Of a stretch of 64,000 nucleotides of DNA, positions 1 to 64,000 are shown piece by piece (position 1 is the first letter of the stretch; each line of letters begins with the position of its first letter). The stretch lies in the NCBI RefSeq assembly GCF_004010195.1, contig NC_057719.1:4054897-4118896 (forward strand), given 5' to 3'. The notes under the pieces were generated by a model. That model saw nothing but the letters and a program-made list of their open reading frames with translations. It was not told where the DNA came from and ran no database searches. The stretch comes from Chiloscyllium plagiosum. Taxonomy: Eukaryota. Both the position numbers and the translations under genes were made by a program.

Positions 1-61
1 CCCCCCCCCCCCAAAGAGTGCTAGCAAACCTACCTCCCAGGATATTGGTGCCCTTCTGGTT

Positions 62-176
62 CAGGTGCATTAGTTAGGGTGAATGGGTCTGGGCGGGTTA
101 CTCTTCAGCAGGTCGGTGTGGACTAGTTGGGCTGAAAGGCCTGTTACATACTGCAGGAAATCTAATCTAATCTAAA
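62..176 (+). mobile_element. HE1/V-SINE-like SINE, 3' fragment
   Basis: Matches the 3' half of the fuller copies at 21722 and 48312; ends in (aatct)n. Confidence 0.75.
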
Positions 177-823
177 ATAAAATAATTCTTTCCAGTTTGG
201 GAAATGGAGAGTTAAAAGTGCAGCATTAGGACCAGCTGAATGAAGGCAACTTTGTTTGTCTAATACTGGGTTGGGTCTAGAGGTAAGCATAAGATTACTA
301 TTTGTGCGGGGAAAATGTTTCAAAGTGAGATCGCAACCCAGTCAAAATCACAGTGAGCTTCAATTACTTATTTTACTGGCTGAGTTTGAAGCCGGCATTA
401 ATTATTCCAATGATTTTTGCCACCAGCTTTCCTGGAAGGATAGGCAAGCAAGCAAATAGTCATCGAGCTGTACAGCATGGAAGCAGGCATTTTGGTGCAA
501 CTTTTCCATGCCAATCAGATATCCTAAATAAATCTAGTCTCATTTGCCAGCATTTAACCCACGTCCCTCTAAACCCTTCCTATTCATATGCCCATTCAGA
601 AGCTCTTTTAAATGTTGTAATTGTACCAGCCTCCACCACTTCCTTTAGCAGCTCATCGCATACATGCAGCATGAAGAAGTTACCCATTAGGTCTCTTTTT
701 AAATTTTTCCCCTCTCCTTAAATCTATGCCCTCTAGGTTTGGACTCCCACCCCAGGGAAAAGACATTGTCTATTTACCCTATCCTTGCCCCTCATGATTT
801 TATAAACTTCTGAGGTCACCCCT

Positions 824-999
824 GGGAGAAAATGAGGACTGGAGATCAGAGTCAAAGTGTGGCGCTGGAAAGGCATGGCAGGTGAGGCAGCATCCGAGGA
901 CAAGGAGATTGAAGGGCTTGTGCCCAAAATGTCAACTCTCCTCCGCAGATGCTGCCTGAGCTGCTGTGCCTTTCCAGCACCACACTTTCCGACTCTAAT
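824..999. mobile_element. Penelope-like terminus-derived foldback mini-element
   Basis: Inverted arms (gctggaaaggca...gcagcatc versus gatgctgc...tgcctttccagc); gtcacccc duplicated at 815-822 and 1000-1007. Confidence 0.75.
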
Positions 1000-1243
1000 G
1001 TCACCCCCTCCAGAGTTTTAGGGAAAATAATCCCTGTCTATTTAGTCTCTCCCTGTAGCTCAAACCCTCCAAACCTGGCAACATCATCCATAAATCTTTC
1101 CTGAATCCTTTCAAGTTTCACAACATCCTTATAGCAGGGAGACCAGATTGCACATGGTATTCCAATAGTGGCCTAATCAATGTCCTTAACAGCTGCAACA
1201 TGACTCCCCAACTTCTATACTCAATGCACTGACCATTAGAGGC

Positions 1244-2300
1244 ATGATGTGGAGGTGCTGGTGTTGAACTAGGGTGTACCAAGTGAAAGAATCTCTCAAC
1301 ACCAGGTTTATTTGGAAGTACAAGTTTTCAGAGCTCTGCTTCTTCGTCAGGTAGCTAATGGGGCAGTGTCATAGGACACAGAATTTACTCTAAAAGATCA
1401 AAGTGTCATACAACTTTTGAACAAGTACTGAACAAGTCGTTAAGAGTGCCGTTAAGTCTTTAATCACTTAGAATGGGGATGCAGGTTTCAAGTGATTAAT
1501 ATATAAATCTCAAAACTACTTTCAAGTCACAGTCCCGAGGTAACTTGAGGTTTTATTTTTTAAAAAAGTGACATCTCAGCTCAGACAATGCATTAAAGGT
1601 GTCAGGTTAGAGTCTGTCTGGATCTCAACCTTGAATCAGAGTGATTCTGTTTCCAAAGTAGGAATTTATAAAAATGTCACGTGGAATGACTGCTGACATA
1701 TTGTGTGCCTTATGAACAAAATAAAATATATCTGCAAATGCAAATAGACTTGTGTGTATGGGCATGCATGTGTATGTGAGGGTGCATGCGCGTGAGTATG
1801 ACTGAGTATATGCCTGTGAGTATATGAGTGGGAATGTGGGTGCGTGTGTATGAGAAAAGTCTGTGCGTTTTTTGAACAAATAACTCAATCTGTAGGCAGT
1901 CAGTCCATGTGACATTTTATAATAAAATCATTGGAACTATTTGGAAATAGAACCAGTCTGACTTAAGGTTGGGACACAGACTGTAACCTCTCTCCTTTAA
2001 TGCATTGTCTGAACTGAAATGTCATGTTTTTACAAATAAAACCCAAGTTATCTTGGGAGTGTGACTTGAAAGAAGTTCTGGGATTTATATATTAATCACT
2101 CAGCTCTCAGCCCCATTCTAAGTGATTAAAGACTTAACAGCATTTGTAGGTTTGTTCAATATGTCACATTAGTTTTATGACACTTTGATCTTTTACCAAA
2201 AATTCTATGTCCTATGATCCTCTCCACTAGCTACCTGACGAAGGAGCAGCACTTCGAAAGCTTGTACTTACAAATAAAGCTTGTGTTCTGTGATTTTTAA
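1244..2300. mobile_element. Penelope-like derived element with about 400-bp inverted arms and a TG-rich spacer
   Basis: Arms about 1303-1700 and 1890-2281 are reverse-complementary (e.g. aagtctttaatcacttagaatgggg / ccccattctaagtgattaaagactt); same terminus as the GIY-YIG-linked copy at 31229. Confidence 0.8.
2232..2266 (+). ncRNA. Minimal type I hammerhead ribozyme motif (PLE-associated)
   Basis: tac CTGACGA A GGAG cagca CTTC GAAA GC TT gta: core boxes intact, stem I tac/gta, stem II with one GU pair, AGCU palindrome at stem III. Confidence 0.65.
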
Positions 2301-4188
2301 CAATAAAGGCAAGTAGACCAATGACTGCAACTCCATTTTCAAGGAACTATGAACCAGTGCTCTAGGGGTCTGTGTTCAGCAATACTCCCCAAGCCCTTAC
2401 CGTTAAGTATATAAGTATTGCCCTGATTTGCCTTTCCAGAATGCAGCACTTCACATTTATCTAAATTTAAGCTCCATCTGCCATTCCTTGGACCATTTGC
2501 TCATCTGATCAAGATCCTGTTGTACTCTGTGGTAACTTTCTTCACTGTCCACTACACCTCCAATTTTGGTGTCATCTGCAAATTTACTAACCATGCCTCC
2601 TATGTTCACATCTAAATCATTTATATCAATGATTAAAGCAGTGGACCCAGCACCGATCCTTGCTGCACACTGCTGGTCACAGGCCTCCAGTCTGAAAAGC
2701 AACCCTCCACCATCACCCTTTGTCTTCTATGTTTTGAGCCAGTTCTGTATCCAAATAGCTAGTTCTCCCTGTATTTGTGTGCTGTAACCTTGCTAATCAG
2801 TCTACCACAAGAAACCTTGATAGTTTCAACTTAAATATTGATATGAAATATTGGAAAAGATTGAAATAAAACGGACTGCAGATGTTCGAAATCTGAAATC
2901 TGTAAACATCTAGAAGGAGAAAGCAGAGTTCATGTTTACATCCAGTGACCCTGACTCCAGTCCTGAAAAATGGTCACTCGACTTGAAATGTTAATTCTTC
3001 TTCCTTTCCACAGATGCTGCCAGAACCACAGTGTTTCTCTAGCAAATTTCATTTTTGTGTTGGAAAAGGTTAAACTGAAAGCACAGTTTGAGCGTGAGGA
3101 AAAACTGAATGGAAAGAAAACAATAATTGCTAAATTTGTTTGTAATGGTATTTAGCATTACAGATTGACTGTAATCCTGTACTCTTAACTGTTCTGATGT
3201 TTTAGTTTGATTACTGAGTTTATTTATGTCACAGTGAGTTGACAGGTTAAAATATTACTTGGTTTAGGAGGCTAGAAACTTTTTTTTTCCTTTGAACCAA
3301 TCAGAAGTCTTAAATTATTCTTCTATCATTGATGTTTGGGGCCTAACATCAACTAATTTACGCACAACAATTTTAACATTTTCAAATAAAACGCCGTGCA
3401 TTAATAGGTAATTTCAGTGTAAAGTTAAGATATTTGGTGTTATGTATGAATCTACAGGTCAAAAGGTAGGAGGTAAGTCATTTAACTCCTCAAACCACCT
3501 CTGTCATTCAGTAAGTTTATAGATGATCTGATTCTGGCCTCAACTCCATATTAATAAATCTGTTTTAACAATATTCAGTGAATCTGCCTCCATTGCTGTC
3601 TCTGGAAGGGAACTCATCTCATTGCGTACTTAAATGGAAATCCCCCCGCCCCTTTTTTTTAAAACTGTATTTCCTCTTTCCAGTCTCTGCCACAAGGCAA
3701 AGCATTCTTTCCGTGTCCAGTCTCTCAAATCCTCTTGAGACCTTGTACATTGAAAAAGGTTACCTCTCATTCTTCTAAATCCCAATATATAAAGGTTCAG
3801 CCAGTCTAACTTTTTCCTTGTAAGATAACCTGCTTATCTCCGGTAGCAATTGAGTGTATCCTTTCTAGATTGCTTCCAATGAGTCTATATCATTCCTTAA
3901 ATAAGGAATCCAAACTGTACACAATACCCCAGTTGTTGACCTATAGAAAACATCTCTACTTTCAATATTCCATTCCTAGGCAGTAAATAGCAAATTTCGA
4001 TTTCCTTCTAATCACTTGCTGTACCTGCATGCTAACTTTGATTCATGCACCAGGGTACCCAGATCCCACTGTACTTCAGAGGTATGTGGTCTTTTTCTGT
4101 TTAAATAATATGCTGAATTCCTAAACCTGCGAAAGGGAAAGTTCATATTTTCCGATGCTTTTTCCAAACCTGGTGTTGCTTTCCAAAT

Positions 4189-4393
4189 AAAAGCAAATTA
4201 CTGCGGATGCTGGAATCTGAAACCAAAAAAGAAAATGCTGGAAAATCTCAGCAGGTCTGGCACCATTTGTAAGGAGAGAAAAGAACTGACGTTTTGAATC
4301 TACGGGTCAGTTAGACTCGCAATTTCAGCTCTTTTCTCTCCTTACAGATGCTACCATACCTGCTGAGATTTTCCAGCATTTTCTCTTTTGCTG
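4189..4393. mobile_element. PLE terminus-derived foldback mini-element
   Basis: About 75-bp inverted arms (agaaaatgctggaaaatctcagcaggt / acctgctgagattttccagcattttct); gctttccaaat duplicated at 4178-4188 and 4394-4404. Confidence 0.75.
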
Positions 4394-4947
4394 GCTTTCC
4401 AAATGTTCTGTCATCCAGTCTTTTACAGTAGACCAGCGTATTTCCCCACAACTGACGTTAGTCTAACTGGTCTATAATTCTCATTTCCTCCCTTACAATG
4501 AAATGTGGTGTTACATTTGCTGCCCTCCAATGTGTTGAAACTGCTCCAGAGTCTGCAGAATTTTTGAAAGGTGACCAGTGCATCCAGTATTTCCAGGACC
4601 ACTTCCTCTAGTACTTCAGGATATGGATTATCAGCTTCTAGTCATTTGTTAGCCTTTAAATTCCCCATTAAATTCCCCAGTGCTATTTTCTTCTTAGTTC
4701 TGATTTTCTTCTGCCCAAAACACTTGCTTGGCTTCCTCTCCATTCTGGGAGGCTCTTTGTGTCTTCATTTGTGAAGACAAAGAAGAACTAAACACGTATT
4801 TTGGTTATTTGTTTCCCATTATAGCTTCCTCAGCTTCTGTCTGAAAGGGACCTACATCTGTCTTTCCTAATCTTTTTCTCTTCACTAATTGAAGCTTTTA
4901 CTACAAGCTTCTATGTTCCTTGCAATTTCTCTCTCTCACTCTATTTT

Positions 4948-5655
4948 AACATAGAACATAGAACAGTACAGCACAGAACAGGCCCTTCAGCCCACGATGT
5001 TGTGCTGACCATTGATCCTCATGTAAGGTAAACCTAATGTACGAACCATCAAATTTCTGTGACCATATGCATGTCTAGCAGTCTCTTAAATATCCCCAAT
5101 GACTTCGCTTCCACAACTGCTGCTGGAAACTCATTCCATGCTCCCACAACACTCTGCGTAAAGAACCTGCCTTTGACATCCCCTCTATACTTTCTGCCAA
5201 ATAGCTTAAAACATGACCCATCGTGTTAACAATTTCTGCCCTGGGAAAAAGTCGCTGGGTATCAACTCTATCTATGCCTCTCATTATCTTGTACACCTCA
5301 ATTAGGTCCCCTCTCTTCCTCCTTTTTTCCAATGAGAAAACTCCGAGCTCAGTCAACCTCTCTTTGCAAGATAAGCCCTCCATTCCAGGCAGCATCTTGG
5401 TAAACCTCCTCTGAACCCTCTCCAAAGCATCCACATCTTTCCTGTAATAGGGTGACCAGAACTGGACACAGTATTCCAAGTGCGGTCTAACCAAAGTTTC
5501 ATAGAGCTGCAACAAGATCTCACGTCTCTTAAACTCAATCCCCCTGTTAATGAAAGCCAAAACACCATATGCTTTCATAACAACCCTGTCCACCTGGTGG
5601 CAATTTTAAGGGATCTATGTACCTGCACACCAAGATCCTGCTGTTCCTCCACACT
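4948..5655 (-). mobile_element. CR1-like LINE 3' end
   Basis: ORF 5075-5593 LVRPHLEYCVQFWSPYYRKDVDALERVQRRFTKM; tandem acatagaacatagaac tail. Confidence 0.9.
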
Positions 5656-6018
5656 TTTACCCCTCTTTTTAGCAAACTATGTGGTCTCTTTTACTGAATT
5701 TTAAAAATGCTGTCAGTCCTCAGGCTTGCTGCTTTTTCTGGCAATTCTATGTCTCCTTTTCGTACCTAATACTATCCTGAATTTCTTTTGTAAGCCACAG
5801 TTGAGACATTTTCCCTTTTGTTTTTTCACCGGGCAGGCTTGAGAATATGAATGACCTACTCTTATTTGTTATGTTCTTCCTTGTGTCATCAAAAGCTGCC
5901 TTTGTCCAGCTGGCAAATGTGATAACTTGGCTCCAAAGCATGTTTTGCATGTTCTGAAGAAATAGCGTCAAGACTGCTCTTCTTTGGGATGAATAACTTT
6001 TTATTTTAATTTTCTTAG

Positions 6019-6080
6019 GCTGTTCCTGCTCAAAGAAACTCTGCCTTGGACTCAAACCAGCAAAGCATCAGTGTTCGAGG
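6019..6080 (+). other. Candidate non-coding 5'UTR exon
   Basis: tttattttaattttcttag| acceptor and AGG|GTATGT donor, 62 nt, in a non-repeat island; no transcript evidence. Confidence 0.25.
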
Positions 6081-7479
6081 GTATGTTGATGGCAACTGAC
6101 AATATATTAACTTTAGGCTTTAAATTCTGTTGTTGGCTTTTGAAATATTAGTTGGTCTGAAATGTGTACGTTGTTGAGTGGTGAATCACCCAAGACGACT
6201 ATTCCAGTTACGAACTTGGGAATGTAAAAGATCAGAAGCAGAGGCAGCCTATTCAGCCCCTCTAGTCTGCTCTTCCATTGTCTGTGATTGTGGCTGATCT
6301 GATCATTCTCCGCTTCATTTTCCTGACATTCCCCCGTAACCTTTAAATCTCTTGATGATAATTAAAATGCGGTCTGTCTCAGTATTGAATGTACTCATTG
6401 ACCCAACCTCAACAGCTGTCAGTATTTCATAAATTCACTACCTTCCTAGAAATTCCTCTTCTTTTCTGTCTAAATGGGCAACTCATTCTGACTCTATTCT
6501 CTGGTCCTAGACTTTCCCAGAAGGGGATATCAGCCTCTCTACATTTAGCCTGTCAAGTCCTCTAAGCATCTTAATAAATTTGAAAGAACTGCAGATGCTG
6601 TAAATCTGAAACAAAAACAGAAATGGCTGGAAAAGCTCAGCCTGCCTGGCAGCATCTGTGAAGAGAAATCAGAGTTAATATGATTTCAAATAAATGTACC
6701 TGTTGGAAAACCCCTTGGTATCCTACCTAATCTTTCTTCACAGCTGCTATTCTCAAGCTCTGGCAGCATTTTTGTTAATCTCCTTGCGTGCACTTTCCAG
6801 AGTCCTTACTGTAATCTGCCCAGAACTACACAGTTCATTTTATACCGTTCCAACATTATGTCCCTGCTTTTGTATTATGAAGGTGTTTTGCATTTAATTT
6901 TGCTTAGAGGACTTGAGTTTTGAAAGTTTGTGGTGACAGGAATCCAGTTGGCAAGTTTCATTGATAAACCTGGTGTGGTTTCTTTAAAAGTAGTCATGAA
7001 AGTTCACTATGATCAGAGGAAATCTTATTGGAAAAAAAATCCAGTAGATCACATGACTGACTCCTTGCTTTGTTGTGGACCTCTATTGGGACTGTTTTGA
7101 AGAGTTTCTGTGTTAAAGTATTTTGTTTTATCAGGTTACCTGGAGGAAAGCTTACTAAGAACAAGCTGCCAACTGAACTCTCGTTCCTCTTGTCGAGGTC
7201 AGGGTGAAACTTATTTCTTTCTGTTCAAAGAATGATTGGAAAGAATGTGTTTCCTGAGCAATTTGTGTTTGCTAGACGTCAGAGGGTGTAAGATTTCTGA
7301 TCTGACCACATCAGTCAGAACATCAGAGCAACAGACTCAGGAATGTCAGACTCTTTATCCATTAACCTTTTAAGGATAACCCATTGGCCAACGTTTTTTT
7401 TTCAGAAAGCCAAATTGCAGAGATTTTCTCCCTCCCCAGGAAAAGGGAAAATGTGCGCGTCTGTATGTGTGCGCGTTTC

Positions 7480-8075
7480 GGGAGATGTTTAAATGGATAT
7501 GATTTGGGAGGTTATGTTGCAGCTGTACAGGACATTAGAGAGGCCACTTTCTGAATACTGCATGCAGTTCTGGTCTCCCTGCTATAGAAAAGATGTTGTG
7601 AAATGTGAAAGGGTGCAGAAAAGGTTTTGAGGATATTGCCAGGGTTGGAGGATTTGGTCTAAGGAGAGAGGCTGAATAGACTGGGGCGATTTTCCCTGGA
7701 GTGTTGGATGGTGGGGGGTGACCTTATAGATGTTCATAAAGTCATGAGGGGCATGGATAGGTAAGTAGTCAAGGTCTTTTCCCCAGGTTGGGAGTCCAAA
7801 GCCAGAGGGCATAGGTTAAAGGTGAGGGGAAAGAGTTAAAAGGGACCTGGGAGGCAACTTGTTCATGCAGAGTGGTGCATGTGTGGAATGAGTACCAGCA
7901 AAAGTAGTGGAGACTGGTACAATTACAATACTTAAAAGGCACCTGGATTGATACATGAATAGGAAGGGTTTACAGAGATATGGTGGCAAATGGGACGAGA
8001 TTAATTCGGATATCTGGTCAGCATAGACGAGTTGGACTGAAGGGTCTATTTCTGTGCTGTACATTTCTGACTGTG
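7480..8075 (+). mobile_element. CR1-like LINE 3' end
   Basis: Decayed ORF2 C-terminus (gaatactgcatgcagttctggtctccc) and CR1 3' tail gggtctatttctgtgctgtac. Confidence 0.85.
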
Positions 8076-10979
8076 TTTATACTTTTACATTACCGACTGG
8101 TTAACATACACAATCATTGTTAGTTAAGGAAAATTATTGAATAATAAGCTATTAATTGTGTTATCAAGAAATCTGGTTGATAGATCCTGGTTACCAGATT
8201 TTTTTTTTGTTTAAAACTTGTTCTATAGTTCTGTACTTAATTTGTCACTTTATATTGTGTAGAATTGTATTGTGTTGAACATAGGAAAGAAACATGCAAA
8301 AGGTAGGCCATTCTGCCCCTTTGCCATTCAGTAACATTGTGACTGATCAGTTTGTTTCAAATTCCATATTCCGATTTTCCTCCATTAACCTATCCAAACG
8401 TATGAAGTGGGAGCTGTGGACCTGAAGTGACAGTGCCCTCCTCCAACCTCAGTCATAACAATATCCTATACCTTGTTCAATAAAGGAAACTATTCCATAT
8501 GCTTTCTATATCACCTTATTCACATATCCTGCAGACATCGGTAACTTGTGACTAGGCACTCCATTCATTTTCTCTACACCTTTCGGCATCGTCCTGATTT
8601 ATTGTCTTCCCTTACTTTTAAGCCCTTCAAATGCTTTACTTTTTGCCCATTCATCCAAGCCATTGCCATCACTCCAGAGACAATAGCTATCCTCTTTGTT
8701 ATAAACTGTATAGCCAGTTTTTGTGTCCTCTTCAAATTCCCCAGTGAAAATGACACATTTAAGTCCATATTATTAATAAATATGCCAACAGTAAGGGCCC
8801 TTATACCAAGCTCTGTGGAACATCACCCATTATCCATTTCCCTTTGTTTCCTGTTGCTAAATTACAGGATTCCACGTTTCTGATCACTGTCCGATGTGGG
8901 ACCTTGTCAAATACCTTGCTAAGATCCACATAGACAACGTATGTTGCATTAGCCTGCAAGTCCTCCTGTACTTGCTCAAAATATTCAATTAAGTTACTAA
9001 GACAGAACTCTTCCCTTAAGAAAAATCTTGTTGATGATCCCTGGTCCCTTTGTCTTTCTAAGTGACAGTTTATCTTATCTCTCCAGATTTGACTCCAATA
9101 ATCTGCCCTTCACTGAAGTCTGACGGACCAGCCATAAGCCTTTCACCCTTTTGAAATGATGGTAGACATTTGAAGACCTTTTGATTCTGTGATATCTTGC
9201 CTATATCTAATGAAGATCAGAGAATTATCCTCTGAGTATTCACTATTAATCTCTACCTACTATTAATCCTCCCTAGCTTCCTTTAACGTCCAGGGATAAA
9301 TTCCATCTAGCCCTGGCTGTAGAACCCAATATTTCGCACACTCTTTTAACTAGAATGTCTGCATCATATCTCTCCTTGGTGAAGACAGGAACAAAATATT
9401 CATTTACCTACATTGTGTCATAACACGTTATCTTTTGCATTTCTTTTAAAAAGTCCTTCCATTTTCTTAGTCATCCCATTTCTCTTAATGTACTGCTAAA
9501 ATGTGTTTGGAGTTTCCTTGATTTTACCTGATTTTGTTTTCATATCCTTTTGCTTTTCCAGTTTCTTTTCTCTACTCCCCTTTTTAGTTTCTATACTCTC
9601 CTTTTTCTACAGGATTAAGCCTTGACTGTTTTAAGCTTCTGTTTTATCCTGTTGTATGTGCTTCTGGATTACAAAGAGGCAATAGGTTTGGTAGTACCAC
9701 TCTTTCTCTTTGTAGGAATGTGTCTACACTGCCTGTTGAACCTCACTTTGAAAGTCTGCCATTGATTGTCAACAATTTGCCATCCAGTAGGTCTACCCAA
9801 TCCACTTTTGGTCACCTCTCTGCTTTGTTTTAAAAAAAATCTTCTCCCATCTCGATCTGTTATGTTTGTTCTTTTCCATAATAATGTTAAGTTTAATTGA
9901 ATTGTGGTCTGAAATGATCCTCCACTTCAACTTCTCCAACTTCACCTTCTTAAGACTGTTTAGGATTATGTCCCCTCCCATTGGGCTTGTTACGTGCTGG
10001 GTGAAAAGTTCCCTTGCATGCCGTTAAAAAGTTTTGTGGCCTCTGTGCACTTTCCATTGTCTGTATCCCACGTGATATTCTACAAATTCGTGCTGGCTCT
10101 CCTTAATAAACTCAAACCTCTAAATGTACCTATTGAAATTCACCCAATTACTCATAAATCCTTGCATACTGTTGATGTTAAGCTGACCAACCTGTAATTG
10201 TTATTAATGTCCTTGCACACTTTCTTGAATAATGGTGTCTCGTTTATCACAATCTAATCCTCTGACATCTTTGCTCTGTCTGGGGAAAGGTGAAAGATTA
10301 TGGCCAGCACTCTTGCTATCTTCATTCCAGCTTAAATTAATAACTTGTGATGTGCACCACCTGGACCACTACCCACTCTAGTGTAGTGAGGCTTTCCAGT
10401 GCAACTTTTCTTCGTAAAAACATCGTACTGTGGATGCTGGAAATCTGAAGTAAAAACAAACATGCTAGAGAAACTCAGCAGGGTTGGCAGAATCTGTGAT
10501 GAGAGAAGCTAAGTTAATGTTTGGAGTCTCATATGGCTTTTCTTTCAGAACTCTAGATCCTTCTTTTGAACTGATGTCAGACTCAAACCAACTCTGCTTG
10601 TCTCCACAGATGCTGTAGGTGTGCTGAATTTCTTCAGTATTTTAGACTTTTATTATACTTTTTCCTTTTGTTGTACTCTCCCTTTGGGCATGTCAGCTCT
10701 TGAAAACATATGGTTAGATGTGAAGTTCTGGAAACTGGTCGTGTGGTGTGCAGGAAGAAAGTTTCCCCATGTCTTGTAACTACTATTTTTTTGAAGTGAA
10801 ACCTTTAAACAATTTTACATTTTTTGTAGCCCCTGCAGGTGACAAAAACATATTTTGGAAAACTCAAAATTGTTTGGTTTACTTAGTATATGATTTTGTA
10901 GCATGCGTTATTTATCATTCACTTTTAGTTTTCCTTTACCACCTCCTAATCTTATATTTTCTCTTCCCCATCAAATCAG

Positions 10980-11078
10980 GAATTGAAGCTGAAGCAATGA
11001 TGTGATTACGTCAAGGTTACAGATCTCACAATGCTTACATTTAATACAAACAGGACAAATGTAGACATCTTTGAAACT
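10980..11078 (+). other. Candidate non-coding 5'UTR exon of DICER1
   Basis: CCTAAT branch-like motif, long pyrimidine tract, tcag| acceptor and ACT|GTAAGT donor, in an island with no recognisable repeat; no transcript evidence. Confidence 0.35.
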
Positions 11079-11399
11079 GTAAGTCATTGGTAAAATATCA
11101 AAAGTTTTAAAAGAACATAATTTAACACCTCATTATTCAGCTTATTTAATACAGTGCTTTCTTGTTATGAGCCTAGTTCACCATGCTGCTAAAAATTGGG
11201 CAGTTATCATAAACTCTTGCGTATAACTGGAGGATCCCCTGACAAGAGAGCCTAAGTAAATAGTTCACCAAGAGCAGATTCAAGGTTTGAAATAGCACCA
11301 AAACAGTTTGGTAAACTAACCAAACATATATTAAGCTTTGTTCAGATTGCGGAAGAATGGCAAGTGGGCTGCGCTTTGACATTGAGAATCTTTATCAAA

Positions 11400-12630
11400 A
11401 TAGAAAATAGGAGCAGGAATGGCCATACTGCTCTTTGAACCTCTTCGCTATTAAGTATGGTCATGGCTGATCATCCAACTCAATACCCTGTTCCTGCTTT
11501 CTCTTCACACCCTTTAATCATCTAACTGCTTGAAAACATTCTGTGTTTTGGCCTCGATCACTTTCTGTGGCAGAGAATTCCACAGGCTCCCCACTGTCTA
11601 AATGCAGAAATTTCTCATCTTGGTCCTAAATGCCCTATCCTGTATTCATACCTTGCGATCTGTTTCTGTACTCCACATCATCAGGAGCATCCTTCTTGCA
11701 TTTACCCTGTCTAGTATCATTATAATTTTATAAGCTTCTTTGAGATTCTTCCCCTGTCTCATTCTTATAAACATTCCCATCCAACACAGTCTCTCTTCCT
11801 ATGTCAGTCTGTCATCTCAAGAGTCAGTCTCGTAAACCTTTGCACTTCCTCCGTAACCAGGATATCCTTTCTCAGAGATCCAAACCGCATACAATTCTCC
11901 AGGTGCGGTCCCACCAAGATCCAGTACAATTGCAGTAAGAAATCCTAGCTCCTATACTCTAATTCTCTTGCGATAAAGGCCAACATTCCATTTGCTGCCT
12001 TCATCGACTATTGCACCTGCATGCTTGCTTTTAGCAACTGGTGGACAAGGACACCCAGGTCTCACAGCAGCTCCCCTTTTCCCAGTCTTATTACCATTCA
12101 GAAAATATGCCTTTCTGTTTTTGTTCCAAAATAGCCTCCATTTATTCACTTTATACTTTCTCTCTTGTGCATTTGCCCACTCTCACCAATTGTCCAACTT
12201 GCACCGAAGGATCTGTGGATCCTCCTCACAGTTCACTTTCTCACCCAGCTTTGTGATCTGCAAACTTGAAGGTATTCCATTTAATTTCCTCCAAATCATT
12301 AATCTATATTGTGACAGCTGTGGTCCAAGCAGTAGTCTCTTTGGTACTCCATAATCACTAACTGCCAGTTGGAAAGAGATCCTTTTATTCTGTCTGCCAA
12401 TCTGTTCTTTATCATGTTATGCCCATCTCCCAATCTTATGTGCTTTAATTTTACATGCTAATCTCTTATGACGTGCTTCATCAAAAGCCTTCTAAAACAC
12501 CAAATACACCACATTCGCTGATTTGCCCTTATCAGCTCTACTAGTTAGACCCTCCAAATTCGAAGAGATTTGTGAAGCATGATTTTCTCTTCCATAAATC
12601 CATGCCAATTCTGCTCGATCCTGTCACTTT
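11400..12630 (-). mobile_element. Decayed CR1-like LINE
   Basis: Reverse-strand RT-region motifs (tgtgatctgcaaactt, tcaaaagccttct) and 3' tail near 11400; boundaries approximate. Confidence 0.65.
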
Positions 12631-15310
12631 GTTGGGAGCTGATCTGTTGATTCACAGAAGAAATGAAATGGGAGTCTGTTACACAGATAAGGGAGCTAGA
12701 ATTGTTATAATAATGACAGGAAGTGCTTACAATCTGAATTAAATGAAGTCTTAATTATGCTAAGTTATAGTCCATTTTTAGAGACTGGATTTCAGATTAT
12801 TTTTAAGACTTTTTTTAAAAAAAAAAGTCAGATTCTTCCTCTGGATCAGTGACCTAATACAGTGCATATTAGAGAGCAGGTGACTAAGCCCCTGGAGTGT
12901 TGATGGAAAGTTGTTAACCACATGATGGGTTATGGCAGCTAAAGGAAATGGAGGCTTTTTTTTCAGTTCAATATAATGAACAATTATGTTTTAGCTTAGA
13001 AAACCCAGCAATCAACAGTTTTTATTGCAGTTCAGGGAGACCTAACTGAGGTTAAAACTAAATCTGGTTTCTCTCCAAGAATTTTTTTTTTTTTTGTAAG
13101 ACAGTTCTGAGGTAGCCGTTTGCCCAGGAGTAAAGTCTAGTTTGTGAAAACTTCCAGACTGGGAATATTGGTTAGAAATCTTCAGATTAATATAGGTTGG
13201 GAAGGCCTTAGCCCTGATCTATGAATATCGTGTCAGACAATTCTGCAATTTATAGGAAACAAACTTGTGAAAGGTTTGATATCAGTAGTTTGGATTGAGG
13301 TGTGTTATAGAATAGTATTGAGAAACCGGTTGGAACCTTGTTTTGCTGTGTTTTAAGATCTTTCTGACTGTATTTTATATTTAAATAACTTGTTTATTTT
13401 ATTGGTGTAATAAACCTCTGCACTGTTGTTGATGGAACTCTCTAGCTTTGTGTGACTGTTTCAGTGCCTAACTGCCACATTAATTAAAAAGTATACATGA
13501 TCTTCCAAGATTGATTTTGTTCTGGGATCTGAATTGTCTGGTGGTACCATTAGCCGAGATCCTAATATGTGTAACTCTTGACTAGGATTTGAAGTAATGG
13601 AATTTAAGAGGAATCTATGTCTCTTACTAGTATTACTGATATTCTGGACATTACCTATGAGTGTTGTGAAGCAGTTTATTGCATTGATTCGGTTTTTAAC
13701 ATGTATTTGACTGTTACTAAGAATTTTCTGAGTATGGAACCCAGACCTGAGTGTTATCACTTGAAGATAAAGTAAAATGAGGAAATGGAAACCACTCAAA
13801 TATCAGAAGTGAGGAAAGTGTCCATCTGGTAGTTCATTTCATTATTGTAATGAAATATTTAGAGGCTTACACATTCCAGTGACAGGTCACTGGGATAGAA
13901 AAATGAAAACACTATTTTTCTTGCCCAAAATTACATTTAAAAGATGACTGTTTTTGTATTTATGCCATACATACCAGTTAGTATCATACCTATCAATCGA
14001 TGAAAAACGTGCTTTAATCCCAACACCAGCTTTCAAAGAACTGTTTATCAGAATCTAAATAAATTCTTGAGGAACTCCACTAAAGCAAGGAATGGGCGTT
14101 TTTTTTTACAATTTATAGATGTTTGAACAAGGTTTCCTAATACAGTGCCATTAAGAAAAATGGCTGTGACAATGGTAGTGGATAAGTTATTTCCATTTTC
14201 TTTTACAATGTATGAATTGCCCAAAGAAATGCAGTCAGATCAAGGTTCAAATTTTGTGTCATAAATATTCAGAGCACTGGAGGCCTGTGACCAGCAGTGT
14301 TTCACAGGTTTTGGTACTGGGTTTTGTTTTGCCATTTATAGAAGTGATTTGGATGAAAGCATAGGAAGCATGGTTGGTAAGTTTGCAAATGACAAAATTG
14401 GTGGTATAATGGACAGAGAAAAAGGTTATCTAAGGTTACAAAGAGATCTTGATCAATTTGGTCAATGGGCTGAGGAATGGCAGATGGAGTTTAATTTGAA
14501 TAAATGTGAGGTATTGCATTTTGGTTATACAAAAAGGACATGCCATATAATGGTAGGGCTCTGGGTAGTGTTGTACACCTAGGCCTCCTGGAGTAGTATG
14601 CACTTCTGGTTGTCCTATTATAGGAAAGCTAATATTAAGCTGGAGAGGGTTCAGAAGAGATTTACCAGGATGTTGCCAGGAATGGAAGAATTGAGTTATA
14701 AGGAGGGGCTTGATAGGCTAGCACTTGTTTCACTGGAGCGTAGGAGGTTGAGGGGTGACTTAGAGGTCTATAAAATCATGAGGGGCATAAATCAGGTGAA
14801 TGAAAAGGGCCTCTTCCCTGTAGTGGAGGAGCTTAAAAAGGACGAGTCACTACTATTTCTCTGTGGTTGTGGTATGTGGAATGAACTGCCAGAGGAAGTG
14901 GTGGATGCAGATACAGTTACAACGCTTAAAAGGCATTTGCATAAGTACATGAGTAGGAAAGATTTGGAGGGATATGGGCTAAGCGCAGGCAGATGGGACT
15001 AGTTTACTTTGGGAACATGGATAGTGTGGACTGGTTGGACCAAAGGGTCTGTTTCCGTGCTGTATGACTCGAAATGATACATCTTATCACCTATATCATC
15101 TGCTTATCAATAATCTCAGGTGGTTTTTAGAAAGATGAAATAAAACGAAACTTCATTGACCATAAGACCACAATTAGAGTTTTAGTCATGAATATACTTA
15201 TAATAATTCCCTGATTACTGTTTGCTATTAGGGATGCTCCTAATGAATACACAGGATTCAGTCCTTTTGAAGAGATATATTGCCCGAGGGTGAAAGAACT
15301 ACTTAAATTA
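12630..15310 (+). mobile_element. Decayed Gypsy-like LTR retrotransposon: putative LTR about 12630-13568, integrase remnants about 13850-14275 and 15070-15310, split by a CR1 insertion
   Basis: Hand translation gives ALIPTPAFKELF, TRFPNTVPL, LPKEMQSDQGSNF (about 14218-14255) and LLFAIRDAPNEYTGFSPFE (about 15215-15271), typical integrase core motifs; putative LTR has imperfect inverted ends and AATAAA near 13409. Confidence 0.7.
14280..15070 (+). mobile_element. CR1-like LINE 3' part
   Basis: ORFs 14349-14582 (KFANDKIGG, WAEEWQMEFN) and 14598-15002 (LERVQKRFTRMLPG). Confidence 0.9.
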
Positions 15311-15311
15311 G

Positions 15312-15540
15312 TCATGGAGTTAGACAGCATGGAAACAGCCCTTCAGTCCAACTCTTACATACCGACCAAATATCCGAGACAAATCCAGTCCCATTTGGCC
15401 CATATCCTTCTAAACCCTTCCTATTCATATACTCATCCAGATGCCTTTCAAATGTTGTAATTATACCAGCCTCCTCCACTTCCTCTGGCAGTTCATTCCA
15501 TACACACACCACCCTCTGCGTGAAAAAGTTGCCCTTTAGG
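15312..15540 (-). mobile_element. CR1-like LINE extreme 3' fragment
   Basis: WNELPEEVEEAG motif and CR1 3' tail. Confidence 0.8.
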
Positions 15541-15999
15541 AAATAGGAATTAGTAAGAAAACGATGCTGTGGAAATTAATCAGTTCAACGCTGACAAATC
15601 ATCAGGGCCTGATAATCCTATCTCCCAGAGAACTAAAGGAAGTAGCCCTGGAAATATTAGATACGTTGGCGGTCATCTTTCAAATTTCTATAGTACTGGA
15701 GTAATTCCTACACATCGAAGGGTGGCAAATGTAACCCAACTATTTTTTTAAAATGTTAAATTTTAACAGACCAATTAGCTAAATATTAGCAACGAGGGAA
15801 ATGCTAAAGTCTATCTTTAGAAAAATGGCATGGTGATACAACATTTGGAAAGCATCAGTAGGATTGGACAAAACCAGCATGCATTTATTAAAGGAAAATT
15901 GTGCTTAACTCTTGGGAGTATTTCAAATGCACACTTCACATCTACCTTCACTCAAGGAGGATGTAAGTGCAAAATTTAGGGAGAGGGGCAAAGAGCTAT

Positions 16000-17310
16000 T
16001 TGAGCAGGTTGACATAGGCAATTGAGGAGGTGTTGGAGGTTTTTGACAGGCTTTCAAATGGGCAGATTCCTGTGTCTGGATGAGCTGTATCCTGGCTGGT
16101 GTGGGTGATCAGGGAGTAAATTACAGGGGCTTAACCCAAATTTTAATTCAGCTCACAGGGGAGGTGCCAGAGTACTGGAGGACAACTAATGTGGTTCCAC
16201 TTTTTCAGGAAGGGTGTTAGGGATAAAGAAGGGAATTACAGGTCATTGAGTCTTGTAGGGAAAATATTGGAGAAGCTTCTGAAGAAGAGAATTAATCTCT
16301 ACTTCGAGAGGCAAGGTTTGATCAGCATGGCTTTGTCAGAGGGAGGTGAAGCCTAACACACTGAATTTTTTTCAGGAAATAATCAAGTCTGTAAAGGAAG
16401 TTTGTGCTATTGATGTAGTTTATATAGATTTCAGCAAAGCCTTTGATAAGGTTCCATATGGGAAACTGATAAAAGATAAAAGCTTGTGCTATCCAGGGTA
16501 AATTGGTATGATGGATTCAAAATTCACTTAGTGGCAGGAGACAGAGGATGGTGGTAAAAGGCTGTTTGAGAGTCTGGAGGCCACTGTCCAGTTGTATCCC
16601 ACAAGGATCAGTGCTGGGTCCCTTATTCTTCTTAACATAAGTACATGATGTATATAAGAGTATTGGAGAGATGTGACTAGGAAGTGATAATGAAGTTTGC
16701 AGATGATGCAAAGATTGTCTGGCTGCTTAATAGTCAGGAAGAATGTCTTGGGTTACAAGAAGGCATAGATTGGTTGGTCTGATAGGCAGATCTGTGGCAG
16801 TTGAACCCTGATAAGGATAAGGTGATTCAGTTCGGAAGAAGTAACAACATTGCTGGAATAAGCAATGAATGACAGGACCCTAGGAAGCTCAGATGTACTG
16901 GGGGTTCTTGAGCTGCTTGTCAACAGATCCCTGAAGACAGCAGGTAGGTTTAAGGTACAAAAGCAGAAATTGCTGGAAAATCTCATCAGAACTCTCAGCA
17001 TCTGTGGCGAGCAGGCAGAGGTCACGTTAATCAAGTCCAGTGACCCTCCTTCGGAACCTTTGGGCCACTGGACTCAAAAGGGGGGGGCATAGTTTAAGGA
17101 GAAAGGAAGGAGGTTCTGAGGAAAGGAATGTCACCCAAAAGGTGATGGGATCTCGAATGCACTTCCTGGGAAAGTGCTTGAAGCATGAAGCCCTTTTATA
17201 GGGCTGAGCCCTCATTCAATGTGTTGTAGTATGGGACTAGTTTGGATAGGTCAGCACAGACTCAAAGTGGCAGAAGGGCCTCTTCTGAGCTGTATGACTC
17301 TGACTCTATT
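16000..17310 (+). mobile_element. Decayed CR1-like LINE ORF2 (RT region), with a PLE terminus fragment at about 16955-17058
   Basis: gatttcagcaaagcctttgataaggttcca (DFSKAFDKVP), ccacaaggatcagtgctgggtccc (PQGSVLGP), aagtttgcagatgat (KFADD). Confidence 0.85.
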
Positions 17311-18087
17311 GTTTGATTTCATCTTTCACTAATCCACCATCTTTTTCCGTTTTGTCTGTCATTGAAATGAGTATCTCACCTTGTGCCATTCGCTTGCCTT
17401 TTCCTTGTAATTCTTCACATTGTTCCTTTTCAAATGACTGTCTTATTCCTTAATTAATTCCTTTTATGGATTGACCCTGCCCCCCCCCCCCCCCCCAAGC
17501 AAAAACACTACATCTGTGTTTCAGGCTCTCATCCCATGCTACATCAAAAAGTTTTTCCTTGTCTCTTCCAAATTTGTATTGCACCTGTGGACTTATGATC
17601 TCAATCCTTTCATGAGGGGGATTGTTTTCTCCCTATTTCGTCTGTCCCGATTTTGAATATTTCAGTCAGATCTTCTCTCAGCCATCCCTGAGAAGAATAG
17701 TTCCAGCCTCTCCAATCTATCTTAACTAAAATTCTTCATTCCTGGAATCAGTCTTGTAAAACACTGCTCTGTGAAGAAGGGTCACTGCTTCAGACGCTTC
17801 CTAAAGTGCAGGATCAGAACTGGCCAAACTACTCCAGCTGAGGCTGAATTAGTGTCTTTTCATAATTTTAACAAAAGCTCCTTGCTCTTGTGCTGTGCCA
17901 CTATTAATAAAGCCTAGGATACTTTGTACTTTATTAATTGCTCTCAATATATTTTGCCATCTTTTTAATGGCTTATGCACCAAAATCATTCCTCTTCTGT
18001 ATTCCCTTTAGAGTTGCACCATTTATTTTATATTGTCTGTCTGTTCTTCTATTAAAATGTATAACTTCACATTTCTCCACATTGAAC

Positions 18088-18390
18088 TTAGATTAGATGT
18101 TTATATTCCCTACAGTGTGGAAACAGGCCCTTCAGCTCAACAAATCCACACCGACCCTCCGAAGAGTAACCCACCCAAACCCATTTCCCTCTGACTAATG
18201 CACCTAACACTGGGTTATTTAACATGGCCAATTCACCTGACCTGTACATCTTTGGACTGTGGGAGGAAACCCATGCAGACACAGGGAGAATGTGCAAACT
18301 CCACACAGACAGTTGCCCGAGGCTGGAATTGAACCTGGGGACCCTGGTGCTGAGAGGTGCAGTGCTAACCACTGAGCTACTGTGCTGCCC
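18088..18390 (-). mobile_element. HE1/V-SINE-like tRNA-derived SINE
   Basis: Reverse complement starts gggcagcacagtagctcagtggttagcactg (A box), has gggttcaattcc (B box), V-domain-like centre and aatct tail. Confidence 0.85.
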
Positions 18391-19077
18391 CTGATCTGGC
18401 ATAAATCTGCCCACTCCACCAACTAGTCCATACTGTTCTGAAGTTTCACATCATCCTCCTTTCCAAATAAAATACTAGTAATAAAAATACCAGTGCTGAT
18501 AAATCCGACTAAAACTACAGAGTCTACGACTCCTGTTTTTTTTTTAAGGTGGGTCAAAACAAGGACTGCAGATGCTGGAAACCAGATTCTAGATTAGCTT
18601 TTGCCCGAAATGTCGATTTTCCTGCTCCTTGGATGCTGCCTGAACTGCTGTGCTTTTCCAGCACCACTCTAATCTAGAACCTGTTTTTTTAAGTCAATAG
18701 TTTGGACATCTTGCTCCTTCTTGGCTATTGCGTCCAGTGGTGGGACTTGAGCATGGACCTCTAGCCCAGAAGTGGGGAGACTACCATTGCGCCACAAAGC
18801 TTGAAATGATACTGTTGCAGGTCCACAAGTACCATTGCAGGTGATGTTTAAATGTCAGCACTGAGAGACTTGGATCGATGAACAGTAATTAGCGCCAACT
18901 CAACAAGTATTTTCACCTAATTGACAGATAACTGGTACTACCAGATTAACCCTCTGTCAAATAAAGTGATCTAACTTTCTTGACGATTTAGGTTTATGTA
19001 ACAATCTGACTCGATCACTATTTAATTTTAAAAAGGCTTCTTATGCAAAAAGAAGCCAAATTTTTAGTACATTGGAT

Positions 19078-19390
19078 CTGGGCCCACTGGGTTGACCAGC
19101 ATTTATTGTCTGTCCCTAACTGCCCAGAGGACAGTTAAGGATCCAACCAGATTGCTGTGGGTCTGGAGTCTCACATAAGAATGGCAGCCCTCCTTCCTCC
19201 AAATAACACCAGTGAGCCAGATGAAGTTTTAGAGCAGTGGTAATATTGCTGTTAGTCCAGCTTTCATTAGAGATTTTTATTGAATTCCAATTTCACCATC
19301 TACCATGGTGGGATTCGATATCATGTGCAGAGAACATTAGCTGAGAGTCTGGATTATTTGTCTAGTGACGTTACTACTACACCACTGCTT
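19078..19390 (-). mobile_element. Second tRNA-derived SINE family (possibly SacSINE1/DeuSINE-like)
   Basis: Reverse strand starts gcagtggtgtagtagt...tcgaatcccacc; related copies at about 33170-33515 (-) and 55215-55500 (+); family name uncertain. Confidence 0.6.
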
Positions 19391-20976
19391 TCCCATTTTT
19401 GTTGACGCTGCATTAATATTTTTCTTTTTAAATTCTTTTCATTATTCCAATAATCTGGTTATCAAAACCAGATTAGAATAGTTTAGATGGATTCTAAAAT
19501 TCAAGTTTTAGGATTTTTGTAATGAATGGACACCTTAAATTAAGTAATCCTAACTAGGAATGTATTTGCTATCAGTCCAAACCTTAAACACAATTCATAT
19601 CTGTCTCAGAACACGCATGAATCTTGGTGTGAGAAAATTTTGATTTTTAAGTTGATATGAAACCTTTTTCTTACATAATGAACTTTTGTTCTAAAGATCC
19701 AGGAAGGATCAAATTAGTTGCATGATGAAAATTAAACCGTAAAGCCAAGTCCTAATGAAGGATTAAACCCAAACAACAGCCTCTTATTTACTGTTTTGTA
19801 GATGTAATCACAGCTTCAGCTTTTTTTACATGAGATGTGGCCATTGCTGGAATTTGTTGCTCTAATTGCTTTTAAACTGAATGGTTTGCTAAGCCATTTT
19901 TAGAGGGCAGTTAAGAGTCAAAAGCATTGCTTCTGGTTTGGAGTGACATGAACCTTCCTGAATAAAAGTTCATTATGGAAGAAAAGGATTAATATCAATG
20001 TTTTTTCTCTTAAATATCAACATTTTCTCACTTGCCTCAAGATTCATGTGTTCTATGATAGATATAAATCGTGATACTGTTTTGGATTGAATATCAAATA
20101 CTTTCATAGATAGGATTATTTCATTCAAGTTTTCCATTCATTCCAAAAGTGCTGTTGAAGCTCGAATACTAGACCACAGATTGTGCATTTAACTCTCTAA
20201 ATGACATTAAGCGAATCAAAAAAATGATAACTTTGAGGTATTTTCCCCCAGTATGTTATTAAGACATTGAGTCACAAGTGAAATCCCATATGACTAACTT
20301 GTAGTTGCCATTACTGAAACTAGATTTGTGTTCCAGATTCAACCATTTTTCATGAAGCCAAACACCTAGAAGTTAATCTGGGCCTCTTACAATTTGAGAG
20401 GATTGATTAAAGTACCAAAGGTGTTTAACATAACTGATTAAAGGTACAGTAGAAATAAGGGCTTTTTGACTGGCGTCAGATTAAAGTGTGACTTGTTGGA
20501 GATGACATTACATTAGTTTATGGTTAGTACAATAAAGATATATCATTTGCACTGATGACTGAGATTTCAATGAATTCACACATTTCATTTAGAAAAGTTA
20601 GTTTGCATGCAGTGTGTTTAGAATTTGGACTGCATAGGTCTAAACCTGGGGACAGTGGTGATTTCAACATAAATATGCGGATTGTTCTCTAAATCATTTA
20701 ATTTGTTATTGGTTACTTGCAAAAATGCCAAGGTAGTTTCAGTTTAGTAAATACATTTACTCGTTCCACAAAACTTAACTTTAAAACAGCACCTGCTGTG
20801 GAGCTTTATAAAATGGATTCCTGAACATCTAGTTATAACCTTTAATGAGTTTAGTTAGGTCCTTGCCTATGATGGAATAATCGTATGGAATCATACAGTA
20901 GAGAAGAGGTCCTTCAGCCCATTGAGTCTGTACTGCCTACAATAGTCCCACTTTTCCACACTTATAACATGGCTCA

Positions 20977-21390
20977 CTGCCTCTATTTCTGATGAAGGGC
21001 TTTTGCCCGAAACATTGATTTTCCTACTCCTTAGATGTTGCCTGACCTGTGCTTTTCCAGCACCACTCTGATCTAAACTCTGGTTTCCAACATCTGCAGT
21101 CCTCACTTTTGCCTAGTTGATTTTAACCTTACTGTGAATCCTCTTGCAAGGATGCCTACCTTGAAGAAGTTCTCCCCCTCGATCCACAAGAATCTGAGTC
21201 GCTCTCGCTCTCGCTCTCGCTCTCGCTCACTGCAACCCCCAGGTCATCTCCTCTGCCCTGAAGCTCTTGCTCTTTCCCTATATCTCTCCACCCTGGAGGC
21301 TTCCTGCCTCTATTCCTGATGAAGGGCTTTTGCCCAAAACGTTAATTCTCCTGCTACTCGGATGCTGCCTGACCTGCTGTGCTTTTCTTC
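20977..21390 (+). mobile_element. PLE remnant with direct terminal repeats carrying two tandem hammerhead motifs
   Basis: ctgcctctattYctgatgaagggcttttgcccRaaac at about 20978 and 21304; cores at 20989 and 21316; internal (cgctct)n microsatellite at about 21200-21228. Confidence 0.75.
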
Positions 21391-21721
21391 CCTGCTCTCA
21401 GAATCTGTGCCATGACTGATTTAAAGGCAAGCATCCTGTATTCCTTCATAACTACCCTATTAATCTTCCTACCACTTTCAGGGATCTGGGGACCAGCATA
21501 CCAAGATCTCTCAGTACCTCAGATATTCCTAATGTTTTGCCATTCATAAAGTCTGGTCTTGTTCCTTCAAAAGTATATCATCTCGCATTTTCAGGATTCA
21601 CTTTCACCTGCCCAGCTGGCCAATCTATTTATATCCTCCTGTAACCTAATATCTTGCTTTGCACTGTCAACTACCTGGTCAATCTTTGTTATCCACAAAC
21701 TAACTTATAATTTCCAAACCA

Positions 21722-22037
21722 GGGCAGCACAGTGGCTCAGTGGTTAGCACTGCTGCCTCACAGCACCAGGGTCACATGTTCGATTCCAGCGCCTGTGCAA
21801 ACTCCACACAGACAGTCGCCATTCTACCCGTGTCTGCGTGGGTTTCCTCCGGGTGCTCCGGTTTCCCCTCTCAGTCCATAAGTGTGCAGGTTAGGTGGAT
21901 TGGCCATGCTAAATTGCCCGTAGTATTAGGTGCATCATTCAGAGGGAAATGGGCCTGGGTGGGTTGCTCTTTGGAGGGTCGGTGTGGATTGGTTGGGCCG
22001 AAGGACCTGTTTCCACACTAAGGAATCTAATCTAATT
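21722..22037 (+). mobile_element. HE1/V-SINE-like SINE
   Basis: gggcagcacagtggctcagtggttagcactgctgcctcacagc head; gttcgattcc B box; aatctaatctaat tail. Confidence 0.85.
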
Positions 22038-23299
22038 CTCACCTATATTATTTGAGAATTTTACAAACAATAAGGTACTTAACACTGATCCTTGTGGTAT
22101 GCCACTGTACACTGGGCTCAAGTTGCACAACAACCTTCTATCATCACCTGCTGTCTTGGGTCACTAAGTTGATTTTGCATCCAACTTGCAAGTTACCCTG
22201 GATCCTGTGAAATTTTGTCTCCTTTATCAGTTTCCCATGTGGGATCTTGTCAAAGGCTTTGCTGGAAATCTATACAAACTTCAATTCCTTTACCCTTATT
22301 CAAGCACTTGGTCATATCCTCAAAAAAAATCCACCTCGTTTGTTAGGCATGATCTCCCTCTGGCAAAGCCACTCTGACTATCCCTGATTAAATCTTATCT
22401 CTGAATGTAGATTAATTTTGCCTTTTGCTGATTTTTTTTTTACAATAGTTTCCCTACTATTGATGTTAGACTCGCTCGTCTATAGTTTCCTAATCTAACT
22501 CTCTCACCCTTCTCTTAAAGTTAGCTGACCACCAGTTCTCTGACACTTCCCAATGTTAGGTTCTTTTTCCTGAGATTCTTGCACACTTCGTGCAACTGCA
22601 ACATGCCAACTTCTGTGAACAACAACCAAATTTTATTAAGCACAGTACAGTGCAAGCTTACTGGAAGAACTTTTAACACACACCTGGCAGGGCTTACAGA
22701 GTTGTGGCAAAAGCTCTGTCTGAACAAAGGCAACAGTTATTCCTTTATACAAAATCTTTACATCACAGTTAGTAATGCCCACAAGACAACCCACAGCCTT
22801 CCCCCACAGTCACATGCTACTCAAGGCACACTGCAGTGATCACCTCATCTCCTGAAACAATGTAATGTAAATCATCCCTTAATGGCCAGATCTGGTGTGA
22901 ATTGTATTTTTTTAAAACTACAGGGAGTAGTTAAATTCCAAGTGTAATGTTATTATTGATTTCTGAATATGGGATGAAAATGGAAATAGGCTTTTGAATG
23001 GCAAGGAAATGGTCATGTAAATAGCTTTGGATAATAGGAGATGATAATGTAATTTCTTACAATTTTATCTGTAAGCCAGAGGCATCCCACCCTAGCCTCG
23101 GGACATCCAATTTTCTGCAGGTCAGCAGGGCAAGTTAACTCTTTTAATATCATGCCTTTAATATCAAAATTTGTGTCAGGGCCCCTGTAATTTCCTTCCT
23201 CACCTATTGATTAAGTAAATTTTAACCTAGTAACGGGATTCTTAAGAAGTTGGCTAATTGACCATTCTTCAAAATAGTGATCAAAAGATGGAAGTTTTT

Positions 23300-24720
23300 T
23301 TTTTATTTTAAATTGTTCATGGGATGGGTTTCACTGGTTGGGCCAGCATTTATTGCCTATTCCTAGTTGCACCGTTGTGCACTGAAGTCTATTTGGTGCA
23401 AGTACGCCCAGTTCTGTTAGAGAGGGAGATTCAGATTTTAACTGTGTTAATATATTTCCATGTCAGGCTGGTGAATGGTTTGGAGGGGAACTTGCATATG
23501 GTGGTTTTTCCAAGTATCTTTTACCCTTGTTTTTCTAAATGGTAGTTGTTGTAGGTTTGGAAGGTGCTGTTTATGCCTTGCTGCATTTCTTTAGTTCACT
23601 TTGTAGAGAGTGAACACTGCAGTTACTGAACATCAATGGTGGAGGGAATGAATATGACCCCAAACAAGCAGGCTGTTTTGTACTGGGTGATAGTCATAGA
23701 GATGTACAGCATGGAAACAGACCCTTCGGTCCAACTCGTCCATGCTAACCAGATATCCCAACCTAATCTATTCCCACATTCAAGCACCTGGCCCATATCC
23801 CTCCAAACTCTTCGTATTCATATACCTGTCCAGATGCCTTTTTAAATGTTGCAGTTGTACCAGCCTCCTCCACTTCCTCTGGCAGTTCATTCTACACATG
23901 CACTACCCACTGAATGAAAAGGTTGCCCCTTAGGTCTCTGTTATATCTTCCCCCCCCCCCCCCCCCCCCCCACACTAAACCTATGCCCTCTAGTTCTGGT
24001 CTCCCCCACTCCAGGGAAAAGACTTTGTCTATTTATCCTATCCATGCCCCTCATGATTTTATACAACTCTCTAAGGTTACCCCTCAGCCTCTGATGCTCC
24101 AGGGAAAACAGCCGCAGCCTATTCAACCTCTCCCTATGGCTCAAATCCTCCAACTCTGGCAACATTTTTGTAAATCTTTTCTAAACCCTTTCAAGTTTTA
24201 TAACACCCTTCCGATAGGAAGGAGATCAGAATTGCATGCAACAGTGGCCTAACCAATGTACTGTACAGCCGCAACATGACCTCCCAACTCCTGTACACAA
24301 TCTGACCAAGGAAAGCATACCAAACACTGCCTTCTCTATCCTGTCTGAGATTTTTGAGTGACTCTCATCCAGGCAAGTGGGGAGTATTCCATCACACTCC
24401 TGACTTGTGCTTTATAGTTGGGTGAGTGAGGAGGCAAGGTGCTGTCTGCAGAATTTCTATCCGCTGCCCTGCACTTGTAACATTTATTTATGTGACTAGT
24501 CTAGTTCAGTTCAGTTCAGTTTCTATTTAAGGCAACCCTTGGGATTTTGATATTGGAACCATCAGTGATTCTATTATCATTGATGTCAAGGGCCAGATTC
24601 TCTCTTTGTTAGCAATGGTATTGGCTGGCACTTTTGTGTTGTCAATGTTACTTGCCACTTGTTAGCCAAAGCCAGGATATTATCTAGGTATTGCTCAGAT
24701 CTGGGCTAACAAGTTATCTA
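23300..24720 (-). mobile_element. Decayed L2/CR1-clade LINE of a second family, with a nested CR1 3' end at about 23690-24345
   Basis: 3' tail shared with the copy at 32845-33130; nested ORF 23941-24165 (LFSLEHQRLRGNLRELYKIMRG). Confidence 0.65.
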
Positions 24721-25259
24721 TGGTATACTGCTGTTGTTTTTAACTGAACTGTTCCACTGGGGCTTTGGTTTGAGTAATAATGAATGGAAGCCCATCTATG
24801 TTGTTATTGATAATCTTCCTCCCAATCCTACACTACTATTATGTTGAGGGAAAGTAACAATAAATGGTTCAAGAGTTGTCCTGTGTCTATGGAGTATGAT
24901 CCAAGGACTATAGGAAGAAAAAGGATCTAATAACTTTGGTTTTGCAGCAGAGGTTAAAAGTTTGGATGTTGAGTAAGTCTGAGATTTAGATGGTTGTGAT
25001 TCCCATCTTATGCACTCAATCTCTAAAGAATGATGGTGGTGGCTTAGCCAAAATATTGGTTATTTAATCAGGTTTGTGGAATCATGCTCTAGCAAGGTTT
25101 AGCACTTGGAGATGGGAAATAATTGGGGTCAAATAAAATAGTACTTCTCAATTTTGAACTTTGTTTTTAGTGGCCTGGAAATGCAAGGAGTTTACATTTT
25201 GACAATGGAGCTCAATTCTTTGTGTTGGTTATACCTCAGGATTTGCTGGAACATTTGAA

Positions 25260-26030
<771 letters not shown>

Positions 26031-26852
26031 GTTGACAGCCCCAATTACAGCTATCTAATATAATATTGTTTGTCGTCATCGGCAATCACTCACTAACAAG
26101 TTTGACTGTCAACCTAGGAAGCGCTGGGTCACTGTACATGGATTCTGTGGTTTCTTGCGTGGCTAATGAGCCCAAACCTGGAGCCACATCTCCCACCACA
26201 CGTTTGGCAGATGTTTCCATGAATTGGGAATTGTCTCTGCCCTCGAGATTGCTGGTAGTACTGATTAACTATAAAAAGGAACAGTTTTTAAATGCACTGT
26301 ACAAGACAAAATGACTTTTTAAAATATTCAAGCTTATCCACAGGAATGTGCTATTTTAAAGCCAAGTTATTCCCTGTTTTGGGATTCTAGGTATGACTCT
26401 TGCTTGAAGAGCAGTATGCCAGTGTCAGATTTGTGGCAGTTCCTTATTCTTTTCGATTGCCATGATTTATATTTAATGTTACTTGTTTATTTTGGGGCAT
26501 TGGTACTCTTATACAATTGGCAAAATGGAAATTGTAGTGTGTGCTGACCTACACCATTTTTTCCTCCATCATCACCAGTGTTGACCCTGAACTGGGCAGG
26601 AAAGTTCAGTCTAGGCTCTAGCTTCTGGCTCAGCATCTAGTGGCCCCTGCTGGAAAGTTTATCTGTCTGAGCATAATTTTAAAAATTTGGCTCAGCTGTC
26701 AAGCTCGCTATGATTAAAAAGCCACTGTAATAGCTGTCAAATTTGTGCAATTAATGCCACTCAGTCTGTATATATTTTTTTCAACTATAGGAAAGGATAG
26801 AAGGAAAATAGTCAATGTTTTATTGGTTTTTAAAAAACATTTTTATTTGCAG

Positions 26853-27015
26853 GTTGAACTTCTAGAAGCAGCTTTGGAACATAATACTATAGTTTGTTTA
26901 AATACTGGCTCAGGGAAGACTTTCATTGCAGTGCTACTTACAAAGGAGCTATCTCATCAGATCAGGGGACAATTCAACAAGAATGGATCACGGACTGTGC
27001 TTTTGGTTAGTTCTG
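26853..27015 (+). CDS. DICER1: DICER1 exon 3 (Hel1, Walker A)
   Basis: 163 nt; ttgcag|GTTGAA to TCTG|gtaagt; [54 protein letters not shown]. Confidence 0.97.
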
Positions 27016-28440
27016 GTAAGTACTTTTTAAAATAATTGTTTGAGTGCAGCAAGTAATCAGGAAAGCTAATGGAATGTTGGCCTTTATTTCAATGTGGTTG
27101 GAGTATAAGAACAAAGAAAATTACAGCACAAGAACAGGTGCTTTGGCCCTCCAAACCTGCGCCAATCCAGATCCTCTATCTAAACCTGTCACCTATTTTC
27201 TAAGTATCTACACCCCTCTGCTCCCTACCCATTCATATATCTGTTTAGATGCATTTTAAATGGTGCTATCATGCCTGCCTCCTCCACCTCTCACTTTGAA
27301 CTCATGACCCCTAGTAATTGAGTTCCCCACTCGGGAGGGGGGAAGATGCTTCTTGTTGTCCACCCTGTCTACACTCCCATGACCTCAATTAGTTTCTCCC
27401 CCCCCCCCCCCCCCCCTCAATCTCTGTCTTTCTAATGAAAATAATTCTTATCTACTCAACCTCTCTTCATAGCTTGCACCCTCCATACTAGGCAACATCC
27501 TGGTGAACCTCCTCTGCACCCTCTCCAAAGCATCCACATCCTTTTGGTAATGTGGCAACCAGAACTGTTTGCAGTATTCCAAATGTGGCTGGACTAAAGT
27601 CTTATACAACTCAAACATGACCTGCCAACTCTTGTACTCAATACCCTGTCTGCTGAAGGAAAGCATGCCATATGCTGCTTTGACCACACTATCAACTGCG
27701 TTGCCACCTTTAGGGAACAATGGACCTGAACACTCATCTCTCTGGGCATCAACGTTCCCCAGGACTTTTCCATTTACTGTATAGTTCACTCTTGAATTGT
27801 ATCTTCTAAAATGCATCACCTCTCATTTGCCCAGATTGAACTCCTCCTGCAATTTCTCTGCCCAACTCTCCAATCTGCTGTACTCTGTATGTTCTGCTGT
27901 ATTCTCTGACAGTCTCCTTCTCTATCTGCTACTCCACCAATCTTAGTGTCATCTGCATACTTATCAGACCACCTATACCTTCCTCCAAATCATTTATGTA
28001 TATCACCAGCAACAGTAGTCCCAGCACGAGTGCCTGTGGAACACCACTGGTCACAGTTCTCCAGTTTGAGAAACTCCCTTCCTCTGTCTCCTGTTGCCCA
28101 GCCATTTCTTTATCCATCTAGCTAGTCCACCCTTGACCCCATGCAACTTCACTTTTTCCATCAGCCTATCATGGGAATCCTTATCGAACACCTTGCTGAA
28201 GTCTATGTATATGACATCTACAGCCTTTCCCTCATCAATCAACTTTGTCACTTCCTCAAAGAATTCTATTAGGTTGGTGAGACATGACCTTTCCTGCACA
28301 AAACCATGATGCCTATCACTGATAAGCTCATTTTCTTCCAAATGTGAACAGATCCTCTCCCTCCGTATCTTCTCCAGCAGCTTTCCTACCACTGATGTCA
28401 AGCTCACTGGTCTATTATTACCTGGATTATCCCTGCTTAA

Positions 28441-28634
28441 GGAGAAAGTGAGGTCTGCAGATGCTGGAGATCAGAGCTGAAAATGTGTTGCTGGAAAAAG
28501 CAGCAGGTCAGGCAGCATCCAGGGAACAGGAGAATCGACGTTTCGGAAGAAGGGCTTATGCCCGAAACGTCGATTCTCCTGTTCCCTGGATGCTGCCTGA
28601 CCTGCTGCGCTTTTCCAGCAACGCATTTTCAGCT
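28441..28634. mobile_element. Young PLE terminus-derived foldback insertion (72-bp hairpin)
   Basis: Arms 28475-28546 and 28562-28634; ttatccctgcttaa duplicated at 28427-28440 and 28634-28647. Confidence 0.9.
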
Positions 28635-28706
28635 TATCCCTGCTTAAACAAGGGGACAGCATTGACATTTCTCCAGTCCTCTGGGACCTCACTTGTGTTC
28701 AAGAAT

Positions 28707-29100
28707 GTTACGGTTCTGTTCGCCGAGCTGGGAATTTGTGTTGCAGACGTTTCGTCCCCTGTCTAGGTGACATCCTCAGTGCTTGGGAGCCTCCTGTGAA
28801 GCGCTTCTGTGATCTTTCCTCCGGCATTTGTAGTGGTTTGAATCTGCCACTTCCGGTTGTCAGTTCCAGCTGTCCGTTGCAGTGGTCGATATATTGGGTC
28901 CAGATCGATGTGCTTATTGATCGAATCTGTGGATGAGTGCCATGCCTCTAGGAATTCCCTGGCTGTTCTGTTTGGCTTGTCCTATAATAGTCGTGTTGTC
29001 CCAGTCGAATTCATGTTGCTTGTCATCTGCGTGTGTGGCTACTAAGGATAGCTGGTCGTGTCGTTTCGTGGCTAGTTGGTGTTCATGGATGTGGATCATT
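28707..29100 (-). mobile_element. Penelope-like element 3' end (GIY-YIG C-terminal part), third family
   Basis: IHEHQLATKRHDQLSLVATHADDKQHEFDWDNTTIIGQ (ORF 28914-29108); hammerhead motif in the terminus. Confidence 0.8.
28743..28782 (-). ncRNA. Minimal type I hammerhead ribozyme motif
   Basis: Minus strand gca CTGAGGA T GTCACCT agac AGGGGAC GAAA CG TC tgc: intact core, stem I gca/tgc, longer stem II, ACGU palindrome, GUC triplet. Confidence 0.7.
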
Positions 29101-29667
29101 ATCCACATATCGTTTATCCATAGGACAAACAGGAAGTCCGCTAACGATCCGCAATTTGGACTACTTAAGTACTGCTCTGGAAAACCCTCCTGGATGCTTC
29201 TTACAAATTGTGCTCCATCTAGACCTTCAACACTAATTGAATCCCAGTCAATTATGGGAAAGTTAAAAATCTCCCATCACCAAGACCCTGTTACTCCTAC
29301 ATCTTTCCATAATCTCACATATTTGTACCTCTATCTCATGCTCACTGTTGGGAGGCCTGTAGTACAGCCCCAACATTGTTACCACATTCTTTTGATTTCT
29401 GAGCTCTGTCCATATTGCCTCACTGCTTGAGTTCTCCATAGTACCCTCCTTCAGCACAGCTGTGATATCCTCTCTGACCAGTAATGCAACACCTCCTCCC
29501 CTTTTACTTACCCCTCAATCCCGCTGAAGCATCGATATCCTGGGATATTTAGTTGCCAATCATGCCCTTCCCTCAACCAACTCTCAGTTATAGCAATAAC
29601 ATCATACCCCCAATTACTAATCTAAGCCCTATGTTCATCTGCCTTACCTACTACATTTCTTGCAGGT

Positions 29668-29970
29668 GGTGGCACGGTGGCGCAGTGGTTAGCACTGCTG
29701 CCTCACAGCACCAGGGTTCCAGGTTCAATTCCAGCCTCGGGCAACTGTCTCTGTGGAGTTTGCACATCCTCGCCGTGTCTGCGTGGGTTTCCTCCGAGTG
29801 CTCCGGTTTCCTCCCACAGTCCGAAGATGTGCAGGTCAGGTGAATTGGCCATGCTAAATTGTCCATAGTGTTAGGTGGGAAATGGATCTGGGTGGTTACT
29901 CTTCAGAGGGTCAGTGTGGACTTGTTGGGCCGAAGTGCCTGTTTCCACATTGTAGGCAATCTAATCTTAA
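29668..29970 (+). mobile_element. HE1/V-SINE-like SINE
   Basis: ggcacggtggcgcagtggttagcactgctgcctcacagc head; aatctaatct tail. Confidence 0.85.
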
Positions 29971-31228
29971 AAATAAATGCACCTCAGACCACCAGTCCCT
30001 TTGCATTCATCTTTGCCTTAGTTACACTGACTTCATTATCTAATTCCTTACAGGCTTTAGTTATTACCTTCTGACTTCCCACTAACCTCTTCGTTTGGTT
30101 CCTATCCCCCTGCCACATCAGTTTAAACCGTCCCCAACAGTATTAGCAAAAACACCCCCAAGGACATTGGTTACAGTCCAGCCCTTGTGTAAACTGTCCA
30201 ATTTGTAATATTCCCACCTCCCTCAGAAGAGGTCCCAAAGTCCCAAAAATCTGATTTCCCCCCTGCACCGTGTCTCAAGCCATTCATCCTGCCTATTCTT
30301 TCATTTCTACTCTGACCAGCATATGGCCCTGGTAGCAATCCTGAGATTACTACCTTTGAGATCCTACTTTTTAACTTGGCTCCTAACTCCCTAAATTCAG
30401 CTTGTGGGACCTCATCCTGTTTTTTACTTATCGTTGGTGCCTATATGTACCATGGCAATTGGCTGTTCACTCTCACTTCAGAATGTTCTGCGGCTGATCT
30501 GAGACATCCTGACTTGTGCATCTAAGAGGCAACATATCATTTGGGAGTCACATTTTTGACCACAGAACCACCTATCTGCTCCCCTTACAATTGAATCCCC
30601 TATGACTGTAGCCCTTCCACTTTTTTTCCCACCCTTCTGTACAGCACAGCGAGCCACAGTGCCATGAACCTGGCTACTGCTGCCTTCCCCTGGTGAGCCA
30701 TCTCCCCTAGCAGTATCCAAAACGGTATACCTATTTTGGAGGGAGATGACTAAATGGGGCACCTGCACTGCCTTCCTGCTCTTTCTCTGCCTTTTTGGTT
30801 ACCCATTCCTTTTCTCCCTCAGCAATCCTAATCTGCAATGTGACCAATTCACCAAACATGCTCTCCACGACCCCCTCAGCATCGCCTATGCTCCAAAGAG
30901 TGGTGAAATGTTATTGCAACTGTACAAGGTGCTGGTAAAACCGCATTCAGTGTACTCAGCAGTTGTAGTCCCCTTGAGTAAAGATAAAATTTTATTGGAG
31001 GGACTTCAGACAAGGTTCATGAGGATGATCCCTGCTATGGAGAGATTGTCCTATGAGCAAAGGCTAAACAGGTTGGGACTCTATTCACTGAAATTTGGAA
31101 AAACAAGAGTAAATATATATGATTCCTACAGGGCTTGACAAATTAGATGTTGAGAGTATGTTTCCCTTCATGAGAAGGTTAGGACCAGACAGGATATTAA
31201 GGCGATACTTATTTAAGACCCATTTAGA

Positions 31229-32105
31229 AGTCATACAACACCAGGTTATAGTCCAACCGGGTTATTTGAAACCACAAGCTTTCAAAGTGCTCCTCTTTTG
31301 TCAGGTAAGTGAAGAAGAATACACAGGCACAGAATGTATAGGCAGAGAGTTCAATAGGCAGAAAGATCATACAAGTGGTATGAATGGAATGTCGAAAGGC
31401 TGAGTTATAAGTTTCTGTAGGTGATCAAAAGTGTCCGACTGTGTGAATAAAGTGTCAGTAACTGAATTGCAAATGAAGGGATGACCAATGATCTGATTAA
31501 TTGAGGCAGAGAGATAATTGCAAAAAAATTAAAATAAGGTGGAATAATGTGCTAGGTATAAGAGTTGCATGCTGAGGGTCAAAGCAAAGGAACAAGTAAT
31601 CCACAGCTGTACAAACTAATTGAGGTACATCATAACAAGTTATCAAGATGGTGTCAGAACCGGACAGGATGAAGATTTTTACAGGTATAGAACAGTAAAG
31701 TGGGTTTACATGCAGCGCAGCATGAACTCAAGATCATGATTGAGGCAGTCTTCATGGATACGGAACTTGACTCAGTTTCTGCTCAGTGATTGTGTTTCTC
31801 AACAGCCACCTTGGAGGGTGCTTACGCAAAGATTGGAGATTGAATGTCCTTGATTGCTGAAGTGTTCCCGACTGAGAGGGAACACTCCTGCCTGGCATTT
31901 GTTGTGCGGTGTCCATTCATCATTGTCATAGCGCCTACATGGTCTTGCCAATACATCATGCCTCAGAGCATGCTTGCCTGCATCTTGTGTGGTAGACAAC
32001 ATTAGCCGTGTCACATGAGTATCTCCCATATACGTGGTGGGTGGTGTTGCCACACGTGATGATAGTAGTTATGTTAATGATCTGACACGTCTTGCAGAGG
32101 AAGTC
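31229..32105 (-). mobile_element. Penelope-like element 3' part (GIY-YIG endonuclease plus terminus)
   Basis: GRYSCDTANVVYHTRCRQAC (ORF 31956-32171); terminus caacaccaggttatagtccaac shared with 1244 and 25865. Confidence 0.75.
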
Positions 32106-32299
32106 TGAGATGAGGATCTTCTGAAGATTGAGAGTCTTTGAAACTTTTTGAAGAGAGCGCTTTTGGAGCAAGAGTCCTTGCGTGTATTTATGGCTGAGAT
32201 ATACTCTAGATAAATCAGGAAAAGGGCAGTAAAGTAGACATTAGGAGTGTCAACATGATCCTGTTGAATGGCAGAGCAGGCTCAAGGGGCCAAACTGAA

Positions 32300-33974
32300 C
32301 AGGAGTAAATATTTCTTATGGTCTCATGGATGTGAGCATCATTGGGTTGGTCAGCATTTTTTTGCTCATCTCTTTTGCTCTGTAGAAAATGGTAGTGAGC
32401 GTTTTTCTGAACTGCTTAATGTTTAGTGTGTAGCATCCACAGCGCTGTTTGGGAAAAGTTCTCGAATTTTGGCTCCGACAGTTAAGGATCGGTGATAAAG
32501 TATGCAACATGGAGATAGGTAGTAGTGTTCTCATGTTTCTGGTGCTTTTGTCCGTCTAGGTATTGGTGAGACGGGAGGTAATTCCTTCAGAATTCCTAGC
32601 TTCAAACCTGGTCTTGTAGCCAAAACATTTATATGGCTGATCCTGTTCAGTTCCTAGTCAATGAAAATCCCACCAGGATGCTGTTAATGGAGGATTCAGT
32701 GATGATAATGCCATTGAATGTCACAAGGTGATGGTTAGATTCTGTCTTTTGGAAAATGATCAGTGCCCAGCACTTGTGTGATGCAAATGTTATTTGCTAC
32801 TTGACAGCCAAACCTGAGTGTAGGCCAAGTCATACTGCATATTTTCATTCATTCATGTGACATGGGCAACGCTGGCTGGCCAAAATTTTTATTGCCCATG
32901 CCTAGTTGCCCTTGAGAAAGTGGTGGTGAACTACCTTGAACCACTGCAGTCCAAATGTTGTAGATAGACCCGCAATGCCCTTCTGAAGAGAATTCCAGGA
33001 TTTTGACCCAGCAATGGCAAAGGAGCAGCAATCTGCTTCTAAGTCAGGAAGGTGAATGGCTTGGAAGGAAATTTGCAGGTGGTTTGGGAAACTTGTTCCC
33101 CAGTCTGTGCTGCCCATGTCTTTTGGGATGGAAATGGCTTGGAAAGTGCTATCATGTAGACAATCATCATTTACGGGATGAGGGTGTTGCTAGCTTACCA
33201 GCATTTTATTACCCATCGTAATTGTCCAAAGGGCAGTTAAGAGTCAGCCACACTTCTATGGGCCGAGAGTCCCACCTAGGCCAGACCAGGTAAGGATGGC
33301 AGTTTTCTTCCCTAAGGGCATTAGGAAACTAGATGCGTTTTTCCAGTAATCAGCAATGGATTCATGATCATTTTTAGGTCCTTTTTAATTCCAGGTATTT
33401 TTAATTGAATTGAAATTACACCTGCCACAGCAGGTTTCGAAGCATGTCCCTCGAACATTGGTTGGGTCTCTTGATTAACAGTCCAGCGAAAATACCACAA
33501 GGCCTTTGGCTCCACTACGGGAAGTTGTACACAAATTTGGGAAGCTACTCACTGTAGTCATCTTATCGTCTGGCCTGCTTTTGTAGCCACTGTTTATGTA
33601 GTGAATTTATGGTTATTGATAAACTCCCTGCTACCCAGGTGTTGACAGTAGAGGATTCAATGATTGTAACACCACTGAATGTCGAAGGGCAGTGGTCAGA
33701 TTGTCCCTTATTGGAAATTATAATCGTCTGGCATGAATGTTACTTTCCACTTGTCAGTCCAAGTCTGGATATTGTCTACGTCTTGTTGCACTTGAACATG
33801 GGCTGCTCTCGTACCTGAGGAGCATGAATGGCACTGAACATTGTGCAGTCGTTGACGACCGTCCCCGTTGCTGATCTTCTGCTGAATAGAAGGTCATTGA
33901 TGAAGCAGCTGAAGATGGATGGGCCTGGGGCACAACCTTGACGTCTGAGATGACTGACCTCCCAACAAGTGCAG
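32300..33974 (-). mobile_element. Mosaic of L2/CR1-clade LINE fragments and a SINE (about 33170-33515)
   Basis: SFAIAGSKSWNSL C-terminal motif (ORF 32902-33117); GPSIFSCFINDL RT motif (ORF 33776-34012). Confidence 0.65.
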
Positions 33975-34026
33975 AGTGTATTGCTGCAAGAGCACAGCAG
34001 GTCAGGCAGCATTGGAGGAGCAGGAA

Positions 34027-34062
34027 AATCTACGTTTCGGGCCTGAGCCCTTCATCAGGAAT
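34027..34062 (-). ncRNA. Minimal type I hammerhead ribozyme motif
   Basis: Minus strand attc CTGATGA A GGGC tcag GCCC GAAA CG TA gatt. Confidence 0.65.
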
Positions 34063-35983
34063 GAGGCTGGGAGCCTCCGGTGGAGAGAGAAATGGGAGTG
34101 GGGCTGGGGCTGGGGTGAAGGTACTGAGTGCACAATAGATGGATGGATGGAGGAAGGGGTAAAGGTGATAGGTCAGAGAGGAGGGTGGAGCAGATAGGTG
34201 GGAAGGAAGATTGACAGGTGGGACAGGTCATGAGGGCAGTACTGAGCTAGAAGTTTGGAACGGGGAGGGGGGGGGTGGGGGGAGGGAAAATGAAACTGGT
34301 GAAGTCCACATTGATGCCCCGAGGCAGAAGATAAGGCATTCTTCTTCCAGGTGTCAGGTGGCAAGGGAGTGGCATGAGGAGGCCCAGGGCATGCATGTCC
34401 TCAGCAGAGTGGGAAGGGTAGTTGGAATGTTCGGCCACAGGACAGTGGGGTTGATTGGTGCGGGTGTCCCAGAGATGTTCTCTAAAGCACTCTGCGAGTA
34501 AATGTCTAGTCTCCCCAGTGTAGAGGAAACTGCATCGCGCGCAACAGATATAATAAGTGACGTGTGGAAGTGCAGGTGAAACTTTGATAGATGTGGAAGA
34601 CTCGTTGGGGCCTTGGATGGAGGTAAGGAGGGGAGGTGTGGGTGCAGGTTTTGCAATTCCTGGGGTGGCAAGGGAGAGTGGCTTTTTAGGGGGCGTGGAC
34701 CTGACCAGGTAGTTGCAGAGGGAATGGTGTTTGCGGATAGGGATGGGGAAAGAAATATATTCATGGTGGTGGGCTCCATTTGTAGATGGAGGTTGGTGAG
34801 GTGGAAGGTGAAGACTTGGGTGGGGGGGGGGGGGGGAACGGTGTTCTGACCTTGTTGTGGTTGGAGGAGTGGGGTTCAAGGGCAGAAGTGCAGGCTGTGG
34901 ATGAGATGCATTCGAGGGCATCTTCAACCACCTGGGAGGGGAAACTTCGGTCTTTAAAGAAGGAGGCCATCTGAAGTGTTCTGTGGTGGAACTGGTCCTC
35001 TTGGGAACAGATGCAGTAGAGGCGGAGAAATTGGGAATGCTGGATAGCATTTTTTTGCATGCGGTAGGGTGGGAGGAAGTGTAATCCAGGTAGCTTTGGG
35101 AGTCGGGCTAGTTTTTTTAAAAAAATACCAGTGTTGAGTCGGTCCTCATGGATGGAGAGGTCTAGAAAGAGGAGGGAGGTGTCAGATATGGTCCAGGTGA
35201 ATTTAAGATTGGGATGGAATGTGTTAGTGAAGTTGAACTGTCCAGCCTCCTTATGGGAGCTGGGTGTGGCGCCAATGAAGTCATCAGTGTAGTGGAGGAA
35301 GAGGTGGGGAGTGGTGCTGGTGTAACTCCAGAAGATGGATTGTTCTGTGTAGCTGACAAAAAGACAGGCATAGCTGGGGCCCATGCGGGTGCCCATGGCT
35401 ACCCCTTTTGTCTGGCGGAAGTGGGAGGATTGGAAGGAGAAATTGTTGAGGGGGAGGATCAGTTCAGCCAAGTGTATGAATGTCAGTGAAAAGGTACTGG
35501 TGGGGACATCAGGAGAGGAATAAACTGAGGGCTTGGAGGCTCTGGCCATGGCGGATGGAGGTGTAGAGGGACTGGATGTCCATGGTGAAGATGAGGCATT
35601 GGGGGCTGGGGAAACTGAAGTCTCTGAAGAGATGGAGACCGTGGGTAGTGTCTCAAATGTATTTCTGGAGTTCCTGGACCAGGGGGATAGGATAGTATCG
35701 AGGTAGGTGGAGATGAGTTCAGTGGGGCAGGAGCAGGCTGAGATGATAGGACGGCTGGGGTAGTCAGGTCTGTGGAGCTTGGGTAGGAGGTAGAATCTGG
35801 CGGTGCAGGGTTCCCCACTGAGGTTAGAAGTTGTGGGTTGGAGATCCCCTGAGGACAGCTGTCAATCTCCCTTCCCACCTATCACCTTTACCCCCACCTC
35901 CATCCACCGATTGCACTCTGTTACCTTCTCCCCAGCACCACCCCCTCCCATTTATTTCTCCATCCCGGAGGCTCCCAGCCTCC

Positions 35984-36019
35984 TTCCTGATGAAGGGCTC
36001 CAGCCCGAAACAACATCGA
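35984..36019 (+). ncRNA. Hammerhead ribozyme motif with expanded loop III
   Basis: ttc CTGATGA A GGGC tcca GCCC GAAA CAACA TC ga; core intact, stem I only 2 bp. Confidence 0.5.
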
Positions 36020-36115
36020 TTTTTCCTGCTCCTTGGATGCTGCATGACCTGTTGTGCTTTTCCAGCAGCACACTCTTAACTTTGATCTCCAGCATCTGCA
36101 GCCCTCACTGTCTCC

Positions 36116-37665
36116 CAAGTACAGCCATCTTTCTATGTGTCAGGTATGACATCAACCAGCTTGCCCTTTTAGTTACCATTGATTCTCGTTTTGCTAAGGG
36201 TCCTTGATGCCACACTTGGTCAAATGCAGCCTTGATGTCAAGTGCTCTCATTCATCCCTCTGGAATTTAGCTCTTTTGTCCATGCTTGAACCACTGCTGT
36301 AATGAGGTCAGGAGCAGAGTGGTCACTGAGCAGCTTATTGCTGAGCAGGTGCTGCTTGAAAGCACTTGATGATACTTTCCATCACTTTACTGATGGAGAG
36401 TAGACTGATGGGGTGTAGTTGGCCAGATTGGATATATGCTGCTTTTATGGACAAGATGCAGCTGGACAACCTTCAACATTGTTGGATAGATATCAGTATT
36501 TTAACTGTACTGGAATTGTTTGGCTGGATGTGGCAAGTTAAGAGCACAAGTCTTCAGTACTGTTCTGGAATGTTGTCAGAGTCCACATTTGCAATAGCTA
36601 GTGCCTCCAAGTTTCTTAAAATCACATGAAGTGAACTGCTTTGGCTGAAGACTTGACATCTGAGATGCTGAGGATCACAAGAGGAAGCTGAGATGGGTCA
36701 TCCACTTTGTACTTCTAGTTGAAAATCACTTCAGCCTTCTCTTTTGCACTGATGTGTTTGGCTCTTCTGCCATTGAGGATGGGGATATTTATGGGGCTGC
36801 CTCCTCTACTGAGTTGTTTAACTGACCCCCACAATCCATAACTGGATGTGGCAGGAATGCAGATCTTAGATTTGATCAGTTTGGTTGTGGGATTGCTTAA
36901 CTGTCTGTCAATTGCTGCTTATGCTATTTGGCATGCAAGTGGTCTGTTTGGTAGCTTCACCTGGTTGATGATGCCTCTTTTTCAGGTATGCCTGGTGGTG
37001 TTCCTGACATGCCTCCTGTACTTCCCATTGAACCAGTGTTTATTCCCTGGCTTGATGGTAATGGTTGAGTGGGAGGTGGGCTTGGCCATTACGTTGCAGA
37101 TCATGTTCAGGTACAATTCTGCTACTATTAGCCCACTGTGCCTCCTGCATGCTCAGTCTTGAGTTGCTGGATAAATTTGACGTCTGTCCTGATCAGCACA
37201 GTGATAGTACCACACAAAACGATGGAGGGTCCTTTCAATGTGAAGGCAGGACTTCACTTCCACAGGGACTGCAGTGGTTAGTCTTAATGATACTGCCTTG
37301 CATAGATACATCTGTAGCAGCAGATTGGTGAGGATGAGATCAATAATAATTTTACCCGTTATTGATTCCCTCACCACCCACCAGGGACTTAATCTAGCAC
37401 CTGTGTCCTTTCGGACCCAAACAGCTCGATCAGTAGTGCTTCTGCCATGCCACTTTTGGTAATGGACACTGAAGTCCCACCCACAGGATATTTTGCACCC
37501 TATCACTCTGTGCTTCCATCAAGTGTTGTTCAACACGGAGAAGTACTGATTCATCAACTGAGAGAGGATGCTAAGTGGTAAATCGAAAGACGATTTCCCT
37601 GCCCACATTTAACCTGTTGTCATGAGACTTCAGTCTATGTTGAGGGCTTTCAGGTGACTGCAGGT
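36116..37665 (-). mobile_element. L2/CR1-clade LINE ORF2 continuation (RT N-part and endonuclease), host of the PLE at 33975
   Basis: cacacttggtcaaatgcagccttgatgtcaag reads LDIKAAFDQV on the minus strand; IDLILTN endonuclease motif (ORF 37153-37506). Confidence 0.75.
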
Positions 37666-37669
37666 GACT

Positions 37670-39205
37670 TAGAGTCATAGAGATGTACAGCACAGAAACA
37701 GACCCTTTGGTCCAACCCATCCATGCCAACCAGATATCCCAATCCAATCTAGTCCTGCCTGCCAGCACTTGGCCCATATCCTTCTAAACCCTTCCCATTC
37801 ATATACCCATCCAAATGCCTTTTAAATTTTGCAATTGTACTAGCCTCCACCACTTCCTCTGGCAGGTCATTTCATGCACGTACCACCCTCTGCATGGAAA
37901 CGTTGCCCCTTAGGTCTCTTTTATATCGTACCAATCTCACCCATACCTATGCCCTCTAGTTCTGGACTCCTGCACTCCAGGGAAAAGACTTTATCTATTT
38001 ATTCTATCCATGCCCCTCATTTTATAAACCTCTATAAGGTTACCCCTTAGCCTCCGACACTCCATGGAAAACGGTCCAGCCTGTTTAGCCTCTCCCTATA
38101 GCTCAAATCCTCGAACCCTGGCAACAATCTTGTAAATCTTTACTGAACCCTTTCAAGTTTCACAATATCTTTCCGATAGGACGAAGACAAGAATGGCACG
38201 CAATATTCCAACAGTGGCCTAACCAATGTTCCTGTACAGCTGCAACATAACCTCCCAACCCCTGTACTGAATACTCTGAACAATAAAAGAAAGCATACCA
38301 GCCACCTCCTTCACTATCCTATCTACCTGTTTTCAAGGAGCTATGAACCTACACTCCAAGGTCTCTTTGTTCAGCAACACTCCCTACCATTAAGTGTATA
38401 AGTCCTGCTAAGATTTGCTTTCCCAAAATGCCGCACCTCACATTTATCGGAATTAAAGTCCATCTGCCACTTCTCAGCCCATTGGCCCATCTGATCAAGA
38501 TCCTGTTATAATCTGAGGTAACATTCTTTGCTGTCCACTGCACCTCCAATTTGGTGTCATCTGCAAACTTACTAACCCTACCTCATATGCTCACATCCAA
38601 ATCATTCATGTAAATGATGAAAGGTAGTGGACCCAGCACCGATCCTTATGGCACTCCACTGGTCACAGGCCTCCAGTCTGAAAAACAGCGCTCCTCCACC
38701 ACCACCTTCTACCTTTTGAGCCAGTTCTGTATCCAAATGGCTAGTTCTCCCTGAATTCCGTGAGATCTAACTTTGCTCATCAGTCTCCCATGGGGAACCT
38801 TGTCGAACGCCTTACTAAAGTCCATGTAGGTCACATCTACCACTCTGCCCTCATCAATCCTCTTTGTTACTTCAAAAAAACTCAATCAAGTTTGTGAGAC
38901 ATGATTTCCCATGCACAAAGCCATGTTGACTATCCCTAATCAGTCTTTGCCTTTCCAAATACATGTACATCCTGTCCTTCAGGATTCTTTCCAACAACTT
39001 GCCCACCACCGAGGTCAGGCTCACTGGTCTATAGTTCCCTGACTTGTCCTTACCACCCTTCTTGAACAGTGACACCACGTTTGCCAACCTCCAGTCTTCC
39101 GGCACCTTACCTGTGACTATGAATGATACAAATATCTCAGTAAGAGGCCCAGTAATCATTTCCCTAGCTTTCCACAGAGTTCTAAAGTACACCTGATCAG
39201 GTCCT
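37670..39205 (-). mobile_element. CR1-like LINE 3' 1.5 kb
   Basis: VPEDWRLANVVSLFKKGGKDKSGNYRPVSLTSVVGKLLE and HGFVHGKSCLTNLIEFF (38872-39279); 3' tail at 37670. Confidence 0.92.
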
Positions 39206-39224
39206 AGTATTGGTATTGAGGTAT

Positions 39225-40400
39225 TTTTTGACTTCAGTATCTGTGGAAGTCCGAATAATATTGAACATTGTGCAACCATTGTGGAGCATGCCTATTTCTG
39301 ATCTTGTGATGGTGAGAAGGTCATTGAGGATGACCATGAAGATGGTTGCACCTGGGACACTACCTTGAGGAACTCCTGCAATGATGTCGTGGGTGGAGTT
39401 AATTGACCTTCAATACTCGCAACTAACTTTCTTCATGGTAAGTACGACTCCAATTACCAGAGTGTTTTCCATTGATTTCCTTTTGACTTCAGTTTTGCAA
39501 GGGTTGCTTAATGCCGTAATCTGTTAAAAACTACCTTTATGTCAAGGACAGTCCTTCTCACCTTACATCCTGGTGGTCAGCTGTTTCATGCTCTAATGAG
39601 GCCAGAAACTGTGTGGCCCTGGCCGAACCTATATTGAATCATTGTGAGCGGGCTGTTCTTTTTCAAGGCCACATGCTAGCATGGTCAGTTTGATCAAGAA
39701 TACACTGGCCAGTAATTGTCTGGCTTGACATTGTCCTGCATCTTTGTGTACCAAATATATCTGAGCAACTTTATCACGTTGTTAGGTAATGCCATTGTTG
39801 TAGCTGTGAATTGGAACAACTTGGCTGGCGTAAGAATGGTTCTGGAGCACGTTTGTTTATTACCAGAATGTTGACATGGTCCAAAGTATGTGTATATGCT
39901 ACCTTCAACTTTTTTTTATTATATAGAGTTAATCAAATTGTCTGAAGACTGGCATCTGTGATGCAGGGGATTTCTGAAAGAAGCACAAGTGGATAGCACT
40001 TCAGGCTAAAGCAGGTTGCAGATGCTTCCACTTTACCTTTTTAACTGGTGTGCTCAGCTGTGCCATCATTGAGGTTGGGATATTTGTGTCATCTTTTCTA
40101 TCTGTTAGTTATTTCACTATCCACAACCATTCATGACAGCTCTGCCGTACTGACACATCCTAAGATCTGATTTGTTGGTTGTGGAATCATTTAGTTCTTG
40201 CATTACATCCTCCTCCTGCTTGGCATGAAAGTAGCACTTCATAATATGTTTTCAGGTTGACACCTAATTTTTAGTTGCCTGATGCTGCTCCTTGCATGTC
40301 CTCCTGCATTCTTCATTGAACAAGGGTTGATTCCCTGATTGAATGCTAATGGTAGAGTGAGTCTATGCAAGGTCATAAGATTAGATATTCTGGTCAAGCT
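39225..40400 (-). mobile_element. Decayed L2/CR1-clade LINE fragment
   Basis: Similar to 33800-33960 and 36120-37100 (cccaggtgc and ggagttcctcaagg on the minus strand, GVPQG). Confidence 0.6.
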
Positions 40401-40965
40401 GCATTTGCAGTAACGTAGTCATAATAACCACATGACAATAACATTTTGTGGTGTAGTCTTATTCCCTCTACTTCCAAATTGATCAGATCAATAATCAGTG
40501 TCGTCTTCAACAATACATACCAACCTCTGGGCAAGGATTCTCAGGGCTGATTATTAACAGGTAATTCCTGCTGGAAAATGCTTGGCTATTATTAGTTTAT
40601 TAGTGGATTAAACCCAGTTCACCAAATGACCAGGGCAGCCTTACATGGTCCTTGCTCAGTAGTATAATAATCTGCAATGAAGGCTTTTCAGATAATGCAG
40701 CAATATGCAGCATTTCCATTGTTGTGCCAGCTTGGATATTGATGGGATTAAACCTAGCACCTTTTCAGGACTTTGTGGATGATGTAATCCTTAATGCAAA
40801 CTCACTGAAATAAGAAATCGTCTTAAGACTGTTACCTGAAGTAGTTAGTTCAGGTAGTTGATATGGTTGTATAACTGGACATTTCTGTTTAAATGGCATC
40901 ATTTGTGTGCAGAATATAACTTGGTGAGAGAATGTAGTGGTTAAATTAAGCATAATCTCTTCTAG

Positions 40966-41096
40966 CGCCCTCTGTGGTTCAGCTAGCAGCAGCTGTCAAG
41001 ACCCATTCAGACCTGAAGGTCGGAGAGTATTCCAGTATGGAAAACATTGAGTCATGGGCAAGCAAAGAATGGAACAAAAGCTTTGTTGGACAACAG
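40966..41096 (+). CDS. DICER1: DICER1 exon 4 (absent from the ORF track)
   Basis: 131 nt, phase 1 start; cttctag|CGCCC to CAACAG|gtattt; (A)PSVVQLAAAVKTHSDLKVGEYSSMENIESWASKEWNKSFVGQQ, with the Dicer THSDLKVGEYS motif. Confidence 0.95.
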
Positions 41097-42165
41097 GTAT
41101 TTCAACTTAGTTTGAAAGTCTAGTTAAAGATCATAGTCCTGTCTTTTGCATTTTGTATGCCTTAATGTAAAATGTTTAAAGCCTGAAAATCAAGTCCTGC
41201 TCATCCTGGAGGTGTCTTAAGTTGATTGTATCGAACTATGCTGAATTCCCAATTTACCTGCCTGGTAGACTCAGATTGACCGAAAACATGGACCATATTG
41301 TTAACAAGAACTACAATTTATTACAAGTAAGTAGATCATAAGTACAAGCAAACAACCAGAACTGTTGTTGAATAACTCTTAGTTTAAAAACTCTACCCTG
41401 CTCCCCTTGTAAAAATACCCCAATACAAAGCAAAAATTGGTGTTATTAAAAATGACTGGAGAAAATGTTCAGCGGCATAACACCTCAGGAGTATTTTGGA
41501 GGAGATCCTCTTGTTTCCCTAATCCTTCAGTTTACTCTTTGCCTTCTCTAGAAAAGTGAGCAATTGGTTCACAAGTGATAAAGTTTGAATTATTGGATAA
41601 AAGCAAGGGCTTACAGCAACTGGTGGAAGAAAATAAACTGGCTTTTTCTTTTCAGGCATTTTTACTGCAGAGAAAGAGACACCACCCCACATTCCAGAGG
41701 TCCAAGACCTTCTGCCAATCTTGTTCACACCAATAAGATATGCAACCACTCATGGGCCAATCAGATTGGCACTGTCGGGCTGATGGCCTTTGGCATCCAC
41801 AAGTGGTCACAACTCCACAAACTAATCAGCAACCTGTAGCCAGCTGACTTTCACGTTGTACAAGAACCCCAAAGCCAGGCCAACGTCTCTTGTACCTTAC
41901 ACAGCTTGTAAAGCAACAGTGTAAACATGATTTTACAGTTAGTTTCAATAATGTTTTTAAAACATACAGCAGTTCCTTCCTCAGTCCATTTTCATAAAAC
42001 AGCCCTTTCCCATATAGTCCACAACCAAAACTAAAGCACAGATGCAATTTTTTTTTTAAAAAGATATAGAAGTACCTTGTGTTAACTGTGTAAAAAGGTT
42101 ATGTTTTATGTAAAATCTTTAGTGATTGTCTTTTTTTATTTCTCTCCTGTTTTTGATTTTTATAG

Positions 42166-42300
42166 GTGCTAGTCATGACTTGCCACATCTTCTTGCACAT
42201 CTTGAAAAGGGGCTACCTTTTCCTCTCCAAAATCAACCTTCTAGTGTTTGATGAATGCCACCTTGCAATCAGAGAACATCCCTATCAGGAGATTATGAAG
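42166..42300 (+). CDS. DICER1: DICER1 exon 5 (DECH box; absent from the ORF track)
   Basis: 135 nt; tttatag|GTGCTA to ATGAAG|gtatta; [45 protein letters not shown]. Confidence 0.97.
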
Positions 42301-44764
42301 GTATTATTTCTTGCTGTCATTTAGACAAATCATTTTGCCATAACATTCCACACTGGGAGTGAAGACCAAATGTCGTTCTCATGTGAAATTAAATTTGGGG
42401 GAAACCTCCAGTGCATGCAGCCAAAGGGCACTTAGTTCATTTATTATTTTGAAGTCCTTTATTGTTTTTATATTTCCATTCCAAAGAAAACTCTTAATTT
42501 CTAAATTCAAACTAAAATCTGTCTATGTAAACTTGTAGTTGCAGCCTCTTGCCAGTGTGATATCCTGAAAAGTTTAATTGCAAATAATTGTTAACATTGT
42601 TTTCACTTCTGTGGAAATTGGGAACTTGTATTTCTTGTCAATCATGTGCGCATCCCCTATATAAAGCTGCTTGACTTTACAGTTTTTGTTATCTTTCCAA
42701 AATAATCCAAATTTGAGAACATTTCTCCCCTCTCGCCTGCCTGTCTCTGCCCCCCCAAATTGAGTTTGCTTAGTGAGATGCAGCTGTTTTCTCATGCTAC
42801 CTGTCAACCATGTCAATCTGATAGCTTGGAGTCCAGTGTTCTGACTAGAAATATAAGGTAATCTGTGTACTTAAACTAAGATATAAGCTTGTTAATATGA
42901 AAGAAAACATTTATCTTTGTCTTTCAATGAAATAGAAAACATGACCCTAAGAAATATGATACTTTGAATCTGCTTGACCATTCACTTGTGATTGATCTTT
43001 TAGTCGCTTTCCTGCCTAAAAAAGGTAAAGAAATTGTGTAAAGTTAACTAGCTTGAAATCTCAACTCTTTGAGCTGTTATGATGTAATGTTCTTTTTTAC
43101 TGTCATCCCTGAGGGTTGCTACATCCTCTGTCGAAAGTTGAAGGCTCTAACAGCTATGGTTTGATCTCTTGAAAAGATTCACCGTGGGATGGTATCAGGA
43201 ATCCTCACCATTTATAACTCACTTTGTTGTTTGCCTCACGAGTGTGTCTACTGTTTCTAAAAAATGGCAAAATATTGAAAGTGTTTTTCCTACATTATAA
43301 AAAGCTTGATATTATGTCCTTTGCCATTAACCCAAGCCAGATGGTACTTAAGATGTTACTTTATACAACTGCAGGACTGTTGCACGAGGAACATTTATTT
43401 GCCCCTTGTTAATAGGATCTATAGTTTGCAAGTTTGTTGAATGACAGGACTTTGAACAAGAACTATTTTGGGTCTTGATGCATGACAAATTGTAAAACAA
43501 AATTACTGTTAGAAAGTTGTTGCAGTTTAGTTTTGCCTCTGTTACGGCAGTTCCAATTTGGCTTACGGAGTCAGATTTTATATCTAACAGGTCAGATGCA
43601 AAGGTCAGTGTCCACGTTTGTTCTCTAGTCCTTCTACTCTTTTAATCTATGTAGTTTTCTTAGCTCCTTCCTTAAGTGCTTATAATACATGAACGTTGTT
43701 TAAATGAAGTACTAAAGTTGTAAAAGACCCCACAAGGTGAGTATCCTAATTATCAGCATTCTTCCAGTAGAGGCAAAACCCTGCCAAGCACCTTCAAGAG
43801 GATAGTTTGCCTTTAGCTGTGTATTCAAGTACAAGCTAAGCAATCAGCTTAGCCGTGTGAATCCTGCGTACAAATTCTCATGGGAGTGTGATGTTTATGT
43901 GCAGATCTGTCTCAGTTCAGGCAGAATGCCATTCAATACAGCTGCCTCTCCTACATGGTACCAATCTGAAGAAGTATCACTTTGAATGTAACTGGCTTTC
44001 CCTGTGAGTCTGCTGGCATTGCCTAATATTAAAATTGATAACAGAAGTGCAGCAGCTGTTTCTCTTTTTCTTGCTCTCCACTTCCCCTCCCTTTGGCTTG
44101 ATGTGAACAAGTCTTCAGACCAAAGCATTCATGACAGGGTTCCATTTGCCATTATTGCTTTTTGTTAAAAAATTGAATTCATTAATGTTATTGAACTTGT
44201 CAGCTTGATTGTGTCTAACCCTGTGGGTGGAGAGGCTATGGAAGTATTTGCTGGAATTTTTATTGCAAAAATTGTAACAACTTCTTTGCCTCCTCCGATG
44301 AAACATGAAATGTTTAAATATTTGTGAAGTGACATCTTTGATCAGATACATTTAACGATAATCGCTAAATAGTTAAAAATGTTGATTTGGTTTATGCTGG
44401 CTTGGTCACATTGGACTCAAAATGGCTTGGTGCATCATTCCAAATCAAACCTGCTTTTCGCCCCTTTTTTTGATATATACTTTCTGCTCATGCCTGGAAA
44501 GGCTCAAGATGTACCTAATATTTGTTTGAGAGTTAAAAGCAATAAATGCTAGTTATGCCAGCGATGCTCTCTTCCCATGAGTTGATTAAAGGAGAGACCT
44601 TAGAAGAACCTTGTTCGACCATTGATTATGGAATTGTTTTACTATAGGTAACCAAAACTGGTGCTAACGTTATCCATTTAAGTATGAAGTAACATTGTAC
44701 ATCAGAATATGTATTTTTAATATCTCCCAGTGGTAGCCATTGTAAATGAAAGAATATTTTTGCT

Positions 44765-47700
44765 GTATAGTCATTGAGCTCTATGGCAAAGAAAAAAGCC
44801 CTTCAGCCCATCAAGTCTGTACCACTTAAAAGCAGTCACCTAACTATTCTAATCCCATTTTCCAGCACTTGGTCCATAGCTTGTATGTCTTGGTTGCACA
44901 AGTATACATCTAAAAATTCAATACATGTGATGAGGGTTTCTACCTGTGCCACCCTTTACAGGCAGCAAGTACCAGATTCCCACTACCCTCTTGGGTGGGG
45001 GGGGGAAAAGGAAGAGTTTTTCCCCTCATTCCCTCTAAACCTCCTGCCCCTTAGCTTGGATGTATGCCCTCTGGTCATTGATCCCTCCACAAAGGGGAAC
45101 ATTTCCTATCTACCCCTCAAATGGTATTCATCACAATTACGTTCCCCCTCAGTCTGCTCTGCTCCAAGAAAACAGCTAATATCCATTCAATCTTTCTACG
45201 TAACAAACTCTCCAGTCAGGCAACATTCTCGTAAATCTCCTCTGCATCTGCTGTAGAGCAATCATATTCTCTCATATAATGTGGATTCCAGAACTGCCTT
45301 AACTGGACTATCTAATATCCCTGATCTTAAACTCTGTCCTTTGGCAAGAAAAGCAAGTCTCTCATATGCCGCCTTAACCACTTTATCTACCTGTCCTATT
45401 ATCTTAAGGGACTGGTGGACATGTGCACCAAGGTCCTTTTGAACAAAGAACAAAGAAAATTTACAGCCCAGGAACAGGCCCTTCAGCCCTCCAAGCCTGT
45501 GCCAATCCAAATCCAATGTCTAAACCTATCGTCCAATTCCTAAGGATGTATCCCTCTGCTCCCCACCTACTCATGCAACTGTCCAGACACATCTTAAATG
45601 AATCTACTGTGCCTGCCTCTACTACCTCTGCTGGCAACGCGTTCCAGGTCCCTACAACCCTCTGTGTAAAGTACTTGCTGTGTATATCCCCCTTTAAACT
45701 TTTCACCTCTCACCTTGAATGTGTGACCTCTTGTTATTGAATCCCTCGCCCTAGGAAAAGGCTTATCTCTGTCTACCCTGTCTATATCCTTCATAATTTT
45801 ATAGACCTCAATCAGGTCTCCCTCAATCTCCTTTCTTCTAATTAAAACAATGCTAACCTACTCAACCTCTCTTCATAGCTAGCACCTTCTGTACCAGGCA
45901 ACATCTTTGTAAACCTTCTCTGCACCTTCACCAAAGCGTCCACGTCCTTTTGGTAATGTGGCGACCAGACTTGTACGCAGTATTCTAAATGCGGCCGAAC
46001 CAACAGTATGTACAATCTTAACATGACCTGCCAGCTCTTCTACTCAGTACCCTTTCCGATGAACGCAAGCATACCATATGTCACCTCGACCACTCTATCC
46101 ACCTGAGCAGGCACCCTCAGGATACAATGGACCTGCACTCCCAGATCTCTCTGCTCATCACTTTTTCTCAAGGCTCTTCTGTTTTCAGTATAGTTCATTC
46201 CAGAATTAGACATCCCAAAATGCAACACCTCACATTTTCCTGGATTGAACTCCATCTGCCACTTCTCCGCCCAACTCTCCAGTCTATGTCCTCCTGTATT
46301 CTTTGACAGTCCCCTATGCTTTCTGCTACTTGACCAATCTTCGTTTCATCTGCAAACTTACTGATCAGACCATCAATGTCCTCTTCCAGATTATTTGTAT
46401 ATTACAAATATCAGTGGCCCCAACACTGACCCCTGCGGAAAACCACTGGTCTCCTTTCTCCATTTCGAGAAACTCCCTTCAACTACTACTGTCTCCTGTT
46501 GCTCAACCAGTTCTTTATCCACCTCACTAGAAGACCCTGCACACCATGTGACTTCACTTTCTCAATTAGTTTACCATGGGGAACCTTATCAAACTCCTTA
46601 CTAAAGTCCATGTATATGACATCTACAGCCATTCCTTAATCGATCAGCTTGGTCACTTCCTCAAACGACTCGATTAAGTTCGTATGGCATGATCTACCTT
46701 GCACAAAATCTTGTTACCTATCACTGATAAGCCCATTCTTTTCCAAATATAAATAGATTTTATCCCTCAGTACCTTCTCCAGCAACTTTCCCACCAGTGA
46801 TGCCAGGCTCACTGGTCTGTAGTTACCTGGAATATCCCTACTACCATTCTTGTACAGGGAGACAATATGAGCAACCCTCCAGTCCCCCAGCATCTAACCT
46901 GCGTTTAAGGATGCTGCAAAGATATTTGTCAGGGCCCCAGCTATTTGTGCTCTCGCCTCCCTCAGCAACCTAGGATAGATCCCATCCGGTCCTGGGGATT
47001 TGTCCACCTTAATATCCTTTAGCCTACCCAACATATCCTCCCGCCTTATGTCAATGTGATCCAGACTAAACAAACTTCAATCTCTAAGCTCAGCGTTTAT
47101 CACCTTTCCATTCGTCAGTGAACACTGATGCAAAGTTATCATCGAGAATCTCACCCATTTTCTCACGTTCGACACACAACCTTCCTTATCCTTTAGTGGC
47201 GCAACCCTTTCTCTGGTTGCTCTCTTGCTTCTTATACAAGAAGAAAATGCCTTGGGGTTCTCCTTAATTCTGCTTGCTGTAGTTATTTCATGATCATTTT
47301 TAGCCCGCTTGATTCCTGGTCCTAATCTCCCGATATTCCTCCAGGGCCCATTCTGTTCTTAGCTGCCTGGACCTTACATACGCTCCCTTTTCCTCCTGGC
47401 TAGTCATACAATTTCTCATGTCATCCACGATTCACAAATCTTCCATTTTCTAACCCTGGTTTTCAAAGGGACATGCCTATCCTGCACTATCTTTAACCTA
47501 TCTTTGAAAGCCTCACACATATTAAATGTGGACTTTCCTTCAAATAGCTGTGTCCAATCCATATTTCCCAGCTCCTGTCTAATTTTGATATAATTGGCCT
47601 TGGCCCAGTTTAGTACTCATCCCTTAGGACCACTTTCGTCTTTGTCTACAGTTATTTTAAAACTGACAGAATTGTGGTAACTATTCCCAAAGAAATACCC

Positions 47701-48230
47701 CAATGCAACTTCTCCCACCTGGCCTGGCTCATTCCCCAACACCAGGTCCAATATGGCCCCTTCCCTCGGCATCTATTGATATACAGCTCTAGAAAACTTT
47801 CCTGGATGCTGCTTACAAATTTTGCCCCATCCAGACCTCTGACACTAAGTGTATCCCAGCTTTTGATAAGTAGATTATGTCAAATGTATTGACCGCCTCT
47901 ACACATCTGGTCACCTCTTCAAAATAATCAATCCAGTTGGTCAGATGAGATCTCTCCTTAACAAAGCCATGCTGACTGTTCTTGATTAATGTCTGCCTTT
48001 CCGAGTGTAAGTAGATTGCCTCCAAATTGCTTTCAATAGTTTTCCTGCACCAAGGTTAGTCTGACTGTTCTCGTTTATTCCTTGCTCCCTTTACATAACA
48101 GTACCACACTGGCTCTCCTCTAGTCCACTGGTACCTTTCCTGTGGTCAAAAAGAAATTGAAAATTAGTGCCAGCACCCAGTTATTCCCCCCTTGCCCCTC
48201 TCAACAACCTGGGATTTATCTACTCAGCTG
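44765..48230 (-). mobile_element. Nested CR1-like LINEs: a younger copy at about 45441-47870 inside an older copy
   Basis: LVRPHLEYCVQVWSPHYQKD (45842-46024), WNALPAEVVEA, gaacaaagaacaaag tail at 45441; HGFVKERSHLTN (47813-48025). Confidence 0.88.
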
Positions 48231-48311
48231 CCAGACCCCTCCATAAGACCATGAAAAACTGCAAAAGGAGTAGGCCATTTGGTCTCAAGAGCTTGCTTCA
48301 CCATTGAATAG

Positions 48312-48621
48312 GACATGGTGGCACAGTGGTTAGCACTGCTGCCTCACAGCGCCAGAGACCCGGGTTCAACACCCGCCTCAGGCGACTCTGTGTGGAGTTT
48401 GCACATTCTCCCCGTGCCTGTGTGGTTTCCTCCGGGTGCTCCGGTTTCCTCCCACAATCCAAAAATGTGCAGGTTAGGTGAATTGTCCATGCTAAATTGC
48501 CCGTAGTGTTAGGTGAAGGGGTAAATGTGGGAGAATGGGTCTGGGTGGTATACGCTTCGGCGGGTCGGTGTGGACTTGTTGGGCCGAAGGGCCTGTTTCC
48601 ACACTAAGTAATCTAATCTAA
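48312..48621 (+). mobile_element. HE1/V-SINE-like SINE, well preserved
   Basis: ggtggcacagtggttagcactgctgcctcacagcgccagagacccgggttcaa head; taatctaatcta tail. Confidence 0.88.
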
Positions 48622-49254
48622 TAAAAAGACATGGCTGATTCTACGTTCCTCATGTCCACTCTCCTACCCTTTCCCTGTAACCTTTGTTTCCCCTGCTGAT
48701 CAAAAATCTGTCTCAGCCTTCAGTATACACATGGACTGTGCCTACAGCTGAATCCTCTGAGAAGAAATTTGTCCTCAACTCAGTCTTAAATTGGCCCTCT
48801 TTTATTCTGAGACTATGGTGTGTGGTCCCAGACACTCTGAGGGGGAACATCCTCTCAGATTATACTTTATCAAGTACTGTAGGAATCATCAACAAAATAA
48901 AAACCACAGAACTGCAGATGCTCGAAACCAGAAACACAAACACAAAATGCTCAGCAGATCTGGCAACATCTGTAGAGGGAAATCAGTTAACATTTTGGGT
49001 CATTCTTTTCTTTTTGTTTTTATCTTTCTTTTCTTTCTTTGTCTTTTATCTTTTTTATTCATATTTTCTCTGCTTTCCTTTTTTTCCACTGAAGCAACTC
49101 CACAGCTTTTAACTTCACATCTGGTGATTCTTTTGTGATTTAAGTTTGAATTATTAAAAATAAATCACAAATCCAACAGTTTGGAAAGGGATATCTCTAA
49201 CTTTGAATTCTTTCCATGACTCATTTTAACGTTGTTTCTTTTTTGTTAAATCAG

Positions 49255-49415
49255 ATGTGTGAGGAGAATCCTTCATGCCCTCGGATCTTGGGACTGACTG
49301 CCTCCATTTTAAATGGTAAATGTGACCCTTCTGAGCTAGAGGAGAAAATTTTGAAGCTGGAAAAGATTCTCAGGAGCAGTGCAGAGACTGCCACTGACCT
49401 GGTAGTGTTGGACAA
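49255..49415 (+). CDS. DICER1: DICER1 exon 6 (motif III, LTAS)
   Basis: 161 nt; aatcag|ATGTGT to GACAA|gtgagt; [53 protein letters not shown]. Confidence 0.97.
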
Positions 49416-50479
49416 GTGAGTTGTAGACACAGTCTAGTTTCTTATTCTTCACTGTATGCTAATATCAAGAGGTACATTGTTTTTGAAGGTTAGTATTGTG
49501 AAGATTAGTGCCTTCATCTTTCCCTTTAAGGCTGATTTATGTTTTGATCTTGAACTTGATTGTGTCTACCTGCTGCAAATATTATCAGGTGGTCACAACC
49601 CTTTTGCTGGTATGATTATGCAAACTAGCCATGGCTGAGCAATATTGCTCTGAAAACCCAAAAGGATGATGGATATGGAAAGTAGAAAATTCACATTAGT
49701 TCTCCAGAATCAGATTCTTAAAGTATTTCTGGCATAGAGTAATGTGGGCTTTGACTGCTGTGTAGGGCACAAACAGTGCAAATTGATTGAATTTGTTTCA
49801 TGTCTGTAGTTAACCAGTAATGGACCAACTTCCCTAGTTGACATTTTTGCAGAATGGTGTGGCAGTTCACTTCAGAGGACAGTGAATGAAACATAATGTG
49901 ACACAAATTTTACATGCAGGCCAAATGGTACAAATGGGAAGTCAGTGTCACTGTGAAACACATTTTGAGGGGAGTGTGCAACAGGTCAGCATCACTTGTG
50001 GCACAGATTGCTAGAGCAAACTGGTGGGAGATGGAAACTGGTGCAAAAAGCCCCTTTGCCCTGTTCCTACCTTTCAGATCCAAAATGAGACGATAAATAA
50101 AATCAGGGTAGTGATAAGTAGGTATTTTTTCCATGTCCTTTTGATTTGGCTAAGTGATTTAAATTTAGTGGTATTATTATTGCTGAAGAATACAGTTAAG
50201 AAATTGACTTTTAAGCTAAAGAGCCTCCAAATTTATTTAACAAATAAAACAGGATAGAAGTGCTGGGAAGGCAATTTGTTACAGCTGTGGTATTTGGGAA
50301 CTGGAGGATGCTGCTGCGATCCACGGTGAATATATCCACACAGCAAGTATTCAAGCAACTTTGGGTCAGCGGTGTAGACACTGCAAAACATCAGGAAGGG
50401 AGAGAGTTAGTCATAGTTATACAGTATGGAAACAGACCCTTTAGTTACTTGAAATTACATCAAATTTCATCTGTGGTTG

Positions 50480-51565
50480 AGGATAGGAGGCATGTGACTG
50501 TTAGGCAGATCTAGCTACCCAGGATGTAACTTTGAAGGAGCATCAACCAGGGCATTTGACCAGTAGGTATGAACCCCCAAAGAGATTCTTGCTGCTGCTG
50601 AGGGTGAGGGCATCAACTGCAGGAACAATGTGCAAACTGACCAAAGCATAGTAGTTCAGAGCACCATTGAAGTAGATGGGAAAAAGAGCAATGTGGTAGC
50701 AATTAGCGGTAGCATATTTAGGATAAGAGATACTGTTCTCTGCAGTAAAGACAAAGAGTCCCCAAGGTTCTGTTGCCCATGAGGTGCTAATGTTTAGGAT
50801 ATCACTTTTGGGCTTAGAGTTGAAAGGGAATGAGCCAGTTGTTGCAGTCCACATAGGTACCAACAACCTGGGTAGATCAAGAAAGAGGTTCTCCTGAGGG
50901 GTTACAAACAACTCAAAATTATAAAGCAAGTAGTAGAACTAGGGATGTAGATACCATTTTAAACTAAATGGCGGAGGGAGGTTCAATTCTAGGGAAGTTC
51001 TAAAAATAAAAAAACAAGAAAGAAATGATAGCCAATGTACAGAGGAATGTAGAGGCAAATGATAATCAAAGTGATAGGGAGGAGCAGAAGATACAAGAAA
51101 AGTGCAGCAAAAATTGGAATTAGAGTAGATAGATAATGGTGAAAGTTTAAAGCTCTTTATTTGAATGCACTTGTATCAAGATCGATGAGTTAATTGCATA
51201 AATAGAAGTAGACGTCCATGATTTCATGGTTGTTACAGAGACATGGCTGCCAGGTGACAAAAGGGAGGGAGTCGATATTTAAAGGGGTTCGTCATTCTGG
51301 CAAATAGACAAAAAGTAAAAGACGATGAAATAGCTTTGTTAATAGAGGACAGTACCTGTGTGGCAGAGAGTAGGTGTATTAGTAGTGATTTTAGATCTTG
51401 ATATGGAATCAGTTTGGGCAGAAAGAAGGAATACCAAAAGAAAGAGCTCATGGGAGCAATAGTTTCTGAGCCCCCAAAGAGGTGACTCACTGTAGAACAA
51501 AGTATAAATCAGGAAATGATTGTGTAAACAAGGCAATACAATTGCCGAGAGTCCTATTGACTGGA
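50480..51565 (+). mobile_element. Decayed CR1-like LINE 5' region (ORF1 esterase and endonuclease start)
   Basis: gtccacataggtaccaac (VHIGTN) and gttacagagacatggctg (VTETWL) motifs. Confidence 0.6.
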
Positions 51566-51569
51566 CTGG

Positions 51570-51910
51570 ACGGCATGGTGGCTCAGTGGTTAGCACTGCT
51601 GCCTCAGTGCCAGAGACCTCTAGCAAATGTCTGTGTGGAGTTGGCACAATCTCCTTGTGTCTGCATGGGTTTCCTACAGGTGCAGCGGTTTCACCCTACA
51701 ATCCAAAGATGTGCAGTTTAGGTGAATTGGCCATGCTAAATTGCCTGTAGTGTTCAGGAATGTGTAGGTTAGGTGCATTAGTCAGGGGTAAATACAGGCT
51801 AATAGGGTAGGGATATGGCTCTGGGTGGGTTACTGTTAGGAGAGTGGATGTGGAATTGTTGGGCTGGAGGGCTTGTTCCCACACTGTAGGGATTCCGTGA
51901 TCCTATGAAA
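51570..51910 (+). mobile_element. HE1/V-SINE-like SINE
   Basis: ggcatggtggctcagtggttagcactgctgcctcag head and V-domain-like centre. Confidence 0.8.
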
Positions 51911-51989
51911 TCAAATGGGGCGATAGTAACATGATGAATTTGTACAGTGCATCAGAGATTGTTAGAGCAGTACTACTTGCGCAATCTTC

Positions 51990-52552
51990 GAGAGAAAGTG
52001 AGGGCTGCAGATGCTGGAGATCAGAGCTGAAAATGTGTTGCTGGAAAAGCGCAGCAGGTCAGACAGCATCCAAGGAACAGGAGAATCTACGTTTCGGGCA
52101 TAAGCCCTTCTTCAGGAATGAGGAAAGTGTGTCCAGCAGGCTAAGATAAAAGGTAGGGAGGAGGGACTTGGGGGAGGGGCTTTGGAAATGCGATAGGTGG
52201 AGGCAGGTCAAGGTGAGGGTGATAGGCCGGAGTGGGGTGGGGGCGGAGAGGTCAGGAAGAAGATTGCAGGTTAGGAAGGCGGTGCTGAGTTCGAGGGATT
52301 TGACTGAGACAAGGTGGGGGGAGGGGAAATGAGGAAACTGGAGAAATCCGAGTTCATCCCTTGTGGTTGGAGGGTTCCTAGGCGGAAGATGAGGCACTCT
52401 TCCTCCAACCGTCGTGTTGCCATGATCTGGCGATGGAGGAGTCCAAGGGCCTGCATGTCCTTGGTGGATTGGGAGGGGGAGTTGAAGTGTTGGGCTACGG
52501 GGTGGTTGGGTTGGTTGGTCCGGGTGTCCCAGAGGTGTTCTCTGAAATGTTC
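51990..52552 (-). mobile_element. Penelope-like element 3' end, with a hammerhead motif at 52084-52119
   Basis: FREHLWDTRTNQPNHPVAQHFN...LGTLQPQGMN (ORF 52271-52606); minus strand attc CTGAAGA A GGGC ttat GCCC GAAA CG TA gatt. Confidence 0.88.
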
Positions 52553-53535
52553 AGAGCATGTCGCCAGACCATGGCAACACGACGGTTGGTTAACAGAGGT
52601 AGTCAATGAAAGAATTCAGTCCAATCCTCTAAGGCATACAAAGCAGTAAAAACTGTGATAGTAGGCCAGAGGAGTACGGATTTTGTGTTATGAACTAGCA
52701 ACAGATCTCTTAGACTGTTAACCAAAAGGGGGAAAATCGATTTACAAAGTAAATAGGCAAAAATATAAATACAAAACTCGAACTAGAGCTTAATCAAAAG
52801 ATATAGTAGCTAAAACAAGTGTGGTATCCTTGAGGTATGCGACAGGGAATTAATAATGGGGATTGGAAACGGTAGATAATGTTACCAAATATTGGTATTG
52901 GTTTTCAGAGTAGAGCAGCTAAACAGATTTAACCTTTTATTCATTAGAGTTTTAAAAAATGGGGATGTGCTTATTGAAATATTGAAGATTTTGAGGAGTC
53001 TTTAGGTTTGTTGTTGAAATGGTTTTTCTAGTATACACATTTCAAACCAGTGGACAAACTAGGATGTGGAACAGCTTCTTCTCTGAGGAGAGTGTCTAGA
53101 ATTCTCTACCCCCCAAAGAGTTGTGGACGCTAGATCATTGAAAGCACGTAAAGGTGTAGTGAATAGATTTTGAAACTTAAAGGAGTTGAAGCCTTTGAGC
53201 TGGCATGAAAGAGGATTTGAGATCTAGAGCAGATCAGCTGTGATCTGACAGCATGATAGGGCAACTTAAAGGGCTGAATAGCTAACTTCTGTTTTTACTA
53301 CTAGTGTTTGTATGTTCCCTGAAAGGCACTCGTAAACTATTTGGTTTCTATAATCTGGCACACTTGTTGGTACCAGCCATCAAATTAGCGTAGTTGTTGA
53401 ATCAGATTTAGAATTTACATTTGTGGGATTTGAATTTGGTTCTGTCAAAGTCTTATTATGAAGATGGAGGAAAGGAGCAGAATAAGTATTGCTGATTGAT
53501 ATGCTTCATTTATTGTTGTCATCTTTCATTGTTAG

Positions 53536-53707
53536 GTATTCTTCTCAACCTCATGAAGTTGTGCTTGACTGTGGACCATATGAGGATAAAAGTGGACTGT
53601 ATGAAAAGCTTTTAAAGGAGTTGGATGAGGCACTTAATTTTATTAATGATTTCAATAACATATCTGCACATTGGGATGATAGAGGTCCAACGTCAGTCCC
53701 TAAGCAG
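53536..53707 (+). CDS. DICER1: DICER1 exon 7 (start of Hel2i)
   Basis: 172 nt, phase 2 start; gttag|GTATTC to AAGCAG|gtaaat; [57 protein letters not shown]. Confidence 0.96.
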
Positions 53708-53930
53708 GTAAATGTTGATCTGTGTTTGACATACACCTTTGTAATGCAACTCAGGTTTTTCTTTATAAAGATTCAACTTATTTTTTTTCTTTTGGGCACT
53801 GATACTGACGGTATTACTCCAGATTCCAGTGAAATATCTGTTTGAAATTTTTAAGGTTACTGAGGTCTTGGTTGTTCATAAAGGTGCTTGAAAATGAAGA
53901 TCTACCATATCACGCATCATAAGTTTTGCC

Positions 53931-54067
53931 CTCATTCCTGATTAAGTGTTTTTACCCGAAACGTAGATTCTCCTGCTCCTTGGATGCTGCCTGATTTGCT
54001 GTGCTTTTTCATCCCCACACTCTCGACAGTAATCTCCAGCATCTGCAGACCTCACTTTCACCTATAC
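53931..54067 (+). mobile_element. Solo PLE terminus, hammerhead core decayed
   Basis: ctgattaagtgtttttacccgaaacgtag; gttttgcc duplicated at 53923-53930 and 54068-54075. Confidence 0.7.
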
Positions 54068-54562
54068 GTTTTGCCTGTGATTCAAGATGCATCAATTTAT
54101 ATAATGTTGATGAAAGAGATCCCTGATGGAAAAACTCAAATTCCATATCATAGAGATATACAGCACGGAAACGCACCTTCCGGTCCAACTTCTTCTTGCC
54201 AACAGATATCCTAAACTAATCTAGTCCTATTTACCACCACTTGGCCTATTTCACTGTCCTAAAATAGTACGGAGTTAGATTTTAACCTTCTATCTCCATG
54301 TTCACCATCAAAAAATGCTTTGAATTATGGAGCTGATGATGATACCTTGGTAGAATTTTTCAGAAGCAGAAACACTTAGTTTTGAGATGGTGAGCCATCC
54401 AGGTTTTTGGTGATTCCCCTTCACTACCTACTTCAAAATTCAGTTTTCAATGTTTTAAGCGATCATATTTCTGCATAGTGTTTTTATTTCTTCAATAATG
54501 TTTTCTATTTTAAAAAATCAGCTTCCACAATAAATCCTCATCTGTATATTTGATTACTGTAG

Positions 54563-55036
<474 letters not shown>

Positions 55037-56413
55037 TAAGGGATAATAGTGCGTGGCTAAGACATTGCTGAAAATTTTGCATGCAATTTTGTGCTATTTA
55101 AAAAAAAAGAACTGATAATTCGATGCTGAATTTGAAGAATAAGCTAAGAGTGGGTCTCTTTATGAAGAAAGTTTGTGAAAGTTTGTCTCTTTGTGAAGAC
55201 TCTGCGTCAAATACCACAGTGTCAGCTGGTAAAATTTAAATTAAATGAAGATGGAATATAAAGCTGGACTAACTGATGGTGGCTAGGTCAGCTATCAGTG
55301 ATTGTTGTAAAAACCTTTTTCACTACTCCCCTTTTTGAGAAGGAAACTTCTTACTTCATTGGTTCAACTTTTGGCTCCAGGCCACAATAATGAAGTTGAC
55401 TTTTAACTACCATTTGATATGGCATAGCAAGCCACTCAGTTCAAGGGATGGGTAACAAATACAATCTTATCAGAGATGTCCATGTCCTATACATTTTTTT
55501 TTAAATTGCAGAAGATTTTATATCCAGATTTCGCAAAATACACAAAATTCAGCCCAAGTAAATTTGTCTGTCCAGAAATATTCTAAAGCTTTCCTCAAGA
55601 CTGCATTGTAATTCAAACAGTTAATACCTTTAGCATTTTAACCTCTGCTATTCTATCTAGAAGTTTGTTCTCTACATTGATCATTTTCTTATTGTACTTC
55701 CTGGCAACAATCTAAATATACCGGTTACTTTCTTGAACCGATGTCCCTTTGTCCTACCCTTGCAATTAAATGTAAAGTTATTATTTGAACAATTTGTTTG
55801 ATTTCTGTAGATTTTTGTAGGTCTTTCCAAAATCGCCACTTCTATATGACCTGCCTAGGTTAAACAGCAAGCTTCTCCAAACTTTCACTTGTGTATCAAG
55901 ACCAGAGTTAGAACTCTTATACAAAGTTTGCTCTGATCAAACCATAAGACAGCTTGATCACAACTCTGTCTGATTTGTTCAAAATGCTTTCTATTGGATT
56001 TATTAATTGTTGCAATGCTGAACATCTTGAACAGCACTAAGAATCCTAGGCTACTTGCAACTTCATCCTTAATGAGTTTGTCACCGTGTGCAGTTAACTA
56101 GAATGTTAACTGGAAGAGGATGGAGGCTTAGAATTTTGCCAGCTCCCTGGCTTTAACGTCACTTGGAAATTGAAAATAACCTATTTCACCCCAGACCATA
56201 TCTTGGGAGTAGAAAATATTTCTGGCCATTTTACTGAAAATTATGAATGGGTAGCTATTTTCACAGGTAGATGAGGTGGGCCGGTGGCGATTACTGACTT
56301 GGTAATAAAATCATTCTCTGCTAAAGTTTTGGCTTTGCCGTGGCTATTTTACCCCCCTTGCTTTCCATTATTGTCCTGTTTTTTGCCCTGCGTGTTTCAT
56401 GGAGTTAACCTGA

Positions 56414-56644
<231 letters not shown>

Positions 56645-56758
56645 TAAAGCTGTACATTTAAAATCTTTTATCTTATTTCTGAACAAATTATGTAAGAATG
56701 TTGAATAGTAGTTTCCTTGGAAGCTCTATGGGTAATCCCAGAAGACAAATAATTGAAA

Positions 56759-57068
56759 CAGGTACACAATCCTTTATCCGAAACGCTCAGGACCAGCTGG
56801 TTTTCAGAATTCAGAATTTTTTGAATTTCGGAATAAGTGTCAGTTCAATTTTAAAAATCTTAGCAAACAGCAGACTCTGAGTACTATGGGCCCTGAGACA
56901 GAATTGAGGCCTGGCAGTGCTCCCCCCACATTGCATCTGAGTGACATGCATCAAGTGGGTGTGGAGTTGGGTTAACTGTTTGCACACCAAACAACCTTGT
57001 TAATCTGATTTAAAAACTTCCGAAAAAAACTTTTTGATTTTGGAGTCTAGTGCTTTACCTTTTACCTG
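56759..57068. mobile_element. Tigger/pogo-like non-autonomous DNA transposon remnant
   Basis: Starts caggtacacaatcctttatccgaaa, resembling Tigger4/MER46-type ends from memory; ends tacctg; right end decayed. Confidence 0.5.
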
Positions 57069-57828
57069 AGGCATGAAGACTTTTATTAACTTTCTGGGTT
57101 ACTTGCTGCTTGATTTGTGAAAGCATGTGGCAATACAATGAGTTGTCTTTTTTTCCTTTTAAGCGCATTGTGGCTGATGGAAGTACTTTAAGTTTGTAGA
57201 TATTATCTATCTCTGTATTTTGATCATAGTATTAAAGTACTGATGTTTATAGGTATGTAAGTGGCAAGGTGAGGTGGGATTAGCATGACACCTCTGGAAT
57301 GACCCGGTAGCACAGCATGGCTTGTCACTTCGTTTTAAATCAGGTTTATGAAAGTTTACTTTTAAAATAAGTGGACATCTTCATTGTATCCTGCCTCAAG
57401 TTGAAATTTACACTTGTACTGGAGTGTTGTGTTCAAATCTGAACACCACTGTTCAGGAAAAATATAAAAATCTTGGAGTGGTTGCAGAGCAATTTGATTC
57501 GATAGGTCCCAGGAATGATTTTATATATAAAGGAGCTAGGAAAGTACTCCTTATTTTTGGAAGCAGAGAAGTTAAAAAAGTTATGGAGACTTAAAACCTT
57601 TCATAATTTTGAATAGAGAAAGGAAAAGGAAACTATTACAATAGAGTTATTTAGCAGAAGACACAGACTTAAGGTGATTGGCTAGGCTAGCATTTATCAT
57701 CCATTTCTAATTTGTAACAAATATAAAAAGCTCATATTTTCCAATGGCATTCAAGTAGATGCCACATGCCACTTTTCAGTAACATCATGCTCTACTCCGA
57801 TTACTCAACTAGATTCTCTCCCCACAAA

Positions 57829-58018
57829 GGAGAGAGTGAGGACTGCAGATGCTGGAGATCAGAATCTAAAAGTGTGGCACTGGAAAAGCCCAGCCGGTCA
57901 GGCAGCATCCGAGAAGCAGGTGAGTCGACGCTTCGAGCATAAGCTCTTCGTCGTTCCTGACCTTCGACTCTCCTCCTCAGATGCTGCCTGACCAGCTGTT
58001 CTTTTCTAATACCCCACA
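57829..58018. mobile_element. PLE terminus-derived foldback mini-element
   Basis: Inverted arms (ggtcaggcagcatc / gatgctgcctgacc); ctctccccacaaa duplicated at 57816-57828 and 58019-58031. Confidence 0.8.
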
Positions 58019-58469
58019 CTCTCCCCACAAATGCTTGTTTAATTTCCTGATTTTCGATAGTTGGGCATAAGGGATCAGGCAGGCAATACAATACTGCTGC
58101 TAGTGCAAAAGACATGAAAGTTTGCTGCAAGTGATAATATTTCAAGATGTCAACAACCATGCCAGCATTTTAATGTTATACTTACCGTATAGATGAACCA
58201 CCATTATTGATGGGATTTTTCGAGCTTCAAATATCAATTATATACCAACATCTACAGTATGAAAAACGACTTGAGATGATTCACATTGTCATTTTCTCTC
58301 TCTCGCTTTTTAGCCTGGTTTATTTTGAAGCCTGTATTTTAAAGTAGAGAAAAATTGAAGTAGATGGTGAATCATAAGTGCAAAATTATGTTCTACCACA
58401 TTGTGTTACCTCGTCATTCTAGGACTGCATTAACGTTAATGTTGTTTTCTTCCCTAAAAATTGTTGTAG

Positions 58470-58712
58470 GTGCTCAGAAAATTCCGTGCGCATGAGACCA
58501 ACTTGCTCATTGCAACCAGTGTTGTTGAAGAAGGAGTTGATATTCCAAAATGCAATCTAGTGGTTCGATTTGATTTGCCAACAGAATATCGCTCTTACGT
58601 ACAATCGAAAGGAAGAGCACGAGCACCCATCTCAAACTACATCATGCTTTCAGATTCTGACAAAATTGAAGATTTCAAAGAAGACCTCAAAACCTATAAG
58701 GCAATTGAAAAG
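58470..58712 (+). CDS. DICER1: DICER1 exon 10 (Hel2 motifs V and VI)
   Basis: 243 nt; ttgtag|GTGCTC to GAAAAG|gtatct; [81 protein letters not shown]. Confidence 0.98.
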
Positions 58713-60499
58713 GTATCTACTGACTTTTGTTTGATAATCAAAATTTATGGATTCACTTCAAATAAGATGATACAAACTGGACTAGGATGCTCAGGCCATC
58801 AATTCTGCCTTGCCATTCGAGATCATGGTTGATCATTTCCACAGTGTTGAAAAATGACACTATCTCCATATCCTTGAATCAGATTTGTTTCTAGAAACTG
58901 TAAAACCTTTTTGACTTGAACCTGCTCAATGTTTGAGTCCACAGCCTTCTGCAGTCAAGAATTTTAAAGATTCCACCACCCTCTGAATGAAGAAATTTGA
59001 ATTTATTTCCATCTTAAGTGGTCTGTCCCTATCCTGAATTAATCGCCCTGGTCCTAGATAACCAGGGGGAACATCCAATCTATATCCACTCTGTCATGCT
59101 GTGAGAAGTTTTTAAGTTTCACTGGCGTTACATCTCATTCTTCAAAACTGTAGTAAATACAGATTTAGTTTGCTCAGTCACTCCTTGTTAAACAATTTAC
59201 AATCCAAGGGATTATCTGCTGAACCTCCATTGTATATCCTTCCCTAGATAGAGAGACTAACAAGCTGTATATTACTCCAGATTTGGTCTTTTTCCCCCAC
59301 TCAGCCCCATTCTTTACTTGAGAATGTAATGTTTAAAAATAAGGGCCCTCAAGGCCCTCTACAACTGCTCAAAGACATCTTCTGTACTCCAGTTGTTTCA
59401 ATATGTGACATTTGCCTTTCTATTTGTTTGTAGCACCTGCATGGACAAGGGCACCAATTTCCTTTCAGACATCCACACTTCCCAACTCCCCTTCATTTAA
59501 GAAACATTCACTTTTTTATCCAAATAAAGTGAATAACTTATTTTTATTGTTCCCCCTCAGCATGTTCCACTCCATTCGTGTAGTTGTCCAAGTCCATCTG
59601 ATACCTCTTTGCACCCTGCTCACTGCTTGCATTCCCACCCAATTTGGTGTCATCAGCAAATTTGAAAATAGTACAATTGGAGTCACACATCTGAATAGCC
59701 CAGGTTGAATTATATAGCATTTTACTATATACAATATCATTTTACAAGGATAAAACAGTGATGTGTTTTGTCCTGAGCTTCAAATATGTTTTGCCTATAT
59801 CCAGAGGAATCATTGGGTAGCTCTGTTTTTGTCAACAAATGCTGCTAAACCTGCTGAGTTCATCTAGCACTTTTTCATCAGTTTTCATGGTAATATTTTC
59901 TGATGCTAGTACTGATTACTCGAATTCTACCTGCATGATAGAATTTAAACTCAAGGTTTCTGAATTTCAAGTTCAGAATGCTACTGGTACCCATAGTAAT
60001 TGTTCTTTTGTTTATCAGCATAGTTAGTCAATATCCTCCTGCGTAGGTTTTTCCAACAAGGGCCATTATGTAGCAATTGAAAATGGTGCGTTGGTTGAAT
60101 TGCCATATGGTTGTCATCATCTCCCATCCCAGAAGATTTAGGAACTTAAAGGTCAAATATGCACCAACCACCAAATCAAACTCACTTAGAATCTTCACAG
60201 CCACTCAAAACAGAACTTTGACTAGCTTTTACTAGTAGAATTAAACAGAGGTCCTCTAGATGAAAGAACTACTGTATAAGGTGATTGTAACAAAGTATGA
60301 CATTTGTTTCAGTTCCAGAGGAATTAATCTTTTAATACTTCCTCTTGGAGTATGTTTTTGATTCTAATACACCTTCAAAGATACATATGCTAATCAGTCT
60401 ATGTCACAAGTTAGTTTTAGCTAATATTTCACTATCCTCTCAATTTGAAATAAATACCTGAGTTGCTCATGTTAAAAACCAGCCTGAATCATTGTCCTG

Positions 60500-61180
60500 G
60501 AGATCTACAGGGCAGAGTACAGGCTCTTTAGGCCATTACTGTCTACACCAATCCCACTTTCTGGCACTTAACCCATGGTTTTGTATTCCTTGACCTCAAA
60601 AACGTGCATCTAAATACTACTTAAATGTTGAAGGTTTCCCCACATCCCTTCTAAACCTCCTGCCCCTTAACCTTAAATCTATTCCCCTGGTCACTGATCC
60701 CTCCATCAAGGGAAAGGGTCCCTTTCCATCAACCTGGTCTGTGTAGTTCACAATGGTATACATCTCAATCATGTTCCACCTCCCTCTGCTCTGCTCCAAG
60801 AGAAACAACCTCGGTCTGTCCAATCTCTTTTCGTAACTAAAGCTCTCCAGTCACGTAACAATGTGGCAAATCTCCCAAACATCCTCTGCAGTGTTATCGC
60901 ACCCTTCCTGTAATGTGGATTCTAGAACCGCGCAAAACTGTGACCTAACCTGTTTTATATAGTTCCAGCACCACCACCCTGCTTTTAAACTCTATATACC
61001 TCTGCTGATAAATGCAAGTATCCTATCTGCCAACTTAACCACTTTATCTACTTGTCCCACAACCTTAAGGAACAGTGGACATGCACCAAGGTTCCTCTAG
61101 TTCAGTGCTTACAGAATCCTACCGTTGTTCATATATTCTGTTGCCTTGTTTTGCCTCTGTAAGTGCATCAGTTACACTTA
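60500..61180 (-). mobile_element. Decayed CR1-like LINE 3' end
   Basis: ORF 60617-60823 resembles the ORF2 C-terminus; similar to 44765-45440. Confidence 0.65.
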
Positions 61181-61576
61181 TTAATGTAGCATTGTCCTCC
61201 ATTAGGTGATCTCAGCTAAGCTGGTTGTTGGGTTGGTACAAATTAATCTGGTGTTTTAAGCTGTCGATATTTAAAATAGCATGATTCATGTTTCTGTTCA
61301 CCACCCACTGACCTCTGACAGGTTTATATGCATAAATGTTGGGTGAAGACTGAATTGCTCTCACAATATGTATGTAGCTCAATAGCCTGCTGATACTATT
61401 GAGGTTTCCAATGAAGAATGTCTAAAGCACCCTCTCCTGCTCAACATCAATAATTGCAGGAGAGGGTGCAGAATTAACCTGGAGTTGATTATGACTGAAG
61501 ATACTGTAATTGTAAAACATGTTTTGTAGCTATATTTTCTGGAAGGTTCATATATTTACATTGGTACCTTACTAAG

Positions 61577-61731
61577 ATTCTGCGAAACAAGTGCTCAAAG
61601 TCTGTGGATTCTGCTGATTTGGAGGTAGAACCTGTCACCGATGATGATGATGTGCTTCCCCCGTATGTATTGAGGCCAGAAGAAGGGAGTCCGCGAGTAA
61701 CTATCAACACTGCCATTGGACATGTGAACAG
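61577..61731 (+). CDS. DICER1: DICER1 exon 11 (linker and start of DUF283); gene continues beyond the window
   Basis: 155 nt; actaag|ATTCTG to AACAG|gtagat; [51 protein letters not shown](R). Confidence 0.95.
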
Positions 61732-61862
61732 GTAGATCCTGATCATTGATACAACACATTGGCAGAATCACTAATCTTAAGCTTTTAAGCATCTGTTCAA
61801 GTTAGAACTTATTGTTGTTTTATACAGTGTCGCTGTCTAAAAGAAATAAGATAGCTAGAAAT

Positions 61863-62513
61863 CTGGATGTAAGTTTGCTCACTGAGCTGGAAGGTTCGGT
61901 TTCAGACATTTTGTCACCATACTAGGTAATATCATCAATGAGCCTCCGGATGAAGCACTGGTGTCATTTCCTGTTCTTTTTCTTGGGGAGGGAGGGGGGG
62001 GGGGAATCTACATCAATATGTTTGTTCCACAACAAGCAAAACAAATATCTTTTGCAAAATACCTTGCAGAAACTGTAACAACACTACATTGGACAAACAG
62101 GCAGAAAACTAGCCACAAAAAGGCACGACCCACTCTTACTAGTATCTTTACGTAAGATGAGGAAGGACACCACTTCAACTAGGAGAAACCAAACAGACAC
62201 GCAGAAGAATACCTAGAAGCATGGCATTCCAACCTGAACTCTCATCAACAAACGCCTTGACTTGGATCCCATTTACAGCCCCCTGAGAAAAAGAACAGGA
62301 AATGAAATCACCACAGGAAATGGTGTCACCAATCCAAGGAAACCCAAAAACACAAATAGAAAGTGGACCGTACCACCAGTGCTTCATCTGAAGGCTCATT
62401 GATAATGTTACCTATTATGATGCAGAAACGTCTGAAACTGAACCTTCCAGCTCAGTGAGCAAACTTACAGCCAAAGCCTCAATCTGAACTACAAATATTC
62501 TCAAAACTCGCAA
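61863..62513 (+). mobile_element. Truncated PLE (third family) with inverted terminus
   Basis: Arms about 61863-61963 and 62373-62474 (tgtaagtttgctcactgagctggaaggttc / gaaccttccagctcagtgagcaaacttaca); internal EYLEAWHSN endonuclease tail; atagctWgaaat at 61851-61862 and 62514-62525. Confidence 0.8.
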
Positions 62514-64000
62514 ATAGCTTGAAATAAAAATAAAATTGGTGGTGAGTAGTGCGGGGTTTGTGCTTGTTCCCTCGCTTCTGCATCCCTGCATCTTGACTCA
62601 GATGCTGATAGGAGTTGCCTGTATTATTCTTGGAGCAAAGAAGCATGAGAGCAAATTTAATGGAGGTGTTTAAAAACTAAGATGTGTTGCATTGCACAGA
62701 GAAACCTGTGCTGACAGGTTGGCCCTGAGCCAGCAAAACAAAAGATCATTTGCAAATAAAAATGTTTTTTTTTCAATGCATTATGAATTAAAATAGTGTT
62801 TAAAAGGGTGATGGAAGTCAGGTCAGCAATACCTTTCAAAAGGACTAATTAGATGGCTATGATGATTGAGCTAATACTCTTTAAAATAACTAATGTTGGT
62901 ATGATGGGCTGAATAGTCTCCTTCCATGCTGCATCCTTTTGTTTACAAACTATATCTCTATTGCAGAGATTAAAGTAGAAAAATTCAATTTATTTTTCAG
63001 TACTAAAAATAATGTTCACACATGCAGTATTTAGTTATAAGGGGATGGCAGTGTACCACGGGCTAATTTTTCCAGTAGCGGCAGTGTCCTGTGTATTGTG
63101 AAATAATACCTTTTGAAACCAAACCTCAATAACTATGGTTGTCTTGTGTGAAATATACAAATCTCTGGGATAATAGCTTTGTAACACTCAACACACACTG
63201 TTTTAATAGGTATGCTTTATTTAAGAATAACAAAACTATTACTTTCTGGCAGTCCAAATTTGAACAACCTTTAGATTACTTCATTTGGTGTACTGGCTCA
63301 TATTTGAAATTTGGGATACTGTAGTTTTGCCTGGGAAATCACTTGTGATAGATTATGCATAAAAACATTGAGATCATTGTGATGAAGTGGTAGGGAAGGA
63401 CCAGAGGTGTGGGATAACATTTCTGGACTGGTTGATTGGAAAACTCCAAACAGTGGCCTGTTGTGGTGGTGCAGTAGTAGTGTCCATACTGAGCCAAGAA
63501 ACTTGGATTCAAGTCTCACCTGTTCCAGAAGTAGGTCATAAAGCTGAGCAGGCCAATTAGAAAATATATACTATGTGAAAAGATCAGAATACTCCATTAT
63601 CTTGGAAGATATGTGTACACTAATTGTTTCCAGCTACTTGTACTCCAACTTGAGCAACTGGGGTTAGTCATTCCACACTGGATAAGAGTTGAAGCTGAGA
63701 TATCTTAGACAGTAGAAAGAGACGGGAAGTACAAGGCACTTCAGGCGAATGCTCTTTGCAAACAAAGTTGGAGGGCAGGGGGAAACAGATATTAAGGTCC
63801 CATGGTCTGACTTTTAGGAGCTAAGGAGGAAGTTAAAACTTGAGGCTTTGAAGTTAGTAATCTCCCTTGATGCCATGCACTAGAGAACCCCACCGCCTTC
63901 AGTACCCCCTCCAGATCATGCATCACGATAGCACTGTTCCTTTTTTGTCACTGGCCAAAATTCTCCATTCTTAAGAGCACCAAGAGTGTTCCTGTAGTTC

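What the first reader, a model, noticed from the sequence alone, without database searches (positions are those of the whole stretch)
2232..52119. Minimal hammerhead ribozymes from three Penelope-like families, with covarying stems, across the DICER1 locus
Seen: the same architecture, stem I - CUGANGA - one extra nt - stem II - GAAA - 2 nt - UH - stem I, recurs in three PLE termini that share little other sequence. Family A (20989+, 21316+, 34027-34062 -, 35987+, 52084-52119 -) has stem II GGGC/GCCC and usually ACGU. Family B (2232-2266 +) has GGAG/CUUC, AGCU and stem I tac/gta. Family C (28743-28782 -) has GUCACCU/AGGGGAC, ACGU and stem I gca/tgc. Core letters stay fixed while the stems change and still pair. 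Established: PLEs carry minimal type I hammerheads with a very short palindromic stem III that cleave as dimers. Inference: these are shark members of that class, some possibly still active; I cannot tell whether these families have been described.
Basis: partly seen in the sequence, partly recalled or inferred. Interest (0 to 1): 0.72.

Follow-up and report, generated by a model that had tools for sequence, protein, structure and literature searches.

The report
Penelope retroelement ends carrying minimal hammerheads
These motifs are real copies of a tiny hammerhead RNA motif already known from Penelope-like jumping genes, left an estimated 290,000 times across this genome as mostly dead fragments, so their presence at DICER1 is likely incidental, although many shortened copies start just in front of the motif, which likely marks where the element's RNA begins.

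Summary
Five of the seven listed motifs have an intact minimal type I hammerhead layout. 21316+ has lost G12, and 35987+ has a 3-nt insertion in stem III. Four further copies were missed. All three families are pseudo-LTRs of Penelope-like elements: A and B are Neptune-type, C is Poseidon-type. Across 10 lineages 67 of 70 stem pairs are kept (shuffles 38 ± 3). A 1.15-Mb sample gave 95 intact motifs (82 per Mb, about 290,000 by extrapolation), so the window's 5-6 is the genome average. No DICER1-sense copy inside the coding region is intact. This kind is published (Cervera and De la Peña 2014); I found no shark description in five paper searches. Cleavage is untested: no intact ORF was seen and RNA reads showed no pile of ends. 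One extra signal: 14 of 69 non-fold-back family A copies start at -4/-3, on an initiator-like motif, which suggests transcripts begin at the ribozyme. A pile-up at the cut site was not convincing. The scan has noted the same kind many times before (720 findings, at least 34 genomes), including the start-site pile-up.

The parts
2232..2266 (+). Family B (Neptune-type) minimal hammerhead, intact layout, AGCU palindrome, UU cut site; about 81% identical to family consensus
1319..1353 (-). Family B hammerhead in the inverted partner copy (insertion about 1248-1773 minus, 1870-2281 plus); palindrome lost
20989..21016 (+). Family A hammerhead, core intact, stem III ACAU (not palindromic)
21316..21343 (+). 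Family A hammerhead with G12 changed to A; 327 nt downstream of 20989 on the same strand
28506..28603 (.). Family A fold-back insertion; the plus arm (28544-28571) starts 2 nt into the core
28743..28782 (-). Family C (Poseidon-type) hammerhead, intact, ACGU, GUC cut site; A9, the extra U and G10.1 form an AUG; 97% identical to consensus; antisense to DICER1
28917..29096 (-). C-terminal GIY-YIG remnant of the family C element, upstream of its pseudo-LTR
31276..31304 (-). Family B hammerhead with G8 changed to A
34027..34062 (-). Family A hammerhead in the 3' pseudo-LTR of a decayed Neptune-type element; intact layout; antisense to DICER1
34247..35861 (-). Frameshifted RT and GIY-YIG remnants of the family A element
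35987..36017 (+). Family A hammerhead in the inverted 5' copy of the same insertion; 3-nt insertion in stem III
52084..52119 (-). Family A1 hammerhead, intact layout, 97% identical to consensus; endonuclease remnant upstream (52271-52615); antisense to DICER1
53938..53965 (+). Decayed family A hammerhead (core changed)
25309..25422 (+). First DICER1 coding exon found (host context)
54563..55039 (+). DICER1 frame with Dicer partner-binding domain (host context)

Best explanation
The motifs are minimal type I hammerheads in the pseudo-LTRs of three Penelope-like retroelement families, scattered as truncated and inverted copies, and in the parent elements they likely cut the element's RNA after UH, as a dimer and probably with help from protein. 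Shown: the motif, its covariation between lineages, its link to RT and GIY-YIG frames, its copy number, and a pile-up of family A and B 5' ends just before the core. Inferred: transcription starts 4-9 nt before C3. Two hammerheads in one tandem transcript would pair through the ACGU or AGCU palindrome to build stem III. Cutting at the first would remove a short capped 5' piece (about 32 nt in A; in C it would carry the AUG), and cutting at the second would define a unit-length RNA that could be circularised. The window's copies are likely passengers: those with an intact layout inside the DICER1 coding region are antisense to it.
For: Layout and chance: 63 motifs in 767 kb against 0-3 in each of 10 shuffles; 95 in 1.15 Mb, with an extra nt in 93 of 95, a CG or GC centre in 68 of 95 and CA or TG (CpG decay products) in 22 more. 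Covariation: 67 of 70 stem pairs over 10 lineages, shuffles 38.3 ± 3.4, 0 of 20,000 reach 67; the first stem I pair occurs as C-G, A-U and U-A. Parent elements: A has RVT_1 E 2.8e-6 and GIY-YIG E 6.5e-4 in one frame; B has RVT_1 E 7.1e-9 and a GIY-YIG-like frame upstream of the motif; C has DKG and GIY-YIG-like motifs, and L192 holds two same-strand motifs 2205 nt apart plus an inverted one. Exact-pattern counts: A 43,439, B 552, C 3,415, controls 0. 5' ends: 14 of 69 non-fold-back A copies start at -4/-3, where A1, A2 and A3 have a YYANWYY match with its A at -4; 5 of 23 B copies start at -9 to -6, 30-33 nt after TATAAA. Literature: min-HHRs in fish PLEs cleave weakly as dimers (PMC4209133); the anole Poseidon hammerhead cleaves only with protein and its ORF starts at stem II (PMC11167929).
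Against: No cleavage data. Energy folding of consensus pairs did not give the catalytic dimer fold. Family A1 and A3 stem I is only 2 bp. No full-length intact ORF in the loci examined. RNA reads show no place where many molecules begin or end. Cut-site starts: 3 of 69 A copies against 1.0 expected, 0 of 23 B copies; the genome-wide lists are confounded. Both family A Pfam hits are below gathering score; C has no Pfam hit and its RT core reads N in the loci fetched. The start windows were chosen after seeing the data. In the anole element cleavage was not needed for insertion in vitro (PMC11167929), and D. virilis Penelope has a TATA-less internal promoter with the start 46 bp before an intron (PMC2377424).
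Confidence: 0.85

Rival explanations
1. The hammerhead fold is kept for a job other than cutting, such as a protein-binding site, a promoter element or a translation start, or it merely rides along.
For: Family C's motif overlaps the upstream stop codon and the downstream AUG. Anole mutants that cannot cut still insert in vitro (PMC11167929). Naiad PLEs thrive without canonical hammerheads (PMC8557442). No clear cut-site footprint here.
Against: All catalytic-core letters and the UH site are fixed in 10 lineages whose stems differ, though the search that defined lineages required the core. C3G and G8C abolish cleavage in the anole homologue (PMC11167929).
Confidence: 0.12
2. The short copies are an independent non-autonomous element (retrozyme-like) that moves as a small hammerhead RNA circle.
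For: Most copies are short: only 23 of 143 A copies reach 100 nt upstream. Tandem retrozymes derived from pLTRs are reported, including in one chondrichthyan (bioRxiv 10.64898/2026.07.22.740005).
Against: Copies are dispersed singles or inverted pairs (74 of 143 A copies are fold-backs), not head-to-tail arrays, and longer ones run into RT and GIY-YIG frames.
Confidence: 0.05
3. The copies at DICER1 have been co-opted to cut or regulate DICER1 pre-mRNA.
For: Two same-strand A copies 327 nt apart (20989, 21316) could formally build one hybrid core if both are in one transcript.
Against: Density equals the genome average (5-6 seen, about 5 expected). Sense copies inside the coding region (28544, 35987, 53938) are all damaged. 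The hybrid would have an A-C mismatch in stem III and a UU cut site.
Confidence: 0.02
4. The motifs are chance matches to a short descriptor.
For: The loose pattern gives about 8 chance matches per window; two hits at 20552 and 32121 are unrelated to any family.
Against: About 60-fold excess over shuffles, family structure, and unrequested features (extra nt, palindrome, stem I pairing).
Confidence: 0.01

Closest known systems
Minimal hammerheads (min-HHR) of metazoan PLE pseudo-LTRs, Cervera and De la Peña 2014 (PMC4209133; parts 1-2 of 4 read; two supplementary files searched, one could not be)
   Same: Type I, no real helix III, palindromic 15.2-16.2, extra nt between 9 and 10.1, G10.1-C11.1, several families per genome, mostly single or on opposite strands; reported in fish Xena, Poseidon and Neptune elements.
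   Different: About 290,000 extrapolated here against about 4,000 (coelacanth) and 9,000 (Xenopus) there, with different descriptors. Family A has a 4-bp stem II and a 2-4-bp stem I, shorter than the schistosome motifs. No shark term in the supplements searched.
Poseidon element PAc of Anolis carolinensis (PMC11167929; passages and second part of main text read)
   Same: Family C has the ORF start at stem II, with the cut site 28 nt after the A of AUG (26 bp in PAc); no zinc-knuckle linker.
   Different: PAc is biochemically tested (protein-assisted cleavage); family C is not, and no intact ORF was seen.
Neptune-clade PLEs (as defined in PMC8557442, passages read)
   Same: [quoted passage not shown]
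   Different: Assigned by motif only; no tree was built.
Non-LTR retrozymes (bioRxiv 10.64898/2026.07.22.740005; part 1 of 5 and passages read)
   Same: Type I hammerheads derived from pLTRs; one chondrichthyan sampled.
   Different: Retrozymes are tandem arrays; these copies are dispersed ends of autonomous families.
Lünse, Weinberg and Breaker, RNA Biol 14:1499 (not held; known only through citation in PMC6765202)
   Same: Cited for small PLE hammerheads that cleave as dimers.
   Different: Could not check whether it lists shark sequences.

Membership tests
PLE minimal type I hammerhead | Core boxes CUGANGA, GAAA and UH in type I order | tested here: met
   5 of 7 listed copies have the full layout; 21316 lacks G12, 35987 has an insertion; all 10 lineage consensuses have it, but the search required it
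PLE minimal type I hammerhead | One unpaired nt between positions 9 and 10.1 | tested here: met
   93 of 95 sampled motifs; the descriptor tried 1 before 0
PLE minimal type I hammerhead | G10.1-C11.1 closing pair | tested here: met
   G-C in 8 of 10 lineages, G-U in 2 low-copy ones
PLE minimal type I hammerhead | Palindromic stem III centre | tested here: met
   CG 51, GC 17, CA 14, TG 8, other 5 of 95; not required by the descriptor
PLE minimal type I hammerhead | Compensatory changes in stems I and II between families | tested here: met
   67 of 70 pairs; shuffles 38.3 ± 3.4; lineages are related, so this is not a probability
PLE minimal type I hammerhead | Self-cleavage after UH as a dimer | not testable with these tools
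   Needs a cleavage assay; RNA lay uninformative
Penelope-like element (EN+) | Single ORF with RT followed by GIY-YIG endonuclease | tested here: met
   A: both Pfam hits in one frame, below gathering score. B: RVT_1 above cut-off, GIY-YIG by motif only. C: motifs only, RT core reads N, no Pfam hit
Penelope-like element (EN+) | Pseudo-LTRs, 5' truncation, adjacent inverted copies | tested here: met
   Window 34027-36110 and 1248-2281; L192; 74 of 143 A and 29 of 52 B copies are fold-backs
Penelope-like element (EN+) | RT phylogeny within PLE clades | not tested
   No reference RT set was on hand
Neptune clade (families A, B) | CX2-5CxxC linker between RT and EN | tested here: met
   C-X4-CxxC in L158 and in L195, L196
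Penelope/Poseidon clade (family C) | Absence of the CX2-5CxxC linker | tested here: met
   L190 frame runs from RT C-terminus to EN without it
Non-LTR retrozyme | Head-to-tail tandem arrays with a hammerhead in each unit | tested here: not met
   17 same-strand neighbour pairs under 4 kb among 95 motifs, mostly of different lineages; no array seen; genome-wide arrays not searched

The most novel reading that the evidence does not exclude
In these elements the hammerhead is the very 5' end of the transcript. RNA starts 4-9 nt before the catalytic core, so self-cleavage would strip the cap (and in family C the start codon), switching the RNA from message to template or circle. The many genomic stubs that begin at that point would be run-off copies of uncut RNA, giving a genome-scale record of cut versus uncut templates.
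Probability: 0.4. Interest if true: 0.55.

Novelty: new member of a known kind. Interest (0 to 1): 0.27.

Why it matters
The class is known, so the catch adds new family members and a very large copy number. Its value is as material: the role of PLE hammerheads is described as still unclear (PMC8557442), and young families with tens of thousands of copies and covarying lineages give ready constructs for cleavage assays and a way to map element transcript ends from DNA. Nothing here points to an effect on DICER1.

Tried and rejected
Rfam scan: no hammerhead family; 15 matches at E <= 1, all below gathering score, 14 of them miRNA models on fold-back hairpins. Pfam on the window's decayed PLE frames: 0 hits in 4 of 4. 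Intact element search: none full-length in 24 family A loci or in 7 C and 10 B loci; many contain N. Cut-site footprint: family C 17 of 100 listed start at the cut against about 6 per other position, but 7 of the 17 are ambiguous fold-back junctions (hand count, 100 of 121 matches); family A 16 of 100 at the cut against 14 at +5, and at least 8 of the 16 are explained by CpG decay or microhomology (hand count, 100 of 6,158). Judged inconclusive. Untemplated G before the start: G in 3 of 9 copies starting ATTC, against 16 of 66 at control junctions; inconclusive. Core versus flank identity within families (95-98% against 92-93%) is biased by the alignment filter and was not used. MAFFT alignment of 14 copies misregistered family B, so pairs were counted by core anchoring instead. 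Dimer energy folding did not return the catalytic fold. No RNA holder was listed for the DICER1 stretch. Run X20 laid 0 reads. The DICER1 5' UTR could not be mapped, so whether 2235, 20989 and 21316 are intronic is open. The bacterial promoter scan is not applicable.
Full report
Observation. All seven motifs are at the stated places. Five have the full minimal type I layout: 2235+, 20989+, 28779-, 34058- and 52115-. The 21316+ copy has lost G12 and the 35987+ copy has three extra bases in stem III; 20989+ has ACAU instead of a palindrome. Four further copies were found: B 1350-, B 31304-, A 28544+ (truncated inside the core) and A 53938+. Rfam returned no hammerhead model.

Host context. The window holds DICER1 on the plus strand (Pfam), with the first coding exon found at about 25309-25422. 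Inside the coding region the intact-layout copies (28779, 34058, 52115) are antisense, and the sense copies (28544, 35987, 53938) are damaged. The copies at 2235, 20989 and 21316 lie upstream of the coding exons; whether they are in 5' UTR introns is open. That the host is a shark was not tested; earlier AI notes call this genome shark-type.

Parent elements. Family A: the window's 34027-36110 insertion has decayed RT and endonuclease frames with an inverted terminal copy. A relative (L158) gives RVT_1 E 2.8e-6 and GIY-YIG E 6.5e-4 in one frame, both under gathering score. Family B: loci L195-L201 show RT motifs, a C-X4-CxxC linker and a GIY-YIG-like end upstream of the motif; L197 gives RVT_1 E 7.1e-9. 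Family C: GIY-YIG-like frame without the linker, and L192 carries two same-strand motifs 2205 nt apart plus an inverted copy; no Pfam hit, and the RT core reads N. By the linker criterion in PMC8557442 (passages), A and B are Neptune-type and C is Poseidon-type. No tree was built. In C, A9, the extra U and G10.1 form an AUG, as described for the anole element PAc (PMC11167929). No full-length intact ORF was seen in 24 A, 10 B and 7 C loci.

Abundance and chance. Exact patterns match 43,439 (A), 552 (B) and 3,415 (C) places, with 0 for reversed controls. In 80 evenly spaced 10-kb stretches a strict descriptor gave 63 motifs against 0-3 in each of 10 shuffles. In 120 stretches (1,152,850 non-N bases, all from the largest contigs) it gave 95, or 82 per Mb, about 290,000 by extrapolation. 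The window's 5-6 intact cores match the expected 5.3, so DICER1 is not enriched.

Covariation. Over 10 lineage consensuses (6 large, 4 from 3-6 copies), 67 of 70 positions in stems I and II pair, against 38.3 ± 3.4 when 3' partners are shuffled between lineages. The first stem I pair is C-G in 5, A-U in 3 and U-A in 2. Lineages are related and were found through the core, so this supports structure but is not a probability. The palindrome, which the descriptor did not ask for, is present in 68 of 95 motifs, and 22 more are CpG decay products.

Copy ends. Using an anchor downstream of the cut site, 143 A and 52 B copies of at least 85% anchor identity were mapped (of 174 and 57 anchored; C gave only 3). 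Among copies without an adjacent inverted arm, 14 of 69 A copies start at -4/-3 relative to C3 (about 1 expected locally), where all three A subfamilies have a YYANWYY match with its A at -4. Five of 23 B copies start at -9 to -6, 30-33 nt after TATAAA. These windows were chosen after seeing the data, and the YYANWYY and TATA consensuses are recalled. I saw the clustering first; the reading as a transcription start was taken up from earlier scan notes and then tested. Stalling of reverse transcription at the hairpin is an alternative, and D. virilis Penelope has a different, TATA-less promoter (PMC2377424, passages). An excess at the cut site was not convincing: 3 of 69 in A, 0 of 23 in B, and the two genome-wide lists are confounded by palindromes, CpG decay and microhomology (hand counts of the first 100 rows).

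RNA. On 28450-29150, 1,981 reads of run X19 were laid at 90% likeness, from many family members; X20 laid none. Reads run about 8 to 1 in the element's sense over the family C motif and about 1.7 to 1 over family A, if the usual strand convention holds. No place had a pile of starts or ends. A poly(A) single-cell library cannot show cleavage ends, and internal priming can bias strand, so this neither shows nor excludes activity.

Mechanism. Shown: motif, covariation, PLE linkage, copy number, start pile-up. Inferred from published work: dimer cleavage through the palindrome, weak in vitro (PMC4209133, parts 1-2 of 4; PMC6765202, passages), and protein assistance without being needed for insertion in vitro (PMC11167929). 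Inferred here: transcripts begin just before stem I, so a cut would remove the cap, and in C the AUG, and a second cut in a tandem copy would define a unit RNA.

Novelty. The kind is published for fish Neptune and Poseidon elements. Five paper searches and a supplement search (one file not searchable) found no description of shark PLE min-HHRs; one preprint reports retrozymes and PLEs in a sample that includes one chondrichthyan (its supplements were not seen). Lünse et al. could not be read and Repbase was not available, so these families may already be catalogued. The scan has 720 earlier notes with these words in at least 34 genomes. Verdict: a correct catch, new members of a known kind, interest 0.27.

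Noticed in passing
window 857-985, 4227-4385, 28506-28603, 57878-58011: Fold-back insertions of PLE ends form long hairpins that score as miRNA precursors in Rfam below gathering score; two lie in DICER1 introns. About half of sampled family A and B copies are fold-backs, a possible source of double-stranded RNA.
   Followed up: partly
window 20989-21343: Two same-strand family A copies 327 nt apart, separated by a short simple repeat, could formally form one hybrid core (catalytic strand from the first, UU site from the second) with one stem III mismatch.
   Followed up: partly
family A lineages, e.g. L135:8-47 and L064:9030-9069: The most abundant subfamilies A1 and A3 have a U-U mismatch at the third stem I pair, while A2 has a full 4-bp stem I.
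   Followed up: partly
window 5075-5605, 14583-15002, 27448-27822, 28051-28470, 38872-39291: Decayed reading frames that look like CR1-type LINE reverse transcriptase pieces (label recalled from motifs, no call).
   Followed up: no
L169:2108-6779: About 4.5 kb of purine/pyrimidine simple repeat 13-18 kb before the window start, giving stop-free frames on both strands.
   Followed up: no
L167, L105, L142, L091, L196, L218, L162: At least five rarer, older hammerhead lineages with different stems (two Poseidon-like, three family A-like); one decayed copy is at window 2963.
   Followed up: partly
window 1-64000: No 1-kb bin has CpG observed/expected above 0.5, so the DICER1 promoter may lie outside the window.
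   Followed up: no
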